From a virus (taxonomy: Duplodnaviria; Caudoviricetes): DNA of 64,000 nucleotides. The notes beneath the pieces were generated by a model. It saw only the letters and a program-made list of their open reading frames with translations, had not been told where the DNA came from and ran no database searches. Numbering within the stretch: position 1 is the first letter of the stretch; every line of letters begins with the position of its first letter. This document shows, piece after piece, positions 1 to 64,000 of the stretch. The translations under genes and the position numbers were made by a program. Location of the stretch: positions 93,490 through 157,489 of the IMG/VR virus record IMGVR_UViG_3300028048_000059, one strand, 5' to 3'.

Positions 1-282
1 TCGGTTCACAATCCGCTCGATAATTTGATCAAACCCAATCTTTGTTAGTCCTTCCATATTACTACGCATCCTTTCTACTGCAACGTCCGCGTGAACAGGC
101 TCCGGATGTTCATCTGCCCATTTCACTATCAGTTCTTCAAGCATCCGTATATCCGTGTCCGTTCGAACATCCGGGTTGAAACCACAATAAAAGCCTAGCG
201 GGCATGAGCCGCAGCCGCCGTGACCATTTTGCGCTTTGCACATTCTGCGCCACTGCCGCATCACTCCCTGAAATTCATACAT
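1..282 (-). CDS. Hypothetical phage protein, partial (runs off window; MYEFQGVMRQWRRMCK...CGSCPLGFYC...WADEHP)
   Basis: Hand translation; ATG at 282 overlaps the previous stop; no stop before base 1; Cys-rich CxxCPL motif. Confidence 0.6.
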   Translation of the reverse strand, partial: MYEFQGVMRQWRRMCKAQNGHGGCGSCPLGFYCGFNPDVRTDTDIRMLEELIVKWADEHPEPVHADVAVERMRSNMEGLTKIGFDQIIERIVNR

Positions 283-520
283 TGTACTCGCGCTCCTTAA
301 TATCATCTCTAATTATAGATGGCAAAATTTTCGATAAACATACTTCGACGAATTCATTGCTCATATGCTCTGCGTCCATATGTACTTTTCCGTCATCTTT
401 CAATTCAATATTAATGTCCCCGAATCCTATCGTAGGATCGCTCCATTCGATACAAAATCCTTTATAGTGAGGATTTTTAAATACCTGTACGTCATCAATT
501 TCTAAATTTTCGTATTTCAT
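275..520 (-). CDS. Hypothetical protein
   Basis: ORF track; AAGGAG RBS; tightly packed operon. Confidence 0.7.
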   Translation of the reverse strand: MKYENLEIDDVQVFKNPHYKGFCIEWSDPTIGFGDINIELKDDGKVHMDAEHMSNEFVEVCLSKILPSIIRDDIKEREYNV

Positions 521-522
521 AA

Positions 523-924
523 TTACTCCTTCGGCGGCATAAAAGCTTTCAATAGTATTAAAATTTGTGTATCTTGCACCGTATCAAGCAATGCTTCTCT
601 ACGTTCTTGCGGCAGAATAGCAAGCAGCGCGCCGCTTAATCTAACCGCAGAAGCTAAGTGCATAAAGTCTTTTGTTGCATTCATTGCGGCCGCCACACGT
701 TCTTCTCCAAACCATTTTGTAAAAAGCTGCTTCGTGTGTTCTTCTCCTTCTGTAATTGTTTGCTCATATTTTTCAATATAATTATTGCTATTGGTTCCAT
801 TAATATACTTATCAAAAATATATTGAAGTAGAGCTTGACCAGAAGGTGATACGGTATACATGCCGTTTTTGATTTTTGCTTTAATCCACTGTTCTTTAAT
901 CCACTTTTTAAGTTGCGCGATCAT
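523..924 (-). CDS. Hypothetical protein
   Basis: ORF track; overlaps the adjacent upstream gene. Confidence 0.7.
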   Translation of the reverse strand: MIAQLKKWIKEQWIKAKIKNGMYTVSPSGQALLQYIFDKYINGTNSNNYIEKYEQTITEGEEHTKQLFTKWFGEERVAAAMNATKDFMHLASAVRLSGALLAILPQERREALLDTVQDTQILILLKAFMPPKE

Positions 925-1294
925 GTAGGATGCCCTCTTTCTTCATTTCTTGAATGATTTCAAAAATGGCGGCTGGCAGTAGATGAATTCGAATAATGCA
1001 ATCAAGATATTGCATGAAATACGTACGATTGCGCTTGATATCTTCAATTTCAAGACCTAAATCATCGTATGCATCAAAAGCAAGTTCAATATTAGAACAT
1101 ACATATTCTGCCGCAGTTTGTGCATCTGTATAATAATCACCACCATTACCAGTAACGCTATCTACTGCCCAAACTTCATCAAATAGAAAATCTTCTAACT
1201 CATCATAATCATCGAATTGATCTAAATCAACATCAACACTAATATAATCACGCACATCGTTTTTTAGTGCTTCTAAATAATCATATTTAATCAT
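908..1294 (-). CDS. Acidic hypothetical phage protein (DSVTGNG motif)
   Basis: ORF track; GGAGG RBS; very acidic composition. Confidence 0.7.
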   Translation of the reverse strand: MIKYDYLEALKNDVRDYISVDVDLDQFDDYDELEDFLFDEVWAVDSVTGNGGDYYTDAQTAAEYVCSNIELAFDAYDDLGLEIEDIKRNRTYFMQYLDCIIRIHLLPAAIFEIIQEMKKEGILHDRAT

Positions 1295-1571
1295 CTATGT
1301 CCTCCATTGTGGCGGAAAATCCTTTTACTGTGTAACCTGGAAAGCACCATTGAACAAATTTATTTACATCATGAACTACAATCGGTTCTTTTCCTTTACC
1401 AGAAAGTTCATCATTAAAACCATAAATTTCAATATTATCATAACCGTAAGCATGCGCTTTTACGCGAAGCGATCGTGCATCGGTTGTAAAAACAGCATAA
1501 TTATTATCAGACGCAAACTTCAATAGTTCTTTGGTCTTGCCGCTACCTCGCGGCCCAATAATTGTTTTCAT
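1287..1571 (-). CDS. Small P-loop protein (GPRGSGKT)
   Basis: Walker A motif right after MKTII; AGGAG RBS. Confidence 0.65.
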   Translation of the reverse strand: MKTIIGPRGSGKTKELLKFASDNNYAVFTTDARSLRVKAHAYGYDNIEIYGFNDELSGKGKEPIVVHDVNKFVQWCFPGYTVKGFSATMEDIDD

Positions 1572-2116
1572 TGTGTTACTCCTAATTCTTGATAGTATAC
1601 AATTAATTTCCAATTCCATGAGAGAGTTTCTTTATTAGCAATAAATTCATAAGAGGCGGCCGTACCATCGGAGACATCTTCATATCCAGCACCTTTGTCG
1701 CATTGCCATTGATAATAGACCTCACAATTTTCAAAGCCAGTGAGTACAGAAGTTAGATAAATTGTATCGCCATAGGTAACAACTGGTCCGCGAGAAGAAG
1801 AGATTGTAACGGTTTTTTCAATTGGATGCAGCGTTATAGATGGTTCTTCCACAACAGGAAACGTTAGTTCTGGTTCTGGTTCTGGCTCTTGAATTACTAC
1901 ATAATTTTCACTAAATGGCGGCGCCACTGATATCTCCGCATATGCGGAAAAAGTTGCTTCTTCAACAACGATTTCTGCTTCAATTTCAACTTCAAATTCT
2001 GTTGGTTCTTCTGTTGATTCAACTATAAAATCAATTTCATTTTCAATTAATTGTGGTTCCTCTGCCATGCTAGTGAGTGCTAACATGCAGGCAATAATGA
2101 ATGGAATTTTCTTCAT
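1568..2116 (-). CDS. Secreted acidic protein with C-terminal Ig-like strand pattern
   Basis: Signal peptide MKKIPFIIACMLALTSMA; YYQWQ...Y.F Ig-like motif; own sigma-A promoter. Confidence 0.6.
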   Translation of the reverse strand: MKKIPFIIACMLALTSMAEEPQLIENEIDFIVESTEEPTEFEVEIEAEIVVEEATFSAYAEISVAPPFSENYVVIQEPEPEPELTFPVVEEPSITLHPIEKTVTISSSRGPVVTYGDTIYLTSVLTGFENCEVYYQWQCDKGAGYEDVSDGTAASYEFIANKETLSWNWKLIVYYQELGVTQ

Positions 2117-2135
2117 AAGTCTCTCCTTTTTCTTT

Positions 2136-2164
2136 ATTATAGCATGAATTTTAGTTGCTGTCAA
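2136..2164 (-). promoter_or_regulatory. Sigma-A promoter TTGACA-17-TATAAT with extended -10
   Basis: Perfect consensus on the minus strand. Confidence 0.85.
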
Positions 2165-2193
2165 GCTCTTTTTGCGCGAAGTGGAAACTCTTA

Positions 2194-2868
2194 TCAAAGA
2201 CTACCATCTATATAAAATTTTTTAATTTCTTTTTTAGCTTTTTCATTCTTCATATACTTTAATCCATTTAACCATCCTTCTTTCACTGTCCACCAAGTAT
2301 TTTTATTTTTAATAATTAAACTTGCTAGGGGATCTCCGATCCACAGTCTCCAACTAACATTATATTGTCCAAGAACGGGCCCGCATCCTCCTTCATATTC
2401 ATCTATTAAAATACTATTAATTTTTTTTACAGTCATACTATCAATTCCTATATATCTATCTTCATATATTAAAGAAAAATCTGGATATTTTTCTAAAAGT
2501 ATTAAAAATTCTTCAAAAGTAATTATTCTTGGTTCAGTATTATTAATAATATTATCTGCACGATTATCAATTAAAATTCCTTTTTCCATTTGTATTTCTT
2601 TTTCTCCCATTTTATTATAACCATTAGAAACTGTTTGATATTTTGTAATATAGTGCTGTTCTAATTTAAGAGCTTGTTCTTTAGATAAATTTGTATGTAA
2701 AATTTCTTTTTTAATATTATCCCAACCAAATAAAATTATTGGAATATAAACTTCTTGTCCTTTATAACCTTCACCGTTTGCCCATCTGTCTTTGGGATTT
2801 TGTTTAGTTAATCCTATATATAATTTTCCATCAGGAAAAGTGAATTTATAAATACTATAATTTTCCAT
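2194..2868 (-). CDS. Free-standing GIY-YIG endonuclease
   Basis: YSIYKF...LYIGLT...RW.NG.GY and E..YI...NGYN motifs; GGAGG RBS; very low GC. Confidence 0.8.
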   Translation of the reverse strand: MENYSIYKFTFPDGKLYIGLTKQNPKDRWANGEGYKGQEVYIPIILFGWDNIKKEILHTNLSKEQALKLEQHYITKYQTVSNGYNKMGEKEIQMEKGILIDNRADNIINNTEPRIITFEEFLILLEKYPDFSLIYEDRYIGIDSMTVKKINSILIDEYEGGCGPVLGQYNVSWRLWIGDPLASLIIKNKNTWWTVKEGWLNGLKYMKNEKAKKEIKKFYIDGSL

Positions 2869-2895
2869 ATCTTTCCTCCATAATTTCGCGAAGCG

Positions 2896-2944
2896 TCTCA
2901 ATATTTGCCGTGAAGCCCAACGGGCGGAGCGGCAAATATTGAGA
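2896..2944. repeat. 15-bp perfect inverted repeat (TCTCAATATTTGCCG) around a GC-rich loop
   Basis: 2896-2910 is the reverse complement of 2930-2944. Confidence 0.85.
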
Positions 2945-2947
2945 GAA

Positions 2948-3166
2948 AGTAGGAAAATCCTACTTGCCCATGATAATTATTTTTATTGTTATTATTATGT
3001 TCTTTTATTATGTTTTTATTATGTTATAGGTAGGAATTTCGGACAATTTTTCGGTAGGAATTTCTTACTTAATAATAAGTAGGAAAATCCTACTTGTCCG
3101 AGAAAAATTTCCTACCTAAAATATAGAACGATTTTCCTACCTAATAATAAGTAGAAAAATCCTACT
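2948..3166. repeat. Array A: about 7 full or half copies of dyad GTAGGAAAATCCTAC plus an AT-rich tract (2971-3027); iteron/origin-like
   Basis: Copies near 2948, 3028, 3053, 3077, 3106, 3131 and 3149. Confidence 0.8.
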
Positions 3167-3521
3167 AATTTTCCAAAGCTTCTAAATTGATAGTAATTGA
3201 TTCATACTCTTTAAATTCAATTATACCTTTTGCCGCGAGAGATTTACGCCGCTCTATATATGTATCATGTGACATACCTGTTCTATCTCTTATCCATTTT
3301 TCGGATGGATGAAAAGGACGTGTGGGATCATCAGTTTGTCCTATTAAAACTATAAGTAGTAGTCTGTCATTTGCTGTCAACCCTTTTTTCCCGCCTATTG
3401 CCACCAATAGTCTATCCGCGACACTTATACGTTGTTCGTTTTGTTGTTTCCATTTTTGCCCATTTATATATAAAGCTGGAGCATTGTTTTTACCTGTAAT
3501 CATCCTGAATTCCTCCTGCAA
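3165..3521 (-). CDS. Winged-HTH protein resembling the N-terminal domain of phage replication initiators
   Basis: LTANDRLLLIVL...HPSEKWIRDRTGMS...RKSLAAKGII pattern. Confidence 0.6.
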   Translation of the reverse strand: MQEEFRMITGKNNAPALYINGQKWKQQNEQRISVADRLLVAIGGKKGLTANDRLLLIVLIGQTDDPTRPFHPSEKWIRDRTGMSHDTYIERRKSLAAKGIIEFKEYESITINLEALEN

Positions 3522-3707
3522 TTAGTGCTTTTTTGCTATTGTTGCTGCTTGAGGAATGGCTGCGCGCAACTCAGGGGTATCTTCAAACCAATAAACATCA
3601 TATTGAGGTTTTTTTATATTAGCAGTCGTCTTTATTAGTTTAAACCCTAAATCGCGTAATGCCGCTGCGACCCTTGGCATATAAATTATATAAAGTTTAT
3701 CTTCCAT
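3522..3707 (-). CDS. Small conserved phage protein (DUF5659-like); paralog of 55604-55783
   Basis: GFKLI...N...VY.FE.T..LR.A motif shared with the paralog. Confidence 0.65.
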   Translation of the reverse strand: MEDKLYIIYMPRVAAALRDLGFKLIKTTANIKKPQYDVYWFEDTPELRAAIPQAATIAKKH

Positions 3708-3879
3708 TTTTCATTACCTCTTCCATTTTTTCTAATACTTTTATTGATGGATTTCTTGCACCAGAAAAAATCTTTGAAATATGAGAACGGCTGCACTCTA
3801 ATTTTTCGGCTATTTGTTCTTGAATCCATCCTTCTTTTTCACAAAAATTTTTAAATTGTTCTATAATATCTTTTACCAT
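3697..3879 (-). CDS. XRE/Cro-type HTH regulator
   Basis: QEQIAEKLECSRSHISKIFSG.RNPS motif; start uncertain. Confidence 0.75.
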   Translation of the reverse strand: MVKDIIEQFKNFCEKEGWIQEQIAEKLECSRSHISKIFSGARNPSIKVLEKMEEVMKNGR

Positions 3880-3958
3880 ACCTTTGTGACTTAGAGTCAC
3901 ATTCCTCCTATAAAGAAATAATCCTATCATAAGATAGGTATTATTTCTAATTTATTCT

Positions 3959-4177
3959 TTAATTATTTTTTTCAATTTTTTTAATTTCACATTCACTCAT
4001 ATATGGAAAATAAATAACATTATCTGCCCGATTATCTATGCGATCTGCCATTTCATATAATGAATTTTTTATATGCTGTTCAGCCTCGTCTGGCGAATAT
4101 CCATCTTCAATTAATGAGTCATAATATTCTTGTTCATCTGCGATAAAGGTGTAAGTTATTGATACTTGATATTTCAT
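3959..4177 (-). CDS. Hypothetical protein
   Basis: ORF track; AAGGAG RBS. Confidence 0.65.
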   Translation of the reverse strand: MKYQVSITYTFIADEQEYYDSLIEDGYSPDEAEQHIKNSLYEMADRIDNRADNVIYFPYMSECEIKKIEKNN

Positions 4178-4189
4178 ATTATCTCCTTT

Positions 4190-4579
4190 TTAATACGACA
4201 TCCAAAAAAACAACTTAACGCCTTGCGCAATCATGTCATCATAATTTTTATATAATTCGCACAATCTAGGAAGGCCGCTAAAACCATCAAAATAATCAGC
4301 ATGATAGCAATAAAAATCAATCATGTTTGCTAGATCCTTCTTGCTAATACGAACGTAATCGCCATCTTCTGCTTCAATTAGAGTTGGGATACTATTTACC
4401 ATATCCCAAAATTTGCGGGCGTACCATACCTCACATACATCTGGCCATTGAAAAGTGCCATTTTCATCATAGAAATTATTATTGAGAACGATTTCATCAT
4501 ATTCAAAGCGATCGTCGTAGTCATAAGTGTCAAGGTATTCGCGCTTCTTTGTTGCAACAAGTCCCATGTCGAGTCCCAT
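4190..4579 (-). CDS. Hypothetical phage protein (MGLDM...Y.RK family)
   Basis: MGLD start; own promoter. Confidence 0.7.
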   Translation of the reverse strand: MGLDMGLVATKKREYLDTYDYDDRFEYDEIVLNNNFYDENGTFQWPDVCEVWYARKFWDMVNSIPTLIEAEDGDYVRISKKDLANMIDFYCYHADYFDGFSGLPRLCELYKNYDDMIAQGVKLFFWMSY

Positions 4580-4609
4580 AGTTTTGCTCCTTTCTTTTCT
4601 CTTATGTTA

Positions 4610-4638
4610 ATTATAATATGATTTTTATTTGTTGTCAA
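4610..4638 (-). promoter_or_regulatory. Sigma-A promoter TTGACA-17-TATAAT
   Basis: Perfect consensus. Confidence 0.85.
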
Positions 4639-4657
4639 ATATATAAATAAGAAGACA

Positions 4658-5923
4658 TTAGGTTGTCTTCTTATTTTTTAAGATGAGATTTAGAATGATG
4701 CCAACAATCATCGCCAGTGCCGTAGTTCCAATACTTACAACCCCAAAATTACACACAGTGCCAGAAACGCCAAGCGTTAGGATTGCCGCAATAATTGTTA
4801 CATTTTTATTGTCATTCAAATCAATATTGCTGTCCTTAATAGTGCGAATACCAGAAAGAGTGATATATCCATACAGAATCGCTGCGCACCCACCAAAAAT
4901 ACAACTGGGAATACTAACGAGGAAAGCTTGTAGCGGCCCGATAAAAGCTGCAATGCCCATAATAATTGCTGCTAATGTAATAACATATTTAGAACAAATC
5001 TTACTAAAACCAGTTGTGCCAACGCTTTCTCCATAGCTCGTATTTGGCATCGCGCCAATGAGTGCGCCAAGAGCTGTGGCGGCGCCATCGCCCATGAGAG
5101 TAAAACCAAGTCCAGGATTTTGCGTTAAATCAGTGTTAATTACTGCACTTAATGCCTTATGGTCAGATGTATGTTCGCAAATTGTTACTAATGCTAACGG
5201 GAGGAACAGTAATAGAATTTGTGGGAGCCAACTCCAATTCCACTGATTAAAATGAGTGAAGGCAAAATCTGGCATTTGAAATAGATGCACATTGTTAAAT
5301 GCGCTAAAATCAATAATCTTAACTCCACAAACAGTTAATACAGCCGCGAAAGCATAAACAATTAAAATCGAAATTAAAAATGGTAAGTTTTTAATAAATC
5401 CCTTTCCATACTGTGAGATAAGAGCAGTGATGAGCAGCGTCAGAATACCTAAACCGAAACCAATTAAACTATATTGACCATTGATCTGAAAATATGTAGG
5501 GATAAAAGTGGCAAGATTCAGACCAATTACGGCTACAATTGGACCAATTACGACAGGTGGAAGCAACTTATTAATCCACGCTGTTCCAAAGTGATTGATG
5601 GCGGCGCCAACTGCAAAATATACAATGCATACAATAATACCACCAATAAATACTGCAAAATAATTTGGGACTGCGCCTAATGCTAGTGCGCCAGTAACTG
5701 CCGCGACAAATGCGCCAGATGAAGAAATAAACATTGGGCTTTGGCCGCGGGTAATCAGTTGATATAATAGTGTACCAAGCGCTGCGCCAAGCATGGCAGG
5801 CGCAATTGGCACGCCGCAAATAGTAGGAATTAGAATCGTGGCAACAAAGCAAGCAACTACTTGTTGTAGCGCTGCGACGACGAGCCGTCGCATGGGTAGT
5901 TTATCATTAATATTATATAACAT
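4658..5923 (-). CDS. uraA: NCS2-family uracil/xanthine permease (UraA/PyrP-like)
   Basis: Many TM segments; SSSGAF, LLPPVV.GP...IG and P.TSYGE..G (NAT signature) motifs; start MLYNIND with AAGGAG RBS. Confidence 0.85.
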   Translation of the reverse strand: MLYNINDKLPMRRLVVAALQQVVACFVATILIPTICGVPIAPAMLGAALGTLLYQLITRGQSPMFISSSGAFVAAVTGALALGAVPNYFAVFIGGIIVCIVYFAVGAAINHFGTAWINKLLPPVVIGPIVAVIGLNLATFIPTYFQINGQYSLIGFGLGILTLLITALISQYGKGFIKNLPFLISILIVYAFAAVLTVCGVKIIDFSAFNNVHLFQMPDFAFTHFNQWNWSWLPQILLLFLPLALVTICEHTSDHKALSAVINTDLTQNPGLGFTLMGDGAATALGALIGAMPNTSYGESVGTTGFSKICSKYVITLAAIIMGIAAFIGPLQAFLVSIPSCIFGGCAAILYGYITLSGIRTIKDSNIDLNDNKNVTIIAAILTLGVSGTVCNFGVVSIGTTALAMIVGIILNLILKNKKTT

Positions 5924-5924
5924 A

Positions 5925-6101
5925 TTATTCTCCTTCAATAAATTTCTTAATATATTCAATAAACTCTTGATCTTCCATATAAAAACAATCTCGTGTTCTA
6001 AAAACATTCGACATAAGTTGAGCAAGACGCCAGTCTGGCACTTTATGCCAAATTTCTCCGAGCTGTTGACAAATATTTTCAATACGATTTGGGTTTCTCA
6101 T
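5925..6101 (-). CDS. Small phage protein (MRNPNRI...W...PDWRL.QL), not in ORF track
   Basis: Hand translation, 58 aa; GAGG RBS. Confidence 0.6.
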   Translation of the reverse strand: MRNPNRIENICQQLGEIWHKVPDWRLAQLMSNVFRTRDCFYMEDQEFIEYIKKFIEGE

Positions 6102-6457
6102 ACCTTATTCCTCTTATTCCAAGCAGTAATTGTTGCGTAATAAGGAAGTTGATCATAATGAACACAAAACGCATCCGTATCATCATTAGTAATAGGTAGC
6201 TCTTGTTCAAGTGGCTTATTTGGGTCGCAAGTTATCGTACAGTAATCGCGCCACCATTCTTTTGTTGGAGCCGTATCAATAGTTGGCGGCATAACATTAT
6301 TATTACCACAATATAGGCATGTTGGAGTTAAAGGAGAATAAACTTTTCCGCATTTTGGGCATATCCATCCATACTCTCGTGATACAGGAAAGTTATACTC
6401 ACTACTATTAGTAGCTGTAACAGGTGGACCATCAACTGGGATATGATTAAAATTCAT
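6098..6457 (-). CDS. Zinc-ribbon protein (GWICPKCGKVYSP...C..C)
   Basis: Paired CxxC motifs. Confidence 0.65.
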   Translation of the reverse strand: MNFNHIPVDGPPVTATNSSEYNFPVSREYGWICPKCGKVYSPLTPTCLYCGNNNVMPPTIDTAPTKEWWRDYCTITCDPNKPLEQELPITNDDTDAFCVHYDQLPYYATITAWNKRNKV

Positions 6458-6959
6458 TTTCTTTCTCCTTTATAAATGCTATTGCATCTTCAATATTGCT
6501 AACAAGAATGCCGCCTTGTTTGATTAGTCCAGTAACATAAAGATTCTGATAACTATATTGTTGTTCACCAAGTGCCGTGGCGCCGCCTTTGTCCTTGGCT
6601 TCACTATGCGTTAGATACATCTGTCGATTATCTGTGCAAATACCGACAATATATTTATGGTCACCGCGCTCGATTTTTTCGTGGAATTTCCCGATTTCTG
6701 CGCAACTTCCTGCTGGTAAAATGTCTCCATCTATACATGCAACAAGAATATCTGTATTATTCAATCGAATGTTATCACCGTTGGCGATTTCTTGTGAACC
6801 TGCAAATTTCTTTTTCCCTTCTGCGCCATTAATATCGCTGTTTTCAATTGGGCTGTACAAGTCTGCATTAGGTATTGCCGCTCTAATTTTTTGTGCCCAT
6901 TCTGTATTCCTTAGTACATCACCATAATAAAAAATTGAACCTGCAAGATAAATTTTCAT
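6447..6959 (-). CDS. Nucleoside 2-deoxyribosyltransferase-like protein
   Basis: MKIYLAG start; YSP, D..RL...D, G...EIG and NLYV.GLI motifs. Confidence 0.85.
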   Translation of the reverse strand: MKIYLAGSIFYYGDVLRNTEWAQKIRAAIPNADLYSPIENSDINGAEGKKKFAGSQEIANGDNIRLNNTDILVACIDGDILPAGSCAEIGKFHEKIERGDHKYIVGICTDNRQMYLTHSEAKDKGGATALGEQQYSYQNLYVTGLIKQGGILVSNIEDAIAFIKEKENEF

Positions 6960-6960
6960 A

Positions 6961-7146
6961 TTATTCCTCCATTTTATCAGTAGCCTTATAATTATGAATA
7001 AAGGCGTTAATTTCTTTATAACATTCGGGGCAGATGTCATACCACTCGTCTTTATCATCTTGCATCATAAGTCGTACATATAACCATCTTAAAGATTTTC
7101 TTGCTTTTATTTGTTTATGACAACGATCACAATATTGTTTTGTCAT
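6961..7146 (-). CDS. Small Zn-binding hypothetical protein (CDRC...CPEC)
   Basis: ORF track. Confidence 0.6.
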   Translation of the reverse strand: MTKQYCDRCHKQIKARKSLRWLYVRLMMQDDKDEWYDICPECYKEINAFIHNYKATDKMEE

Positions 7147-7184
7147 TAAATTCTATTCCCCTTGTTCATTCCACATAAATTGTC

Positions 7185-8072
7185 TTATATTTCATAATTT
7201 GTTACCACGATTTCTCTTGTCTTGTTGCCGCCATCATTTACTGTATGTGTACAATGAGAATATGCAGGATTGTTGATGTCATGCACAAATAGATTGCCTT
7301 CATAACCATCTATCCATTGCTCTAAAATAGTATTGGTTTTGCCATGATGTTCAATAACATTCGATAATGCCCATTTAAACCCGAGGCTATGCGCATTATC
7401 TAAATAATTTAGAAGTTCTTTCTCATCATACTCATCCCATTTCTGCCATACTTCTAGCAATCCATTATTATATACTTGATTAGTAATAAGATATGGCGGG
7501 TCGAAATACAATAGCGTATTTTTTGGGTTGAATTTTATTAAATCAATTTGTGAAAAACTTGCATTATGTAATTCAACACCTTGAATCAGATTGTAAAATT
7601 TTTCAATGCTGTTGCGCTGTCTTGCAGAAAAATTAGAGTAACCGCGGCCAAATCCTGCATTAAATTGTAGGTTTTTGTTAAAACGCATTGTAAAATGGAA
7701 GCTAAATCTAGTTAAAGTATATAAATCCAATGGTGTATGATATTCAGAAATGTTATTATATGCATCACGATACGCTAAGAACCCTTCTTCATTTTCTTTG
7801 GATAATTCAAATTCATCGATACGTTTTTCAATAAAATTTAGAATTTCTGAAAATGAATATTGTTGAAAGGCTTGCATGATTTCAATTAAAAAACTATTGG
7901 CATCAACTGCAATTTTTTTATTTGCTGTCGCATTAATAGATACATCGCATCCACCACAAAAGAAATCAATTAATGTATCAATTTTTTGTGGAAATAGCGG
8001 CATTAATTGTTTCATAATTTGATATTTATTACCAACCCAATTAAATGGAGATTTTACATAAATCGCACTCAT
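7185..8072 (-). CDS. dam: DNA adenine methyltransferase (Dam/D12 class)
   Basis: SPFNWVGNK, D.FCGG and DPPY motifs. Confidence 0.9.
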   Translation of the reverse strand: MSAIYVKSPFNWVGNKYQIMKQLMPLFPQKIDTLIDFFCGGCDVSINATANKKIAVDANSFLIEIMQAFQQYSFSEILNFIEKRIDEFELSKENEEGFLAYRDAYNNISEYHTPLDLYTLTRFSFHFTMRFNKNLQFNAGFGRGYSNFSARQRNSIEKFYNLIQGVELHNASFSQIDLIKFNPKNTLLYFDPPYLITNQVYNNGLLEVWQKWDEYDEKELLNYLDNAHSLGFKWALSNVIEHHGKTNTILEQWIDGYEGNLFVHDINNPAYSHCTHTVNDGGNKTREIVVTNYEI

Positions 8073-8092
8073 ATGTCCTCCTTTTTTCTTTT

Positions 8093-8121
8093 ATTATATC
8101 ATGAATTTTTAAAAAAGTCAA
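8093..8121 (-). promoter_or_regulatory. Sigma-A promoter TTGACT-17-TATAAT
   Basis: Near-consensus; upstream of dam. Confidence 0.8.
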
Positions 8122-8129
8122 GATAAAAG

Positions 8130-8155
8130 AAAAAAGGGAGCAAAAGCTCCCTTTT
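8130..8155 (-). terminator. Intrinsic terminator after phoH
   Basis: GGGAGC-TTTT-GCTCCC stem followed by a U-tract on the minus strand. Confidence 0.8.
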
Positions 8156-8157
8156 AA

Positions 8158-9396
8158 TCATTTAGGTGGAATCATTTTGTCGCACAGTTGTGGAATACGG
8201 CCTCTTTCTGATTTAATCAATTTAACTGTGCCAAAGAGTGGGTCGCCGCTTAAATGATCTAACATAGATTTTATACCATTATTTTTTTCAAATTTCTTAT
8301 TATCAATTTGAGCTACATCGCCGCAGAAGATAATTTCACTATTATCCTCCATACGACTTAATAATAAGGTAACTAATTTATCATTTAAATTTTCACATTC
8401 ATCGCAAAGCAATATAGAATTTTTAATACTGCGGCCGCGAATGTGAGAGATTGGATAAATTTCAATTATTCCATCTTCTATCATTTGCTCTAATACGTCT
8501 GTGCCGCCAAGATGATCAGCGATGGGGCCGCCCCAAATTGACATTTTTTCTGTCATAGTTCCGGGGAGAAAACCAATATCATTTGTATCTGCAACAATAA
8601 TATTATTGCGAACAAACACCAATTTTTTATATACGCCACGATAGATTTGTTCAAGCGCATAATTTAACGCAATCATTGTCTTGCCGCTGCCCCATGCAGA
8701 AGTTAATAATTTCACCTTAATTGAATCATTTTGTAAGAGATCAAAAGCCATTTTTTGCTCTAAGTTACGTGGTTTAATTGTCTCATTTAAAAAATGATTC
8801 TTGATTTCTTTATATTTTAATGGCCTATAACGTTCGCCAGTCCAAAATAATATATCTTTTAAATCATCGCCTTCGTAAATTTTTGCAAATTCATTAGTAA
8901 TACAATGCAAAACATTGGCTGTTGGGTCAGAATACAATGAAGCCAATTGCGCGTTAGAAGGTGTATAATTTTTCCATCCTTGGTTTTCTTCATATTCCAT
9001 CAGGGCGTTGTCTTTCCATAAACGCCAACCAAGCTGTGGAAAGCAAGAATGGAGCAAATATAGAGCATAATCACTTGTAACAAATGTGACAGATTCATGC
9101 ATTTCTTCTTGCAGAAGACATGCGGCCGCCACTAATTTGTGATCTGCTATATCTGATAGATATTTATTTTTCTTTATAATTTTATTTATTTTCTTTGTTT
9201 CAGGAATATAATATTTATAATTCGATGATGTAATCATATCACGAGTTAATTTTCTTGCACGATATTTTACTTCATCATTTTTTTGTGAATTTTTGATATT
9301 TTCTAACTCTGAAACAATTAAAGGAGTAATCCATATATTTGGATAGTGTTCTGTGCATCCATTTAGAAGCGCAGACGTATCACAAAAATATATCAT
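8158..9396 (-). CDS. phoH: PIN-domain PhoH-family protein
   Basis: N-terminal PIN (DTS..L, VTSD); GSGKT, IGFLPG, HIRGRS, DE.EN, GD..QID and RG motifs. Confidence 0.9.
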   Translation of the reverse strand: MIYFCDTSALLNGCTEHYPNIWITPLIVSELENIKNSQKNDEVKYRARKLTRDMITSSNYKYYIPETKKINKIIKKNKYLSDIADHKLVAAACLLQEEMHESVTFVTSDYALYLLHSCFPQLGWRLWKDNALMEYEENQGWKNYTPSNAQLASLYSDPTANVLHCITNEFAKIYEGDDLKDILFWTGERYRPLKYKEIKNHFLNETIKPRNLEQKMAFDLLQNDSIKVKLLTSAWGSGKTMIALNYALEQIYRGVYKKLVFVRNNIIVADTNDIGFLPGTMTEKMSIWGGPIADHLGGTDVLEQMIEDGIIEIYPISHIRGRSIKNSILLCDECENLNDKLVTLLLSRMEDNSEIIFCGDVAQIDNKKFEKNNGIKSMLDHLSGDPLFGTVKLIKSERGRIPQLCDKMIPPK

Positions 9397-9409
9397 ACAA
9401 TCACTTCCG

Positions 9410-10009
9410 TTATTCAAGTATTTGATCAACTATACCAAGTTCAAGCATATCCTTTGCAGTAAGGAACCATTGTTTACGCGCCTTGCTGTCATATAATTCT
9501 GGTGTGATTTTTGTATTATCTAGAATAAATTGACGAATATCTTGATCTACTTGATCATTAAAAGCCATAATATCAGCAGCAGTTTTTGATTCTGATGGCG
9601 CAATGGTAATATATCCATCATGTAGTAGTGCATATGAGCTAGGATAGCACATACGTGTTACGTTCGGATTTTTGCCTGCACCGGCAAGAATAACTGCGGC
9701 CATACTAGCGGCATAACCGGTAACAATAATTTTTAGAGGCTTCTTGTATTGTTGCAGATAGTGCGCAAGGAAGAAACCGTCAGAAACACTACCGCCAGGC
9801 GAGTTGAGAATTAATGTAACAGGAGTATTAATGTCATCATTCTCAAAGTCGCGTAAAGGCAGATACACACATTCTACCAATGATTCTTCAACCTCTTGAT
9901 TAAAAATAACTGTACGGTTATGGAATAGTTGATGAAAATATTGATAATCAACAGCGTCAAGTGCTGAAAACTTTTCAACTACTCCTAGAAAATCGATATC
10001 TGTATTCAT
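9410..10009 (-). CDS. clpP: ClpP-like serine protease
   Basis: NSPGGSV, G.AASMA, LLH and G.VD motifs. Confidence 0.85.
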   Translation of the reverse strand: MNTDIDFLGVVEKFSALDAVDYQYFHQLFHNRTVIFNQEVEESLVECVYLPLRDFENDDINTPVTLILNSPGGSVSDGFFLAHYLQQYKKPLKIIVTGYAASMAAVILAGAGKNPNVTRMCYPSSYALLHDGYITIAPSESKTAADIMAFNDQVDQDIRQFILDNTKITPELYDSKARKQWFLTAKDMLELGIVDQILE

Positions 10010-10039
10010 GAGTCCTCCTACTTACTACAAAGTAAGATG

Positions 10040-11149
10040 TTAGTTAATAATTTTACTTAATGTACAATCCTCAATATTAATATCATTCTTTCGAATTGAT
10101 TTAATGTAAGGATGCCGAATAGAAACACCATTAGCTTGACTTACCATCATGCCGCCAATTGTCAGCGGGCACATGTGCCATTCGTCATAATTGTCGCGAA
10201 GCTCTGTCTTGAATTCATCCGTCAGTCCTGCGACCTTGCAAAGCATTACAACATCATGATTATTATTATAAACGCCCGTATAAACTGCACCCGGCCAATT
10301 ATAATAATAGCCTTTTGTCACTGGCTCATATGGCTCACCAAGCTGATATTGTTCAAAATATGGCCCATATACCTTTTCTTTGGTACGAACATTCTCCCAA
10401 AATTGCCATGTGCCAATATCTTTACCAGTATAACTACGCACTGCCGGCTCAATACCAATGATGAAGCAATCAATGTCGCTAGAAATTTCTTGCTTCACCT
10501 TAACTGTCGTCCATGCGCTACTACGTTTATCGGGAGTATATTTTACACCCTTTTTGTAACAAACTGCGCCTTCGCCGCCAGCAGCAAAAATATCGTTAAT
10601 ATCATCAAAGAAGCTGTCATCCATTTCATGATAGGGAATACCTTGCACTAGTGGATTGTTAATACGAGAGACAACTTCTGGAATATATTTAATTCGCTCT
10701 TCGATAGGGCTATTAATCATATCGCGGCCGTCGAGAGCAAGAACATCAAAAATGCGCCATTCAAGTTTTTGTTCCTTTTGGCGCGCTCGCGCTTTTTCTG
10801 TTAGGCATCTAACAATAGATCCAACATCACGATCAATACCACCAGGAAGATATAACTCTCCAAGAATAACGGTGTCACCATTTTGAAAAGCAGAGACAAC
10901 GCTATCCCAAAAGAAAACACGGTCTTGAACCTCTCCATATGTTCCAGTTACTTTGGAAATACCACGAGTTTGAAGGGCATTGCGCTTGCTGGTAATGACA
11001 GCACGTGTAAAATTGCCATCAAACTTTTGTGACCATAGATACTGGCCACTGGCGGCCATATCTTCAAGGTGTTGCCGCCGCACATCCGACGACATTGCAG
11101 ATGTTGGACTCCAATACTTTTGAATTCCCATAGAAAAATAATCGGTCAT
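10040..11149 (-). CDS. ATP-dependent DNA ligase
   Basis: KFDG, GELY, FDVL, EGAV, W.KVK and RHP motifs. Confidence 0.85.
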   Translation of the reverse strand: MTDYFSMGIQKYWSPTSAMSSDVRRQHLEDMAASGQYLWSQKFDGNFTRAVITSKRNALQTRGISKVTGTYGEVQDRVFFWDSVVSAFQNGDTVILGELYLPGGIDRDVGSIVRCLTEKARARQKEQKLEWRIFDVLALDGRDMINSPIEERIKYIPEVVSRINNPLVQGIPYHEMDDSFFDDINDIFAAGGEGAVCYKKGVKYTPDKRSSAWTTVKVKQEISSDIDCFIIGIEPAVRSYTGKDIGTWQFWENVRTKEKVYGPYFEQYQLGEPYEPVTKGYYYNWPGAVYTGVYNNNHDVVMLCKVAGLTDEFKTELRDNYDEWHMCPLTIGGMMVSQANGVSIRHPYIKSIRKNDINIEDCTLSKIIN

Positions 11150-11175
11150 TTATTTTTCTCCTTTGTTTTTCTTTT

Positions 11176-11204
11176 ATTATACCACAATTTTACTTAGATG
11201 TCAA
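11176..11204 (-). promoter_or_regulatory. Sigma-A promoter TTGACA-17-TATAAT
   Basis: Perfect consensus; upstream of the ligase. Confidence 0.85.
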
Positions 11205-11741
11205 TTGTGTGATAAATTTATTTACTTTTTCTTCCAATTGATTTATATCGCCATCATTAATGATGCAATAATCAAAAAAGGCGTTATCAAGCTCTGTTTC
11301 ACTTATGTGTGTAAGTTGAGTATAAGTCATTAATGGATTTTCATATATACTACCATCTGGATTAAGGCGAGTGATGCGCACAGTAGTTACGTCATCGTTG
11401 TAACGCTCGATTGCGGTTTTCTCGCTAAAAAAACGCCAGTCTGGAATAAGCGTATATGTGAAATCATTACTTGCGGCCGCCACAAACTCGCCAATAATGC
11501 GGCCCCAATAGAATTGATCGTATGTGCGCATCATGGTTGTCCCAATATATTGCAGAAGAGCGCGCCCATCTTTGTCTTTCTTTCCATCCCAATTATAAAA
11601 ATCACGTGCAAACCATTTAACTGGATCTGCAAAATGAATTGTTAAAACTTTTTCGCCGCGTTCTTCTAGTTGATTTTTCATTAGTGCGGCCGCGGCATCC
11701 TTTCCATGCTGGCTTTTTGCAGAAATTAAAATAGTTTTCAT
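11190..11741 (-). CDS. Deoxynucleoside monophosphate kinase
   Basis: GKD, FAD..K, R..LQ..GT, D.RF..E and H.SE motifs. Confidence 0.85.
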   Translation of the reverse strand: MKTILISAKSQHGKDAAAALMKNQLEERGEKVLTIHFADPVKWFARDFYNWDGKKDKDGRALLQYIGTTMMRTYDQFYWGRIIGEFVAAASNDFTYTLIPDWRFFSEKTAIERYNDDVTTVRITRLNPDGSIYENPLMTYTQLTHISETELDNAFFDYCIINDGDINQLEEKVNKFITQLTSK

Positions 11742-11938
11742 TCTTCTTTCAATGCCTCTAATCTCATATTAAAGTAAAAATCTACGAATTCTTTTTCTTC
11801 TTCGTTATAGCATGAATCTCGATATTCTTTAATCATACGGATAGTATCAGCGGGATACTTTTGTTGTAACGCAAGATCAACCCAATATTTAAGTTGCTGC
11901 TTAATAAAATCGGGAATATCATTAAAAATTTCAGTCAT
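11738..11938 (-). CDS. Hypothetical protein
   Basis: ORF track; operon packing. Confidence 0.65.
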   Translation of the reverse strand: MTEIFNDIPDFIKQQLKYWVDLALQQKYPADTIRMIKEYRDSCYNEEEKEFVDFYFNMRLEALKEE

Positions 11939-12272
11939 TTTTATGCTCCTTCTGATATTTGCTCAGTGCGTCGAAGAAAGCTTGCACTTCTTCTTTTGTC
12001 TCTAATTTGAGTTCGGCAACTGGTGTTGGCGGAACGCTTTCTTCTGCCGTTGGCGATGCAAAAATAAAATATTTTTCTGGCTCCCTATCTTCGCCTTCGA
12101 TTGTATGCGTGAGGCGACTCGCAAGACAAATATTGCGATCTTTACTAAAAATTTTTGTTGCTTTGTGCCAACGATCTACTTGTACTTCTTTAACTTCACA
12201 CTTGTTTAAATTAAGGCCGCGCACAAAATATTTGTAATCTGCACGATCAACCTCATAAAGATTAACCATCAT
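11931..12272 (-). CDS. Hypothetical protein
   Basis: ORF track; operon packing. Confidence 0.65.
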   Translation of the reverse strand: MMVNLYEVDRADYKYFVRGLNLNKCEVKEVQVDRWHKATKIFSKDRNICLASRLTHTIEGEDREPEKYFIFASPTAEESVPPTPVAELKLETKEEVQAFFDALSKYQKEHKND

Positions 12273-12780
12273 TTTTAATACCTCTCCAATTTAATTTTAG
12301 TTTTTCAGCCTCATTTTGCGCTAATGCGTCGCATCTTTCATTCCAAATTACTCCTGAGTGTCCGGGAATTTTACGGAATTCATACCAAAAATTATCGAAG
12401 AATGGTATTAATTTGAACCATAATTCCATATTTGCAACTGGTACGCCTTTGGAATTATGCCACCCATTTTCAAGCCATTTTTTATACCATTTTTGTCCCC
12501 AACAATTTACTAAATAAGCTGAATCACTATATATAATAACTTTTTCAGAGGGGCGCCTAATTTTTTGGATATATTCCAAAGCATTTGCTACTGCGGTTAA
12601 TTCCATGCGTTGGTTTGTTGCGCCGTATTCGCTATTACAATCTTGATGAATTATATTGCTGTCATATAAAACGATATAAGCCCAGCCGCCAAAACGCATA
12701 ACTTGACCATATTGTTTTGATGATCCGTCTGTATAAATTTCAATTGTAATAACACGTTCCTTGCTTCGTCTTTCTTCCAT
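12262..12780 (-). CDS. rnhA: Ribonuclease HI
   Basis: IYTDGS, TNQRMEL, SDS.Y and GHSG..WNERCD.LA motifs. Confidence 0.95.
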   Translation of the reverse strand: MEERRSKERVITIEIYTDGSSKQYGQVMRFGGWAYIVLYDSNIIHQDCNSEYGATNQRMELTAVANALEYIQKIRRPSEKVIIYSDSAYLVNCWGQKWYKKWLENGWHNSKGVPVANMELWFKLIPFFDNFWYEFRKIPGHSGVIWNERCDALAQNEAEKLKLNWRGIKNDG

Positions 12781-12797
12781 AGACGCCCCTCCTTTAA

Positions 12798-12998
12798 TTA
12801 CTTATCTTCCAACTCGGGTAGACCAGCCACACTTGTTAATAGACTAAGAATGCCAGCTAGGATGGACGCAGATGCAACCATTACCCAATTTACTTCGGAA
12901 ATTACTGCGCTTGTGCCAATTGTGGCTACGGCAGTTTGTGCTACGGTTTTAATGGCGCGAACACCTGCGGCCGCTAACCAACGTTTAAAATCGGTCAT
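12798..12998 (-). CDS. Holin (r1t-like)
   Basis: W..AAG.RAIKT.AQT...SLLTS.AGLPE pattern. Confidence 0.85.
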   Translation of the reverse strand: MTDFKRWLAAAGVRAIKTVAQTAVATIGTSAVISEVNWVMVASASILAGILSLLTSVAGLPELEDK

Positions 12999-13010
12999 AA
13001 TAATTCCTCC

Positions 13011-13469
13011 TTACTTCAAAAAACTATCAGTACGAATGAGTTCTTTGTATAACTCTACGATGTACGCATATTCTAATTCAAATACACCGTTTTCATCATT
13101 CGTATGTTCTAATAGTCTGCGATATTTGGTGTTTAATGTAATGATATGATCAAATTCGTCTTTGGTATGTTTTCTGCCGTTGTGGCATGAATTAGCAAAA
13201 TCTAAAATTTCCCAACGAATTCGATCTTTTTCGTTCTCTCGAACTTCTGTTTCTAGTTTTTTTAGGGAATTCGCTACACCATCGATTTTTCCGCAAGCAT
13301 CACCTACAAGGATTTTACCTGCCCATTTAATTAACGATGATAATGGATTCCACTTAATCGGCGTTATTTGTATAAAAATGGAAAGGAAAATAATTACTGT
13401 CCAAAGATTATTCCCAATCCACTCCCACACTTGTTGCGCCGTCTGTGTGGTTGACATTTTTGTTTTCAC
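13011..13469 (-). CDS. Membrane-anchored phage protein beside the holin
   Basis: N-terminal TM segment (IQITPIKWNP); RWEILDFANSC..G..HTKDEF motif. Confidence 0.65.
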   Translation of the reverse strand: MKTKMSTTQTAQQVWEWIGNNLWTVIIFLSIFIQITPIKWNPLSSLIKWAGKILVGDACGKIDGVANSLKKLETEVRENEKDRIRWEILDFANSCHNGRKHTKDEFDHIITLNTKYRRLLEHTNDENGVFELEYAYIVELYKELIRTDSFLK

Positions 13470-13544
13470 CTCGTTGTGAAGAGTGGAAGGGTGACCCTTC
13501 CCATAAATATGTGGTAAAGGTTTTGGAGATTCTTCTTAGTATAT

Positions 13545-13573
13545 ATTATAGCATAGATTTAGGGTGAAGTCAA
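13545..13573 (-). promoter_or_regulatory. Sigma-A promoter TTGACT-17-TATAAT
   Basis: Near-consensus; -35 overlaps the TGA of the upstream gene. Confidence 0.75.
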
Positions 13574-15951
13574 GATAAAGGGTCCTTCATTGCTTCTTGT
13601 AGCTCAGTTATTATATCAGCTAATCCTGCTAAAAAAGTTACATGTATACTAGTAATATTTGGGTTAGTTGCTTTTGTATATACATCTTCCCAACGTTTCT
13701 GTAAATCTTTAATATCTTTATTAATTAAGCCGGGGTTTGCAGTAGCACGAATGCGAACACCGTCTTTATTTGAATCTGCTTTGCCTTCCACTGTTGACAT
13801 AACTTTTGTTAAACGGTCATAGACTCGTTGTAGAATATATGACCCTGGAAAGTAAATGCCATTTAATTCATATATATGTATAATTTTAGCAGTAACAAAA
13901 GTTTTTGATCTGCTGCTTATTTGTATATGAGCTTTCCATGTGTTTGCTATTTGTCCTATTTCAGCTCCGCCTTCATCAAAAATTGCAAAAGATCCTAATA
14001 AACTTAAATATTTTTCTATTGGATCTTTTAACTCTTCGCCATGCGTAAATCTAGAACAATTAATTACGGCAGTATATAACCATTCATGTAAGTTATCACT
14101 AAACGGCACTCCTGCTTGTTCAAATATTTTTGCAAAATTATCGATTTGTGCAAAGATATTTGGTCCCAAAGATCCAGCAACAAAACCAATATCTGGGTTA
14201 TATTGTGTGAAATTTTTTGCGGTGCCTGTTACTAAGATAGTTTTTTCCAAAAAATCTTTAAAGTCTTTTAATGGATTATCGCTAGACTCTCTCGTAGATG
14301 TATATGTATCATACATTTTTTGTAGTCCTTGTTGTAGAGCTACCATACCATTTGCAATATTGAATTGTGCTGTTGCTTTTTTTGAAGTTGAATTGACATT
14401 TGGATCAATTGGAGTTAAAAGCTGCGCGTTAAAAGCATCGGTAAAATTTTCTAGGATTCGTTGCTGCATTCTTTGAATAGTGCGTGGATCTCCACCATCG
14501 ATATCAACAGATGTTATTAAATTTAAAAAATCTGCTCTACGATTTGCATTATGTGGAACCACGCCTGCGGCGCCAAGTGCCATTTGTACTAATGCACTAA
14601 TATCCTCAATTATTGACCATTTTTGAACTGTAAATTTTGCTTTGTAGCCGCGCACCCAAAAATATTCATCTGTTGGATTGTTTGAAATTACTTGTCTAGC
14701 CAATCGTGATAAAGAATTTTTAAAATTTTTAATAGATTTTTTTAGAGCCTCTATATCTGTTGGTTTTGATGTATTTGATAAGTCTTGTTGAGCCTTTTTT
14801 ATTTCATTAATTAATTTTTGCATTTGTGTGACTCCACTATTAACATCGTTTATCGTTTTATTTATTACGTTTCCTTTTTTATCTAAAACTTGAATTGTAA
14901 AAGTGTGGTTTATAATTTTTTGTATAAACGGATCTTTTTCACATGCAAGTATTATATCAGCTGCGCCTTCGAATAACGAAGACGTCGCGCTGTGTCCTGA
15001 ATAATTATAATCTTGTCCATAAATCATATCTGGTAAAATATTCAATATTTTTGGTGTAATAGCAAATAAATCATCAATTAATTTTTCCCCACGCTGCTGT
15101 ATTGACGGATTACTGCTAGCATCTTTTATTATAGTTGAAATATCATCTTTTAATTTTTGTTCTAAATAGGTAATAAAACGACTACTGTCTACGAAATCTA
15201 AAAATTGATATTGATAATTTTGTATTGCTCGCATTAATCCTTTTTTAACATTATCTGCTACTAATGCGCTAACTTCTGGTTTTAAATCTTTAAAATAATC
15301 TTCAATTTGTTCTACCCCACTATATCCATGACTACGTAAGTATTCTTCTTCAAAAAAAGATGGGTCTAACGTCCCATCTTTTGTTAAATAACGATTATAT
15401 CTTCTATTTGTTCTAGTTTTCTTATATCCATTTTTTTCTCCTTTTGTAGAGAACTGTTCGAAATGTGCATTTCGTATTTGTGTTAATATATCTTTTAAAC
15501 TTTCCTGGCGATCTTTTTCATATTTTAATATCGCATCATAGTTATCTTGGCCTTGTAATAAAAGATTTAATATATTGATAAAATCTGGATAATTAAAAGA
15601 GCTATCATCTTTAAAGAGCGCGTTAAGCTGCACGATTAAACCGTCTACGAAATCTGCATAACGTTCGTCTTGTTTTAATGTTTTTGCACGATCAATGAGT
15701 TGAACGACATACTCTCTTTCAATTGATTTCTCTGTCTCAACAGATTGTTTTAACAATTCAAGAGCTTTGGTTACATTATTTGCTTCTTTTGGTTGACCGA
15801 CGCCAAAAAAACCAGTTCCAGAGCTGAGAAGGCCCTCTTTATTTTTAATTCTTGTGCTAAAAAAGCTCATTTTATTTACATCAGATTGTACCTCTTCTTT
15901 TTTAAAATAATCATCTAGACTATCAAAATATACATATCTAGGAGTAGACAT
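13570..15951 (-). CDS. Large 793-aa hypothetical protein
   Basis: Long ORF with GGGGTG RBS; no motif recognised. Confidence 0.75.
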   Translation of the reverse strand: MSTPRYVYFDSLDDYFKKEEVQSDVNKMSFFSTRIKNKEGLLSSGTGFFGVGQPKEANNVTKALELLKQSVETEKSIEREYVVQLIDRAKTLKQDERYADFVDGLIVQLNALFKDDSSFNYPDFINILNLLLQGQDNYDAILKYEKDRQESLKDILTQIRNAHFEQFSTKGEKNGYKKTRTNRRYNRYLTKDGTLDPSFFEEEYLRSHGYSGVEQIEDYFKDLKPEVSALVADNVKKGLMRAIQNYQYQFLDFVDSSRFITYLEQKLKDDISTIIKDASSNPSIQQRGEKLIDDLFAITPKILNILPDMIYGQDYNYSGHSATSSLFEGAADIILACEKDPFIQKIINHTFTIQVLDKKGNVINKTINDVNSGVTQMQKLINEIKKAQQDLSNTSKPTDIEALKKSIKNFKNSLSRLARQVISNNPTDEYFWVRGYKAKFTVQKWSIIEDISALVQMALGAAGVVPHNANRRADFLNLITSVDIDGGDPRTIQRMQQRILENFTDAFNAQLLTPIDPNVNSTSKKATAQFNIANGMVALQQGLQKMYDTYTSTRESSDNPLKDFKDFLEKTILVTGTAKNFTQYNPDIGFVAGSLGPNIFAQIDNFAKIFEQAGVPFSDNLHEWLYTAVINCSRFTHGEELKDPIEKYLSLLGSFAIFDEGGAEIGQIANTWKAHIQISSRSKTFVTAKIIHIYELNGIYFPGSYILQRVYDRLTKVMSTVEGKADSNKDGVRIRATANPGLINKDIKDLQKRWEDVYTKATNPNITSIHVTFLAGLADIITELQEAMKDPLS

Positions 15952-15968
15952 TTTTTCACCCCCTTAAC

Positions 15969-15994
15969 AAAAAAAACGTCCGCTTAGCGGACGT
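15969..15994 (-). terminator. Intrinsic terminator
   Basis: ACGTCCGC/GCGGACGT stem plus U-tract. Confidence 0.8.
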
Positions 15995-16232
15995 CATGTT
16001 CATGAAAAAATTTTAGCAAATTAGCTTCATCTGTGGCGAATTGACAGAAAACTTCATAATCGCTGCCATGATCTTCGCAAAGTCTTCCTAGCGCAATATA
16101 CTGGCTAAGTTGTGACTTCAAGTTAAATTCTTCTGTCCCGTCGTTCTTCCTTAGCCACACATCGCCATGGCAACTTAGCACTGCCTTTCGAAAAGCGTCT
16201 AAATCTTGGATATTCTTTAAAAACCTGCTCAT
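15984..16232 (-). CDS. Small HPr-like-fold hypothetical protein
   Basis: F...V..C.GDV.L...NLKS.LS pattern. Confidence 0.5.
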   Translation of the reverse strand: MSRFLKNIQDLDAFRKAVLSCHGDVWLRKNDGTEEFNLKSQLSQYIALGRLCEDHGSDYEVFCQFATDEANLLKFFHEHDVR

Positions 16233-16508
16233 AGAATAACATCCCTCACAATTCGCGCATAATGAAGATCATCCATCTTTTGATAGGTGTCCCATTCGAC
16301 CATATCATCGGTTAGCTCTTGTACGCCAGCCCAATCAAAAAGCATTCCATAGTAACTATATAGGAAATGCCCATTAACTAAGTCATAATAAATAATACCA
16401 CCGGGAAAACGTGCTTCTAGAATTTTTGCAAAATAATAGCAATTACCAGTTAGCCACATATCCTCCTCGGGAAAACGCCGCTTAATAAAATCTAATACTT
16501 CTACCATA
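16229..16508 (-). CDS. Hypothetical phage protein (GNCYYFA.IL...GHF motif)
   Basis: ORF track. Confidence 0.6.
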
Positions 16509-17657
16509 TCAAATCTCCGTAATACCATCAATAATTAGAGCAAAACTGGGTGCAGATTGTAGTTCAGACTCATGGAAATAGCCATCATAAACATATGGAG
16601 CATATTCCTCGTCCTCTGCAATAATTTCTTCCATTGTCTTACCGCCAACAGTAAATGTGGAAGTATCAAATACATGTAGCGAGCCATCCATAATTGCTCC
16701 TTCTACTTCTGCAACCTTTTCAGCAGTACCTTCTGCAATAACATTCTCATTTAGCTCAGTAATATGTACCGCGCCATCAATATAGCCTTGGCACCAATCG
16801 GTAGCAATGGGCTCACCTTCGATTACGCACTGAACCGCATAGGTATAATATGGCGCCCAATCAATGGCGGCCGAAGTAAGTGAGGTGGTTGGCGCGACAG
16901 AATTCATCGACACATTATAACCTACACATGGTACACCTGCGGCCTCACATGCAGTTGGCGCGCCGGTAGTATCGGCATGCTGGCTAATAAGTACGCATCC
17001 TTGCGCAATAAGAGCCTCGGCGGCTTCCTTTTCAAGATCAAATGATGCCCAACTACCAGTATACTTAACAATCATAGTTGCGCAAGGGCACTGCGAACGC
17101 ACGCCAAGGAAAAATGCAGTAAAGCCGCTAATAACTTCTGCATATGGATGCGCCCCAACATAACCAATAAGGCAATTATCTTCTGTTACCTTACCGTCAG
17201 CAATCATTTCAGCAAGTTTCATACCTGCTACTACACCAGACACATAACGAGACTCGTGTACAGAGGTAAAATAATTATGGAAATTTGGGATATTAGCTAG
17301 CGCCGCATTAAATCCAGTAGCATGACAAAATTCAACGTCTGGATATTCATATGCCGCATTCAGTAGGTAGCTTTCGTGGCCAAATGAATTAGCAAATACA
17401 ATATCACATCCACCATCTACTAGGTCAATTGCAGCATCATAACATGCTTCTGTTTCTGGAACTAGCCACTTTGTAACAAGTTGGTCGTCAGTTAGTCCTA
17501 GGGCCTCTTGCATTTCTAGCGCGCCATTATAGTGCGCGGCGGTATATCCTTCATTTTCGTCTCCGACAAAAATAAAACCTACACGCACATTGGGAGCAGC
17601 GAAAGCAACATTAAAAGTTAGTAGAGAAATGAGAAATAGTACGACAATCTTCTTCAT
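16509..17657 (-). CDS. BMP/PnrA-family ABC substrate-binding protein (purine/nucleoside-binding type)
   Basis: Signal peptide; VGFIFVG, FANSFGH, RY.SGVVAG and ISQHAD motifs. Confidence 0.9.
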   Translation of the reverse strand: MKKIVVLFLISLLTFNVAFAAPNVRVGFIFVGDENEGYTAAHYNGALEMQEALGLTDDQLVTKWLVPETEACYDAAIDLVDGGCDIVFANSFGHESYLLNAAYEYPDVEFCHATGFNAALANIPNFHNYFTSVHESRYVSGVVAGMKLAEMIADGKVTEDNCLIGYVGAHPYAEVISGFTAFFLGVRSQCPCATMIVKYTGSWASFDLEKEAAEALIAQGCVLISQHADTTGAPTACEAAGVPCVGYNVSMNSVAPTTSLTSAAIDWAPYYTYAVQCVIEGEPIATDWCQGYIDGAVHITELNENVIAEGTAEKVAEVEGAIMDGSLHVFDTSTFTVGGKTMEEIIAEDEEYAPYVYDGYFHESELQSAPSFALIIDGITEI

Positions 17658-17752
17658 AAGGTTCTCCTTTTTTATATAAATTGCCGCAGTTAAACGTCGC
17701 GGCTTACGCGCTCCCCAAGGTACGCATTGTTAAGAGGCGTGGGCAAGTCTAT

Positions 17753-17826
17753 TGGCTGGGGACGAAGGAATTGAACCTTCACGCTTCGGGTCAAAGCCGA
17801 ATGCCCTCCCATTAGGCTAGTCCCCA
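17753..17826 (-). tRNA. tRNA-Gln(TTG)
   Basis: Cloverleaf; TTCGG-CTTTGAC-CCGAA anticodon arm; GGTTCAATTCC T-arm; encoded CCA. Confidence 0.95.
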
Positions 17827-17830
17827 TTGT

Positions 17831-17901
17831 TGGTGGCGAGGATAGGATTCGAACCTCGTGCTTATTAGGCACGCGAGCTGACTACATGCTCAATCCTCGC
17901 G
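17831..17901 (-). pseudogene. Truncated tRNA-like gene with AAT anticodon (no variable loop, 3-bp T-stem)
   Basis: GCGAGGA/TCCTCGC acceptor; GAGC/GCTC D-stem; CGTGC-CTAATAA-GCACG; AGG-TTCGAAT-CCT; ACCA end. Confidence 0.75.
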
Positions 17902-17904
17902 ATA

Positions 17905-18215
17905 TGCAGACGGTTTTTCCACAGCATATAGTGAGGAAGTACCGACAAACCCCGATGCATCGTGAGCGCAATTATTAGTCTTTCACCCAGATTTTCACTG
18001 GGACTACCTACTGCGTATCGCTCAGCCGCCACAGTGCCAGAGACTTCTTTTTTGGGTTCTAACGCGACCCGTGGTGAGGATCTGTGCAGGCAATCTCCAC
18101 GAAGACGGTTGGTTCTTTTATATACCGCATCTCTAACTACGGTTCCTAACCTGCCCTCTATTGACTTACCATACTGGCAGGTCGCAAAGACAGCGAAGGG
18201 ATTAAATGCCCTATT
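17905..18215 (-). ncRNA. Candidate ~310-nt structured RNA between tRNAs (family not recognised)
   Basis: Nested stems GACCTGCC/GGCAGGTT, CGCAGT/ATTGCG, TAGTC/GACTA, CCAG/CTGG; GC above background; no credible ORF. Confidence 0.55.
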
Positions 18216-18220
18216 GGGCA

Positions 18221-18295
18221 TGGTGGGAGCACGGGTACTCGAAACCCGAAGGGCAGATTAAAAGTCTGTAATGTTTCCTATTACATCATACTCCC
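18221..18295 (-). tRNA. tRNA-Lys(TTT)
   Basis: GGGAGTA/TGCTCCC acceptor; CAGA-CTTTTAA-TCTG anticodon arm; CGGGT-TTCGAGT-ACCCG T-arm; CCA. Confidence 0.9.
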
Positions 18296-18315
18296 ATAGA
18301 AAATAATAACTTATT

Positions 18316-18624
18316 TTACACACCCATCATGCAATTATTGCAAATTGGTAGAATCCATCCGGTTGTATAGTGAGCCGCAGGTGCGCCGCATTTTACACAA
18401 ACTTTTCCACTCTTACTTTCGTACCGCTCTTCGATAGCTTCGATGGCAGAAAAGCAACCAGTTGCGCACTCACTATATACACGCATTTGTCCCCACTTCT
18501 CTTTTAGCTCTATGATACGATAAGTAGGGTCGGCCGCCATGCATTCGTCAATCATAGCTTTTGCAAGTGAATGCCAACCATCTGGTAGTAGTTCAATCCA
18601 TTCATAATTACTCATTTCTTCCAT
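18316..18624 (-). CDS. Conserved phage protein (GW..L...KEKWG.MR.Y...CxxCG...GW...C)
   Basis: ORF track; recurrent phage motif. Confidence 0.7.
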   Translation of the reverse strand: MEEMSNYEWIELLPDGWHSLAKAMIDECMAADPTYRIIELKEKWGQMRVYSECATGCFSAIEAIEERYESKSGKVCVKCGAPAAHYTTGWILPICNNCMMGV

Positions 18625-19046
18625 TCGCTTACCTCAATTCCATGCTCACAAAGCCATTGTTGAATTATACGTCTCTCACTACATGGATTTTGCGGAGTTT
18701 CATACACTAAGAATGCAAAATCTACATGTGATAAATTTTCTTCTTGTTTAATTTGTTCTTCTAAGCGCGATAAATTTGTAATAAATTTTTGAAAATCAAT
18801 TTTATCCAATTGCTTCTTATAAGCAATTAAAAATTGACAATCATTTGGATGCTTTGGATTACATTTACCATTACACAATCCATCACAACTATGTCCCGGT
18901 TTAAGCGGCGGACAGTCAATCCATAGCGCGCCATTTTTATCGCGGCCCTTTTGGAGCCACTTAGGATTCCAAACTGCGGTTGAACATCCTACCAACGTTG
19001 GCGGAAAATTTCTTAATTGAGCAAAATATGATGTATATAATTTCAT
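18612..19046 (-). CDS. DUF488-like hypothetical protein
   Basis: MKLYTSYFA start; L.YE.P...C.R motif. Confidence 0.55.
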   Translation of the reverse strand: MKLYTSYFAQLRNFPPTLVGCSTAVWNPKWLQKGRDKNGALWIDCPPLKPGHSCDGLCNGKCNPKHPNDCQFLIAYKKQLDKIDFQKFITNLSRLEEQIKQEENLSHVDFAFLVYETPQNPCSERRIIQQWLCEHGIEVSEWKK

Positions 19047-19050
19047 AATC

Positions 19051-19639
19051 GATGCGAAAATACCCGTCTTAATAAAATCATTGCGGCCTTCGCCATACTT
19101 GTATTATTCTTCTAACATATTCAGTCACGTTGCAGATAGAGGCTGAGCAACAGGTGATCGGCCTGCACTTCTCTACCCTTTGAACCAACGAGGAGGTTGC
19201 TTACTCCCAAATTTCACCCGAACCATTCAGCAAATAACGCAAAATGCGCAACTTATTATACTACTTTCTCGCTGCTTTGGGCTACTTTCACCCCAAACCT
19301 TACTTATAGACCATTTCTGGCTTTCAACAGCAAAAACATCTTATGGATTTTCTTGAGTTTGATACAGTCTCCGGCTAAACCCTTATCAAGATTCAGTCTA
19401 CGCTTTTAACGCCTGACTTCTATTATGATGCCGTAAGGAATGGTACTTTTGTTAGCGAATAACCAAGCGCATGCTCATAACATTAGAAATTTCTTCCTAT
19501 CGCTCATCATCGCTGATTTTGCGGCCGCGTTAAGTAAGTATCCCAACCTAACGTATGGCTGTTTTGCGAGCATCCTAAGCAGTGTGGTTAGCACTTCTGC
19601 ACTTAGTTCAATCATTTTATTAAGACGAGTATTTTCATC
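19051..19639 (-). ncRNA. Large ornate RNA, ROOL-like (~590 nt)
   Basis: Long closing stem (19056-19083 with 19609-19636); own promoter; CUGAAUGGU..GGUGAAA, AAAGGGUAGAG, GCUCAG and GUGACUGAA segments match my recollection of ROOL; located in a tRNA island. Confidence 0.8.
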
Positions 19640-19658
19640 CTCTCTTTGTTATGTATTT

Positions 19659-19687
19659 ATTATACCATAAATTTTAAATAAAGTCAA
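19659..19687 (-). promoter_or_regulatory. Sigma-A promoter driving the ROOL-like RNA
   Basis: TTGACT-17-TATAAT with extended -10 TG. Confidence 0.85.
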
Positions 19688-19911
19688 CTCTTTTTTGTAA
19701 TAAATTTCATCTCAATTTTAGTTCCCCCTGGAATATCAAAATCAGAGAAATAATCTGGTGGAAGCTCACAAATAATACTGGAACCTTCGATATTGAATCT
19801 ATTACAATACTTTTCAAAACCGTTGCCAATAAGAGTTTTCATTAGCCACTTGTGAATAGATTTAATAAACTCAGTCTTAGTGGCGGCCGCAGTAAGAACT
19901 TTCTTTTCCAT
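19684..19911 (-). CDS. Hypothetical protein
   Basis: ORF track; promoter at 19936-19964. Confidence 0.65.
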   Translation of the reverse strand: MEKKVLTAAATKTEFIKSIHKWLMKTLIGNGFEKYCNRFNIEGSSIICELPPDYFSDFDIPGGTKIEMKFITKKS

Positions 19912-19969
19912 ACTCTATCCCCTTTCAACATATTTATTATAACATAATTTTTATTTAAAGTCAAATATT

Positions 19970-20044
19970 TGGAGCCACAGACCGGAGTCGAACCAGTAAC
20001 CTAATCATTACAAGTGATTTGCGCTGCCATTGCGCCACTGTGGC
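19970..20044 (-). tRNA. tRNA-Thr(TGT)
   Basis: GCCACAG/CTGTGGC acceptor; AATCA-CTTGTAA-TGATT anticodon arm; TTCGACT T-loop; CCA. Confidence 0.95.
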
Positions 20045-20069
20045 ATAGAATGCGGGATGGGCCCGCATT

Positions 20070-20606
20070 TTAGAAGGGAAGTACCATATCGTCTGTGCTC
20101 GCCTTATAAGAAACTGGCTTATCTGTGCAATAAAATACACCTTCGCGTTCTACAAAAATTTCCTTTGCGATCTCTTGATATAGAGTTGAGCATTGTCCAT
20201 AATAGTCTCCGAGGTCATCCGTATAGAACTGTACTACACGATTTTGGAAAACGATATAATACATATTGTTTGAAAATACACAAGGGAGAACTCGGGTAAA
20301 ATTTAACGCAGGATTACCCTCAAAGGCCGTAATGAAAAGCTCATCAATGTCCATCTTTGTCGGACGGCGTAGGGCCGCCACGCCATTGGCCGGCACGACA
20401 GTCACCTTGACAGTAACATTGCCAAAAGTCTTCTCTGGAAGCAGAATCTGCGCAATTGCATCTGCCTTTTCGCCATCTTCTACATATACCTTAATTTCAG
20501 GAGTAGCCTCATCATAAATTACATGCACCTGATCATCATTCTTAAACATTGCATGAATCTGGCGGTAAAAAATTGTCCATGGAGCAGAGAGTTGAAACGT
20601 TGCCAT
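20070..20606 (-). CDS. Conserved hypothetical phage protein
   Basis: ORF track; GAGG RBS. Confidence 0.7.
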   Translation of the reverse strand: MATFQLSAPWTIFYRQIHAMFKNDDQVHVIYDEATPEIKVYVEDGEKADAIAQILLPEKTFGNVTVKVTVVPANGVAALRRPTKMDIDELFITAFEGNPALNFTRVLPCVFSNNMYYIVFQNRVVQFYTDDLGDYYGQCSTLYQEIAKEIFVEREGVFYCTDKPVSYKASTDDMVLPF

Positions 20607-20711
20607 AATTATTTTACCTCATTTCTTAATTATAAATAGGAGCATATTGTGCTTGCTTAACACGTGACCAAGAAGAAGAAAAAACAAGATGAGTGCGGCG
20701 CTTAGTCATAA

Positions 20712-21002
20712 TTAATTATCCTCCTCAATATCCTTGAATCGGTCCTTATTACGTCTATCACGAATAGGCGCGGTGTCAGCCCGCGGCGGCTTGTTTGGAT
20801 TTTCCTTTCGATCAAATTGCTCTTTAAGCCGCGGCTCAATAGGCGAATTTTTTGAATAAAAATGTCTTGGCTTACGGAATTCAGTCACATCGTACTTGTC
20901 ACGTAGAATGTTTTCACGCTTACGCGCATACTTCCACGCTTGCTTACGCTTCTTTGAGATTTCATCAACAAAAACAGGTGCCTCAAAAATATTGTCTTCC
21001 AT
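20712..21002 (-). CDS. Basic hypothetical protein
   Basis: ORF track; AAGGAG RBS. Confidence 0.6.
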   Translation of the reverse strand: MEDNIFEAPVFVDEISKKRKQAWKYARKRENILRDKYDVTEFRKPRHFYSKNSPIEPRLKEQFDRKENPNKPPRADTAPIRDRRNKDRFKDIEEDN

Positions 21003-21011
21003 AATTACTCC

Positions 21012-21224
21012 TTAAAATTCATCTTCTAGATCTTCATCTGTGACAACACCATCACGATCATCCATAATATAGAACTGAACAGTATCGACTGCATCTCCGC
21101 CATAATAATGAATAAGCTTATCAATGGCTTCACCACAGCTATAACCATAGCAGAAACCTTTTTCTTCCACATTATCATGCTTGATAACATCATCGAAATA
21201 TTTAATTTTGTAACGAAGCGTCAT
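21012..21224 (-). CDS. Hypothetical protein
   Basis: ORF track; promoter at 21260-21288. Confidence 0.6.
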   Translation of the reverse strand: MTLRYKIKYFDDVIKHDNVEEKGFCYGYSCGEAIDKLIHYYGGDAVDTVQFYIMDDRDGVVTDEDLEDEF

Positions 21225-21284
21225 TTTATTTTCTTTTCCTTTCTCTCGTTTATATAATTATTATACTATAATTTGGGCAAGAAG

Positions 21285-21482
21285 TCAAATATTTTGTTGC
21301 ATCCAATTCCAAAGAGCTGCGCTTGAACAAGTATAAGTTAGCATATCATTTAGATTCCGTACCAACCTAACTCCTTCTACTGCTGAATACTTACCAGAAC
21401 GAACATCTTGCATAACCCAATAATAAAGATTAAATACTTTCTGTTCATAAGTGAGTTTATTCCAAGAATCTCTGTCCATCAT
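21285..21482 (-). CDS. Hypothetical protein
   Basis: ORF track; promoter at 21512-21540. Confidence 0.55.
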   Translation of the reverse strand: MMDRDSWNKLTYEQKVFNLYYWVMQDVRSGKYSAVEGVRLVRNLNDMLTYTCSSAALWNWMQQNI

Positions 21483-21526
21483 CTTGTTTGCTCCCTTCAT
21501 TTGATATATTTATTATACCAGAATTT

Positions 21527-21979
21527 TTATGGTAAGTCAAATAAATATTTTTCAAAATTCTCTAATATGAATTCTTCTTCTAAGATTCGTTTACCCCAAC
21601 TGAATCTTTCATTATAATAGCCTTCGTTTAGCAGCGAAATGACAACTTTATGTTTCCCGCTAGAACAGTGAATAAAATAATTATTGCCAATATAAATACC
21701 AACATGATCTGAGAGGTCGCCATCTCCGCGATTTGTATTAAAACACACAATATCGCCTTCTTTTAATTGCGCAATTTCATTTATGGTGCAATAATTATTT
21801 GAATAGCCAATTTTCTTTGCAGAATGTGGTAAATCAATATCAAAAGTTTGTTTATAACAAAAAACCACAAAACCAGAACAATCAAATGTTTTTGGTCCTG
21901 CGGCGGCAAACCTATACGGTTTATCTAATTGTTGAGTGCATAAAGTGAGCAACATTACGATTAATGTAATGAATTTCAC
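21527..21979 (-). CDS. NlpC/P60 (C40) peptidase with signal peptide
   Basis: FDCSGF, GDIV.F, HVGIYIG and FIH motifs. Confidence 0.9.
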   Translation of the reverse strand: MKFITLIVMLLTLCTQQLDKPYRFAAAGPKTFDCSGFVVFCYKQTFDIDLPHSAKKIGYSNNYCTINEIAQLKEGDIVCFNTNRGDGDLSDHVGIYIGNNYFIHCSSGKHKVVISLLNEGYYNERFSWGKRILEEEFILENFEKYLFDLP

Positions 21980-22440
21980 TGCTCTTGCTCCTCTAACATT
22001 TTTATTGTATTTAACATAATTTGTTTTAATTGATTGTCAATTCCAAAGCGTTCAGCATTGAGTTCAATGCTTTTTAATAAATTTCCATTTTTATATCGCT
22101 CACTAGATGCTTTCCAGTCGGCAATCATTTCCATAATATCCACTAAATTCATTCCTTCAATTCCATCAGGAAAATGTTGCGGATGATGCCTATTAACAGC
22201 ATAATGATGTTCCAATGCCGGCTGCAATTCTTTTAAATTTTTTTTATATTCTTCTGATCCATATTCTAATTGAGAAATATTATCAGAATGATCTGCAAAG
22301 AGTTGAAGTTCTGGGGCAGTTAGTTTGCTCGCGTCATGTGATAAACCACGATCGGTTAGTTTGTCGGTAAATATGCGTAAATATTTACGGACTTTCTCAA
22401 TGTGATCGTATATATCAAGACGACAACTATTAATGTCCAT
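21976..22440 (-). CDS. HD-like protein (DUF5662-type)
   Basis: HD.SK, HHY..NRHHP and EM.ADW motifs. Confidence 0.75.
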   Translation of the reverse strand: MDINSCRLDIYDHIEKVRKYLRIFTDKLTDRGLSHDASKLTAPELQLFADHSDNISQLEYGSEEYKKNLKELQPALEHHYAVNRHHPQHFPDGIEGMNLVDIMEMIADWKASSERYKNGNLLKSIELNAERFGIDNQLKQIMLNTIKMLEEQEQ

Positions 22441-22458
22441 ATATCTTCCTCCTTTAAA

Positions 22459-22486
22459 TAAAAAAGCACAGCTAAAAGCTGTGCTA
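22459..22486 (-). terminator. Intrinsic terminator
   Basis: AGCACAGC/GCTGTGCT stem plus U-tract. Confidence 0.75.
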
Positions 22487-22804
22487 AATTTCCTTATATC
22501 CGTAATGAGTAAGAAGCTGCCGCATATTTGCCGCGCCAACAGGGTTCATGCTGTGTATGCGGAAATACAGATGCGGAAAATTGTGTTTAATAATCCACAT
22601 ACAAACATCATATCCAGTTCGTGCAGATTCACCAAGGTCATGATCTAAATCAATAATAACTTGATGCCCTTGCGCCTGAGCAAGAATATGAACGGCTTCT
22701 TCATAAGAGCGGACAACATAAGGAATCCAATGTTCAGTATTTAAATATTGACGGAACCAAGTATCATCCTCACGAATATCGTCAAGATAGATATAATAAT
22801 TCAT
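22484..22804 (-). CDS. Receiver-like protein of the cyclic-phosphate-processing (RNA-repair-associated) type
   Basis: YLDD.R, LDHDLG, TGYD and IHS.NPVG motifs. Confidence 0.75.
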   Translation of the reverse strand: MNYYIYLDDIREDDTWFRQYLNTEHWIPYVVRSYEEAVHILAQAQGHQVIIDLDHDLGESARTGYDVCMWIIKHNFPHLYFRIHSMNPVGAANMRQLLTHYGYKEI

Positions 22805-22831
22805 ACTTTTAGTTCCTTTCTTTGTTACATG

Positions 22832-22906
22832 TGGTAGGACGTGAAGGAGTCGGACCTTCGTAACGATCTTATAAGGATCGCGCACTGACCGTTATGCGAA
22901 CGTCCC
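22832..22906 (-). tRNA. tRNA-Ile(TAT)
   Basis: CGATC-CTTATAA-GATCG anticodon arm; GAAGG-TCCGACT-CCTTC T-arm; ACCA end. Confidence 0.9.
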
Positions 22907-22911
22907 ATAAA

Positions 22912-23220
22912 ATGCGGTTCCTCGCAAGCGAGTCGCCGCAAGTGTAAGTTTTAATCGCGTATTAAAACCTACGGGTGCCAAAGATTTACTCCTCTGGCTT
23001 AGCGACTATATCAGTAGTTCTACTGCCAACCTCTCAATTACGCCCAAGTTGGTGAGCGGGTAGCTTGCTTGTGGTATTTCCGGATATACCTATCGTCGTA
23101 AGCAACGACGGCTTCTCATAACGAGGGAAATATATCAATAACGCTTTCCATTTTTATTGATATTCGCATTGCTCGCAAGCCTATTTACTGCGCGCTAGAT
23201 GGGCGGCTTGATTCCCTAAA
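22912..23220 (-). ncRNA. Candidate ~310-nt multi-hairpin RNA between tRNAs (family not recognised)
   Basis: At least 8 hairpins (e.g. ATATCAATAA/TTATTGATAT, GTTTTAAT/ATTAAAAC, CAAGCC/GGCTTG); no ORF. Confidence 0.55.
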
Positions 23221-23223
23221 ACT

Positions 23224-23275
23224 GTGAACCGTGTTGGAATTGCACCAACAATATAATGACTTTCTGAGCGGTTCA
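23224..23275 (-). ncRNA. tRNA-like minihelix (acceptor stem plus T-arm only)
   Basis: TGAACCG/CGGTTCA 7-bp stem stacked on TGTTGG-TGCAATT-CCAACA. Confidence 0.55.
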
Positions 23276-23359
23276 TGGTCCTCCTACTCAGAGTTGCACT
23301 GAGACGCCTTTCGGCACTTGATTTTGAGTCAAGCGTGGCTGCTATTACACCATAGGAGG
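23276..23359 (-). tRNA. tRNA-Leu(CAA)
   Basis: CCTCCTA/TAGGAGG acceptor; CTTGA-CTCAAAA-TCAAG anticodon arm; long variable arm; TGCAACT T-loop; ACCA. Confidence 0.9.
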
Positions 23360-23421
23360 TTAAACGAGAGCGTATGTACAGACGGTCTCTCCGCTCTTTC
23401 TACACATGGCAGATGAGCTAA

Positions 23422-23766
23422 TGGTGCCGGTGACCGGACTTGAACCGGTACGACCTCGCGGTCAGCGGATTTTCTTACTACTCCATATTACTATGGCCGT
23501 ATAATTACGTTGTAGTCTGGACTATGTTTTTACCATATCTTGCGACTTAGGTAGTTCCTATATAGTCTCTACACATTTAAATTGGCTGAGGAGACTCTTG
23601 TACACTCATTTAATTGCTTACATTTATCTGTCTAGCAAACCAATTATTTAGCTCGGCGTAATCCAAATTGGACTTCCGCCGAATTAGGGAACATTCACAT
23701 TAGAACTTTCGTATCTAAGTGCTCAATTTAATAAGTCCGCTGTGTCTGCCATTCCACCACACCGGC
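23422..23766 (-). tRNA. tRNA-Leu(TAA) split by a group I intron (exons 23733-23766 and 23422-23473)
   Basis: Joined exons give GCGGA-CTT^AAAA-TCCGC and a complete Leu cloverleaf with CCA. Confidence 0.93.
23474..23732 (-). mobile_element. Group I intron (IC3-like, 259 nt) in the tRNA-Leu(UAA) anticodon
   Basis: 5' exon ends in U and intron ends in G; P AATTCGGCGGAA, Q ACGCCGAGC, R GTAGAGACTA, S CATAGTCC. Confidence 0.92.
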
Positions 23767-23867
23767 ATAATACCTGATGTAATTTTAAATTACTTTACTG
23801 CATAATCTTATATTACAAAGAAAATGCTCTGATGGCTATCAGGTGTAGCCTTCTTTCTTATAAAATT

Positions 23868-23896
23868 ATTATATCATAATTTCACAAGCAAGTCAA
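23868..23896 (-). promoter_or_regulatory. Sigma-A promoter for the tRNA-Leu/Ile cluster
   Basis: TTGACT-17-TATAAT. Confidence 0.8.
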
Positions 23897-23897
23897 G

Positions 23898-24215
23898 TTA
23901 AAACCAACCGAAGAAATCAAAAAGAGTTGGAATATCATCTACCGAATGGGAAGTATAATGATAACTACCATAATCCTTTGTGAACTGCTCAATGGCTTCT
24001 CTGTACTGATGCTGCGCACTCACCATTGCCTTACGAAGTTCTTCAATCTTTGCAGCACGAGACTTACGTTCGGCCGCCAGACGTTCCTTCTCAGCCTTTT
24101 CGCGTTCTTCCTTAATCTTCGCGCGGTTTTCTTGTTCCTTAGCTGCAAATTCAGCCTTTTCGCAAGCTTCTACACTATCGTAGAGCTTCTTAGTTCTTTC
24201 ACCATAATACTTCAT
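23898..24215 (-). CDS. Coiled-coil hypothetical phage protein
   Basis: ORF track; AGGAGAGG RBS; promoter at 24296-24324. Confidence 0.7.
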   Translation of the reverse strand: MKYYGERTKKLYDSVEACEKAEFAAKEQENRAKIKEEREKAEKERLAAERKSRAAKIEELRKAMVSAQHQYREAIEQFTKDYGSYHYTSHSVDDIPTLFDFFGWF

Positions 24216-24320
24216 ATAGTATCCTCTCCTATAATTGTATTGTTGCGTTGTGTTAGGGAGAAAGTTCCTTTCCTTTTCTCCCTCACAACATATATATTAT
24301 AGCAGAATTTTAGATGAAAG

Positions 24321-24737
24321 TCAAATATTTTCTGAGATAAGAGTCCACCCAGCAGGGTAATCCGCTGGCGACCAAATATTATTATCAATTGCTGATTCAT
24401 AAATTTGGCCGTTGTAACGTACCTTATCTCCTTTCATATATGGATTTGTGCTATCCGGCTGTTCCCAATCAGGAATAACCTCTGGATCTGGGATTAATAC
24501 TTTGGCAAACAATCCCGTCGCCGCGACTGGTGTCCATACTGGTTGAGACTTGTGGTTTTGTAATACCTTATAAAGCACATCGTCATAACGCACTTTTTCT
24601 CCGGCTGTGTATTGTACTCCGTCGCCAGACCATAGGGGGTAAAGTAATTTACCCTCTAAGGCATCTGCATCATCAAGCGACTGTGCCGCTTTTTCTATCA
24701 GCGCGCGCATTTTAGTTGCTAATTCTAATAAAGTCAA
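24321..24737 (-). CDS. Tail-associated protein with two CBM5/12-like (chitin-binding-type) modules
   Basis: Y..G..VRY...LY and Y.KGDKV.YNG..Y.S...N.W.P repeats. Confidence 0.75.
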   Translation of the reverse strand: MTLLELATKMRALIEKAAQSLDDADALEGKLLYPLWSGDGVQYTAGEKVRYDDVLYKVLQNHKSQPVWTPVAATGLFAKVLIPDPEVIPDWEQPDSTNPYMKGDKVRYNGQIYESAIDNNIWSPADYPAGWTLISENI

Positions 24738-24992
24738 TTACTCCACCCCCAATATAATCTTGGCGGCCTTTAATTCTTCTGCTAACGAAGCGTTTTCATT
24801 GGCAAGAATTTCTAAATATTCATCTTTTGTGTAACCAACTAGGTTATATTGATAGCCGTGAACAGTTACATCATCAAATGTTTTTTCATATTCTTGAATA
24901 TCTGATGCTACCAATACTTCATTTGGAGTAATATCAACTGTTTTGGGGGTTGCCTCTCCATAAATTATACCATAGTTTTTCATGTAAGTCAA
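24738..24992 (-). CDS. Small tail-associated/chaperone-like protein
   Basis: Y.KDEY motif; follows the tail fibre-like gene. Confidence 0.6.
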   Translation of the reverse strand: MTYMKNYGIIYGEATPKTVDITPNEVLVASDIQEYEKTFDDVTVHGYQYNLVGYTKDEYLEILANENASLAEELKAAKIILGVE

Positions 24993-24997
24993 CCTCC

Positions 24998-26740
24998 TTA
25001 TTTGGTCGTTGGCGCCAACATTAAACGCGCACCCTTACTATAAGCACTATTATTCATTCCGTAATCATATGCATAATTAAAAAGGCCGCAATTATCACCA
25101 TGAGTGGGTGCGCCGCCAACGTATATAACATGAGGTTCGGAGAATGAACTAGATGCCCATACATAGTCGCCGACAGGCAATAGAGAAGTTGCACCACTCG
25201 CTTCTGTCGGGAAGTAAATGTGATCTTGTTCTTCATCATAACCAAAACGAGAAATCCATGAGCTTGTTTTTGAAACCGCTAATGTACTATCTGTAAGCGC
25301 GCCATTCGTTTCAACTGTGATATCACCCACAAAACGCCAACCATTGCCCCAAAGATTTTCGGCACCGCGGTAAGAAACAGAACGTTTACCAGATTCATTA
25401 AAAGTTGTAGTATTATTACCAGTGACAAGAGTAGAGCTTGTGGCCTCACCACTAGCATTACCAAGATTAGCTGTTGCACCAGTTTGCACGCTATTGTTAG
25501 TGTTTGAAGTAGACGGCAGATCCACTACGCCGCGCCCTAATGCAACTTGCGCATTTAATGAAGCATACTCAATGATAAATAACATTTGGTTGGCGCTTTC
25601 AAAAGCCATATTAGTTAATTGCCACCTACTACCACGATTGGCCGCCATGCGTTGTGCATTAGCATAAGTAAATGTACGTGATCCGCCGGCTAATGGTTTT
25701 GCGTCTGCCACAGAAGATAATTTATCATTATTAAAATCTACTGTAATACTATCATTTGTCGCATAGCGATTTTCTGACACGTCATAGCAAGACCCTTGAT
25801 ATGCAGAGAAATATACTGGCATCTTCTCATCTACAAATATTGGATGTAGATGAAAACTGGCCTGTGCTATATCAGAAATTTCCAGCCGTTCTTTTTGTAT
25901 CTTTCCATCGGTAGCCAGTAAAATAGACCTATGATAATAGAAAGGCGGCTGCTCGACCATAACCTGACCATTGCTACCATCTTCACGATAATTACTATCA
26001 CCATAATATGCTAGCACGTTGCCTAAGTCATCAACATTGCAACGACGACGTTTGTACATTGAGAAATTATCGAATGCTGCACCAGGTGTTAAATTTTCAT
26101 CATCACGTGTAACTGTACGGTTCACATAGTCAATTGTAACACCAAGTGTGATACCAGTTGGTGTTGGTGTTGGTGTTGGAGTATCGCCGCCACCATCAAT
26201 ATCTGTTTCGTCATGTGTACCAGCAACAATATGTCCATCACTGCCAACAACAACGACCTTGCCAGCATTTTGTGACCCAAGATTGGGATTACCTTCAATT
26301 TGGGACATTGCCGTTTCAAGTGCATTCAATTCAGTAGTAATGGCTTTTTGCGTCATTGTGCCGTCTTCATTCGTACCTTTTTGCTTATAATATTTAGATG
26401 TCTCTATATCATAAGTAATTAAATCGCCGGGGTATTGGAAAAGAATGGAGTTAGTTATTGCGGTGTCCGTTCTTTGATCATTATTTGCTGGTGTAAACTC
26501 AGCAATTTCTTGATCAATAACTTCTGTTAAATTAGTATCTAAACGCTCTAATATATCATTCGCTGTCGCAAGCGTCTCTTGCGCCAATTCGTTATTAGCT
26601 TGCGTTTGCTCGGTAATTGTATCAATATTAGCTACGGCCGCATTTGCATTTTTAACAGCCTGCTCGGCTTTTTTAGCATAAGAGTCGATTTGTCCAGTGG
26701 AACTCATACTCTTAGCAAGAATAATGTCTAGTATGTCCAT
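24998..26740 (-). CDS. Tail/receptor-binding protein with C-terminal C-type-lectin (Mtd-like) fold
   Basis: GQVMVE, SYRG.ENLWGN.W.F and GG....G..CG.F...G.RL motifs. Confidence 0.7.
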   Translation of the reverse strand: MDILDIILAKSMSSTGQIDSYAKKAEQAVKNANAAVANIDTITEQTQANNELAQETLATANDILERLDTNLTEVIDQEIAEFTPANNDQRTDTAITNSILFQYPGDLITYDIETSKYYKQKGTNEDGTMTQKAITTELNALETAMSQIEGNPNLGSQNAGKVVVVGSDGHIVAGTHDETDIDGGGDTPTPTPTPTGITLGVTIDYVNRTVTRDDENLTPGAAFDNFSMYKRRRCNVDDLGNVLAYYGDSNYREDGSNGQVMVEQPPFYYHRSILLATDGKIQKERLEISDIAQASFHLHPIFVDEKMPVYFSAYQGSCYDVSENRYATNDSITVDFNNDKLSSVADAKPLAGGSRTFTYANAQRMAANRGSRWQLTNMAFESANQMLFIIEYASLNAQVALGRGVVDLPSTSNTNNSVQTGATANLGNASGEATSSTLVTGNNTTTFNESGKRSVSYRGAENLWGNGWRFVGDITVETNGALTDSTLAVSKTSSWISRFGYDEEQDHIYFPTEASGATSLLPVGDYVWASSSFSEPHVIYVGGAPTHGDNCGLFNYAYDYGMNNSAYSKGARLMLAPTTK

Positions 26741-26753
26741 AAAATCGCCTCCT

Positions 26754-26984
26754 TTAATCTTTGGGTTCTTGGTCAGCTGCACTATCTCCATTCATTAATG
26801 ATATCCATTCTTTATTAGAATTTGCCATATATACATTTAAGGAATCTGGATCCTTTAATACAATTGCTACCGACCCAAGCGTAATATATTGTGGATCTAT
26901 ATTTTCCATGTCGGCAGCAGTATCGCAAACATGTTCATATGTAACAACATTATCCAAAGAACCTCTCTTTGTCATTATATTCAT
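26754..26984 (-). CDS. Small structural protein, paralog of the 27017-27640 N-terminus
   Basis: KRGS.DNVVTYEH.CDT shared motif. Confidence 0.7.
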   Translation of the reverse strand: MNIMTKRGSLDNVVTYEHVCDTAADMENIDPQYITLGSVAIVLKDPDSLNVYMANSNKEWISLMNGDSAADQEPKD

Positions 26985-27016
26985 ATTAATTCACCACCTA
27001 ATGAGAATAGAAAGGT

Positions 27017-27640
27017 TTATACTGCTGTATCCGCTGTATAGGTTATGTGGTCACTTAGTACAGCGGTAGATCCATTTAATCCATTTGCAGTATCAATGAT
27101 TGTCCATTTCTGTTTTATAATTCCACCATATAGTTCACTTGGTGAAAAAATTAATTGATCAAATGTTAATAAATATTGCGTGCCAGTTTGATTCACAGAG
27201 CTATTATAATAAGAAGATATTATATAACCGTGACTATCATCATAAAGGCCCACAAGAACTGGCCTTTTTCCTTGTTGTCGCCAACTAGAAATTTCTTCTC
27301 CACTCACTGGTTCAACCAACGGATACTCTATGCCGATGTCATAGCCATCTTCTTCTATTGGGTGTATTTTAATAAATTTATAATCTTTTAATAAGCTATC
27401 GGTTTCATCTGCTTCGCTTCCTCCGCCAGATGAAGAAGCAGTAGATAACAAAATCCATTGATGTTCACCGTTCGCAATATAAACTTCCAATTCCCCAGAT
27501 GCACCTTGTACAACAATAGCAACTGACCCCAGTGTTGAATATTCATATGCAATATTATTTAAATCATTGATGGTGTCGCAATAATGTTCGTAAGTAACAA
27601 CATTATCAGCGCTGCCCCGCTTTGACATTATATGTGCCAT
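27017..27640 (-). CDS. Putative structural protein
   Basis: KRGSADNVVTYEHYCDT...LGSVAIV shared with the neighbour. Confidence 0.7.
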   Translation of the reverse strand: MAHIMSKRGSADNVVTYEHYCDTINDLNNIAYEYSTLGSVAIVVQGASGELEVYIANGEHQWILLSTASSSGGGSEADETDSLLKDYKFIKIHPIEEDGYDIGIEYPLVEPVSGEEISSWRQQGKRPVLVGLYDDSHGYIISSYYNSSVNQTGTQYLLTFDQLIFSPSELYGGIIKQKWTIIDTANGLNGSTAVLSDHITYTADTAV

Positions 27641-27641
27641 A

Positions 27642-29309
27642 TTACATCACTCCAACATATTTGCCGCTAATCCAGCCAATTTGTCCAAGAATACTAATAG
27701 CATACCATCCATTATCAGTAATTAGCGGTTCACCCTGTGCGTTAACTAGTGGATCTAACTTTGTATTCTTTGCCAGTGTAGTTAAAATAGCATACGATGC
27801 ACTATTACCAGCGCGTACATTTACTGAGCCAGTCGTTTTATATCCATTAATTACTGGAATTGGCTCATCCTTTGGCTCGTCTGGCTCTGGCTCGCGATCT
27901 GCAATGGCAGACATAAGCGCGAGATGCGATTTTTCACCATAAATTCCATCTGCATTTAGGCCATATTTGCCTTGGAATTTTTTAACTGCTTCAAATGTGG
28001 CATTACCAAAATCACCGTCTTCAACCAAATTAGTACCAATTAATTCATTTAACAAGTGCTGCAATTCTTTAACGTCATCGCCTTTCAATCCCTTTTTAAG
28101 AAGGCGCGCGCCGAGTTGTTGTGTTGCAACACTATTCACTTCTATATATTTAAGTCCCGGAATTCTATACCAATGTAACCAATTGCGGTCCTTTAATTTT
28201 GTTATTACGCATCCGTAATTGAAGCCGCGTTCTTCTACGACTTCGCCATTACCAATATATACCCCTACGTGGCCAGAATAACGCACTGCCACACCAGGTA
28301 ATTCTGGAATAGTATCAATAGTGCCCCAATCTAAGCCTTGCTTTTTTGCATATTCAAATAAATCGTTCGCACTTTTATCTGGCATACCATTGCTAGCATA
28401 TTTTGTGGTGAATTTTGGAGTGGATTGACCAATTGATTCAATTACTCCTTCGCCGCCATTTGTCCAAAAGTATCCTTTTAGAAGACCGCAACAGTCTGAG
28501 CATACCTTATGTTCACTCACATGCTTTTTATAAGTGGCCATGCGGCCAGATGTATAGTGCGTTGAATATTGACTCTTTTTAGAATTTAGTAAAGAAGTGG
28601 TGCATGGCTGCACATATGTCCCATACCAATATGGTTGTCCGACAAACTTTTTACAAAATTCTACAAAATTGATATTAGTAAATTCTGCCATAGTTTCTTC
28701 CTCCTTTTCTAAAACCGACGTGTCAGTAAACCACGACAAGGATTTTGTTCCATTTAAAACATTTAAATCTACCTGTTCTTTGCAACCGGCTAATTTGCCC
28801 TTATCCGTATATTGCCATAACTCACATGGATAAATTGGTTTATATTTGGTATTGATCGCACCATTGTTTAATCCGTAACGCGGAATCCAAATAAAATCAA
28901 AATCATCTAATAAGGACTCAATATATGAGTATTTATCTTGCGGTATATATAAACCAATTTTCTTACACCCAAGCACTCGTAATTCATTTAAAAACGCTTC
29001 TGTAACATTTAATACAGTGGTTCGTGTTTGAGTGCTATGTTCTATGTCTGCAACGTAGAAAAGCGGCCGCAGTCCATTTTTTCGTGCTTGTTGCACAAAA
29101 TATTGTGCTTCTTTACGCGCGCCACTAGATGTGCCACTTTTTACATAGTGGTATACACCATATGGTATGCCGCATTCAGCAGCATATTGCGCATATTTAT
29201 TATCGGCATCAAGACCAACGCTCGCGCGGAAAATAACTAAATCTAGTTCTTTCCGCGCAAGTTCCCAGTCAATTTTGCCTTCATAATGACTAATATCGGC
29301 TATTTTCAT
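27642..29309 (-). CDS. Multidomain endolysin: GH25 muramidase + NlpC/P60-like peptidase + PG-binding + SH3b
   Basis: DISHY.G.IDW, D.E, WQYT..G; DC.GL.K...GHVGVY.G; G.DVK.LQ...DG.FG; GWISGKY. Confidence 0.9.
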   Translation of the reverse strand: MKIADISHYEGKIDWELARKELDLVIFRASVGLDADNKYAQYAAECGIPYGVYHYVKSGTSSGARKEAQYFVQQARKNGLRPLFYVADIEHSTQTRTTVLNVTEAFLNELRVLGCKKIGLYIPQDKYSYIESLLDDFDFIWIPRYGLNNGAINTKYKPIYPCELWQYTDKGKLAGCKEQVDLNVLNGTKSLSWFTDTSVLEKEEETMAEFTNINFVEFCKKFVGQPYWYGTYVQPCTTSLLNSKKSQYSTHYTSGRMATYKKHVSEHKVCSDCCGLLKGYFWTNGGEGVIESIGQSTPKFTTKYASNGMPDKSANDLFEYAKKQGLDWGTIDTIPELPGVAVRYSGHVGVYIGNGEVVEERGFNYGCVITKLKDRNWLHWYRIPGLKYIEVNSVATQQLGARLLKKGLKGDDVKELQHLLNELIGTNLVEDGDFGNATFEAVKKFQGKYGLNADGIYGEKSHLALMSAIADREPEPDEPKDEPIPVINGYKTTGSVNVRAGNSASYAILTTLAKNTKLDPLVNAQGEPLITDNGWYAISILGQIGWISGKYVGVM

Positions 29310-29321
29310 TGGCCTTTCTCC

Positions 29322-30500
29322 TTATTTGTAGAATATGAAGAATTGTTTACGTGCTTTTTGAACTTCTGAACTCGTGCCTTTCGCGCGATTAGATGCTGCG
29401 GAAGCTGGGTCGTTTATATAGAAGTATTTACCGTCCCATTTCCAAATGCAGCAGAAATGCATAATCCATCTATTTTCATAGTGGCCAGACCATCTCTTTC
29501 ATATTATTAATATAATACTAGTTGATGCTTCCACGCTGGAATTGCACCAGACGTGTACGAGTAAAACTCTGGTCGTTACACCTTCCATTAGGCTCGGCAC
29601 GGTATTACCATGTCCTTTTAGGATTTAGGTTCCCTTACTCATAATGTAATTGCTTACTTCTGAACCGTTAGCCGCTTACGCGACACCCTAGATTTCTAGG
29701 TTCATCAACTTTTACAACGGCCATTTCCCTTAACCGTTTTTTGTCCATTTGCTAGGCCCAAAGCTTACAACAGCAAGTGCTCCATTGCTTAATGCATTCT
29801 TCAAAGTCTCTACTGACGTTGTTTGCACAAATTTACTAGCGCCATATTTTTCTGCGCAATAACGGAAAAATGTCCAAGCAGTACCACTATCATAAGTACG
29901 ATACCCCTTTTGCACTGATAACGCACATAATTCACGAGGTGTGACGTTTTTATCCCACCATGTAGCTACTATATCTGCCATAGACGTTGGGCCACATCCT
30001 GAATTCTTAATTGTCTGACTCTTAGTGTGAGTAGAATACTTAACGCTACCCCAACGAGAATCGTATTGTTTGTAATCTACTGGTTTTTTCGTATTTGTTC
30101 CAGATGTTTTTGGAGCCGGCGCTGCGGTCGCAGAGAAAGCCATCTTCCACACATCTTTTGTCACAATACCAGTAATTATTAATTTGGAAGCAATTTGATA
30201 AGCGCGTGTGGAAGCTCGTGTTTTTGTACCAAAAATACCATCTACATCAACGCCTAAGAATGCTTGCCACATTTTAACTTCTTTCCCTCGCGATCCTACT
30301 TTTAATTCTGGCATTTGCGCCGCAATTAAATTCCAATCGCTTTCAGAAAACACGCCATCTTTCTCCATTCCGTTCTTTTCTTTCCAATTATTTACTGCTG
30401 CCTCAGTTTTTGTGCCAAAAATACCATCAGCGCTAACGCCAAGGAAAAATTGAAGGACACGCACTTCTGTGCCATTACTCTTGCGTTTTAATGCTTTCAT
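29322..30500 (-). CDS. PG-binding x2 + C39-like cysteine peptidase, spliced: join(29733-30500, 29322-29459)
   Basis: Q.D.RW and SGCGPTS motifs; splicing restores WTKNG^HF...INDP. Confidence 0.88.
29460..29732 (-). mobile_element. Group I intron (273 nt, ORF-less) in the C39-like lysin
   Basis: P1 AACGGU/GCCGUU; P10 GAAAUG/CAUUUC; R GUAACGACCAG; S GAGAUGGUCU; terminal G. Confidence 0.9.
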
Positions 30501-30629
30501 TGCTATCATCCTCCAATTTGATGAAACGTCCATCTTCTGTACGAATCCAAATTTCATCTTCCGTTTCTTTCTCATAGTTATTTGCTTCTGTTGCTACACC
30601 AATGTTAAATATATTCATATTATCACCCC

Positions 30630-31340
30630 TTATGTTGGGATTCGTGGATACACAATGTTTGAATCGATTGAATAGGTTCCGTTACTAATTGTGCATTTTG
30701 TTTGCATACCGTCATATTGCGCGGCCATTTTCATAGAACGATATTTTGGATCACTGCCTTGCCAGACCTGCCAATTTGTATCGGTGGTTCTTTTATAAGT
30801 CCAAACTACTGTGACGTCTGAATCTGCCATATAATCTATATCAAAGCGAGCCGTTTCCCCAACCGCTGCATATACGTCTACTGGCTGTGATGTTATTTCA
30901 ATACCAGTATCAATCGCTCTTGGGATATTGTCTCCCCAATATGTTGTTGTGCCATTAGAAGTAAGAACTTGGTTTTCAGTTCCTAAACCAATTGGATCGG
31001 CCCATGCGCCGTCATTTCGTAAGAATGTCGTTGTGCTTGAACCGAGTTGCGGCCCACTTGTTACAGTGTTTGTGCCATTGAATTTTGCCAAGTAGCCACT
31101 TGTACCACTACCAGTGATATTGTTGGCGATACTTGGAGTAACAGTAACGTCTTGCGCAGTGCCACCTAATGGCGTCACTGTAAATTTATTGGTGCCGCCG
31201 CTAAATGTATATGTAGTATCAGTTAAAGAGGGACTAGAAACGCCATTGATAATCCATTTTTTTGTACTAGTACCAAGATTATATGTGTCAGTAATTGCTG
31301 GTAACAAATCAACACCAAAATTCATATTATCATTCGCCAT
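30630..31340 (-). CDS. Virion fibre/decoration protein with C-terminal Ig-like domain
   Basis: LR.DG.W repeat; ITSQP.DV...G.TA.F Ig motif. Confidence 0.7.
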   Translation of the reverse strand: MANDNMNFGVDLLPAITDTYNLGTSTKKWIINGVSSPSLTDTTYTFSGGTNKFTVTPLGGTAQDVTVTPSIANNITGSGTSGYLAKFNGTNTVTSGPQLGSSTTTFLRNDGAWADPIGLGTENQVLTSNGTTTYWGDNIPRAIDTGIEITSQPVDVYAAVGETARFDIDYMADSDVTVVWTYKRTTDTNWQVWQGSDPKYRSMKMAAQYDGMQTKCTISNGTYSIDSNIVYPRIPT

Positions 31341-31351
31341 ATTATCCCTCC

Positions 31352-31852
31352 TTAACCTGATGTTACAGTAGTATTACCGTTGTTGTCAACGGAAAAATGA
31401 AATGTAATTGCTGGCTCTGCGCCATTTGGTACAGTTATGTCAAAACTTTTTCCATTTGTAAGAGTGACGCCAGTAATATAAACATTTGTTCCATCCCAAC
31501 TCGCAGACGTGGAAGCGCCGCCTGATGGGCTTATATTGATAGCTTTTTCTACCCAACCGCTAACCGCGGCGGCATACATAAAACTTGACCGCGTGACCGA
31601 AGCATGCGGTACTAATGAAACACCTGACGTATCTGTTGTGCTGGTGGTTGCATTGGTAAAAGTCCCGGTAGCCGTTTTATCAGTAAGATCGCCGCCTTTA
31701 AAGGTGGGTGTTGCGCTTTTTGCAGATAAATTTAAAACAATCGGTTTATCCACATATTGTGTAGATGTGGCTAATGTAACCGCTGTCCCAGATTGCTTTG
31801 TTAATTGAATATTGCCAGTCCATTTACCATCTTGATTAACTAGTGTCGCCAT
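31352..31852 (-). CDS. Thr/Ser-rich structural protein
   Basis: Composition; N-terminus resembles that of 31889-34183. Confidence 0.65.
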   Translation of the reverse strand: MATLVNQDGKWTGNIQLTKQSGTAVTLATSTQYVDKPIVLNLSAKSATPTFKGGDLTDKTATGTFTNATTSTTDTSGVSLVPHASVTRSSFMYAAAVSGWVEKAINISPSGGASTSASWDGTNVYITGVTLTNGKSFDITVPNGAEPAITFHFSVDNNGNTTVTSG

Positions 31853-31888
31853 TTAATCATCTCCTTTATCTCATCATATGAAGATAGA

Positions 31889-34183
31889 TTAAGTGGTTGT
31901 TATAGTATATGCACCAGCGTATGTCGCCATTGTACCTGTGATGAGCGCGCCATTGTTATCAAATGCAGTATAACCGCTTAAAATGTAGTTGGCTGGGGCG
32001 TTTGCGCCTTCTGCGTCTGGCACCAATTTTGCCAAACTAATTTTAGAAGCGGGGACATAACCTGGGTTGATGTATAAATAATCGCCAGAAATAAGAACTG
32101 GTGCGGTACTTGATATATCTGTATAGGTGGTGCCGCTAGTTGCGCTATTGGCGAAGGTAGCTTGGGAGATTGGAATATACATAACATCCGAAGCAGCAGC
32201 GCCGTAAGTATATTGATTGCCTGTGGCAACAGTATATTCCCCAGCATCGTTGCCGCCATAGCCGGACATGTTAACTTGCGCACTTGGACGCACAGTGCCA
32301 GTAACTGCGCTAGACGCCACAGCAATATAATAATTTCCAGAGCCTGGTTTAGTTTTAGTTGCTGTGCCCGCTTGCGCGATGTTTGTGTCTGAGTGCTTGC
32401 CTATTAACGGCTTTTGTGTCAATGCCCCGCTAATAGTGCCTTGAATGGTAATCTTGCGTAAAGCAACGTTAGTTGTGGCAGTGTTAGTATTTTTTGTACC
32501 TATACTATCACTTACATATCCTTCATTTGTGATTGACGGTGCCGCTATTGTGGTAGTTACTGTTGCAGAAAAATTCCCTTGATTAGAATCATATTCCAAC
32601 AGTGAATCAGTTATGGAAGTTGTTGCAGATCCAGATTGAATCGTGCCAACTTTAATTGGTACATAAGTCGCTGTTGCTGCGTTGCTACCAACACTTAATA
32701 CAGTCGCAGTTGCTGTATTATAATTACTAGTCGTACCATAACCTGCCGTTGTAACAGTACCTGTAATATTAACATTACTTGATTTGGCCGCCGCATCAAC
32801 ACGAACATAAGCACCGCTGGTGGGCTTTGTCGTAGTAACTGCGCCACTTGCAGCATCAGTCCAAGTATCTGAACCTGGTTTTGCCGTGCGAGAAATAGCA
32901 GGAGTAACTTTTAGTGTGCCTGTATAACTTGCCCCTACTTCAACTTTATTCAATGTTTGTGTTGCTTCAACAGCACCGGTCTGCTTTGTGCCCTCAGAAG
33001 AACTAACATAGCCAGCAGTGCTAACAGTTGGCGCTGGCACAGTCCCAGTAATAGCAACAGTAAAGTTATCATTTGTGCTATCATAAATTGGGGTGCCATA
33101 AGTTAAAGTAGATACATTACCACTCTTTACAGTACCGAGATCCACTGATGTTGAACCTGCACTTACCCAGCCATCTGTATAGCTAACCGTGCGGCCGCTT
33201 ACTGTTGGAGTGGTTGTTGTAATTGGGATATAATAGATATCAGATTGCGCAGCGCCGACTGCTACTAAGTTTTGTGAAGAGACAAAATTACTTGTTGTAC
33301 CATAACCAGATTTTAAAACTTCTGGTATAAATGCAGCATTATCTATATTACTATTAGAGCGCACAGCAACATATACGCCGCTAGTAGGAGCAGTGGATGT
33401 GCTTGCGCCACTTGCTGCATCAGTTACACCTGTAATACTAATTGTTTGTTTTGTTAACGTTGGCTTTCTAGTGGTTGCTGCTGAACCATCTGCTAGTCGA
33501 GCGGCTAATTGAATTGCGTCAACAGTTGTGGTTACAACCGCACCACCAGTATTAGCATTTTTCGTACCTTTTGTGCTAGAAATATAACCTGGAATATTAA
33601 TCGTTGGCGCGCTTACATCAGCAGAACCAGTAATATTAAATTTAGAGGTAGAGCTATCATATGCATAAGACAATGAACTAATTGTCGCACTACCAGATGT
33701 AATTTCACCTGCTGCGCCAGAGTCCGCGGCTCCAATAACTAATGTGCGGGCCGCATTGTAGCCCTCTGTGATTGTAATTGTTTGATTTGAATCTGTCGGA
33801 ACAATAGTTGAACCAGACGCTATTGTGCTAGTTCCTTGTTGCATAATAGATTGGCTTACCTTACCAATTCCTATACTGTCAGATTCATTATATCCAGATG
33901 TTTCAACCCACCCAGCCGTTGAAACATTTAAATTTGCACTAATATTATTAGTAGGATAATAATATCCACTTGTGGCGGTTCCCCAAGTCGGTGATTGTGT
34001 TGTATTCCCAGTAAGAGTAAGCTCTGCGGTCGCTGGGCGGGCCGTCAATTGTAATCTAATTTCTTTATCAATAAATTGGTCAGTTGTATTAAAGTCAATA
34101 ACTGTACCGGTTTGTTGAGTCAAAGTATGGTCTAAAACAAATTTTCCGCCAACTACTGACATCTGACCAGTTGTACTTGCCAT
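31889..34183 (-). CDS. Large Thr/Ser/Gly-rich repetitive structural (fibre-like) protein
   Basis: About three internal repeats (AP.....GY.S...GTK; P.SG.Y..V). Confidence 0.7.
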   Translation of the reverse strand: MASTTGQMSVVGGKFVLDHTLTQQTGTVIDFNTTDQFIDKEIRLQLTARPATAELTLTGNTTQSPTWGTATSGYYYPTNNISANLNVSTAGWVETSGYNESDSIGIGKVSQSIMQQGTSTIASGSTIVPTDSNQTITITEGYNAARTLVIGAADSGAAGEITSGSATISSLSYAYDSSTSKFNITGSADVSAPTINIPGYISSTKGTKNANTGGAVVTTTVDAIQLAARLADGSAATTRKPTLTKQTISITGVTDAASGASTSTAPTSGVYVAVRSNSNIDNAAFIPEVLKSGYGTTSNFVSSQNLVAVGAAQSDIYYIPITTTTPTVSGRTVSYTDGWVSAGSTSVDLGTVKSGNVSTLTYGTPIYDSTNDNFTVAITGTVPAPTVSTAGYVSSSEGTKQTGAVEATQTLNKVEVGASYTGTLKVTPAISRTAKPGSDTWTDAASGAVTTTKPTSGAYVRVDAAAKSSNVNITGTVTTAGYGTTSNYNTATATVLSVGSNAATATYVPIKVGTIQSGSATTSITDSLLEYDSNQGNFSATVTTTIAAPSITNEGYVSDSIGTKNTNTATTNVALRKITIQGTISGALTQKPLIGKHSDTNIAQAGTATKTKPGSGNYYIAVASSAVTGTVRPSAQVNMSGYGGNDAGEYTVATGNQYTYGAAASDVMYIPISQATFANSATSGTTYTDISSTAPVLISGDYLYINPGYVPASKISLAKLVPDAEGANAPANYILSGYTAFDNNGALITGTMATYAGAYTITTT

Positions 34184-34195
34184 ATTATTCACCCC

Positions 34196-34732
34196 TTAAC
34201 CATATATACCTTGATAAACAGGAACTATAACATCTTGACTGCCATCAAACGTATAATTTTGATTAGAACCAAAAGTAATACTATGTTCCAATTTTTTTGG
34301 TATGAGTTCTTCTGCTGTCTTACCATTCAATGTACCAGCGTCTATGAAAGCTAATGACGAGACAGTTGTTGTACCATCACCAAGCTTCATACTCGGCACT
34401 TTAATGAGGCCGCCACTTGGTGATTGCACTGTCCGCCAATCGCTATAAATAATTACTTCACCTTGCTCTGGTACATATGTAGAATGGTCAGACCAATATT
34501 CTTTTGTATGCTGTGTTATTTTTGTTATAGCTGGCTTGTTTTTTATATATGAATCAGATTGTGGATCTGTTTCAGACCAATCTGCTTGTGTTTTTTCTTC
34601 TGTATCAGGAACCATATATAAAGTATTAGGATCGTAATAATATGTGGTTCCGTCAACCGTAATTTGCTGCTCTGCAATTAAAGTTTTATATTGCTCTTTT
34701 GTAAGAGTAATAATCTGTTTTAAGATTGACAT
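34196..34732 (-). CDS. Structural protein with P..GE.IIY...K.GDG fibre motif
   Basis: QADW..TD....YIKNKP and KLGDG motifs. Confidence 0.7.
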   Translation of the reverse strand: MSILKQIITLTKEQYKTLIAEQQITVDGTTYYYDPNTLYMVPDTEEKTQADWSETDPQSDSYIKNKPAITKITQHTKEYWSDHSTYVPEQGEVIIYSDWRTVQSPSGGLIKVPSMKLGDGTTTVSSLAFIDAGTLNGKTAEELIPKKLEHSITFGSNQNYTFDGSQDVIVPVYQGIYG

Positions 34733-34754
34733 ATTAATCCTCCTACTTTATTTA

Positions 34755-37127
34755 TTACCCTTTTATATAATTAGTTGAACTATCGAAAACCTGAGTTAAA
34801 TCGGTTTGTTCGACCCAACTACCATTTATTTTTTTATATACTTTTGTTGCTTCTCTCCAACTGCCACCTATTTTTAAATATAAATGCTGAGAGCTGCCGC
34901 AAGTAACAACAATTGTATGCGCGGCGTTTACACTTGTTAATTCATAAATGTAATTAGCAATTTTTGTGCCACCTTTGGTAGTTTCTTCATATTGCAACGA
35001 AAACGTTCTATCCACGTTGTTATCTTTTAATGTAACTTGTGCGTTTGCATCATTTGGGACAATTAATAATCTATAATCATATCCTGCTAATACAACCGTT
35101 TGACCATCAGGGTACATCTTAGCGTCCGTTCCAGAAGAAGTTATAAAATAGTAATCGACATCGCCAAAAATAAAAACTAAGCTATGTTTTTGATTAATAT
35201 TATTTAATGTATAAGTATATGTGCCGCCAGCAGATGATTGCTCGACACTTGTTACTTTCCACTGCAAGTTATCGTTGTTGCTATTAGAACCGTCGTCTTT
35301 GCCATATTTTATATCTATAAAGTGTTCCCCAGCAGGAACCTCATAGGTTATGGTCTGCGGGTTCGCACTATTAGAACACATTGCTAATTGATAATTTGAA
35401 GTGCTATCAGACGGAGACGAACTACCAGAGCTTGCGGTTAGTCCATCTGTTGCGACCTCCGTATCTATTTTTCCGAACAAACCATAATCGTAATTGGCCT
35501 CAGCATAGTTTATATATGTTATTGTTACAAGGCAATCACTTTCAAAACTCATATTGAGTCGCGCAACTGATGCTGATTTATTAACACCATCATTAGTAGA
35601 AACATAATAACCAGTAGAAGAATTTAAATTAAATCCATAACTGGCGCCAGAGACTTGTGTTGTAACTGTATAAGTATTAACTGGCGGGACATGTACTAAT
35701 TGACTTGTTATATCCACGCCATTATCTAAGGCAAGCGTTAGTTGCGGATCAAGTGGGTGGATTGTAACTACTTGATTGCTGCCTTCTTGCACACGCTCTG
35801 TACCTGTTCCCGGAGTAGTTTGCGCATTGATACTCGAAATAGTTATTGGATAATAGGTATAAGTTGGATCTTCCTCTGGTGGAATAAAAGGCCCGGACTC
35901 ATCAATTAAGATAGTGTGGTCTGCATTAATATTAGTTATAGAGTAAGTCCAATAATATAGATTGCCAGAAGATGGCATATCATATTCTACTGTCCAAGTA
36001 ACACCAGTAACAAGGCCGCCATAATAACCAACTGTATGCCGCAATTTAGCGTTTTGTAATTCTGCTCGCGTCCAATTTCCAACATCTGGCATATCATTTG
36101 TAGTTATTGAAGTGCTAGTAAATTCATAATACTCGCCCTTTGCAGTCGAACCAGCATATGCTTGTACACGAGATACATAAGTGCTGCTGACCGTAGAACT
36201 TTCTCTGTGACCAGTTACTTTAATATTAACGCTTGTAATTGTCGCTTCCTCTGGTATATCACTAAAATCAAAACTATATTCTGCATAGCCAGTGCTACTT
36301 TGTGAAGCATACATGTTGCTAGTAGAACTATATGGACTTTCTGCACTATGGCCAACTGCATATTCAGCATATTGAGAGCCACTTTGAATGCCAGAAGTAG
36401 TAACTGATGCTGGGTATTTCTTCAAAGTGTCACCAGTTGGTAATAAGTGTTGTTCTAATTGTTCAGTAATATCAGTATTGTTGTCTGTTATTTCTAAACC
36501 AGTTATACTTTCGCCGTCGATTCTCACAACCGCATTACTACCAGACATTATTTCTTGCGTTGCCGGTGAAGGTGTCACGCCAGAAACAGTGCTAGTAGCA
36601 GTAATTGTATATGCAGTGCCACTAACAGAATAATTTATTGTTAAATCTGCGCCATAGAAATATAAGTAGGCCGCACGTGTTGTGTTACTTGTGCCGCGAG
36701 TACCAGTATATCTAATTTGAATATTATTTAGCTCAGAACGTGTCCAACTACCGGGAGTTAGATCGTATGTAGTCGCGGTAGTTGTGCGTGCGGAAACAGA
36801 ACTGCCTTTTGCTGTGCTATCGTTGTACAGTTGAAGCACAGCAGTTGAAAGATATTGAGTAGAACTTACGCGGGCTTTCGCACTACAAGTAATTGAGTCA
36901 ATTGTTGCTGCCGCGGGAACATCCGATACATCGAAAGTATAAGAAATGTAAGTCGTTGCACGAGATCCTGTATTACATGTGATATATGCGTAATTAGTAG
37001 ACGACGTACCGTCATAGCCATTAGAAATTGGATATGAGCTACTTACAGAAGAATAAGATGAATTTGAACTATCATAACCAGAGGGGTATAAAGTTATGCT
37101 ATCTTGTATATCTATTTGTCTTGCCAT
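34755..37127 (-). CDS. Large beta-rich structural protein with duplicated domains
   Basis: FD.SD.P..ATI.S and G.WTR.EL.N each occur twice. Confidence 0.7.
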   Translation of the reverse strand: MARQIDIQDSITLYPSGYDSSNSSYSSVSSSYPISNGYDGTSSTNYAYITCNTGSRATTYISYTFDVSDVPAAATIDSITCSAKARVSSTQYLSTAVLQLYNDSTAKGSSVSARTTTATTYDLTPGSWTRSELNNIQIRYTGTRGTSNTTRAAYLYFYGADLTINYSVSGTAYTITATSTVSGVTPSPATQEIMSGSNAVVRIDGESITGLEITDNNTDITEQLEQHLLPTGDTLKKYPASVTTSGIQSGSQYAEYAVGHSAESPYSSTSNMYASQSSTGYAEYSFDFSDIPEEATITSVNIKVTGHRESSTVSSTYVSRVQAYAGSTAKGEYYEFTSTSITTNDMPDVGNWTRAELQNAKLRHTVGYYGGLVTGVTWTVEYDMPSSGNLYYWTYSITNINADHTILIDESGPFIPPEEDPTYTYYPITISSINAQTTPGTGTERVQEGSNQVVTIHPLDPQLTLALDNGVDITSQLVHVPPVNTYTVTTQVSGASYGFNLNSSTGYYVSTNDGVNKSASVARLNMSFESDCLVTITYINYAEANYDYGLFGKIDTEVATDGLTASSGSSSPSDSTSNYQLAMCSNSANPQTITYEVPAGEHFIDIKYGKDDGSNSNNDNLQWKVTSVEQSSAGGTYTYTLNNINQKHSLVFIFGDVDYYFITSSGTDAKMYPDGQTVVLAGYDYRLLIVPNDANAQVTLKDNNVDRTFSLQYEETTKGGTKIANYIYELTSVNAAHTIVVTCGSSQHLYLKIGGSWREATKVYKKINGSWVEQTDLTQVFDSSTNYIKG

Positions 37128-37140
37128 AATTTACACCCCT

Positions 37141-37353
37141 TTAAGTCTGAATATAGATATCACCATTCACACCAGTAGATGATGACGGAGCAGATGAACC
37201 GCTATAAATGGTTTGGAATGTTACTGTTCCAGTCAATTGTTCACCGTTGGCTCCATAAAACACTTTTCCAGAAGCAACGTCCGCTGCGGTCGCTGTTGTA
37301 TTTGTTATATCAATTAAAGTTGTACTTCCATAAATTACTTTATTAATTGCCAT
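37141..37353 (-). CDS. Small structural protein (NKVIYG..TLID.T motif)
   Basis: Paralog of the next gene's N-terminus. Confidence 0.7.
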   Translation of the reverse strand: MAINKVIYGSTTLIDITNTTATAADVASGKVFYGANGEQLTGTVTFQTIYSGSSAPSSSTGVNGDIYIQT

Positions 37354-37359
37354 AGACTA

Positions 37360-37953
37360 TCACGCCCCGGCAATAGTAACTGTCTTACCTCCTGCGGCGT
37401 TATCTGTCTCCGTGTATGGAATTGCATTAACAGTTACTTGTGAAAGGTAATTGTACGTAGGTGAGTCAGGTGTAATAACTTGTTGTGTAGTGGTTGGAGT
37501 AACAATTTTGGACTGAGCGCTTGCGTCTTCTGTGCCGCTCATTGTACCTTCTACACCTAAAATTGTTACGCCTTGACGGATATTTTCTGCAATAATCTTA
37601 TCTTGCTCTGTGCTTAATATACTAACTTGTCCAGAACCATCGTGATAGCCTTGCGGCACTACGTATGTGCCAGCCACAGTAGAAATTGTGCCAGTAACTG
37701 CACCGCGATTTGGCATTGTACCAGTTAGCTTTGAGCCCGCTTTATATGCTGTTTTAGTTGCTAAAATTTCAGAAGCTACGGCAGTGGCATCTGATGTATC
37801 TGCGTCATAAGTATTAATACCTGTGCTGGCTTCGCCGCTTGGTAAGTGGAATTTTTTACCTGATGCAACGTCTGCCGCGGTAACGTCATCGCTAGTCAAG
37901 TCAATAAGGGTATTGCCGCCATAAATTACTTTATTTACATATTGATTTGGCAT
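37360..37953 (-). CDS. Structural/tail protein
   Basis: GTMPNRG, GYHDGSG.V and NIRQGVTILGV.G motifs. Confidence 0.75.
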   Translation of the reverse strand: MPNQYVNKVIYGGNTLIDLTSDDVTAADVASGKKFHLPSGEASTGINTYDADTSDATAVASEILATKTAYKAGSKLTGTMPNRGAVTGTISTVAGTYVVPQGYHDGSGQVSILSTEQDKIIAENIRQGVTILGVEGTMSGTEDASAQSKIVTPTTTQQVITPDSPTYNYLSQVTVNAIPYTETDNAAGGKTVTIAGA

Positions 37954-37958
37954 AAGAG

Positions 37959-38186
37959 TCACTCTCCAATAATTACGGTGTACCCACCGCTAAGATTTGT
38001 TGTTTCATAATAAGATACAGGCTCTATAACGATGTCATCTTTAAGCCCTTTGTTTTTTGTGGACAGGATTTGTTCGCCACGAGCCTGGCTCTGTACAGTG
38101 TAAGATCCAATATATGGCTCAAATTCAGTGCTTTCAGGATTTGGTGTAGTAGGGGACCACCTTTTATTATTTAAGTAGAGGGGCAT
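37959..38186 (-). CDS. Small structural protein
   Basis: Y.G.Y.V...L.T.NK....DI...N..GG.TV.IG pattern. Confidence 0.65.
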   Translation of the reverse strand: MPLYLNNKRWSPTTPNPESTEFEPYIGSYTVQSQARGEQILSTKNKGLKDDIVIEPVSYYETTNLSGGYTVIIGE

Positions 38187-38446
38187 AGGTTAATAATTTG
38201 AACAGGTGCAATATCATCATAAGTATATGCCCCTATTCCATAAAAAAATGGTAAATTAACAACCGTAGTCACCCCGTCCCCTACCTTAAAACGAGGAAAA
38301 AGGCGAGCATCATCAATATTTTGCCCTGATTCAGCATTATATATGATAAGCTCGCCTTTTCGTGGAACAAAGTTTACTGCTTTATTCCAATTTTCCTCAG
38401 TATCATTTTTCAACTGAATTCGGGTTTTTATAGTGTCATTTGACAT
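38171..38446 (-). CDS. Fibre-head-like protein (RIQLK.DT..NW...P.KGE...K.GDG)
   Basis: Motif typical of phage fibre N-terminal domains. Confidence 0.7.
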   Translation of the reverse strand: MSNDTIKTRIQLKNDTEENWNKAVNFVPRKGELIIYNAESGQNIDDARLFPRFKVGDGVTTVVNLPFFYGIGAYTYDDIAPVQIINLCPST

Positions 38447-38469
38447 TATTATCACCACTTGGCATCGTT

Positions 38470-38937
38470 TCAGCCGTTTATGTATTCTGCGGCACTGCCG
38501 CAATCTAAGAACATTGGTTCTATTGGTAATGCACGAATTGGGATATAAATATAAAGAGTATCGCCATCTTCACCGACGACTTGCGCGCCAGCCTTATCGG
38601 CGGCATCTGGGTCAGTTATTGCATTAGCCTCTCTAAAATAATAAAGAATATCTGTTTCTTCATCAAAATAAAGACTATGCTCATCGCCTGGAATTGGAAA
38701 TGTATCCAATGTTCCAAATTGTATGGCGCCAGTAGCGAATCTCTCCCAGAAGGCGTCTTCATCGCCTTCAAATCCATAATTACGTGCTATTGTTAAAATT
38801 TGTTTAGATAATGTACTTAATGCAAGATTTTCCCAAGGATAAACCATGGCTAGACCAGCAGAGCGTGGTCTAGCCGGTAAAATGGTAAAATCATAATCAA
38901 GTAGCAGATCGCGTGTTCTCTTGCGTTCTCGGCACAT
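38470..38937 (-). CDS. Hypothetical structural protein
   Basis: ORF track; FP..G....LY motif. Confidence 0.6.
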   Translation of the reverse strand: MCRERKRTRDLLLDYDFTILPARPRSAGLAMVYPWENLALSTLSKQILTIARNYGFEGDEDAFWERFATGAIQFGTLDTFPIPGDEHSLYFDEETDILYYFREANAITDPDAADKAGAQVVGEDGDTLYIYIPIRALPIEPMFLDCGSAAEYING

Positions 38938-39298
38938 CTTCTGCCACCTCGCGTATTTCGCATACTGGTAAAGAGAATGCGGAATAGTATGAATTGATCT
39001 CAGAGCCGCCAGTTAAGTTACCATCATTATCGAATTGCGGCTCATGGTATATACGTAAATCCCAAAGATATTTCTTTGGCACTAAATTAATTGTATCTTC
39101 TCGAATAAAAGGTATCGTAATAACTTCTTCTTCTCCGGTTAATGGAATATTTATATTATGCACGGTTGTCCGTGTTAGAGAATCAAAAATAGAAAATACA
39201 GCGACGTCGCCTGAACTCACCGTATCTTGCAAAGGAATAGAAAAAGAACCTGTATCGCCACGAGGAATTATTAAACGCCGCTGAATTGTTCTAATCAT
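38897..39298 (-). CDS. BppU-like baseplate/adaptor protein
   Basis: RGDT...DT..L....Y.WD pattern. Confidence 0.55.
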   Translation of the reverse strand: MIRTIQRRLIIPRGDTGSFSIPLQDTVSSGDVAVFSIFDSLTRTTVHNINIPLTGEEEVITIPFIREDTINLVPKKYLWDLRIYHEPQFDNDGNLTGGSEINSYYSAFSLPVCEIREVAEDVPRTQENTRSAT

Positions 39299-39303
39299 AG
39301 TTC

Positions 39304-40068
39304 TTACCTATAATAGTAATGATCAGGCTCGCGATTGTAATAATTATGCGCAAAGAAATCATTTTCATATGATTCTTCATCGTAGTTATAATTCGCATAA
39401 TTACCTGAACCACGCCTGCGATATTGATATTCAGTAGAATTTAATTTTCTAATTTTATCGGCGTATTTGGCTTTTAATTGATCTTGCTCTTGTAAGATAT
39501 AATTCATATCATAACCAGCGTTCTCCAAAGCCATCATTTTTTCCTCGGCATGTTCTATTTCTTTTTCTACATGATCGATTAAATAATCTAATTTACGAGA
39601 AGCTTCTCTCTCGTTCGCTTGCTCTAATTTTTGCGCCATCTCTAAGAGATATTGTTTTGTCTCTTTTTCATAATCAATCCAACGTTTAAAACCATCACGT
39701 ACTGCATTGCGTTTTGTTCCGGAATCAACATCATATCGAGTATGTGAATACCAGCCAGTTGGAATGACATTCGCATAGTTTTGAGAAGAAGAATTATTAT
39801 TGCTATTATTATTCATATTGGTCATGTTGTTCATATTGCTCATATTACTTGGCTGTACCAACTGATTGTACTCTTTCATATACATATCTTTTGCTTTACG
39901 ATAGGTTAATAATTCGCAAAGCATTTGATATTCATGGCATTTCTGATAACCAGGCAAATTTAGGAAGCCATAATAATCTGCAAGTTGTTCATGCATTTCA
40001 ACGCCTTGCTTCATGCGATTAATTAGTTCGCTATAAAGCTGTTGCAATTCTTGACTTGCTTGTGCCAT
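39304..40068 (-). CDS. Ferritin-like four-helix-bundle protein
   Basis: H...ADYY.FL.L.G...CHEY, W...EKET and EKE...AE helices; N/M-rich insertion. Confidence 0.6.
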   Translation of the reverse strand: MAQASQELQQLYSELINRMKQGVEMHEQLADYYGFLNLPGYQKCHEYQMLCELLTYRKAKDMYMKEYNQLVQPSNMSNMNNMTNMNNNSNNNSSSQNYANVIPTGWYSHTRYDVDSGTKRNAVRDGFKRWIDYEKETKQYLLEMAQKLEQANEREASRKLDYLIDHVEKEIEHAEEKMMALENAGYDMNYILQEQDQLKAKYADKIRKLNSTEYQYRRRGSGNYANYNYDEESYENDFFAHNYYNREPDHYYYR

Positions 40069-40083
40069 AATAATTCCCTCCTA

Positions 40084-40497
40084 TTAGCATAGTTTAGAAA
40101 CTATTAAATTATAGTGAGCGGTCGCGGAAGCAACATCACTTGGATTTATAATTTGAATTGTAGTTGGGGCCGCCACACAATTACATGGACAATTATTTTG
40201 CGCAACGGTAACAGTGCAACAAGTGCTAACTGCCGTCAAATCGCCTACGGCAACGGTAGATTCACTGATAGCGTCCAAACGCGGCACACCATTTACTGCA
40301 ATTTGCACGCCAAAATCGCCAGCATCAGCAACACTGCCATAAGCGTCAACTTTAATTAAATAAACACCACGTTGATTTAATTCCACAGTGCTTGGCGCGC
40401 TATGAGTTGCAGAATTTCCTTTTATATAAGTAATACTATTAAGTGGAACAGATGCGCCCGCCGCCACAGAAATTCCATCGCTATAAACTTGAAGCAT
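40084..40497 (-). CDS. BclA-C-terminal/C1q-like beta-sandwich protein
   Basis: V..G..VP, L...G.Y.I and NGV motifs; Cys cluster. Confidence 0.5.
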   Translation of the reverse strand: MLQVYSDGISVAAGASVPLNSITYIKGNSATHSAPSTVELNQRGVYLIKVDAYGSVADAGDFGVQIAVNGVPRLDAISESTVAVGDLTAVSTCCTVTVAQNNCPCNCVAAPTTIQIINPSDVASATAHYNLIVSKLC

Positions 40498-40518
40498 ATT
40501 AATTCCTCCTTATAAAAA

Positions 40519-40549
40519 GAAAAAGGCACCTGCCAAAAAACAGGTGCCT
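40519..40549 (-). terminator. Intrinsic terminator/hairpin
   Basis: AGGCACCTG/CAGGTGCCT stem plus U-tract. Confidence 0.75.
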
Positions 40550-40605
40550 ACTATAAAATATATCCTTAAAAACTAGACACACTGAATGTGTTCGGAAGTT
40601 TTTCT

Positions 40606-42287
40606 TTACATATTCATGCCGCAACAACCATTGTTGTTGCAGAAAGGATTAGTACCAGCATTATAAGTCCAGCCCTGTGGATAACGCATCACACCTTGTA
40701 GCTGATTAGCTAGTTGTAGCTGTCCAATTTGGTCACGTAAGTCTTGAATAGTGTTGCCAGTCATCATATCAATGATACGTTGGGTTTGAGCAGTAGTATT
40801 GGCGTTAATTGCAGTAGTATTCATTGCATTCTCATAGCGTGCTTGAGCAAGTTGAGCAGCGATGTTATTTCCTACTTCATTAATTAACATGCGTGTATCA
40901 CAACCATTTGTTATCGTAGAGGCTCTTTATCCTCTACCTCTTGTAGTTTCCTACAAGTTCAGACTATATCTTCACCCTATTACTAGGGGCTGGGTACTCG
41001 TGGAGAGATTATCGGTAAATCGTCCTCACTCTCTAGTCGTTGAACCTTCCAAGATACTTTTATTGATTATTTTCTTGGCTAGGCTGCTGATTAGCATATT
41101 TACAAGTATGGCCTTTAAAAGTTGTTTGTCCTTTTTTTAATGCACGACCCAAAGATTGTGCATTACCACCAATATATTGGGCCGCGTCTTGAAGAGTATC
41201 AAACATTTTTTCTTCATCAATAATTACTCCTTTAGACGCAGGATTTAAAAATTGTTTATGTTTATCAATAGGTTTATATTCGGTATCTAAATATTGACAT
41301 AAATTATAACAGCTGTCATATCCTCGTTTTGCATATCCACATACTTTACTAAGACTGACACCTAAAATTGGTACTAATTCTGAAGCACATTCATATATTT
41401 TATCTTTATATCTAATAGCTCGTTTAGAACGATGAGCTACTGATTTTTTTGCTATTTCAGGGTCTTTCATTGGATTATATTTAGACATATAAGCTTTTAA
41501 TTCTGGGGTCCATTGGCTTTTATATCCACCAGAACCGCCTTTATCAATATTAGCTTTTACTTGTCCAATACTTCTATAATAAGCAATTAATTCTTCTTCA
41601 TATTGAAAAGCTTCATCTTCAGTATCAAAATATTTTATAATTTCACTTTTGCAATCTGAAAAAATATTATAATATTCTTGTTTGAAGATCTGATTGCGTT
41701 TATATGTATCTTTATATCTGTCTCCGCTTCCTTTACCTATATAAAATACTTCATTCGTACTCTCTATAAACCATTTATAAACATAATATTTTTGTTCCAT
41801 TTTTATCCTTCCTTGTAAACTTAGCTTTCCAGTCAATTCTCCCAGTTGCCATAGCAACTTACGCTGCTAAAGTGCCATTGTAATCATAGCACTGATTTTG
41901 ATTGGCCATTAGAGTCATTTGATTGGTACGGACATCACCAATCTGAGCAGTTAGAGCGGCCTGAATGTCTTTTTCAACATTAATATTATCGTATTTAGCT
42001 TGATTCGTAGCGGCTACCGCTTGGGCAGTCCCATTGCTAATTGCCGTCATAATATCACGATTTTGTGATTGTAAGTCGTTGAAGTTAAAGCCATTCTGTA
42101 CAAAATCTTGCGTTGCATATTGAGGACGATAGCCACCGCCGCCCCAATTGCCGCCGAAGCCGCCGCCCATGAGGGCTAGGATTGCAAATAACCAAATCAT
42201 GCCGCCCCAACCTCCATTGCCGAAGCCATCATTATTACCAGTTAGTAGCGCAACATCGGAAGCTGTTAATCCTTCATTTCCATTCAT
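40606..42287 (-). CDS. Gly-rich/TM + coiled-coil 'CCC' protein, spliced: join(41888-42287, 40606-40904), 232 aa
   Basis: Splicing restores QNQC^CCDTRMLINE in frame (400+299=699 nt). Confidence 0.85.
40905..41887 (-). mobile_element. Group I intron (IA-like, 983 nt) carrying a homing endonuclease
   Basis: P1 AGUGCU/GGCACU; P AAUUGACUGGAA; Q AAUCAGCAG; R GUUCAACGACUAG; S GAAGAUAUAGUCU; terminal G. Confidence 0.92.
41060..41800 (-). CDS. Intron-encoded GIY-YIG homing endonuclease with NUMOD-like tail
   Basis: YYVY...FYIGKG...R, E..LI and N...GG motifs; lies between intron P and Q elements. Confidence 0.88.
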   Translation of the reverse strand: MEQKYYVYKWFIESTNEVFYIGKGSGDRYKDTYKRNQIFKQEYYNIFSDCKSEIIKYFDTEDEAFQYEEELIAYYRSIGQVKANIDKGGSGGYKSQWTPELKAYMSKYNPMKDPEIAKKSVAHRSKRAIRYKDKIYECASELVPILGVSLSKVCGYAKRGYDSCYNLCQYLDTEYKPIDKHKQFLNPASKGVIIDEEKMFDTLQDAAQYIGGNAQSLGRALKKGQTTFKGHTCKYANQQPSQENNQ

Positions 42288-42320
42288 AAGGACACATCTC
42301 CTATATAAAATATTTTATAT

Positions 42321-42351
42321 AAAAAAGCTCATCCAAATAGGATGAGCTTTT
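42321..42351. terminator. Bidirectional hairpin terminator
   Basis: AAAAAGCTCATCC/GGATGAGCTTTTT. Confidence 0.75.
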
Positions 42352-42620
42352 TATTTTAATTGATTTAATATCGCTTGTGGGTCGATGCCCTGCTGCTTGC
42401 ATAAATTAAAAAAAGCAGTTTTAGGGTCACCGCCGTTATTTTTAATTACATCTATAATAGATGCAAAACGTGGGTCATTTACCAACATTTGATTTAACAT
42501 CATTTGTGGGTTTTGCGCCGCTTTAATTTGATTCATTAATCCTTTGAGCTGTTGTATCTGCGGATTCATTTGATTGCCGCTGTTTCTTTGTTGCTCGATT
42601 GCCATTTGAATAGGATTCAT
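42351..42620 (-). CDS. Q/N/M-rich small protein (module member)
   Basis: NPQ.ML.QM...GDPK.AF..LC.Q.GIDP pattern. Confidence 0.7.
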   Translation of the reverse strand: MNPIQMAIEQQRNSGNQMNPQIQQLKGLMNQIKAAQNPQMMLNQMLVNDPRFASIIDVIKNNGGDPKTAFFNLCKQQGIDPQAILNQLK

Positions 42621-42909
42621 ATTGTTTCTCCAACTTACTAATGCGTTCTTCTAGCGAATTTAAATCTACTGGTGTTGGCGGTTGATACGGCGTAATTGAA
42701 AATGGTGTCGCCGTTAAATATCCGCCGCCATCTGTTTGTACTAACCAAACAATAGGAGCATTTTCGTCTAATAGCAAATTTGTACTATTGGGTCCCATTT
42801 TAAAAGCTTTTGCTCCCGCCTCACCATTGACCTTGATAATATCATAATGCGGAAGCATTGTATTAAAAGGAGCGGATGGATTCCACCCGCCCATATTCCA
42901 ATTATTCAT
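42523..42909 (-). CDS. Conserved hypothetical protein (module member)
   Basis: VNGE.GAKAF...PNS..LLD...TDG.G pattern. Confidence 0.7.
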   Translation of the reverse strand: MNNWNMGGWNPSAPFNTMLPHYDIIKVNGEAGAKAFKMGPNSTNLLLDENAPIVWLVQTDGGGYLTATPFSITPYQPPTPVDLNSLEERISKLEKQYESYSNGNRATKKQRQSNESADTTAQRINESN

Positions 42910-42911
42910 TT

Positions 42912-43112
42912 CTAATTAACTCCTTGGCCATATTTGCGGCCGCAAGAAGGGCAATATGTGCAGATGCGCATATTGTTTGCTTTATCTAGAAAAAATAACT
43001 CTTTTTCTTTTTGTTGTCGCTTATCCCAACAGAAACCACAACCAAATTCCGCTTCTTGCACTGGTTGGCGTTGAGATTGTTCGTATTCTTCTTCACTATA
43101 ATATCTAACCAT
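42912..43112 (-). CDS. Small zinc-ribbon protein
   Basis: CGFC...CPSCGR motifs. Confidence 0.65.
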   Translation of the reverse strand: MVRYYSEEEYEQSQRQPVQEAEFGCGFCWDKRQQKEKELFFLDKANNMRICTYCPSCGRKYGQGVN

Positions 43113-43218
43113 TATTACCTCATATCATCATCGCCGCGCTTCGCCGCGATACATAGTGCAATTGTGAATAAACCACACCATGCTCCTCCAAAAAAGGCTG
43201 GTATTAGCCATAACCAAC

Positions 43219-43428
43219 TTACCATACGACCGCCCCGCTATTCTTCATAAATCTATTATACTCACCACGAGTAACCCAACGAATGATGTCGTTATTGTTC
43301 CCGTTGTCATCAGTGAACACGCCAATATTGAAACAAAGGGCATCGGTCAGATAGTTGTCGTTAAAGTCGTACAGAGGACGAGAGTCACGCAGTTCCCAAT
43401 TCTCAATGTTCCAAAAATTCTGTCGCAT
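43219..43428 (-). CDS. Hypothetical protein
   Basis: AAGGAG RBS; promoter at 43462-43490. Confidence 0.55.
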   Translation of the reverse strand: MRQNFWNIENWELRDSRPLYDFNDNYLTDALCFNIGVFTDDNGNNNDIIRWVTRGEYNRFMKNSGAVVW

Positions 43429-43461
43429 AAGTCGTTATCTCCTTCGCTCTTTTGTATATTT

Positions 43462-43490
43462 ATTATACCAGAATTTTTGGTTGAAGTCAA
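43462..43490 (-). promoter_or_regulatory. Sigma-A promoter upstream of the 43.4-39.3 kb module
   Basis: TTGACT-17-TATAAT with extended -10 TG. Confidence 0.8.
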
Positions 43491-43550
43491 ATGTTTTTCT
43501 ACTTCATTTTAAAAGTAGTAAAGACCGGCGTATTATATAGTTTTCTGCTA

Positions 43551-45608
43551 TTACATAATAATTTTTACTGGCTTTGAATAATATGTGTTGCTATTGCTAT
43601 CTGACAGTTTGCATCTCCATAAGCATGCACCATTGATATTTGTGGCAGAAGATTTTACTGTGCATGTATTTGTAGTCGCGCCAGTGCCAGAAGAATTAAC
43701 CCATATAGTTCCATTTGTTAAACTATATTGCCACTGATATGTGACGCTATCCCCGTTGGCAACTAATGAAAATTGTGTAGACTGATTAAGTGCCGTTACA
43801 GTAGCATCTTGTGGTTGCGCCAATATCATTATGCCAGTATGTTTTGTGTAGTATATTGTCATAACTGCTAATCCTGTCTCAGATGCGGCACAAGCAACCG
43901 TATTCGGAGACGTATATATACAAGCAGAATACAAATTTGGATTTGTACCATAAACCCAGTTCATCGGGCGAGTAAAACCGTTAGAAGCATATAATATACC
44001 AGTTAAATTTACAAAACGCACTGCACCGGTTGGATATGGGAGATCATAGAATGAGTTTGCAGAAGAAATCTGTTGATAGATTGTCTTTTTATATATATAA
44101 TTACCATCAAGCCATGTTTCCCCTGTGCATTGTTCGTCTGCGCTATATGTGTCTTGTCCCGCAACATCTTCTGGCGCAGGTGTCCAATCGGTTGGATGCG
44201 TACCAAATTCGATTTTTACTTGCTTTATATTCGCTGTGCAAGTAGTATTTGTATTATTTAAAAAAACTTGTAGGCCGTATTTAGCAGGTGTTTCACTTGA
44301 TGTATCAGTATATTGATTTACATTAGTCGTAAACCAAACACGTACCCATTCATTGTCTTGTGGCGCGCTGAGCATATTTAACATATTTAATGTATTTCCA
44401 TCAAAATAATGCATCCTATACGATAATCTTGTATTGTCTGCTTTGAAACTAGCAAAATTTACAACAATTTTCTGCCCCACGGTTGTCAATTCGTCTGCCT
44501 TTAAATAAAATGAACAACAAATATCGTTACCTTGTATTGCGGTTACTGGAATATCTGGCAAATAAAAACTTGCACTAAGCCAATGCTGGCCGTCTGGCAC
44601 AATTGTTACTACATCAAAGCCATCTTCATCTTGTGAGATTGTACCTGTTGTAGAACTATAATATATATCATCCGCCTTAATTCTCTTAGAGTAGCGATAT
44701 AAGTTGCGGCCGCTGCCATAGCCTTCTGCCGCAATTTGTGAGAGTGTCTTGAATGAGCCGCCATGAAAGCGGAACATTGGATGTTCTGGCGGTAACACCA
44801 TATTGGTTGTTGTACTCATAAAACCAAGTAATAAATAAGTATAACCATCTGGCGCCGTTGGGATAGTTGTTGTAACTACGCCTGCGACAGGATCAAGCAT
44901 TGTCCCCGCCAGATTACCTTTTATAAAAACTGGTTCGCCCGCCGTACCAGAGAATCCACTTATGGTATTAGCTAATGAAAATGTGCTGCCCCAAGCGATA
45001 TAGTTATTTGTTTGAGTACCGCCTGATGTGTAAGCAGTGCCGACATATAGAATTGGTTTAGAAACGTCGAATGCTGTCGTTGATAATAATATTAATTTAC
45101 CGTCTGCATTAAAAACGCCAATTCTGCCAGCAGAGATAGCCATAGCAGACTGCACAGATGCCTTATAGTTAACACGATCATAATAGTTTGTTGTGGTATC
45201 TTGGCCACGCTGAATCCACCAGCCAGTATAACTACCACTACCATTAATCGCAGCGCCAACTCGATACGTAAGTACCATTATGTTACCTGCCGCGACCTGC
45301 GTACCTGCGCGTGTCGTGCCATTGATATAAACATTCTTTGCTCCGGTAAGTGTGCCATCGCTTAATGTAAGATTTAATGTTGCACTGGCAGCAGAGGTAT
45401 ATGGTAGCCAATATACAATGGTCGTGCCATCTTCAATAGAAGAGAGCGATGTTACGCCTGTCCAAGAGGCGGTCGTCGCGGTTTGTGTGCCAAGCACCAC
45501 ATCTATACCTGCGGCCGCCTCCATGTTCGAAATACCGCGTTCAATGCGGTTGAGATTTGCGGTGTCAATAATGTCACCGTGCTTCCAGATTTTTCTTTGA
45601 AAAGACAT
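43551..45608 (-). CDS. Tail fibre/receptor-binding protein (carbohydrate-binding-like and Ig-like domains)
   Basis: GRNL...K.E.G..PTDWTPAPED, YS.DE..TG..W.DG and QPQD...YQWQ motifs. Confidence 0.75.
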   Translation of the reverse strand: MSFQRKIWKHGDIIDTANLNRIERGISNMEAAAGIDVVLGTQTATTASWTGVTSLSSIEDGTTIVYWLPYTSAASATLNLTLSDGTLTGAKNVYINGTTRAGTQVAAGNIMVLTYRVGAAINGSGSYTGWWIQRGQDTTTNYYDRVNYKASVQSAMAISAGRIGVFNADGKLILLSTTAFDVSKPILYVGTAYTSGGTQTNNYIAWGSTFSLANTISGFSGTAGEPVFIKGNLAGTMLDPVAGVVTTTIPTAPDGYTYLLLGFMSTTTNMVLPPEHPMFRFHGGSFKTLSQIAAEGYGSGRNLYRYSKRIKADDIYYSSTTGTISQDEDGFDVVTIVPDGQHWLSASFYLPDIPVTAIQGNDICCSFYLKADELTTVGQKIVVNFASFKADNTRLSYRMHYFDGNTLNMLNMLSAPQDNEWVRVWFTTNVNQYTDTSSETPAKYGLQVFLNNTNTTCTANIKQVKIEFGTHPTDWTPAPEDVAGQDTYSADEQCTGETWLDGNYIYKKTIYQQISSANSFYDLPYPTGAVRFVNLTGILYASNGFTRPMNWVYGTNPNLYSACIYTSPNTVACAASETGLAVMTIYYTKHTGIMILAQPQDATVTALNQSTQFSLVANGDSVTYQWQYSLTNGTIWVNSSGTGATTNTCTVKSSATNINGACLWRCKLSDSNSNTYYSKPVKIIM

Positions 45609-45610
45609 TA

Positions 45611-47677
45611 TTAATCACCGTCCGTTGTTTTTGTATAAATAATTGTTAAATAAAGCTTTCCTGGTGTATCATCAGCAAGCACGGCACGAAAACAAAAAGT
45701 AACTGTATTATTATTTATGGACCAATGTGTATATGTATATATATTATTACTATAATACCAATTAATACAACGACGTAGCACACCATTAGTAGGAATATAA
45801 ACACCATCAATGTTTATTATTTCATCTATATTAGTTATAGTATGCGCAAAACTTTGTTCTACTGTACTATCAGACACTGAACACACTATTGTTTTCTGAT
45901 ACAATTTCTTCCCGTCAATCCATGTGCCGCCAGTTGCAGTCTCATCAGTTGAATACGATGTTGCGCCAATAGCATTCAAGCCATTATTCGCAATAATTGG
46001 ATAATAGAATTCAGCTTTTGGATTATTTACATCAGACGTAGATATGCCGCCAAAAGCAATACCACTCTTCTCTGGCGGGAAGTGTACAACGATTTTGCCG
46101 CCGCTGACAGTTAATAATTGAGTAACAATTGATCCAACAGTGTCTTTAAAAGAAATCCAATATTCTCTATTTTCGCTGGCTGATACAGTTTCATTATTAA
46201 ACATTGTATAATTATCGGCCAATTTTAAAACACCGTTGACAGTGCTTATTGGATTCCAAGAATCTGGGGTAAAATTTCCGCCCTCTATCTTATACTGTAA
46301 AGAATTAGCATTATCGCCAATTGTAGTGATTCGCACTTCGCCGTTTATACCAATAAACGTGCCGGCTGGTGATTTTTGTTTGCCGTCATCGCCTTCTTCT
46401 GCACGGAATATTGTAATTGACTCGGTGATTGTTGGCTCTGTATAAGCAATAACATTATCAATTTCCACAGGAGTTAATATCTGTGTATAAAGGCGTGAGT
46501 CTGTAACTTCACAAGTAACTTCGTTATTATCATTTACTGATGCTGGAACTGATGCTGGGATTTTTTTAATAGTCCATAATCCTGTTTCTGCGCTTTTATC
46601 CGTTGTATTATTTAAAATATATGTATTATTATTATATATATTCTTAATTGTAGTAATAAAAGCAGCATCTGCTGATTCTCGATGCACAATTGCATTTGGA
46701 TTTAAACAAATATTTGTCTTATTAGATAAGATATAGTTTCCAAACTTATTTTCATAATCTATAAAACTTACGGCACTTTCGCTATCATCATATTTCCAAG
46801 TTCCGTTAGTAACGGCTACTTTAAAGACAATTGAAAATTTTTCTAATGAACTTTCTACTCCATTGACTGTCATTTTGCACTCAAAATTAACTTGCACAAG
46901 TTGAGCATATGGAATATATTGTAACCACTCAGGCGGGAAATTAAATTGTGGAGACGTCCCATTAGAAATTTCAATAGAAGCGTCTGCATGATCTTCTAAT
47001 GTAGCAATTATTTTATATGTTGCATCGCTAGTGCTATCATTAATTGTAAAATTAACAGGGGTTGTAGTTAATGGTATATCACTGAGCGCATTTGTAACTA
47101 TTTGATTATTTGCGTAATTCCAGAATCCAACTAAAAGAGGTGGATGGTTTCCTACACCATAGAATTCTGTATATGGCGAGCCGTTTGGAGCGGCATAAAA
47201 TCTTACTATGCAAGTGCTATTACCACCATATGCATTATAACCTTTTAGGTGATTTAAAAAGTTTTGGAGTCCATTACTACCATTATCTCTATCAGTATAT
47301 TGACTGCCGCCATCAGATGCATTAATAACCATTGTATTATTGCTAACTGTCATTCTCGCGTTGCCGCTATCGTAATATAAAGATAAATTATCTGTCCATT
47401 TTGCCAATGACCAAGCGAACTGTCCAACATTAAAAGTAGTACCAATTTTCGGATATAAAAATAATTGCGCCTTAGTCATACTTATAGCACTTAAATCATT
47501 ACTGAATCCAACTTTCTCTCTGAATTTTTCATCAAAACAGAAGAAGGCATCGTAATTTCCGTTTGATTGTCCCATTGCAAAAGTGTTGTCATATATCGTG
47601 CCTTCTCTCGTGCCATTTCTATAATGCCAAATACTACCATATGGTTGACCATTAGCTTTAAATAAAGTAGAATTCAT
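45611..47677 (-). CDS. Tail structural protein (DUF859-like) with fibre tip
   Basis: V.DSR, G.AFG and YSTDE..TGG.WIDGK motifs. Confidence 0.7.
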   Translation of the reverse strand: MNSTLFKANGQPYGSIWHYRNGTREGTIYDNTFAMGQSNGNYDAFFCFDEKFREKVGFSNDLSAISMTKAQLFLYPKIGTTFNVGQFAWSLAKWTDNLSLYYDSGNARMTVSNNTMVINASDGGSQYTDRDNGSNGLQNFLNHLKGYNAYGGNSTCIVRFYAAPNGSPYTEFYGVGNHPPLLVGFWNYANNQIVTNALSDIPLTTTPVNFTINDSTSDATYKIIATLEDHADASIEISNGTSPQFNFPPEWLQYIPYAQLVQVNFECKMTVNGVESSLEKFSIVFKVAVTNGTWKYDDSESAVSFIDYENKFGNYILSNKTNICLNPNAIVHRESADAAFITTIKNIYNNNTYILNNTTDKSAETGLWTIKKIPASVPASVNDNNEVTCEVTDSRLYTQILTPVEIDNVIAYTEPTITESITIFRAEEGDDGKQKSPAGTFIGINGEVRITTIGDNANSLQYKIEGGNFTPDSWNPISTVNGVLKLADNYTMFNNETVSASENREYWISFKDTVGSIVTQLLTVSGGKIVVHFPPEKSGIAFGGISTSDVNNPKAEFYYPIIANNGLNAIGATSYSTDETATGGTWIDGKKLYQKTIVCSVSDSTVEQSFAHTITNIDEIINIDGVYIPTNGVLRRCINWYYSNNIYTYTHWSINNNTVTFCFRAVLADDTPGKLYLTIIYTKTTDGD

Positions 47678-47689
47678 ATTCTCACCTCC

Positions 47690-50410
47690 TTATAGGATAT
47701 AAAAACCGCCATTATCGTCTTCTCTAAACATATAATTGCCAATTTCTAATTGATTTTCAACAGCAAAGTTCGCGGCCCGCACCTTACCTTGCGTCATTGA
47801 GGCAATTGTTGTGCCTTGCTGGACAACCTTAAATCCAGTATTTGTAACTTGCGCTTTATATTCTGAATCCTCTTGACCTAATGTAAGCGTACCAACAAGC
47901 TTACCAGCATTATCTTCCAATTGATAATTTGCCCAAGCAGACGTACTTTCTTGATTTTGAATTTGCGTTAATGATAAACTTAAATTATCCGCGGTTTGCT
48001 TTAATTCACTTATCGATGACTGCATCCCACCCGTTGCTGTGGTAACTTCATTAGCTACTGTGGTAGAGATGCTATCAGCAAGTTGGGTAATATTTGATTG
48101 CATTGTTGTAATATTTTGGGTATTTACTGTTGTCGCTTCTGCTAATGTTGTAATTTGCCCGTTTACTTTATTAATAAGCAAGGATGCATCATTAATAGAT
48201 GGTATATAATCAATCTCTTTTGTGCCTTCTATTAGCATGAGATTTTCTATTGTAAAATAATCGCTAGTGCTTAAAGAAGAGTCGTACCCATCGGTTTGAA
48301 TATATAAAGCAAATTGTGTAGCTGTGGAATCAATTGTAAAAGTATGTACAATATGACCAGAGCGTTTTTGGTCCCACTTAGTAGTATATTGCTCAATGAT
48401 TTCATAAGAATTACGTTGCCAAGAAGAATTTTTATTACTATAAGTAGAAAGCTCTAACTTTCCGCCGTAAGAAGCCGACGTCGCTAAACTATATAATTTA
48501 CATGTATAATCAAAAGTAATTGTATAAGTTTTATTATTTTCTAAACCGGCTAACGAATTATCGCTTTGACTACCCATTCTATAAATAAGTGAAGATGTTG
48601 AGCGTCTTTTTTTCGATAAAGAAAAACCATGTGAAACGTTATTACTACTAATTATATCATTATCATTGATATAAGAGTCTGATACTTGCTCTACTAATTT
48701 TGGCCATGTAGTTGTATCGTTCGGATCTAATGGCGTAGATGTGTTTACAATTAAATTTTCTGTATTTTTTAATTGCAACGCTTGATCATAATAATCTTCC
48801 GGCGCTGGTTTCCAGTCAGTAACAACGTTGCCAAACTCTAACTGAGGCTGCCGCACATATAATGGAGAAGTAGAATTTGTGCTACTTGTATAAAAAAATA
48901 CACCGTAATGATTTGCATCTTCATCATCGCCGCCGCTAGTAAAATCATCTGGCACATTTATAGTAATGGACAATCGACACCATTCATTATCTACTTTGGT
49001 TCCATGCACACTTGTATTAGCCAAATTCACACTTTTATATGTGCGGCGTGTGTTACTTGCGTTAAACGAGCCCATACCCATTGTAAATTTATTAGGATTA
49101 GTTGCTAATTCACTCGCTTTAACCCAAGCAGATAGCGTCATTTGTTGCCCATTCATTCGAGATATGTTAACGTATGGCATATGTATATTAAATGCTATCC
49201 AATCACTTTGGGCAGGGATTATTGCACTAACATATTGTTCATCATCGGTTTCAAAAGTAATTGAACTATTCCCGCCAATAAATGGTAATCCATAATTCAA
49301 ATCCTTCGTATGCCGCAATAAATTTCTTCCGCCAATTTCTAGCGTGCTGCCAAAAGCTGCGGATTCAAGAGTAGAAATGCGGCCTTCAAAATTGATGTCC
49401 TTGGCATTTAGCGCATCAACTGAATCATTAATAGTAGATATATTAATCGCATTGACTGTTGAGCGAGCGTCCGCAGAGCTAGCTACAAGTTCAGTTGTCT
49501 TTGCTGTATTATAAGCTTCAATTATACATTCATTATAATTTTTGCCGTTATGATATAAAGGATGTGCAGGTAATAATGTAAAAGCCTCATCATATCCGGC
49601 CGCTTTTATCTTTGATAAGCCAATCAATAAAGCATCTGGTATATCAGAAGGTCCATTATTTAAATCATGTGTATACCATTTCGTTGCATTAGCAATAGTA
49701 AATATATTATTATTTATAGTGCCGTGCAAAAAAACTGGAAGTGCGCCTTCTGTAAGACCAGTCTCAAAAAATGGGAATATATTTGCATTATAAAACATAT
49801 AACCTATCTCGTCATCATTACTTTTAATGAAAACTAACGGTTTATCTAATTCAAAACTAACATTTTTATCTATTTTTATCAATGCGTTATTATATACACC
49901 CATAATTTTCCCGGCTTGTTTTGCAGATATATCAGTTGCTAAATTTTTTAAAGGTATGACTAATTTATCATATGTTGGAATAGTGTCTATTCCACCTAAA
50001 ATCATCCATCCAGATCCTAGTAAAATACCGCTAGAATCTACAATGTGTTCTTTATAAATCAATAATAATGTTTTTGCAAATAGATCTTGACTTTCATCTA
50101 TAAGAATAAAAGAATTACAATCTTTATAAATTCGTAATGATGGAGTTGAAGAGCCATCTTTTAAATTTAATGTTAATTCAATACGACATCTTTGTGATAT
50201 AGATGAAGGTAATGCAGGCATCGAAAATAATATTGCTTGGCCATCTTGTAATTGAGATATTTGTGCATTACCAGTTAATTTATAAATATTATCTACATAG
50301 GCGCCAGAGCCATCAATAGTAATCATACTCGACACGGCTTGATCAATATAATTCATCTTCTCCGCCGTAATCAATTCACCGGTAGACCACCTATCTTGTG
50401 GATAAGCCAT
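47690..50410 (-). CDS. Tail fibre/host-specificity protein
   Basis: IGGRNLLR, LE.GN..TDW.PAPED motifs; C-terminal coiled coil with QTAD. Confidence 0.75.
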   Translation of the reverse strand: MAYPQDRWSTGELITAEKMNYIDQAVSSMITIDGSGAYVDNIYKLTGNAQISQLQDGQAILFSMPALPSSISQRCRIELTLNLKDGSSTPSLRIYKDCNSFILIDESQDLFAKTLLLIYKEHIVDSSGILLGSGWMILGGIDTIPTYDKLVIPLKNLATDISAKQAGKIMGVYNNALIKIDKNVSFELDKPLVFIKSNDDEIGYMFYNANIFPFFETGLTEGALPVFLHGTINNNIFTIANATKWYTHDLNNGPSDIPDALLIGLSKIKAAGYDEAFTLLPAHPLYHNGKNYNECIIEAYNTAKTTELVASSADARSTVNAINISTINDSVDALNAKDINFEGRISTLESAAFGSTLEIGGRNLLRHTKDLNYGLPFIGGNSSITFETDDEQYVSAIIPAQSDWIAFNIHMPYVNISRMNGQQMTLSAWVKASELATNPNKFTMGMGSFNASNTRRTYKSVNLANTSVHGTKVDNEWCRLSITINVPDDFTSGGDDEDANHYGVFFYTSSTNSTSPLYVRQPQLEFGNVVTDWKPAPEDYYDQALQLKNTENLIVNTSTPLDPNDTTTWPKLVEQVSDSYINDNDIISSNNVSHGFSLSKKRRSTSSLIYRMGSQSDNSLAGLENNKTYTITFDYTCKLYSLATSASYGGKLELSTYSNKNSSWQRNSYEIIEQYTTKWDQKRSGHIVHTFTIDSTATQFALYIQTDGYDSSLSTSDYFTIENLMLIEGTKEIDYIPSINDASLLINKVNGQITTLAEATTVNTQNITTMQSNITQLADSISTTVANEVTTATGGMQSSISELKQTADNLSLSLTQIQNQESTSAWANYQLEDNAGKLVGTLTLGQEDSEYKAQVTNTGFKVVQQGTTIASMTQGKVRAANFAVENQLEIGNYMFREDDNGGFYIL

Positions 50411-50437
50411 ATATTCTACCTCCTTTTAACTAAAAAT

Positions 50438-50463
50438 AAAAAGAGTATTGCATTGCAATACTC
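50438..50463 (-). terminator. Intrinsic terminator
   Basis: GAGTATTGC/GCAATACTC stem plus U-tract. Confidence 0.8.
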
Positions 50464-51031
50464 AATAAGTTAATAATTGATTATTCTTTGATAAGCCATA
50501 ATCAATTAAACGCAATCCTAAACTTGCATGATAACCAATATTTGAAGGATTGCGTAATATGTCATCACTTTGTAAATCATACGTTTCACAAAATGCTATT
50601 ACGTCACTATAAAAACCTATTAAATCACTATCGTTAATGTGGTGTTTCGCCGCAAATATTCCTACCAACATATTCAATTCTCTTTCATTATATTTCCACA
50701 CTTCTTCTCGCTTCATAAGAGGAGTAAAAATAGGAAAAACAATTGTAGGAGGACAATGAGGTTCATTTGTTTTAATATCAACAATTGGCGCAATGATTTT
50801 TTGATCTACCAAATCAACTTGCTTCCAAAGAAGAATTTCATTATACTGTTGCAAAATTGCTTGCTGATATGATGGCGGCAAAACGCTAATTTTTCTTAAC
50901 AGTTCTGCCCCGCCATCAGTGTTCACCGATGTCGGGTGCGGAAATACATTAATCTTTAAATAATCATCATGCCAAGGCACATATTTTGTAGCAAGCCCAC
51001 ACGCATAATATTTAATCTGTCTGGTTGCCAT
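50462..51031 (-). CDS. Protein-kinase-like-fold protein
   Basis: G..K.V....YLK, NE..LW and D.....NIG...LIDYG motifs. Confidence 0.55.
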   Translation of the reverse strand: MATRQIKYYACGLATKYVPWHDDYLKINVFPHPTSVNTDGGAELLRKISVLPPSYQQAILQQYNEILLWKQVDLVDQKIIAPIVDIKTNEPHCPPTIVFPIFTPLMKREEVWKYNERELNMLVGIFAAKHHINDSDLIGFYSDVIAFCETYDLQSDDILRNPSNIGYHASLGLRLIDYGLSKNNQLLTY

Positions 51032-51449
51032 TTAGAAGCTCCTCAATCTTCTTGTCACGACGCTCTTTGTTGCTGCTCCACCTATCACCAATAATATTAA
51101 TCACTTCTACAATATGATCGAGTTTTTGATCTAGATCATAGAAGAACCTTGTTGCCGCCTTAAAGAAAGACTTACATAGCTTATCCTTCATGCGGCTATA
51201 CGCAATTAGCTTTCCAATCTGTGGATCAAACTTATCGGTGGGCGCGCACTTAGCAATACCAACAAAACGATGGTTCATGAATGGTGGATTTTTAAAATAA
51301 CTCATCGAGATAACTGCATCGTTATCCTTTTGTAGACTATTAAAGAAAGCAATAAAAAGATCATTTGGTTCATCATAATAGCAACGCACTTCGCGCTTCT
51401 CTTCATTTACAACATATTTACAATCTTGCGGTTTAATATTAATCCTCAT
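51012..51449 (-). CDS. Hypothetical phage protein (G.AKC.P.D.FD...G..IA..R)
   Basis: Recurrent phage motif. Confidence 0.65.
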   Translation of the reverse strand: MRINIKPQDCKYVVNEEKREVRCYYDEPNDLFIAFFNSLQKDNDAVISMSYFKNPPFMNHRFVGIAKCAPTDKFDPQIGKLIAYSRMKDKLCKSFFKAATRFFYDLDQKLDHIVEVINIIGDRWSSNKERRDKKIEELLNGNQTD

Positions 51450-51858
51450 AATTCCTCCTGACCCAAAGAATTACATTGTTAGGTTGAAAATGTATCTTTG
51501 CTGCCTGTAATGTTTCATAATTGTATAAAAAATTAATTGGGTAGTCATTATTTTGAAAAGATGTGACATAATCTTTAATTCTAGTATTACATTCATTTAA
51601 TCCAAAAAAATCACCATAATAATTATGTGCAAAATAAAGGCATGTAATACCAGTATCTTCTTTGGTTAAGAAAATTTTTCCTAGGAGTTCTTCTTCCCTT
51701 TTGTATTGCGGAGTTAGTTTTAAAATTTCTTTAAAATATCTATAAGCGAAAGGAAAAGTGTGCTGAAAAACCTTACTAATATGCGGCCGCTGGCAACACA
51801 CAGGATAACAAATAAGACCGGGTGCGGCAAAATAATCCCCTTGCGCAATCTTATACAT
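51439..51858 (-). CDS. Degenerate macrodomain-like protein
   Basis: M..I.QGD.F, I..PV.C, FP.AY, LLG and YG spacing of macrodomains; Gly-rich loops missing. Confidence 0.4.
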   Translation of the reverse strand: MYKIAQGDYFAAPGLICYPVCCQRPHISKVFQHTFPFAYRYFKEILKLTPQYKREEELLGKIFLTKEDTGITCLYFAHNYYGDFFGLNECNTRIKDYVTSFQNNDYPINFLYNYETLQAAKIHFQPNNVILWVRRNYED

Positions 51859-51859
51859 A

Positions 51860-52669
51860 TTAAAACCTCTTGATAATTTCAATTTTAGGGTGATCGCCAT
51901 TGAAAATACTATTGGTTGTATACACTTTTGTAATAAGATTCGGGATATCAAGTAATGAGACGCCCTTAATATGCGGCCCGAGCACTGTTTTTTCGCAATG
52001 CGAAACCCATACATAGAGATTGTTGGCGCCGCGTTCTTTTAGTTCTCTTGCGGCCTCATATAGGGTAGAGCCGCGTGAAAGAATATCATCACACATAATA
52101 ATGTCATGGCCCGCAATCATATGACGTTCGCCCGCCACACGTAGAGATTCAATTTTTTGACTCTCCCAATCACGCACCTTTACGCCAAAAGCATAGGGTA
52201 CAGTGAAAAGAGAATGGAGCCGCTTCATTGATCCTTCATCGGGGAAGAAAAGTAGCGCATTTGGATATTGCTGAATCAGTTGCTGAATTTCATATTGCGG
52301 CGATTCAACTACAACTCTATCGAGTAGCGCAGGAGTTACAGAGGAATGAGGGTCATAAATTTTCACACGCTTAAAATTCATTTGATTAATAAGTTCACAT
52401 GAATATTTAAGGGTAAAAATTTCTTCCTTCTTTTTTGTGCGGTCTTGCCTACCATTGAATACATATGGCATATTCAGTGCAAGATCATAGTAAAAATTTG
52501 TATGTAGATGATTCACAACATATAGCAGATAAAGAAGTTCGCAATCATTTTCATATAACCAAGTAATTTCTACTTCTCCGCAACCGTATGACGGCAAAGA
52601 AAGTTTTGCACGGCAAGACCCATCATTATAGTGGTCAAATGTCACTGGCTCTTCATTGATTTTAATCAT
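51860..52669 (-). CDS. prs: Ribose-phosphate pyrophosphokinase-like protein (Prs/Adps-like)
   Basis: MPY....RQDR, DPHS, FPDEG, K.RD, DDI.S.G.T and SH.E motifs. Confidence 0.88.
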   Translation of the reverse strand: MIKINEEPVTFDHYNDGSCRAKLSLPSYGCGEVEITWLYENDCELLYLLYVVNHLHTNFYYDLALNMPYVFNGRQDRTKKKEEIFTLKYSCELINQMNFKRVKIYDPHSSVTPALLDRVVVESPQYEIQQLIQQYPNALLFFPDEGSMKRLHSLFTVPYAFGVKVRDWESQKIESLRVAGERHMIAGHDIIMCDDILSRGSTLYEAARELKERGANNLYVWVSHCEKTVLGPHIKGVSLLDIPNLITKVYTTNSIFNGDHPKIEIIKRF

Positions 52670-52803
52670 GGTAATTGGCCCTCTCAATATAATTTTTAAT
52701 AGCCATTTCTTCATAATTGGAGAATATGCATTCACAATACCAACACACAGGTTCAATTGTTTTTTGTATCATAAAACAATTGCTACAAACCAATTGGTTA
52801 TTT

Positions 52804-53262
52804 CTATTCTTCAACGACGCATACATTTTTTTCAGTCAGCATCCAAGTGAGAAAGTCCATCTTTGGGTCTGCACAATACTTGTTGCGCAGATTGTGTACC
52901 CAGTCATTCCATGTTTCTGGTGTATCGGTACTGGAAAAATTGTTCCACTCATAATTGCTTAGATATTTAATCGATTCTTCATATGGCGTCTTTTCAATGC
53001 ACCAAGTAGTATCCGCGGGAACCCAAACAAGATTCAAGTCATCCAAATTATTCATATGCGCTGGCATGGTATCAAAGCCAATAGATGGCAGGAAGGCTGC
53101 AAAATCATCTTCTGTGACTACTTTTTCACGTGAAGCCAGCCAAAATTTTATAATACGTTCGTCGCACGCATATTCAATACCGTGCCATGATCCCCATCCA
53201 AGGTCATTCTTACTGATAAGTACTCCGAAGCCATCGTGTCTATTATTCCAAAATAAATTCAT
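52804..53262 (-). CDS. Hypothetical phage protein
   Basis: GGAGG RBS; VL.S...G.GSW motif. Confidence 0.65.
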   Translation of the reverse strand: MNLFWNNRHDGFGVLISKNDLGWGSWHGIEYACDERIIKFWLASREKVVTEDDFAAFLPSIGFDTMPAHMNNLDDLNLVWVPADTTWCIEKTPYEESIKYLSNYEWNNFSSTDTPETWNDWVHNLRNKYCADPKMDFLTWMLTEKNVCVVEE

Positions 53263-53396
53263 AAATCCTCCATTATGAGTAGCTAAATTGTTTGCCGCAT
53301 TTTAGGCAAACACAAACATTTGTAATAGTGTGCGGCCGCTCTGCAAAACAAATTTTATATTTAATTGAATAATGAGAGGCGCCGCAAAAAGGACAC

Positions 53397-53606
53397 TTAA
53401 TTTTCATCAATTACCTCCGCAATGTCATGCAATAATTGTTTTAGTCCCTCTTCATATTGTTCTAACACTTCTGGTTTTGGATTGGCTCCATTTAGATAAT
53501 ATGTAATTGCATTAAAGTTACAACCACAATATTTACCTATAATTGTTTTTGAAATACCCAAACCACGTTTGTCTGTTAAGGTTTGGATTTTTTCCAACGT
53601 GGTCAT
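53397..53606 (-). CDS. Small HTH-like protein (resembles 55798-55998)
   Basis: GGAGG RBS; helix-turn-helix pattern. Confidence 0.55.
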   Translation of the reverse strand: MTTLEKIQTLTDKRGLGISKTIIGKYCGCNFNAITYYLNGANPKPEVLEQYEEGLKQLLHDIAEVIDEN

Positions 53607-54034
53607 TCCATCACCTCCACATTAGAGGAGGTAGAATTAAGCGCCTTTCTGCGTTTTTTCAATTTTTTAAAAAAATTTAAAAGCCGCAATTATCCATAAT
53701 ATAAGCGAAAAGAAAAAGAATGCCACCAACGCCTAACATTAATAGTAGGCCGTCAGCAATAAAACCAATCATAGATTACGTGTGATATAAATAGGGTGCT
53801 TTCGCTTATACCAACCAACTGCGCCAACGATACCTGCAATAATAAGGATGGTGCCGCCAATAATACAGAATACAATCATACGCGCGCCTCCATGTTTCGC
53901 TTTTCTCGAATGAGTGCATTGATAAGTCTGCGATTGGCAACAGGGTCCTTAGCTGTAAGCATATTAATACGATACTCAATCTTTGCTAGCATTGCTTCCT
54001 TAGAAAAAGTCATAATTTATATCTCTCCTTATTT

Positions 54035-54262
54035 TTAATCTACTGTATAACCCCAAAATTTATAAACAACAATATTGTCAGTGATATGATCTGCAAGATA
54101 CAGAACGCCGCAACTCTCGGTCCACATTTTCATATCTTCAACTTCACTACCATAGATAGGGCAATAGAAAATGCGCTCACCATTTGCTTGTGCGGCCGCC
54201 ATCTTTTCATTCAACTTAGCCCAAATTTTTGGCTCCCGCTTCTTCTTCTTTTTAAAGAACAT
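54035..54262 (-). CDS. Hypothetical protein
   Basis: AAGGAG RBS. Confidence 0.6.
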   Translation of the reverse strand: MFFKKKKKREPKIWAKLNEKMAAAQANGERIFYCPIYGSEVEDMKMWTESCGVLYLADHITDNIVVYKFWGYTVD

Positions 54263-54264
54263 AA

Positions 54265-54684
54265 CTACTCCTTATAAAATTTTTCTTCAACATAACCACC
54301 ACGGGTAGTGTAACAAATCGTGCGAACACCTAAATCTCGGAGCAGATGCTCACAAGACTTGCAACATTTGGATTCTGCCAGTGTACCATCCTTCAACTCA
54401 CGATACACATAGATGATAACGTCTTTGAAATCGATGTCGAGCCAACGAATTTTACGGTACAGGTTGGTTTCTGCGTGCGCCCGTGCCGGCTTCAACATGA
54501 TGTCGTTTTTGTCTTCAATACGGTAACGATTGTAGTAGTACTGGGTTGTGTTGGTTTTTGCAGTATTGTGTGCGCGAGCAAGAATAATTTTGTCCTTGTA
54601 AACTGCAATCGCTCCCAAATGCGCGCCCTCATAGTCCGACAAGTGGCTTTCCTTCTTTGCTTCTTTAAAAAATCTTTTTTTCAT
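54265..54684 (-). CDS. Zn-dependent cytidine/dCMP/TadA-fold deaminase
   Basis: HLGA, AHN, AHAE and SKCCKSC motifs; own promoter at 54713-54741. Confidence 0.8.
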   Translation of the reverse strand: MKKRFFKEAKKESHLSDYEGAHLGAIAVYKDKIILARAHNTAKTNTTQYYYNRYRIEDKNDIMLKPARAHAETNLYRKIRWLDIDFKDVIIYVYRELKDGTLAESKCCKSCEHLLRDLGVRTICYTTRGGYVEEKFYKE

Positions 54685-54765
54685 TGTGTGTCCTTTCTTG
54701 CTTTCTGTAATTATTATAGCGCAATTTTGGGATTTTGTCAAGTTATTTGCGGCGTGAGCCGCCAT

Positions 54766-54980
54766 ATTTTTACTTTTATTTTTAATATCTTTATTTTAAC
54801 ATATTTTTATAGATATTTATATTTCTGTATGAAAAAATCTGGTGTTATGTATGTTTTTTTCATACAACTTTAAAAGTTGTGTGATTTTATCGGCTGAGTT
54901 GTATGAAAAAATCATACAACTTTAAGAAAGTTGTATGAAAAAACATGGCAATCCAATGTATGAAAAAATCATACAACTTT
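54766..54980. repeat. Array B: AT-rich tract (54766-54826) plus about 6 copies of dyad GTTGTATGAAAAAATCATACAAC
   Basis: Direct inspection. Confidence 0.8.
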
Positions 54981-55014
54981 CTCCGCAAGATATTCTTTTC
55001 GGCGCCAGCCGACA

Positions 55015-55227
55015 TATTTTTGTTTCCTTGTTTTTGTTTTATATTTGTTAGTATATCTGTATATATCTGTTACTGTATTCAAAATGACTACACTGTGTAG
55101 TCAAAATGACGGTGGGTGTATTCAAAATGACTACATTAAAAATCATTTTGATTGAGTGAATGTAGTCATTTTGAATGCAATGCCCGATGTGTGTAGTCAA
55201 AATGAATGTATTCAAAATGACTACATT
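55015..55227. repeat. Array C: T-rich tract (55015-55073) plus about 7 copies of dyad TGTATTCAAAATGACTACA
   Basis: Direct inspection; last copy overlaps the wHTH stop codon. Confidence 0.8.
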
Positions 55228-55571
55228 GAATGATTGCCTAATGGATAAAATGTATAACCTTTATTATTATCATTCTTTCTCAAATAGTTCAAAGAAACCA
55301 GAGTTTTGAATCCTCTTTGAGCGGTAGACTCGCTAATGTTAAAATATTGTTCTAATGCCGCGGGAGAGTAGTAAAAAGAAGCGTTAGTAATTCCATTAAA
55401 TTTCATAAGATATAACCAAATTTTAAACTCATTACCGTTTAGCTCACTAGTAACTAAAACTAATTGTTCCCATCTTAAAGAATGCAAAAAATCTTTATCA
55501 TTATCACGGCTCCAAATTTTATTTATTTCTGCCGAATTATTATAAATCTCCTTTTGATTAAAATAATTCAT
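55221..55571 (-). CDS. Winged-HTH protein (RepL/initiator N-domain-like)
   Basis: L.GNEFKIWLYL...SP.......ISEST.QR.FK.L....YL pattern. Confidence 0.65.
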   Translation of the reverse strand: MNYFNQKEIYNNSAEINKIWSRDNDKDFLHSLRWEQLVLVTSELNGNEFKIWLYLMKFNGITNASFYYSPAALEQYFNISESTAQRGFKTLVSLNYLRKNDNNKGYTFYPLGNHSM

Positions 55572-55603
55572 TAATAATCAACCTCGTTTGTTAGTTTTTA
55601 GTG

Positions 55604-55783
55604 TCAGGATTGTTTAGTATCCTGGATTAATTGTGCGGCCGCATTTCGCAAAGCCGTTGTTTCTTCAAAATAATACACCTTAAAACCCTGATGTTTTCTA
55701 TTTGGCGCAATATTAATTAATTTAAATCCTTGCCTTTCAAGAATATAGGCGATCCGCCTCGAAAAAATAGGATATAGTGTCAT
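55604..55783 (-). CDS. Small DUF5659-like protein (MTLYPIFSRRIAYILERQGFKLI...), paralog of 3522-3707; not in ORF track
   Basis: Hand translation, 59 aa; AAGGAG RBS. Confidence 0.7.
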   Translation of the reverse strand: MTLYPIFSRRIAYILERQGFKLINIAPNRKHQGFKVYYFEETTALRNAAAQLIQDTKQS

Positions 55784-55797
55784 CGTATCTTTCTCCT

Positions 55798-55998
55798 TTA
55801 AATATCAAGATTGACCCAAAATTCTTTTAACTTTTTTATTTCTTCGCGTAAAGCTTGTTCTGTGTCAATTGACATATATTTGCTCGCGCCAGCAACCCAT
55901 TTTTGTACAGTTGATGGTGCCTTGTCTACTTTTTTAGCTAGTATTGCAATTGGATATCCAATATCACGAATTTGTCTTAGTAGTTCTTGCGTGGTCAT
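55798..55998 (-). CDS. Cro/XRE-type HTH protein
   Basis: LAKKVDKAPSTVQKWVAG; GGAGG RBS. Confidence 0.7.
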   Translation of the reverse strand: MTTQELLRQIRDIGYPIAILAKKVDKAPSTVQKWVAGASKYMSIDTEQALREEIKKLKEFWVNLDI

Positions 55999-56079
55999 AA
56001 TGCCACCTCCAAATTAATTGTGGCTACGCTATCCGCCGATCAGCGTATTTTACACCCAAATATTGCGGTGTAGCTGCCA

Positions 56080-56266
56080 TAGTTTTATTTTATCTATATT
56101 TTATTTATATTATATCTATATTATATTTATATTACTCTGGTAATTTTTACAGGAGGGTACTGTAAAAATTACCGTAACCTGCGGTAAAAATTACCAGAGC
56201 ATTCTGTAAAAATTACCGTAATCCTATGGCAATTTTTACCGCATTCAATGCGGTAAAAATTACAGT
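56080..56266. repeat. Array D: AT-rich tract (56080-56137) plus 6 copies of GTAAAAATTAC in both orientations
   Basis: Direct inspection. Confidence 0.8.
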
Positions 56267-56547
56267 ACAACGCTTCTATTATATGGTATACCGTTTTTCC
56301 GGATAGACGTTTAAAGACTGTCCGGATTTCCGGTATAGGTTGGCCGCTACGTTATTCGCCGACTAGCGTATTTTCGGACTGATCGGTCCGATTTTTATAA
56401 CAATGAATGGCACGAAAATCGTACCATTCAGATGGCAGTTATCTTGTGATTTTTACACTTTCTTCTTTTTTTAAAAATTTTTTAATAAAAATAGAATGCA
56501 GAGGCACAATTAATAGCCAAAGTTCATATAAAAACTTTGGCTTAAAA

Positions 56548-56952
56548 TCAATCCCACAACATAAAAAAATGCTTTCCAACATCCGTCAGAACTTCTTCTG
56601 CAAGCTGTTCTCGCCGTTCTCGTTCCTTCATTCCAAACCTATTTACCCAATTCTCTTCCTGCAAAAATTCCAACTTAAACGCCGTATCATTAAGCCACTT
56701 ATGCCACGATTCCAAAGTAGGAAACTCATCATTGCCTGGGTATCCTATACCATATTTAGCAATATGTCGTAGCATCTTTGGTAAAATGAACAGCATCCAA
56801 GTATCCATATTCCAAATATCGGTATAGCAAAAACCATATCGTGCCCTATAAATCATGTTTTTGATGCCACGAAAAACATCTGCAACCCATACCCATGGGT
56901 GCCAAAAATAATAACGAGGAGTATATGAAAAAATAAAACAATTCATAATCAT
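56548..56952 (-). CDS. Hypothetical phage protein
   Basis: D.WN.D...GYP...LWD motif. Confidence 0.65.
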   Translation of the reverse strand: MIMNCFIFSYTPRYYFWHPWVWVADVFRGIKNMIYRARYGFCYTDIWNMDTWMLFILPKMLRHIAKYGIGYPGNDEFPTLESWHKWLNDTAFKLEFLQEENWVNRFGMKERERREQLAEEVLTDVGKHFFMLWD

Positions 56953-57407
56953 GTCTCCTTGATTATATTAATTTTATCCCATCCTTCGAACCACGCAGGA
57001 TAGGTCATTTGTTTCTTCATTCTGTGCATAGCTTCTTGCGGCACAACCCTATCACGCATTCCATTGCGGCGACAGCATTCATCATAGGGAGTAGCAAACA
57101 TTAGGGCGCACAGATAAACACCGGGGGTAGCATTGCGAAAGAACTTGACTAGCCGCAGGCGGTCCTTGCGCTTAACATTCGTTGCGCAAATAATAACCGA
57201 GTGGCCGCCATTGATTGCGCTCACTGCTCGCTCGTATAGCACGTCAAAAATAGCTTTGGGATTGCACTGTGTGGCCGCATCGCCGCATAGTTCTTCTCTA
57301 ATGTCATCGCTATCTAAAACAACATAATTCGTCTGCTGGCGGGCCCACGTTGTTTTTCCGCTACCCGGCAGGCCAACAGTAACAATAATTTCTTGTTCTT
57401 TCTTCAT
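56949..57407 (-). CDS. Polynucleotide-kinase-like P-loop protein (AAA_33)
   Basis: GLPGSGKTT, SD.IR, ATN....R, RN..RDR.VP and EGWD motifs. Confidence 0.85.
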   Translation of the reverse strand: MKKEQEIIVTVGLPGSGKTTWARQQTNYVVLDSDDIREELCGDAATQCNPKAIFDVLYERAVSAINGGHSVIICATNVKRKDRLRLVKFFRNATPGVYLCALMFATPYDECCRRNGMRDRVVPQEAMHRMKKQMTYPAWFEGWDKINIIKET

Positions 57408-58159
57408 GTTAAAAACCCCGCATAATCTGTAATACAAAGCGCCCCATCAATGCGGCCGCAGTTGGCAAAATGGATGTCGTTAATTCCATTTTCATTTAAG
57501 AAATTGCTAAAATCATAATATTCTTCTACCCCATATTCTTCAATGAATGATATGGCAATATCGATATTATTGTCTGCGAGTGGAGATGACGAAGCAAAAG
57601 CAATTTCCCTAATCTCCTCGCTTGATTGTGTGCTAGTATAACATTGCGCAAATGGATACGCATAGAGAGGAATTTGAATGATAATGTTTGTGTTATGTTC
57701 AAACAAAACCTCATCGTTTGCCATGAATTTTGCTTCGAAATCTCTTCGCGTAAACCACTCAGGAATAAACTCGTCACATACAATGTGCGGGCACCCTACA
57801 ATTTCTTTTCTATATGTACCAATATATGTTGGTTGAGCAAAAAAATGTTCATAATGTTCCGCACACGCCATCTTATAAATTTCAATTTCTTTTTGGCATG
57901 CACTAATACCGCGGATTGTATCTACAAGATCAAATTTTACTACATAGTCATAATTAAAATCAACGATACAACCGCGTTCAGAACCAAAATAAATATTAAT
58001 ATAATCTGCCATGCACCCATCATTGCTACCGAAAATATCGTCGGTACTTTGGGGATACTGGAAGTAATAGGGAAAGAAGACCGAGTTCTCAATCATTCTA
58101 TCCAAAATATGTGAATAATGCTCAAAAATTTCATTCTTTTTCATCAATTCTACCATCAT
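57404..58159 (-). CDS. Protein-kinase-like-fold protein
   Basis: G..R......YVVK, C..E..IY and NDIH..N.G....DYAG motifs. Confidence 0.6.
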   Translation of the reverse strand: MMVELMKKNEIFEHYSHILDRMIENSVFFPYYFQYPQSTDDIFGSNDGCMADYINIYFGSERGCIVDFNYDYVVKFDLVDTIRGISACQKEIEIYKMACAEHYEHFFAQPTYIGTYRKEIVGCPHIVCDEFIPEWFTRRDFEAKFMANDEVLFEHNTNIIIQIPLYAYPFAQCYTSTQSSEEIREIAFASSSPLADNNIDIAISFIEEYGVEEYYDFSNFLNENGINDIHFANCGRIDGALCITDYAGFLT

Positions 58160-58310
58160 AATTTTTATCGATTAGTACCTGATTGGCGTTCTTGCATATC
58201 GGACAATATACTAAATCGCCATAAACATCACTAAGTTCATAAGCGAGCAAGGCGCCGCAACGTTCACACACACAAGTAAGACCGGGGTAGTTTTTAGAAA
58301 GCACTGTCAT
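58131..58310 (-). CDS. Small zinc-ribbon protein (CERCGA...YCPICK), not in ORF track
   Basis: Hand translation, 59 aa. Confidence 0.55.
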   Translation of the reverse strand: MTVLSKNYPGLTCVCERCGALLAYELSDVYGDLVYCPICKNANQVLIDKNYDGRIDEKE

Positions 58311-58447
58311 TAGGTGTTGCCGCCATTGTTCATGAAATTGTTATACCAAACCATAAAAATTACAATAAGAATTGCACCAAGAACAGACCACATATTACTT
58401 GTCCTCCTCTTTTTCTACTACTATTATAGCAGAATTTCAGTTAGAAG

Positions 58448-58636
58448 TCAAAGAAAATCCATGAAGTAATCTGGTTCTAGCCCAAGTTCGCAAGCAAGAA
58501 GATCCTCAATATATTCATAATTTTCGCCGCGATCAAGTGCTTCATAAATCATTTCCTTCACTTCATAAAAGCGCTGCTCGGCCTCAAACTCAGAAAGATT
58601 ATCTCTCTTCATAATCACACGGATTGTTTCGTTCAT
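58448..58636 (-). CDS. Small acidic phage protein (GLEPDY motif)
   Basis: ORF track; AGGAG RBS. Confidence 0.7.
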   Translation of the reverse strand: MNETIRVIMKRDNLSEFEAEQRFYEVKEMIYEALDRGENYEYIEDLLACELGLEPDYFMDFL

Positions 58637-58650
58637 ACCAATTCTCCTTA

Positions 58651-59760
58651 TTACATATTCTTAATTAGGGTGCGGGGTTCCATTCCTACCAAATAATCAT
58701 GTGCATTATCGCATTTATTATCTAACCGATTGAAAAGGAAATTACGTACAAGACCAGGGTACTGCAATGCTAGTGCCGCAAATTGCTTTCTATCGTTACC
58801 GAACGGCTGCACAAGTTGCCAAGCATCTTTCATTGCTTGCTCTTGCTCATGTAGCCACGAGACAATGGCGGCCACCCTATCGTTGAATTGCGGGAAAGAC
58901 CCAACAAAATCGTCTAAGGTGTTGTTTTGCCACATCTCCACAATGCTAGCATCGGTAATTACACCATTATTGAGGGTGTGGTGAAGCCGCAAATACTCGT
59001 CTCCCTTGACTTTAATTCGCAGAAAGCTCCCATCATACATAGTGTTGGCCCGCACTACAAATCCTTCATGGTTGCGGTCCAAGGTATGTGAGGCCTCAAT
59101 ACAATCGTCTAGTGAATTGAAATGATAGGTGCGTGGCACAAAGTTCTGGAAGGTTTCAGGAATTGTAGCGCTTTCTTCCATCGTTACCATGTTGCGGCAA
59201 CCCAAAAACCAAACTCTATTCTCCTGATACTGCACAACGATCGTATTGTAGGACGGTGCCACTAGTTCAAAATAGTAGCAATATTCTTTATTCAAATGCT
59301 GCATCCATCCATTTCCAAATTGCGCATTGGCAATTGTCATAAACAAATTACCAAAATTCACACCCCGGGCTGTGGCGCCCGTAGTTGCGAACGCATCGAT
59401 ACAATTGTTAGTGGAAACATGCCATCTATCATGCCACCATACCTTTATTAGTGAGCCATCGATTTTTTCCAACACATCAACGCCATCGTTCCAATGAATG
59501 AGGGGGGTAGCCGCATACGATTCGCCCCAATTGTGGAACTTGTCGAGTGCTCGCGCCACACATTTCCAAATTCCATCTTCATAGGTGAAAATGCTTCCTC
59601 TCGCTTCCTTTACCTCATCCAAATTGAAATCCGATTCGTACTGGTTGTAACGCAGTAGCCAGTAGTTGCTATCTTGCGTTGCAGAAATACAATAAGGTGC
59701 GGCCGCAAGTAGTTGCTGCCAATCGTTAGGGTGGTCATTCAGGAACTTTATTAACTTCAT
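58651..59760 (-). CDS. T4 Rnl1-type RNA ligase
   Basis: E.RG, KF.N, EKIDGS, FEL, EGFVV and K.K..EY motifs. Confidence 0.9.
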   Translation of the reverse strand: MKLIKFLNDHPNDWQQLLAAAPYCISATQDSNYWLLRYNQYESDFNLDEVKEARGSIFTYEDGIWKCVARALDKFHNWGESYAATPLIHWNDGVDVLEKIDGSLIKVWWHDRWHVSTNNCIDAFATTGATARGVNFGNLFMTIANAQFGNGWMQHLNKEYCYYFELVAPSYNTIVVQYQENRVWFLGCRNMVTMEESATIPETFQNFVPRTYHFNSLDDCIEASHTLDRNHEGFVVRANTMYDGSFLRIKVKGDEYLRLHHTLNNGVITDASIVEMWQNNTLDDFVGSFPQFNDRVAAIVSWLHEQEQAMKDAWQLVQPFGNDRKQFAALALQYPGLVRNFLFNRLDNKCDNAHDYLVGMEPRTLIKNM

Positions 59761-59783
59761 ACTTCTCGGCCTCCTTTTTCTTT

Positions 59784-59812
59784 ATTATAACAAAATTCCA
59801 ATCAAAAGTCAA
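59784..59812 (-). promoter_or_regulatory. Sigma-A promoter of the RNA ligase
   Basis: TTGACT-17-TATAAT. Confidence 0.8.
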
Positions 59813-59833
59813 GTGATAGGTTAAAGGAAATTT

Positions 59834-59998
59834 GAAAATGAAATGTCGTTTTTGCTGTTATGGGAAAAATGAAAATGAAATGTCGTTGCGGTTGTTTTAG
59901 GGCAAATAAAAATGAAATATCGTTTTCATTGTTTAATGGGATTTGAAAATGAAATGCTGTTTCCTTCATTCAGTAGGAAATGAAAATGAAATGCCAGC
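59834..59998 (+). repeat. Five direct repeats of GAAAATGAAATG(TCGTT) with exact 37-bp period
   Basis: Starts at 59834, 59871, 59908, 59945 and 59982. Confidence 0.85.
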
Positions 59999-60045
59999 TA
60001 TATCGAATGCGAAAACGAATTTCTGATTGTGTGATGCAACGACTA

Positions 60046-60152
60046 GCTCGAACGGCCCGCGCCTTTTGGCGCGCGGCTGCCGTTCGAGCGTAGCAGCCCT
60101 TAATTTAACTGTTAATTAACTGTTAATTAACTGTTAATTGGTTGTTAATTAA
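60046..60152. repeat. GC-rich hairpin (60046-60089) followed by tandem 11-mer TTAACTGTTAA
   Basis: GCTCGAACGGC/GCCGTTCGAGC with inner CGCGCC/GGCGCG. Confidence 0.8.
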
Positions 60153-60530
60153 TTTGTGTAATAAGGGTTGTGTATTTTGTACAATAGTTGTGTATGTTTT
60201 TTAATAAAAATGTATAAGGCCGCAATAACCATGGTTCCGCAATAAATGGTGCGTTGTTGTAAAACGGCATTATAGGGTTGTAAAAATGGTACCTCATCGC
60301 TACTGAAAGGAACGGAGGGGCTACTATCGCGCGACAACCATACCGAAAAAATGGTAGGGGTAATATTTTTTTCTGGGGCTGTGCATGGGTGGTGGTGGGA
60401 GGTAGGAGTGATAGGGGTATGCATTTTTTATTCAAAAATGTCAAATATTTGACTACTTTTATTTTATTTTTTGTATATTCTATCCAAAAACACATACTTT
60501 TTCAAAGATATTTTGGTATTTTTGAATAAA

Positions 60531-60755
60531 AAAAATCCTACCATTGGTAGGATTTTTGTATAGAAAAAATATGACAAAATTTTACCCCCACTGTCTGTTA
60601 ATAATACGTGGGGGTAAAATCCTGTCACCTTTTTTTCTGCCTTATTTTACACCTGAAAAAAAATTTTTTGTGGTAGAAAATGGTATTGAAACAAAAATGA
60701 GTGACAAAATTTTACCCCCACTTATTATATAGAGAGTGGGGGTAAAATCACGTCA
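60531..60755. repeat. Array E: palindrome AAAAATCCTACC-ATT-GGTAGGATTTTT and two inverted pairs of TGACAAAATTTTACCCCCA
   Basis: Copies at 60572/60610 and 60702/60737. Confidence 0.8.
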
Positions 60756-62036
60756 CTTTTTTTGGATAATACTGTAACGTGTTTTGTTGTTACGTTGTTC
60801 AACTACTTCCCAACCACAAGCTTCCAATGCCTTTTTCAAACTAGGCCATTTCTTTGGGAAATTTAAAATCCGTAACAACTCATTTTTGTCTTCTGTTGTT
60901 AGTTTTCTTCCGATGTAATTGTCCGGTATCTTTGCGCAGTAATCCTTCAACTCATCAATAAGTTTCTGATGCGATTTTTCATTTTTGTTCCGCTCATGAT
61001 TGTAGTACCCGACCACTTCCATGTCCTGACGCATGCGGCCTCTCGCTTGTTCACGTGTATCGCTATTCCCCGTATGGATGTACATTTCTTTCACTAGTGG
61101 ATCCTTGATACTGATGGCAGTTTCATAGGCACTATTGATAAGAAGATCTTGAACTTGCGGCGGCAGCCTGTGATCACTCAGCACGTAGTCTCGCGTAGTG
61201 AGCGCTTCTTCACTCATGGGTGTGGCCGCATTCAGTGACCAGATTGCTTCCGCCTGTCTGCCGCATTCCAACAAAATGTTTTTGTACTTGTTCAGTTCTT
61301 TTACTGTGTTAAAGTAAAAAATGCGTTTGCGGTTTTCAGGTAGCACCGCTCGTAGAATGGGTTCGATCTCAGTGTACTCGAAGGAATAGAGAATCTCGTA
61401 GGCCCGCAATTGTTGGCTAAACCGCACCTCATTGATGATGTCGCCTAGTTTGGCAAGATCGTACTTGTACAATTGACTAGGAGTGGCGGTCAACGCAAAC
61501 ACCCATGCACTTTCTTCCTTCAACACCTTATAGATGCTGTCTAGTGCAATGTAGGTGTAACATGTCATTTGCAACATATCATTAATTTCCCATGGCATTG
61601 CTTGGGGATACTGCTTTTTTAATTTTCCGCGCGACATACCAATGTACTTGTTAAGAACATGCACTTCATCGCACACAATGTATTCGTAATCTTCTAAATG
61701 AAGTTCTTGCTTTTTTACTTTTGCGCCGAACAACGCATAGGTCATTACGGTAGGTTTGTCTTGCGGCGCCTGGAATGGAGTGTCCCACTCATTACTATTT
61801 TTGGTTTCAAAAAAGTAGGCTAAATCGTTGTACACAAATTCTTCCTCACCAGAAACAGTGTTGATGAGGATGAGAGAGCGGTGCGGCGACACCTTCAAAT
61901 GATCGGGGATGGTTTTGAAGGCTGCGGTGGTTTTTCCGCTACCGCAGGACGCAATTATGAGGTTGAGCTTTCCTTTCGCAAAGCTGTCATATTCAATTAC
62001 TTCGGAGATGAAGTTTCCAGTCGCCAGACGGCTCAC
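60753..62036 (-). CDS. SF2 (DExH) helicase-like, possibly origin-binding, protein
   Basis: GSGKTT, DEVH, TAT and Q.RGR.R motifs. Confidence 0.8.
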   Translation of the reverse strand: MSRLATGNFISEVIEYDSFAKGKLNLIIASCGSGKTTAAFKTIPDHLKVSPHRSLILINTVSGEEEFVYNDLAYFFETKNSNEWDTPFQAPQDKPTVMTYALFGAKVKKQELHLEDYEYIVCDEVHVLNKYIGMSRGKLKKQYPQAMPWEINDMLQMTCYTYIALDSIYKVLKEESAWVFALTATPSQLYKYDLAKLGDIINEVRFSQQLRAYEILYSFEYTEIEPILRAVLPENRKRIFYFNTVKELNKYKNILLECGRQAEAIWSLNAATPMSEEALTTRDYVLSDHRLPPQVQDLLINSAYETAISIKDPLVKEMYIHTGNSDTREQARGRMRQDMEVVGYYNHERNKNEKSHQKLIDELKDYCAKIPDNYIGRKLTTEDKNELLRILNFPKKWPSLKKALEACGWEVVEQRNNKTRYSIIQKK

Positions 62037-62057
62037 CTCCTTTTTACAGCGTGGGGT

Positions 62058-62189
62058 TGCAGCTTTTTCGCAGGTTGCAGCTCGTGTGCGTATGTTAAAA
62101 ATGCAGCTTTCCTATGTAATGAAAATTTGCAGCTTGCGCGGCCATTAAAAATTTGCAGCTTTCCAGCTTGCAAATTATTTGCAGCTTGC
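62058..62189. repeat. TGCAGCT repeats, five at 26-bp period
   Basis: 62076, 62102, 62128, 62154 and 62180 (plus 62058). Confidence 0.75.
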
Positions 62190-62257
62190 CACGCGCTATA
62201 ATATTTTCCATAACCGCATTTTTATACTGCATATCCTTTCCCCCTCTTTGTATATTT

Positions 62258-62340
62258 ATTATAGCATAAATTTGCATTATAGTCAAATAATTATACACCC
62301 AAAAATTTAACTTGACAAATGGCGGCGCGTGTGGTATGAT
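62258..62340. promoter_or_regulatory. Divergent sigma-A promoters (minus 62258-62286; plus 62312-62340)
   Basis: TTGACT-17-TATAAT on minus and TTGACA-17-TATGAT on plus. Confidence 0.75.
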
Positions 62341-62370
62341 ATAATGGGGGAGAGGGCGCCGCGGAGGATT

Positions 62371-62510
62371 GTTAAGATTGTGTTAAATTTTGGGCCGGCG
62401 CAGACCTTTACACCAGTTTAACATAAGGGGCGGCTAGTTCCTTAATACACAATTAACAGTTAAGTGTATGTAAAGAAATTGGCCGGCCGATTTTTTAACA
62501 CAAATTTAAC
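62371..62510. repeat. Two 52-bp dyad elements GTTAA-N6-GTTAA..GGCCGGCC..TTAAC-N6-TTAAC
   Basis: 62371-62422 and 62459-62510. Confidence 0.8.
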
Positions 62511-62514
62511 GCAC

Positions 62515-62542
62515 AAAAAGAGGACGGTTATACCGTCCTCTT
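62515..62542. terminator. Terminator after the exonuclease (possibly bidirectional)
   Basis: AAGAGGACGG/CCGTCCTCTT. Confidence 0.75.
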
Positions 62543-63241
62543 AACCGATTGCCAACAATTGCGTTTAATGCCTGTACCATTCGGCATTGCCATGTGTGTT
62601 TCGAAACACCTCTTCATGATTGCGGTTTCGATTAGCACGTCATCATAACCGCGGTGTTCTTCCTCGTAGTGAGGGGAGAGGGTGAGGTAGCGATAGACGG
62701 TTTCGGCGCTGGTGCTGTAATTTTTGGCGTTTGGTTCGCCTGCGCGATTGGAAGTGAAGTTGTACTTTTCGCAGAAGTCGCGGTATGTGGGGCGCTGGCA
62801 AAGCGTCTGGCAAGCCATGTTCCAGATACACATGAATTCAATGCCATAGGGGAAGAACCAACGGAATTTGGATTTGGAAAGCCAACGGAGAGTATTGTTC
62901 AGTGCGTCACGGTCGAAGGCGGCATTGTAGGCGGCGACGGTAGTGATGTGGTAACGGTTGATGAGGGAGAGGATGTAAGTGCGGGCGTTTTTGAAGGACT
63001 TGCAATCGCGGCGACAGGCGGCAATGTCTGCACGGTATGCGGGAATTTTGGATGCATAGTACGCAGAGGACATGAGTTCGGGCTCAAAGACGAAAATATC
63101 GGAAATTGCGAAGGAGAAGGATTCGTAGATGCGGCCCTGCCTATCAGTGACAACTCCGCCAATATCGTAGACGAGGGGACAGTCGATTGTGTTGGCGGTT
63201 TCGGTGTCAATGACGAGGATGTAGTTAATGCGCTTGTCCAT
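62528..63241 (-). CDS. DEDDh 3'-5' exonuclease
   Basis: IDTET, AYN..FD and EEH....D motifs. Confidence 0.85.
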   Translation of the reverse strand: MDKRINYILVIDTETANTIDCPLVYDIGGVVTDRQGRIYESFSFAISDIFVFEPELMSSAYYASKIPAYRADIAACRRDCKSFKNARTYILSLINRYHITTVAAYNAAFDRDALNNTLRWLSKSKFRWFFPYGIEFMCIWNMACQTLCQRPTYRDFCEKYNFTSNRAGEPNAKNYSTSAETVYRYLTLSPHYEEEHRGYDDVLIETAIMKRCFETHMAMPNGTGIKRNCWQSVKRTV

Positions 63242-63318
63242 GCGGTTTCCTTTCTGGTTTGTAGTGTTTTCCTTCACTTCATTGATTTAATTGTATCACA
63301 AAGGTGGAGGATAGTCAA

Positions 63319-63370
63319 GTTAAAGTTGAGTTAATTTTTTGGCCGGCCAGTTTTTTAACATACAGTTAAA
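63319..63370. repeat. Third 52-bp dyad element, abutting the -35 of the exonuclease promoter (63290-63318)
   Basis: Same architecture as 62371 and 62459. Confidence 0.8.
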
Positions 63371-63375
63371 GACCA

Positions 63376-63570
63376 TCAATGATGGTCTTTAACTTCTTCT
63401 TCTACTAAATCTTCGTAGTGGTCAAAGGTAAAAACTTCAATCCATTGCCACCAGTGATTGCACTCATGGCAAACACCACGAACTGTGTTATAGTAGGAAC
63501 CATTATAATATTCTGAATCAAGAGTATCAACCGCATAAATGTTAGAGCTACCACAATTCGGGCACTTCAT
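63376..63570 (-). CDS. Zinc-ribbon protein (CPNC...CHEC)
   Basis: ORF track; GGAGG RBS. Confidence 0.7.
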   Translation of the reverse strand: MKCPNCGSSNIYAVDTLDSEYYNGSYYNTVRGVCHECNHWWQWIEVFTFDHYEDLVEEEVKDHH

Positions 63571-63573
63571 ATT

Positions 63574-63822
63574 TTATTCATCCTCCTTACAACGTCCTTC
63601 TACAAATTCTACATCAAGAATATCGAATTCAATCTCTGCGCCAAAAGTTTCACCGATTTTTGTGGTGAACTGATAGCAATAGCCACCGAGATATTCAGAA
63701 GTAATAATATTCTCATCTTCTGCAAGAAAATGCTCAAACGCGATGCAGGCGCGCTTGATGCTGGAATAGGTGCCAAACACACCGTTGTTGAAGTAAGGGG
63801 AACAGACGATGTAAATATTCAT
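63574..63822 (-). CDS. Hypothetical protein
   Basis: AAGGAG RBS before MNIYIV; promoter at 63857-63885. Confidence 0.65.
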   Translation of the reverse strand: MNIYIVCSPYFNNGVFGTYSSIKRACIAFEHFLAEDENIITSEYLGGYCYQFTTKIGETFGAEIEFDILDVEFVEGRCKEDE

Positions 63823-63856
63823 GTTGTAGGGTCTCCTTTCATTTCCTTCTGTATAT

Positions 63857-63977
63857 ATTATAATGCGATTTGTTGAGGAAGTCAAGTTAAGATATGATTA
63901 AATTATCGCCCGGCCCAAATTTTAACTTGGATTTAACTGAAAAAAGGGTTGACAAACAAGGGAATTTTTGGTATACT
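63857..63977. promoter_or_regulatory. Divergent promoters with a fourth 52-bp dyad element (63886-63937) between their -35 boxes
   Basis: TTGACT-17-TATAAT on minus; TTGACA-17-TATACT on plus. Confidence 0.75.
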
Positions 63978-64000
63978 ATTTCCAGAAGCCAAGGAAAAGG

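Follow-up and report, generated by a model that had tools for sequence, protein, structure and literature searches.

The window, a 64-kb stretch of the genome of G000, an AT-rich cattle-rumen phage (157,489 bp; record 91% complete), contains 19 exact matches to the GC-only palindrome GCGGCCGC. The copies, numbered by position in the window, and their coding contexts are:

686..693, Ala-Ala-Ala in the minus-strand ORF 523-924
8431..8438, Arg-Gly-Arg in the PhoH-like gene 8158-9429 (minus strand); also present in G001
9122..9129, Ala-Ala-Ala in the PhoH-like gene 8158-9429 (minus strand); G001 has Ser-Glu-Ala here
11473..11480, Ala-Ala-Ala in the dNMP kinase gene 11190-11741 (minus strand)
11686..11693, Ala-Ala-Ala in the dNMP kinase gene 11190-11741 (minus strand); Val-Ala-Asn or Phe-Ser-Asn in relatives
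12967..12974, Ala-Ala-Ala in a small minus-strand ORF; Lys-Ala-Ala in relatives
19521..19528, probably non-coding; the sole covering ORF (77 aa) is doubtful
19883..19890, Ala-Ala-Ala in a 76-aa minus-strand ORF
29063..29070, Leu-Arg-Pro in the endolysin gene 27642-29309 (minus strand)
33191..33198, Ser-Gly-Arg in the 767-aa ORF 31889-34192 (minus strand); not listed previously
42936..42943, Cys-Gly-Arg in a small minus-strand ORF; also present in G001
44706..44713, Ser-Gly-Arg in the tail/adsorption-like gene 43551-45608 (minus strand)
45511..45518, Ala-Ala-Ala in the tail/adsorption-like gene 43551-45608 (minus strand)
51783..51790, Gln-Arg-Pro, provided that the ORF 51439-52014 (minus strand) is real
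53332..53339, probably non-coding
54192..54199, Ala-Ala-Ala in a 76-aa minus-strand ORF
55635..55642, Ala-Ala-Ala in a 60-aa minus-strand ORF
57452..57459, Cys-Gly-Arg in the ORF 57404-58159 (minus strand); Val-Gly-Trp or Val-Gly-Leu in relatives
59699..59706, Ala-Ala-Ala in the RNA ligase gene 58651-59760 (minus strand)

All 18 positions given in the first-pass annotation are correct, and one more, at 33191, had been overlooked. Across 100 dinucleotide-preserving shuffles of the window, copies average 0.47 and never exceed 2. The whole genome holds 38, and the z-score of GCGGCCGC is the highest among all 8-mers. Markov models of order 0, 1, 2 and 3 predict 0.26, 0.91, 1.87 and 7.5 copies, an excess of about 20-150x from the second-order to the base-composition expectation, and each single-mismatch neighbour has at most 14 copies. 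ORFs of at least 80 aa contain 27 copies, compared with 2.5 +/- 1.5 after synonymous shuffling within genes and 1.4 +/- 1.1 after shuffling of codon order. The reported enrichment is real (38 copies vs 0.26 from base composition), and it survives the codon- and dinucleotide-preserving shuffles under which the annotation allowed that it might disappear. In a test of evenness only, which bears on the quasi-periodic spacing along the chromosome expected of HIP-type palindromes, gaps between sites in G000 have a CV of 0.76 (P = 0.05) and reach 9.7 kb at most (P = 0.006); the same test found no significant deviation in four other genomes.

According to crude gene calls (longest ORF, greedy), 21 sites in G000 are read as GCG-GCC-GCN (Ala-Ala-Ala), eight as xGC-GGC-CGC and five as CGG-CCG, and 4-5 are non-coding, in agreement with the frame independence first described. 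Sites occur on both strands, in every frame and in spacers, and are denser outside long ORFs (11 of the 38 in 18% of the genome). The palindrome encodes 16 of the 39 Ala-Ala-Ala tripeptides of G000 (1.5 expected), 10 of 49 in G007 and 12 of 62 in G008; 13 of 43 in the close relative G001 are encoded by a different palindrome, GCCGCGGC. Because synonymous shuffling accounts for so few of the copies in ORFs, and because so many Ala-Ala-Ala tripeptides in G000 use GCGGCCGC, the cause of the excess works on DNA and not on protein.

The palindrome is the most prominent in a series of nested words (GCSGC, GCGGCC, TGCGGCC) common to the whole phage group. The pentamer GCSGC occurs at 3.6-9x its dinucleotide expectation almost throughout the group and is enriched relative to the synonymous shuffle in all three frames. 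Its single-mismatch neighbours are all at about 1.0, and GCWGC, unlike GCSGC, is not enriched. Taken as a class, 8-mers made of G and C alone are in 8x excess, the distribution of GC-run lengths has a local peak at exactly 8 regardless of codon phase, and GC-only CpG-containing palindromes are 5-145x enriched in G000. The nested family behind GCGGCCGC had been overlooked in the first-pass annotation. A possible kinship with the GGCCGGCC dyad cores, proposed there, does not hold; these belong to another class and form the cores of GTTAA...TTAAC dyads that cluster in the early region.

The 6-mer halves of GCGGCCGC are strongly enriched on their own in G000, and the palindrome is not clearly the selected unit there, because independent half-words around GGCC predict 32 copies (odds ratio 1.46, p = 0.16). 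The palindrome count in G001 is likewise near the independent half-word prediction. Coupling of half-words around GGCC is strong in G007 (odds ratio 19.6) and G008 (6.7), where the palindrome itself is clearly the selected unit. Across five genomes the base at position -1 is almost never A and that at +1 is seldom T, and 7 of the 18 sites in G007 are the full 10-mer TGCGGCCGCA.

Word choice is lineage-specific. The favoured palindromes of G001 are GCCGCGGC (35 copies) and CGCGCGCG (16 copies), CGCGCGCG is also preferred in G002 (13 copies), and GCGGCCGC is favoured in two distant lineages as well. Of 21 mapped sites in G000, four also occur in G001 (0.84 expected) and one in G002 (1.07 expected). 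Many unshared sites face other amino acids (e.g., Glu-Asn-Trp, Asp-Gly-Ala, Val-Gly-Trp), and these alignments indicate that sites arise by point substitution, often changing the protein. Within the G001 species complex, GCGGCCGC sites are retained in 4/4, 5/5 and 2/3 comparisons; at 75% identity, where the background is 0.15, retention is 3/4, while GCCGCGGC in G001 is retained like any other 8-mer among genomes 90-95% identical.

Substitutions were polarised by parsimony on BLAST alignments, partly of incomplete records, and for the G001 complex rather than G000. Among 809 of these, gains of GCSGC occur at x4.2 (p = 4e-4) and gains of CGCGC at x6.2 the matched null. Any GC-only 5-mer is gained at x2.6 (p = 3e-9); for GC-only 5-mers and 6-mers together the range is x2.3-2.6, with losses at x0.8-0.9. 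Control words are gained at x1.0-1.1. Most word gains are transitions towards the word, and word losses (x0.4-0.9) are near or slightly below neutral. Overall, gains run at about 2.6-6x the matched null, losses are about neutral and few sites are kept in place. Gains of x2.6 with losses of x0.9 for GC-only 5-mers are at odds with symmetric selection and indicate a mutation or repair bias.

We tentatively favour, as plausible if short of probable, the view that GCGGCCGC is a phage-intrinsic iterated DNA word of the GCSGC family, written by recurrent substitution, and that a phage-encoded factor is responsible. On this view, a family of GC-only words (GCGGCC, TGCGGCC, GCGGCCGC and in places TGCGGCCGCA), all built on GCSGC, enters the AT-rich genome through repeated A/T-to-G/C point substitutions that affect spacers as well as genes in any frame. 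The factor would be sequence-specific; the probable candidate is a protein from the replication/repair set that has two-fold symmetry and binds or processes DNA. It may favour word-carrying alleles (by selection or drive on a 'self' word) or correct mismatches towards the word, and a general bias that enlarges GC clusters would inflate the counts on top. A symmetric reader is supported by the exclusion of bases at -1 and +1, the TGCGGCCGCA 10-mers in G007 and the coupled GGCC flanks in G007 and G008. A reader or driver was not found; the gene-content profile points to nothing beyond a permease and three small proteins without known function.

It is possible, but rather doubtful, that the words are a functionless by-product of phage replication and repair (DnaE-type polymerase, separate exonuclease, RecJ, Sak4, resolvase) with a context-dependent A/T-to-G/C bias beside GC clusters, so that GC-only islands grow and the commonest words mirror the pentamer bias of the lineage. 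After masking of the sites, the pentamer frequencies of G000 still predict 15 of its 38 copies. The 8x excess of all GC-only 8-mers together, the sufficiency of half-words in G000 and G001, the gain-loss asymmetry of GC-only words, the background turnover of GCCGCGGC in G001 and the higher density of GCGGCCGC outside long ORFs fit as well. However, such a bias does not readily explain the sharp specificity (GCSGC at 3.6x, neighbours near 1, GCWGC unenriched), the discrete 8-10-bp palindrome unit in G007 and G008, retention of certain GCGGCCGC sites well above background or the run-length bump at 8 off codon phase, and a known enzyme with this bias was not found encoded in the phages.

A phage-encoded reader, as in the favoured view, might also serve recognition. 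We consider it unlikely, but worth stating, that the phages mark their own DNA with GC-only palindromes nearly absent from the host, read by a phage-encoded symmetric protein whose specificity has switched between sister phages of one habitat (GCGGCCGC vs GCCGCGGC). Phage DNA might thereby be singled out for, e.g., packaging, protection or the priming of replication, and the switch would leave each lineage with a private 'self' word in mixed infections. New here are the word switch in G001, the nested GCSGC family, the faster-than-null creation of words, the absence of a cognate methylase and a candidate host without the words.

The first-pass annotation linked the enrichment to methylation and proposed a search for a co-occurring C5 methyltransferase. 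Cytosine methylases (C5 and N4/N6 families; PF00145, PF01555) were not found in G000 or its complete relatives. The sole methylase is of the Dam-like D12 adenine type and does not track the enrichment, since G001 and G008, relatives that are complete and enriched, do not have it. A part for cytosine methylation by the phage is therefore unsupported. Vsr, HhH-GPD or UDG enzymes (PF03852, PF00730, PF03167) were not identified in these phages, and G000 encodes no TGT. The candidate Clostridia host was assigned solely by phage fragments binned into Clostridia MAGs; in its sample, with this identity uncertain, TGCGGCC occurs 4 times vs 14.6 expected (0.27x) and GCGGCC at 0.63x. The 201 genomes of its order contain 0-7 copies of GCGGCCGC each, without enrichment. 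Equal enrichment in the host, named at first pass as grounds to abandon the idea, is thus not seen in the candidate host or its order, and if the host call is right, an explanation by a host methylase is removed.

Such an explanation, in which a host cytosine methylase together with very-short-patch-type or methyl-directed repair turns near-sites into sites during replication, is improbable. GCSGC does resemble CCWGG, both being 5-bp cores whose central position is degenerate, most gains come about by transitions towards the word, the form is like that of HIP1 and its alternate palindromes (PMC4390886), and fast switching of words among sister phages would suit strain-variable host methylases. 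However, the host chromosome should be marked too, and the candidate host MAG and the 201 genomes are unenriched. The T-for-C neighbours of GCSGC in G000 are not depleted (GTGGC 1.29 and GCGAC 1.15 of dinucleotide expectation), the phage lacks cytosine methylases and Vsr, HhH-GPD and UDG enzymes, and G000 otherwise behaves as unmodified, restriction-site-avoiding DNA.

Even less probable is the accumulation of host Chi-like sites with a GCGG core that tame the host AddAB, the palindrome serving both directions. The precedent is phage P1, with 50 Chi sites over both strands (preprint 10.1101/2021.07.08.451572). The core is in common with the Firmicute Chi sequences AGCGG and GAAGCGG, GCGG-core words are enriched in all relatives (TGCGG is the top pentamer in G010, G018, G020 and G023) and absolute strand bias is moderate (37:12 in G020, 47:25 in G018). 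Yet the candidate host, its identity uncertain, shows no enrichment (TGCGG 1.15x, GCGGC 1.3x, TGCGGCC 0.27x) and its skewed word is AGCGG instead. Half-words lie on both strands, with polarity constant along genomes with fixed ends (terminal repeats), and words are no nearer to identity jumps or alignment-block ends, a proxy for recombination, than random positions. The phages carry their own Sak4/RecJ recombination set, and words differ among phages with portal proteins about 70% identical, where Chi is expected to be the same.

A protein-level, codon-level or technical artefact (alanine-rich motifs, codon-pair bias, a NotI linker, assembly) would suit the 21 of 34 coding sites that are Ala-Ala-Ala, but is not supported after testing and barely credible, given that the excess outlasts synonymous and codon-order shuffles, sites occur in every frame, on either strand and in spacers, orthologous sites are common to independent assemblies and the flanks share no sequence.

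HIP1 (GCGATCGC) and alternate highly iterated palindromes are found in cyanobacteria (Elhai 2015, PMC4390886; Xu, Lawrence and Durand 2018, PMC5861425). The analogy drawn at first pass is apt in form: GCGGCCGC in G000 is likewise an 8-bp palindrome rich in GC, with an excess that is tens- to hundreds-fold (15-300x in HIP-type palindromes), occurs in all frames and intergenically, arises by point substitution and has alternates in related genomes (GCCGCGGC and CGCGCGCG in G001, CGCGCGCG in G002). The link to methylation does not carry over: a methyltransferase for the palindrome or its inner core in the same genome is a HIP trait (Elhai 2015, PMC4390886), and the 91%-complete G000 encodes no cognate enzyme. 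Related genomes keep HIP1 sites in place more often than background (Xu et al. 2018, PMC5861425), whereas most phage sites are not positionally conserved, although some GCGGCCGC sites are retained above background. The phage words also differ in belonging to a phage, with a Gram-positive gut anaerobe as candidate host, rather than to a cellular genome, in density (about 1 per 4 kb in G000 vs about 1 per kb), in the enrichment of half-words and the GCSGC pentamer alone and in their absence from the candidate host.

As with Chi in P1, a short GC-rich word is dense on both strands of a phage genome, but the top phage word is palindromic and differs among close sister phages. The palindrome (restriction-site) avoidance of phages also operates in G000, where many 6-bp palindromes are strongly avoided and CTGCAG, CTCGAG, GTCGAC, GTGCAC and CTATAG have zero copies; its sign is opposite to that of the enrichment of GC-only CpG-containing palindromes. 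Nick-associated motifs of phages such as T5 and tf are a further possible comparison, marked by single-strand interruptions at the motif in virion DNA. In E. coli, Dcm/Vsr very-short-patch repair produces an excess of CCWGG. The phages share with it a symmetric 5-bp core with a degenerate centre, in excess via gain-biased transitions; they differ in lacking Vsr, C5 methylase and mismatch glycosylase, in T-for-C neighbours that are not depleted, and in an effect that is far larger and reaches 8-10 bp.

The GC-only palindrome GCGGCCGC occurs 19 times in the window, compared with a mean of 0.47 and a maximum of 2 copies in dinucleotide-preserving shuffles (n=100). The 18 coordinates reported in the first-pass annotation are all correct, and one additional copy (33191) had been overlooked. 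The entire G000 phage record (157,489 bp, 37.9% GC, linear, estimated completeness 91%), of which the window forms bases 93,490-157,489, contains 38 copies, the largest deviation among all 8-mers, where Markov models of order 0, 1, 2 and 3 predict 0.26, 0.91, 1.87 and 7.5. The sites cover the genome fairly evenly, and no single-mismatch neighbour exceeds 14 copies. Within ORFs (called as greedy longest ORFs, ignoring introns), 27 copies were observed versus 2.5 +/- 1.5 after within-gene synonymous-codon shuffling and 1.4 after codon-order shuffling. The annotation had named loss of the enrichment under codon- and dinucleotide-preserving shuffles as grounds for abandoning the claim; the excess survives both.

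Based on crude gene calls, 21 sites are read as GCG-GCC-GCN (Ala-Ala-Ala), eight as xGC-GGC-CGC and five as CGG-CCG, and four to five are non-coding. The octamer spells 16 of the 39 Ala-Ala-Ala tripeptides, versus 1.5 expected from codon usage, and the 18% of G000 not covered by ORFs of 80 aa or more holds 11 of the 38 sites. Since the flanks of the sites have no sequence in common, the octamer is not part of a mobile element. A is hardly ever seen at position -1 and T is rare at position +1, the favoured bases being T and A; this pattern is the same in five genomes. In the related phage G007, the full 10-mer TGCGGCCGCA is present at 7 of 18 sites.

Megablast of G000 against GenBank phages gave no match, nor did an initial search for relatives with a 793-aa protein as the query. 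A portal-like protein retrieved 156 related viral contigs, some of which are fragments rather than whole genomes.

Copies of GCGGCCGC in related phage records (record length in brackets)
G001: 13 copies (179 kb)
G002: 14 copies (167 kb)
G007: 18 copies (89 kb)
G008: 19 copies (134 kb)
About twenty further records: 0-2 copies each (mostly 65-150 kb)

A quick, unfinished portal tree shows the G000 clade as one deep branch and G007 and G008 as sister groups within the other; GC-only 8-mers are not in excess in one large sub-clade. The decisive observation is that the favoured words differ among relatives. In G001 (portal ~71% identical), GCCGCGGC occurs 35 times, CGCGCGCG 16 times and GCGGCCGC 13 times, G002 encodes 14 copies of GCGGCCGC and 13 of CGCGCGCG, and the direct-repeat forms GCGGCGGC and GCCGCCGC are additionally found in G007 and G008. 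The same peptide is spelled in other ways: Ala-Ala-Ala is written as GCCGCGGC in 13 of 43 cases in G001 and never in G007 or G008. Both GCCGCGGC and CGCGCGCG are spread along the entire G001 genome, and on this ground a mosaic origin of its two words was rejected.

The annotation had also suggested that GGCCGGCC might belong with GCGGCCGC. Instead, it forms the cores of clustered early-region GTTAA...TTAAC dyads, which were located as follows.

G001, 42.6-55.1 kb: dyads
G003 and G006: dyads
G000, 0.6-17.2 kb: dyads
window, 62.4-63.4 kb: dyads

The dyad core is GGCCGGCC in G000 and G005 and CGCCGGCG in G001, G003 and G006. Thus, a second class of GC-only palindrome also switches among relatives.

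The octamers are nested in a wider family of words. In the enriched genomes, GC-only 8-mers of every kind are present at 5-8x, and the distribution of GC-run lengths has a bump at exactly 8; codon phase was rejected as its cause, as runs that begin at the second or third codon position show the bump and those that begin at the first do not. The pentamer GCSGC (S = G or C) reaches 3.6-9x its dinucleotide expectation in almost all members of the group, including those without the octamer, and exceeds synonymous shuffling in all three frames. Its single-mismatch neighbours are all at ~1.0, and the A/T-centred counterpart GCWGC is not enriched. Octamer-free relatives have other abundant words with the same GCGG core.

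Abundant GCGG-core words in octamer-free relatives
G010: TGCGGCA, 130 observed, 15 expected
G018: TGCGGGA, 72 observed, 6 expected
G023: GGCGGTT, 45 observed, 4.6 expected

TTGCSGCAA is a further hyper-abundant form alongside TGCGGCA (relatives G010, G018, G020 and G023). GCGG-core words show an absolute strand bias in G020 (37:12) and G018 (47:25), regardless of gene orientation.

Every outward extension from GGCC is strongly non-random in G000. The two GC flanks of GGCC are near-independent in this genome (38 observed vs 32 predicted, odds ratio 1.46), as are those of GCCGCGGC in G001, whereas they are tightly coupled in G007 and G008 (odds ratios 19.6 and 6.7). The palindrome is thus a discrete unit in some lineages and rides on a large excess of half-words in G000.

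Four of the 21 G000 sites that can be mapped onto G001 are common to both (0.84 expected), and one of 21 is common to G002. Many G000 sites lie opposite other residues in relatives (Ala-Ala-Ala versus Glu-Asn-Trp, Asp-Gly-Ala or Ser-Glu-Ala; Cys-Gly-Arg versus Val-Gly-Trp), and therefore sites were made even where the protein had to change. G000 has no available close relative, so gains and losses were counted in a species complex comprising G001, G003, G004 and G006 (88-98% nucleotide identity), in which several site differences are single substitutions with otherwise identical flanks. Here GCCGCGGC is retained no more often than any 8-mer (7/13, 6/13 and 5/8 vs backgrounds of 0.645, 0.519 and 0.482). 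Retention of GCGGCCGC was 4/4, 5/5 and 2/3 in comparisons within the complex, and 3/4 against G005, where the background is 0.15. The direction of 809 substitutions was assigned by parsimony; the null against which they were set had the same substitution types and the same division into synonymous, non-synonymous and non-coding changes.

Word gains in the G001 complex relative to the null
GCSGC: x4.2 (p=4e-4)
CGCGG: x3.4
CGCGC: x6.2
GGCCG: x3.8
Any GC-only 5-mer: x2.6 (p=3e-9)
Control words: x1.0-1.1

In the complex, the words were lost at x0.4-0.9 of the null rate. Such an imbalance of gain and loss is not what symmetric selection would produce in the broad GC-only class, and it suggests a bias in one direction. 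The data for GCSGC by itself can still accommodate selection, with a scaled coefficient near 2.

It is firmly established that the process is phage-specific, acts on DNA and is biased toward gain, and that the GC-only words it writes are based on GCSGC and differ from lineage to lineage. We tentatively favour a reading in two layers, in which a phage factor with sequence specificity would act on GCSGC-based words and a general bias would enlarge GC clusters. The words may be read, as a selected recognition or 'self' word: in favour are their sharp specificity, the coupled flanks and symmetric 10-bp form seen in G007 and G008, a few old sites that have been conserved, the even coverage of G000 and the contrast with the candidate host. 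A pure by-product of biased repair or mutation, which we consider less likely, would explain why losses are near neutral, why the word of G001 is conserved at background level, why half-words are independent and why GC clusters grow generally.

Lacking from G000 and its complete relatives are C5 and N4/N6 methylases, members of the thymidylate-synthase/dCMP-hydroxymethylase and TGT/DpdA families, and Vsr as well as HhH-GPD and UDG glycosylases. With no phage-encoded cytosine methylase in these genomes, the link to methylation in the HIP1 sense that the annotation had raised is not supported. A Dam-like methylase (window 7185-8072) was rejected as the cause, as it targets adenine and is missing from the enriched, complete genomes of G001 and G008. 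Its homologue in G002 (G002:81690-82424) has four in-frame TAG codons, which could reflect a pseudogene, an intron effect or TAG recoding. In presence/absence profiling of nine whole genomes, the genes that co-occur with the enrichment were limited to one for a nucleobase permease and three for small proteins, namely window ORFs 20070-20606, 41859-42287 and 56548-56952. The small proteins gave no family, PHROG or Atlas lead, and we found no plausible reader among the gene-content candidates. A phage-encoded membrane permease is unusual.

G000 encodes a split DnaE-type polymerase, RecJ, primase, a Sak4-type ATPase, a RuvC-like resolvase, GyrA and GyrB for replication, along with DNA and RNA ligases, a dNMP kinase, an anaerobic ribonucleotide reductase, many homing endonucleases and five tRNAs.

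G000 77,323-78,474: primase, flanked by genes for proteins of 372 aa and 193 aa
G000 85,018-87,396 (L005:5018-7396): GyrA, with a C-terminal beta-propeller
G000 91,218-92,693 (L005:11218-12693): GyrB
window 4658-6082, 6447-7058, 11190-11741 and 16509-17657, all minus strand: nucleotide-salvage genes (xanthine/uracil-family nucleobase permease, nucleoside 2-deoxyribosyltransferase, dNMP kinase, PnrA/Bmp-like nucleoside-binding lipoprotein)
window 17753-23359, all minus strand: cluster of five tRNAs (Gln-TTG, Lys-TTT, Thr-TGT, Ile-TAT, Leu-CAA)

Both gyrase genes are kept in 9/9 whole relatives examined, and the GyrA gene of G000 has three GCGGCCGC sites inside it. An AAA_33 kinase-like protein is encoded near a T4-type RNA ligase (window 56949-59760), possibly as a tRNA-repair pair.

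The endolysin combines a GH25 domain with PG-binding and SH3 domains, indicative of a Gram-positive host. The sole host lead comes from permease-carrying phage fragments binned into two Clostridia MAGs; as both matching contigs are phage fragments, the link depends entirely on binning and the assignment is weak. The two MAGs contain five and zero GCGGCCGC sites, and the 201 genomes of the candidate host order 0-7 each. In 193 kb sampled from the best candidate MAG, which has matching GC, GCGGC is at 1.3x and GCGGCC at 0.63x, and TGCGGCC occurs four times versus 14.6 expected. A host-wide word was rejected, given no excess in this sample or in the 201 order members, and a host methylation or repair process is an improbable source of the phage words. 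Less probable again is that they are host Chi sites: AGCGG, the Chi word of Bacillus subtilis, has a 2:1 sense bias in crude ORFs (132:67) of the candidate-host MAG G031 (loci L153-L159, L176-L195), and the asymmetric half-words, when followed along the phage genomes, showed no polarity. Recombination hotspots were also rejected, as the words are not associated with identity jumps, block ends or mosaic boundaries.

Phages are expected to remove short palindromes. CTGCAG, CTCGAG, GTCGAC, GTGCAC and CTATAG are absent from G000, CTTAAG, AGGCCT, AGTACT, GAGCTC, GGTACC and ACGCGT are at 0.04-0.11 of expectation, and GATC is at 0.55. Genomes exposed to type II restriction usually avoid 6-bp palindromes in this way. 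An increase of two orders of magnitude in a rare-cutter palindrome, where palindromes are normally purged, therefore points to a sequence-specific process on phage DNA. Such words would also skew k-mer-based host prediction and binning of these phages.

Full-text literature searches returned no publication that reports HIP-like words from a phage. Chi-rich phages such as P1 are similar only in word density and in the GCGG core (10.1101/2021.07.08.451572). Closest in form are HIP1, the highly iterated palindrome of cyanobacteria, and its alternate palindromes (PMC4390886, PMC5861425), but unlike HIP1 the phage words have no methylase encoded alongside them, and their sites are largely not conserved. 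The phage group offers what the HIP1 problem lacks, namely small genomes and sister lineages with different words, together with a species complex of 90-95% identity that allows gains and losses of words to be counted. Thus, selection versus biased repair is directly testable in these phages.

Follow-up and report, generated by a model that had tools for sequence, protein, structure and literature searches.

To our knowledge, next to nothing has been established about where large uncultivated phages begin replication. Phage T4 is a large phage with its own replisome and several origins, of which oriE combines iterons with the small RepEA and RepEB proteins; this is one iteron origin with a dedicated small protein, not a family of interchangeable specificities. 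In the O, DnaD and RepA_N proteins, the C-terminal domain is thought to contact the helicase or the primase. The iterons of RepA_N replicons are inverted repeats that come together at a poly-A tract, and the N-domain of DnaD does not itself bind DNA (PMC7145576). The lambda iterons are 19-bp imperfect inverted repeats that adjoin an A/T-rich tract, and Stx phages contain four to six iterons at ori-lambda (PMC7466680). When carried on plasmids, lambda iterons inhibit rep-lambda phages (PMC3349717). Finally, a phage nuclease that copies the N-domain of RepA attacks PLE satellites, which under this pressure swap their RepA_N/ori modules (PMC8263062).

Here, we analysed a stretch of 64 kb (the window) from a phage genome of 157 kb. 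The genome comes from cattle rumen, and its relatives are rumen phages of 160-190 kb. The window contains cassettes in which the gene for a small winged-helix protein (wHTH) is followed by dyad repeats, an A/T tract and a hairpin. We lean towards the interpretation that these cassettes are iteron-type origins with initiators that consist of an N-domain only, and that they are swapped as units between phages. The features of cassette 1 are as follows.

4610..4638, minus strand: perfect sigma-70-type promoter, TTGACA-17-TATAAT, 12/12 matches
3697..3930, minus strand: XRE/Cro-like HTH gene (Pfam HTH_3, E=7.7e-12)
3522..3707, minus strand: DUF5659 protein, 61 aa (Pfam PF18903, E=1.4e-6, above cut-off)
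3165..3503, minus strand: wHTH1, 112 aa (HTH_36 and phrog_270 matches; AlphaFold2 pLDDT 91)
3030..3165, no strand: proximal block of array A, five dyads spaced 24-25 bp and a half-site (repeat search)
2970..3028, no strand: A/T tract, 59 bp, strand-asymmetric, units of ~12 bp, repeat family D4 (base composition)
2949..2963, no strand: distal dyad (perfect) of array A, beyond the A/T tract (same place in 7/7 relatives)
2887..2944, minus strand: long hairpin, stem of 15 bp, loop containing a GC mini-hairpin, then a CGC-loop-GCG mini-hairpin (folding)
2194..2868, minus strand: GIY-YIG homing-type endonuclease gene (Pfam E=1.5e-7; phrog_314)

Every element that the initial annotation had described in cassette 1 (2896-3930) was found at its position, and Pfam searches and inspection of the sequence gave the same order of XRE-HTH, 61-aa protein, wHTH, A/T tract, hairpin and GIY-YIG gene. 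The promoter probably drives an operon of p129, p72, XRE, DUF5659 and wHTH1. The true start of the XRE gene is probably internal, near 3879, and that of the GIY-YIG gene is probably the ATG at 2868. The wHTH had been described as a protein of 118 aa; the reading frame is present (3165-3521), but its start is most likely the ATG at 3503, which gives 112 aa, since this ATG is preceded by GGAGG and the relatives have 110-112 aa. The match of 3165-3521 to HTH_36 (PF13730) is borderline, with E=2.2e-5 and 24.6 bits against a cut-off of 25, and 25.8 bits in a six-frame search.

The XRE gene is a variable, replaceable member of the cassette. It is absent or replaced in three relatives (L009-L011), one contig from run X2 has 842 other bases in its place, and the contigs from run X3 break off at the gene. 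The GIY-YIG nuclease is a local insertion outside the module, being absent from this place in L005-L011 and present in a near-identical strain (run X2). The initial annotation had also suggested mobility via this nuclease, which is not supported, given its absence here from 7/7 close relatives and its C-terminal part, which is unrelated to the wHTH. An Odn-like nuclease was rejected, as the hhalign probability for this C-terminal part against the wHTH profile was 0.1. Runs X2, X3 and an RNA run consist of contigs, the depth of which is not readable as copy number. The contigs from the RNA run are exact over 1624-1897 and 4005-4656 and none covers the DUF5659 and wHTH genes, which says nothing on expression.

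The repeat GTAGGAAAATCCTAC, searched at up to three mismatches, gave 12 strand-matches in the 64-kb window versus 1.47 expected, and 0/100 shuffles reached 12; nine of the 12 are located inside 2949-3165. Array A consists of six full GTAGGA-AAA-TCCTAC dyads (3151, 3126, 3079, 3054, 3030 and 2949) and a half-site near 3106, and the previous count of about seven copies was thus fair. The first dyad on the gene side overlaps the TAG stop codon of wHTH1. The array is kept in L005-L011 with TAGGA/TCGGA half-sites, and since arrays mix the two forms, this half-site position is probably degenerate; the idea that the switch tracks the recognition helix was dropped, there being no matching recognisable helix changes. 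The A/T tract, previously placed at 2971-3027 and found at 2970-3028, has 38 T and 15 A on the plus strand, is A-rich on the gene strand, and ranks within the top 14 when the 50-mers of the 157-kb genome are ordered by A/T content. It is a candidate DNA-unwinding element. The hairpin, which marks the end of the module, has 15 perfect pairs in its stem (2896-2910 and 2930-2944), in agreement with the initial annotation, and in seven sequences its structure is preserved through compensatory changes in 11 of 22 pairs.

The same three-gene order with a different dyad had been noted at 55.2-56.0 kb, and this was borne out. We propose that, in all, the genome contains cassettes A and B, both complete, and two origin modules that are orphans (C, D). 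The features of cassette 2 and of modules B-D are listed below.

55798..55998, minus strand: first gene of cassette 2, 66 aa, weakly HTH-like (phrog_8, 3.1e-4; PF01381, E=0.073)
55604..55783, minus strand: DUF5659 protein of cassette 2, 59 aa (Pfam 9.8e-8)
55221..55571, minus strand: wHTH2, 116 aa, HTH_36/DnaD-N-like (Pfam 7.7e-7; phrog_186, 5.9e-8)
54999..55224, no strand: module B, dyads, A/T tract and GC hairpin (layout and relatives)
55075-55224, no strand: module B, six GTAGTCA-AAA-TGACTAC dyads, overlapping the wHTH2 stop
55013-55074, no strand: module B, A/T tract
54999-55012, no strand: module B, GC hairpin
54749..54990, no strand: module C, orphan, dyads, A/T tract and GC hairpin (layout)
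54826-54990, no strand: module C, TGTATGA-A5-TCATACA dyads
54763-54830, no strand: module C, A/T tract
54749-54762, no strand: module C, GC hairpin
56065..56265, no strand: module D, orphan, dyads, A/T tract and GC hairpin (layout)
56138-56265, no strand: module D, six CNGTAA-AAA-TTACNG dyads spaced 22-24 bp
56078-56137, no strand: module D, A/T tract, 11-bp periodicity
56065-56077, no strand: module D, GC hairpin

The DUF5659 proteins of the two cassettes share 45% identity, and both score above the cut-off of 23.6 bits (28.5 and 32.2 bits; 30.4 and 26.5 in the genome search). wHTH2 reaches 29.3 bits on HTH_36, above the cut-off of 25. No BLASTP alignment was obtained between wHTH1 and wHTH2, which are joined by HMMs via intermediates. 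The relatives of wHTH2, the genomic contexts of which were drawn from IMG/VR, are 50-73% identical to it, and the GTAGTCA-AAA-TGACTAC dyad is also located behind relatives in L016, L017, L040, L073 and L080.

Judged by sequence, modules C and D are complete, and their cognate proteins are found only in other phages. Module C has no cognate wHTH in the genome, in which only two members of the wHTH family were found, and it is 77% identical to the array and tract behind a 142-aa wHTH in L074. Module D is 79% identical to the array and tract in L044, starting from the stop codon of the L044 wHTH, and its dyad is also present behind the wHTH in L144 and L145. A 29-nt direct repeat (56023-56051 and 56346-56374) flanks module D. 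Among all 50-mers of the genome, the two with the highest A/T content belong to the tracts of modules C and D, and A/T tracts contain repeat units of 11-12 bp.

To examine conservation, 66 DUF5659 loci were taken from IMG/VR (related rumen phages, 160-190 kb), and 57 of these DUF5659/wHTH loci were scanned for repeats and A/T tracts. A wHTH of the cassette family is located directly downstream of DUF5659 in at least 59 of 64 evaluable loci. In all loci inspected downstream, the stop codon runs into an array of dyads, and an A/T tract and a GC hairpin come after it; the relatives examined do carry arrays, as the note's reading of the cassettes demands. The seven relatives of wHTH1 (7/7, 75-97% identity) have the stop, a dyad array, a (ACATAATA)n tract, one more dyad and the hairpin. 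Relatives of wHTH2 at 50-54% identity have the same dyad and tract, whereas at 35% identity one relative keeps the layout with another dyad. An 8-mer is repeated at least three times just past the stop in 47 of 49 distinct wHTH loci. The A/T tracts are located ~90-230 bp past the wHTH stop and are A-rich on the sense strand, and ATATGG with a GC hairpin ends 27 of the 46 listed tracts.

DUF5659 was identified in 11 of 13 near-complete genomes that were found independently via the helicase gene, mostly in two copies. It is absent from the complete genomes G010 and G014, which keep the wHTH, and the loci L144 and L145 from these two genomes have an array and tract behind it. DUF5659 is thus a frequent, not universal, partner of the wHTH, and together with the GIY-YIG nuclease and the XRE gene it belongs to the non-constant parts of the cassette. 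The initial annotation had proposed units of a mini-initiator and an origin with a three-gene core. The conserved module of wHTH, cognate dyads and A/T tract, as well as its diversified specificity, stood up to the comparison. However, the three-gene core did not, as some relatives and near-identical strains lack the XRE gene or have something else in its place and two complete genomes retain wHTH and array but no DUF5659, and neither did mobility through the nuclease. Among GenBank phages, searches with DUF5659, wHTH1 and wHTH2 (tblastn) and with the region (megablast) gave no match.

The dyads vary together with the proteins. A repeated 8-mer is shared by 80% of the wHTH pairs at 60% identity or more, by 19% at 40-60%, by 4% at 25-40% and by 0.1% below 25%, percentages that are uncorrected for shared descent. 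The DUF5659 protein in L020 is 90% identical to that in the window, yet the locus has a different wHTH and a different dyad. DNA homology to the window ends at the DUF5659/wHTH junction. On the evidence of these sequences, the array goes with the wHTH and not with the flanks, which is the co-variation across related phages that the initial annotation had marked for testing, the dyad following the wHTH subtype. The dyad types (GTAGGA-AAA-TCCTAC, GTAGTCA-AAA-TGACTAC, CNGTAA-AAA-TTACNG, TGTATGA-A5-TCATACA and CCACGA-AAA-TCGTGG) are all inverted repeats meeting at a poly-A tract, as in RepA_N iterons.

The best five VIA matches of the wHTH1 model among 48,161 chains were 4pta, 5wtn, 2vn2, 4ro3 and 8ojj (Z 8.2-8.9). 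These are the N-terminal domains (NTDs) of pSK41 RepA (4pta, Z 8.9, 81 aligned, rmsd 2.5), PLE RepA (4ro3, Z 8.2) and DnaD (2vn2, Z 8.3; 8ojj, Z 8.2), and the primosome protein DnaB (5wtn, Z 8.8). According to VIA-align, wHTH1 thus has the DnaD-like winged-helix N-domain fold of the RepA_N initiators, although the margin is small, with generic winged-helix regulators matching at Z 7-7.6. The wHTH family profile matches the DnaD NTD (2v79) over near full length with E=1.3e-3, and the RepA NTDs at ~0.06. wHTH2 weakly matches Pfam DnaD_N and the PHROG O-like family (2.8e-4), and a 210-aa variant in L078 matches PF04492 (Phage_rep_O) at 3.2e-5, below the cut-off. No match to PF04492 was found in the genome at E<=1, and none to Pfam RepA_N (PF06970) at E<=0.1 for either wHTH or at E<=1 genome-wide. 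A Foldseek search against the PDB gave nothing at E<=0.001 for the wHTH1 or DUF5659 models. In remote homologues of 180-350 aa, the wHTH domain is N-terminal, and these proteins match the PHROG O-like and DnaD-like initiator families. The comparison with lambda O in the initial annotation was thus apt: the wHTH resembles an origin-binding or primosome N-domain in structure, and its longer relatives are O-like or DnaD-like phage initiators. wHTH1 (112 aa) and wHTH2 (116 aa) end right after the wing and have no C-terminal domain, and the DDBH2 (DnaB_2) domain is absent both from the wHTH proteins and from the genome. The N-terminus of the wHTH is conserved (MANY-NQ / NAP-L). The lack of a C-terminal domain places the route of recruitment to the replisome in doubt and, like the missing matches to Pfam RepA_N and Phage_rep_O, counts against the origin interpretation.

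The RepA_N replicons (pSK41 and pTZ2162 RepA of staphylococcal plasmids, and the PLE of Vibrio cholerae) resemble the cassettes in their winged-helix N-domain and in having sites adjacent to the gene. In both, the sites consist of recurring inverted repeats that meet at a short A tract (PMC7145576), and relatives exchange the N-domain together with the origin as a single module (PMC8263062). However, the cassette proteins (110-150 aa) lack a C-terminal domain, including the host-specific one of RepA_N proteins, and the sites are located past the stop codon rather than inside the gene. The cassettes also differ in their long A/T tract with conserved ends and GC hairpin, in their partner genes XRE and DUF5659, and in their presence in a large phage with its own replisome, usually as two cassettes per genome plus orphan modules. 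With lambda O and ori-lambda they share several dyad-symmetric iterons beside an A/T-rich tract, an initiator N-domain of the wHTH type, an operon headed by a Cro-like regulator, and the matches of wHTH2 and the longer wHTH1 homologues to PHROG O-like families. Unlike in lambda, the proposed origin is located outside the initiator gene, with arrays that begin at the stop codon, and there is neither a P-binding C-terminal half nor an adjoining gene for a P-like loader. The DnaD and DnaB primosome proteins of Firmicutes (DDBH1; PMC2978336, PMC10201434) are similar in the fold of the N-domain (Z 8.2-8.8), and the DnaD N-domain is the sole near-full-length profile match to the wHTH family. However, the DnaD N-domain oligomerises without binding DNA, so that fold alone is no proof of origin binding, whereas the co-varying arrays in the cassettes imply specific site recognition.

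The anatomy and conservation of the cassettes, the matching variation of proteins and sites, the class of fold and the set of genes in the genome are observed, and the following model is our preferred account of them. Each cassette would combine a replication origin of the iteron type with the gene that encodes the protein binding this origin, a winged-helix protein of 110-150 aa that corresponds to the N-terminal origin-binding domain of RepA_N, DnaD-type or O-type initiators, without any C-terminal domain. Dimers of the wHTH would bind the dyads, inverted repeats that meet at a short A tract and are spaced by about two helical turns, starting at the protein's own stop codon. The nucleoprotein complex would destabilise the adjoining strand-asymmetric A/T tract of 55-80 bp, bounded by the GC hairpin, and the DnaB-like helicase, primase and DnaE-type polymerase of the phage would then load there. 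These three proteins are encoded in the genome, along with RecJ and a topoisomerase. Transcription of the cassette, probably governed by the Cro-like XRE gene, would pass through the array and may aid its activation, and DUF5659 would be an accessory factor. Related phages would exchange the wHTH gene and array together, as a segment lying between the DUF5659 gene and the end of the A/T tract, both of which are conserved, and this exchange would generate many specificities.

The DUF5659 protein of cassette 1 has a predicted beta-alpha-beta-beta-alpha fold (AlphaFold2, pLDDT 89) with no recognisable fold relative, since the matches across VIA (Z<=5.2) are common alpha/beta arrangements. A relationship to a split MotA was rejected, as the MotA-domain rows in Foldseek were weak and not among the top VIA matches. 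NCBIfam and the ESM Atlas gave nothing beyond DUF5659, a full-text literature search for DUF5659 returned no paper, and no fused forms were found, which is weak evidence. Prediction of a wHTH1-DUF5659 complex, run without controls, scored 0.00, which carries no weight for or against a contact. Rfam searches over both cassette regions gave only sub-threshold miRNA-hairpin artefacts on the inverted repeats.

A role in transcription control is in our view improbable. The wHTH would then be a repressor, activator or roadblock, and the array an operator or insulator at the 3' end of the operon that sets the read-through into, or the firing of, the next early promoter, with the A/T tract as curved upstream DNA and the hairpin as the transcript end. 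The winged helix is indeed generic and common to many regulators (Z 7-7.6), the cassette co-encodes a Cro-like XRE protein, intrinsic-terminator scores are obtained for the GC hairpins when the antisense strand is read, and in many loci the modules are located 20-60 bp upstream of perfect TTGACA/TATAAT promoters. However, the arrays are more than 100 bp upstream of the promoters, past a 60-bp A/T tract, and several modules have no promoter behind them (for example L039, L145 and module A, where the GIY-YIG gene is directly next). Five to nine phased sites and an A/T tract with conserved ends also exceed the needs of an operator, and the best structural and profile matches, like the longer homologues, are replication proteins and not regulators. 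It is very unlikely that the array is a centromere-like or genome-organising site that segregates, tethers or compacts DNA with the wHTH as a ParR/TubR-style adaptor. While the pairing of a small wHTH with phased repeats is reminiscent of TubR/tubC and ParR/parC, and TubR is a weak profile match (E=0.26), no cognate NTPase (ParM/TubZ/ParA) was found in or next to the cassettes in the window or the 66 loci, the neighbours being XRE, DUF5659 and variable small genes. Moreover, known centromeres are located upstream of the operon and need no A/T tract, and the best structural matches are replication N-domains.

An interference or incompatibility device, in which the N-domain acts as a dominant-negative binder and the arrays (orphans C and D) as decoys, is also unlikely. 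Such a device would block or titrate the initiators and origins of co-infecting relatives or satellites and would not start the phage's own replication. It would account for wHTH proteins that consist of the N-domain only, for orphan arrays that match the specificity of proteins from other phages, and for specificities that turn over fast and modularly, and there are precedents in the inhibition by plasmid-borne lambda iterons (PMC3349717) and in the PLE swaps (PMC8263062). Against it, every complete genome of the clade that was checked has at least one wHTH, with the module behind it wherever inspected, as would be expected of an essential function more than of an accessory weapon. Next to each protein are its cognate array and an A/T tract, elements for which a pure inhibitor would have no use, and no initiator-like gene other than wHTH1 and wHTH2 was found in the genome. 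The origin interpretation has a difficulty of its own, in that, during a single infection, orphan arrays that lack their cognate protein would not act as origins, which counts against it.

If the cassettes are iteron-type origins, they provide a candidate pair of protein and site that applies across an entire clade of rumen phages of 160-190 kb, with at least eight natural specificities, and a first functional context for DUF5659. They also suggest that an initiator can shrink to a bare origin-binding domain, which sharpens the question of how RepA_N proteins recruit the replisome. The orphan modules and the exchange of cassettes point to origin conflict between co-infecting phages, parallel to the arms race between PLE and ICP1 but among full-size viruses. 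A possible though doubtful extension is that the clade has interchangeable origin specificities, with orphan origins in some genomes that only the initiator of a different, co-infecting phage could fire or titrate and DUF5659 linking the mini-initiators to the replisome. If true, origin specificity would be a battleground of cheating, incompatibility or exclusion among related viruses.

A third weak wHTH match in the genome (84364-84630) turned out to be an unrelated 116-aa wHTH without an array. GC skew was discarded as an origin locator, because it follows gene orientation and its extremes coincide with gene-strand switches. Another origin candidate, which competes with the cassettes, is a large non-coding region rich in repeats at 59.76-60.75 kb.

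The window covers bases 93,490-157,489 of a record of 157,489 bp that has an estimated completeness of 91% in IMG/VR, and the phage was found in public runs that are bovine gut or rumen metagenomes. Nearly all genes of the window lie on the minus strand. At cassette 1, every element that had been described in the initial annotation is present: the three-gene order, the array of dyads (inverted repeats meeting on a short A tract), the A/T tract and the hairpin.

Features of cassette 1 (window coordinates)
4638-4610, minus strand: perfect sigma-70 promoter, followed by two small genes before the XRE HTH gene
3697-3930, minus strand: XRE HTH gene (HTH_3, 7.7e-12)
3522-3707, minus strand: DUF5659 gene, 61 aa (DUF5659, 1.4e-6)
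3165-3521, minus strand: winged-helix gene wHTH1 (HTH_36, 2.2e-5; phrog_270 "replication initiation protein", N-terminal part only)
3030-3165: array A, five GTAGGA-AAA-TCCTAC dyads at 24-25 bp spacing, with the TAG stop of wHTH1 inside the first dyad
2970-3028: A/T tract of 59 bp, composed of roughly 12-bp units (plus strand: T 38, A 15)
2949-2963: extra perfect dyad of array A, beyond the A/T tract
2896-2944: hairpin whose 15-bp stem is perfectly paired and whose loop contains a GC mini-hairpin

The likely start of wHTH1 is the ATG at 3503, which gives a protein of 112 aa and matches the length of its relatives. In the window, the dyad has 12 strand-matches where 1.47 would be expected, a count that 100 shuffles never reached. 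A GIY-YIG gene directly follows the hairpin. Upstream of the cassette, a 474-aa multi-pass membrane protein (4658-6082), kept in six of the seven relatives at 40-84% identity, resembles, by eye, a nucleobase (uracil/xanthine) permease. A perfect hairpin of the design seen in cassette 1 occurs at just one other place in the genome, outside the window (genome 7492-7534); it has a 14-bp A/T-rich stem and a GC-rich loop of 15 nt that folds into a mini-hairpin of its own, and GTCGCG comes next.

The same order was said to recur with another repeat, and it does so in cassette 2 (55221-55998), where the dyad is GTAGTCA-AAA-TGACTAC and the array likewise overlaps the stop codon of the winged-helix gene, wHTH2. 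The genome contains two DUF5659 genes and two wHTH genes of this family in total, and both pairs belong to cassettes 1 and 2.

In each of the seven IMG/VR relatives of wHTH1 (75-97% identity), the order is the same: stop codon, array with TAGGA or TCGGA half-sites, a tract of the form (ACATAATA)n, one further dyad, a long hairpin and a small CGC-loop-GCG hairpin. In these relatives a TTGACA/TATAAT promoter and then a different next gene lie 3' of the module. The long hairpin varies in sequence while its pairing is kept, with compensatory changes in 11 of 22 pairs. An alignment scan of IMG/VR for DUF5659 gave 66 loci, mostly on contigs of 160-190 kb, several of which have two copies. Of the 64 loci that could be evaluated, at least 59 have a family wHTH of 108-166 aa directly downstream of DUF5659, and two more have a family match nearby. 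The three exceptions have a longer DNA-binding protein at this position, one of 210 aa with weak Phage_rep_O and HTH_36 matches. In one related contig, L043, wHTH-family genes flank DUF5659 on both sides (L043:1996-2286 and L043:2667-3167).

The gene upstream of DUF5659 usually encodes a 60-75-aa HTH_3 protein, but is missing or replaced in some relatives. In a contig of run X2, from a roughly 97%-identical strain in an independent 2025 bovine gut study, the XRE gene (window 3722-3903) is swapped for 842 other bases, with DUF5659, wHTH1, array, hairpin and GIY-YIG gene all retained; the contigs of run X3 end at the XRE gene. Among 13 near-complete genomes gathered independently via the helicase gene, DUF5659 is present in 11, with two copies in nine, and the remaining two still have the wHTH. 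In two complete genomes with terminal repeats that lack DUF5659, the XRE gene is followed directly by wHTH, array, tract and hairpin. DUF5659 is thus dispensable, and the three-gene unit proposed as the core is not supported. Because the XRE gene is variable and DUF5659 can be absent, the constant unit consists of wHTH, array, A/T tract and hairpin. Nor could the GIY-YIG gene be retained as part of the module, since it is absent from the seven relatives and has no wHTH-like domain; present in the near-identical strain, it is a local insertion.

Where the wHTH subtypes differ, the repeats behind them differ as well.

Repeats behind the wHTH gene, by locus
GTAGGA/GTCGGA-AAA-TCC(T/G)AC: cassette 1, L005-L011
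GTAGTCA-AAA-TGACTAC: cassette 2, L016, L017, L040, L073, L080
CCACGA-AAA-TCGTGG: L039 and others
GTACCAAA-TTTGGTAC: L063, L020
CGCCAGATTCTG: L070
AAAGGTGGCRCTCC (direct repeat): L082
TGTATGA-T6-TCATACA: L074
CNGTAA-AAA-TTACNG: L044, L144, L145

An 8-mer repeated at least three times follows the wHTH stop in 47 of 49 distinct loci. Such an 8-mer is shared by 80% of wHTH pairs at 60% identity or more, 19% at 40-60%, 4% at 25-40% and 0.1% below 25%, percentages that are descriptive and not corrected for descent. The DUF5659 of L020 is 90% identical to that of the window, but its wHTH and dyad are different, and DNA homology of the window with L020, L023, L025 and L036 ends at the DUF5659/wHTH junction. 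Judged by these loci, the array goes with the wHTH and not with the flanks. Every A/T tract is A-rich on the sense strand, and in 27 of the 46 listed modules the tract ends in ATATGG and a short GC hairpin, irrespective of dyad type. The conserved tract ends and the conserved DUF5659 gene could plausibly provide the homology arms when cassettes are exchanged.

The window also contains two arrays that form complete modules and lack a gene; no cognate proteins for them were found in this genome.

Orphan modules and neighbouring sites
54749-54990: module C, at 77% identity with the array and tract that follow the L074 wHTH
56065-56265: module D, six dyads 22-24 bp apart, an 11-bp-periodic tract and a GC hairpin
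56374-56391: solitary TCGGACTGATCGGTCCGA
about 56406-56428: solitary GGTACGATTTTCGTGCC

Among all 50-mers of the genome, the A/T tracts of modules C and D rank as the top two for A/T content. Module D matches the array and tract of L044 at 79% identity, the match beginning precisely at the L044 wHTH stop codon, and is flanked by a 29-nt direct repeat (86% identical; 56023-56051 and 56346-56374), which may be the scar of the recombination that brought it in. The solitary dyads upstream of module D (56270-56430) are of other specificity types, also include CCGGAAATCCGG-like sites, and resemble the remains of former arrays at a hot spot of recombination. GC hairpins at 54749-54762, 54999-55012 and 56065-56077, followed by CATATTTTT on the plus strand, close modules C, B (that of cassette 2) and D, and score as intrinsic terminators for transcription antisense to the genes.

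AlphaFold2 modelled wHTH1 with confidence (pLDDT 91). Foldseek returned weak generic winged-helix rows alone; in an exhaustive VIA search of 48,161 chains five replication proteins rank on top: the N-domain of pSK41 RepA (4pta, Z 8.9), primosome DnaB (5wtn, 8.8), the DnaD N-domain (2vn2, 8.3; 8ojj, 8.2) and the N-domain of PLE satellite RepA (4ro3, 8.2). Generic regulators start at Z 7.6, so that the margin is modest. The family profile matches the DnaD N-domain over almost its full length (E=1.3e-3); for RepA N-domains, E is about 0.06. By sequence, the wHTH proteins fall outside both Pfam RepA_N and Phage_rep_O. All-against-all HMMER comparisons identified remote homologues of 180-350 aa with the same domain at the N-terminus, which beyond it match the PHROG families "replication initiation O-like" and "DnaD-like helicase loader". 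No DnaB_2 domain was found in the genome. The dyads share exactly the published design of RepA_N iterons, which are inverted repeats converging on a poly-A tract (PMC7145576), and of lambda iterons, which are 19-bp imperfect inverted repeats beside an A/T-rich tract, two iterons and the tract being the minimal unwinding unit (PMC7466680).

The best-supported reading, to which we give somewhat better than even weight, is that each cassette is an iteron-type origin with a putative initiator consisting of the N-domain only, and that these units are exchanged as a whole. Among the phage's own genes are those for a DnaE-type polymerase (in two ORFs), a primase, a DnaB-like helicase, RecJ, topoisomerase II/gyrase subunits and an exonuclease subunit, and besides the wHTH genes no further initiator-like gene was found in the genome. 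The main weakness of the origin reading is mechanistic, in that there is no C-terminal domain that would link the putative initiator to helicase or primase. DUF5659 was a candidate for the adaptor, but two complete genomes lack it and its fold has no informative match. An interference or incompatibility device, for which precedents exist in the inhibition of rep-lambda phages by lambda iteron plasmids (PMC3349717) and in the RepA_N/ori modules that PLE satellites exchange under attack by the ICP1 nuclease Odn (PMC8263062), is an improbable alternative. We regard transcription control by the winged-helix proteins as unlikely to a similar degree, and a centromere-like site as very unlikely.

The principle of an initiator with iterons and an unwinding element is classical. 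New features are the domain-minimal putative initiator, a tract and a hairpin that stay constant, the partner genes, the way several cassettes and orphan modules are arranged in large phages, and the evident exchange of cassettes. A full-text search identified no paper that mentions DUF5659, and no relatives of the three cassette proteins were found among GenBank phages.

The two DnaE-type polymerase III alpha ORFs (L012:9317-11650 and L012:12097-13494, on a piece of this genome outside the window; genome 71317-75494) are about 450 bp apart. The former contains the PHP and part of the NTPase domain and the latter the rest of the NTPase domain, the finger and HHH; the gap is probably due to an intron or some other insertion. 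A 116-aa winged-helix protein that is unrelated to the family and has a tail rich in Ala, Lys and Glu (L013:6166-6516, likewise outside the window; genome 84166-84516) adjoins a gyrase A-like gene and has its own perfect-looking promoter and terminator, without a repeat array. Finally, the window contains a large non-coding region (59760-60750) that may act as a further origin or as a packaging site, or may encode small RNAs, and in which Rfam gave no family above threshold. A unit that contains GAAAATGAAATG occurs there five times, at intervals of about 37 bp (59830-59995). It is followed by a GC-rich palindrome at about 60040-60093, by TTAACTGTTAA repeated four times in tandem (60105-60140) and by a pair of near-identical units, some 65 nt long (60572-60640 and 60702-60765), each ending in a 13-14-bp hairpin and then a T run.
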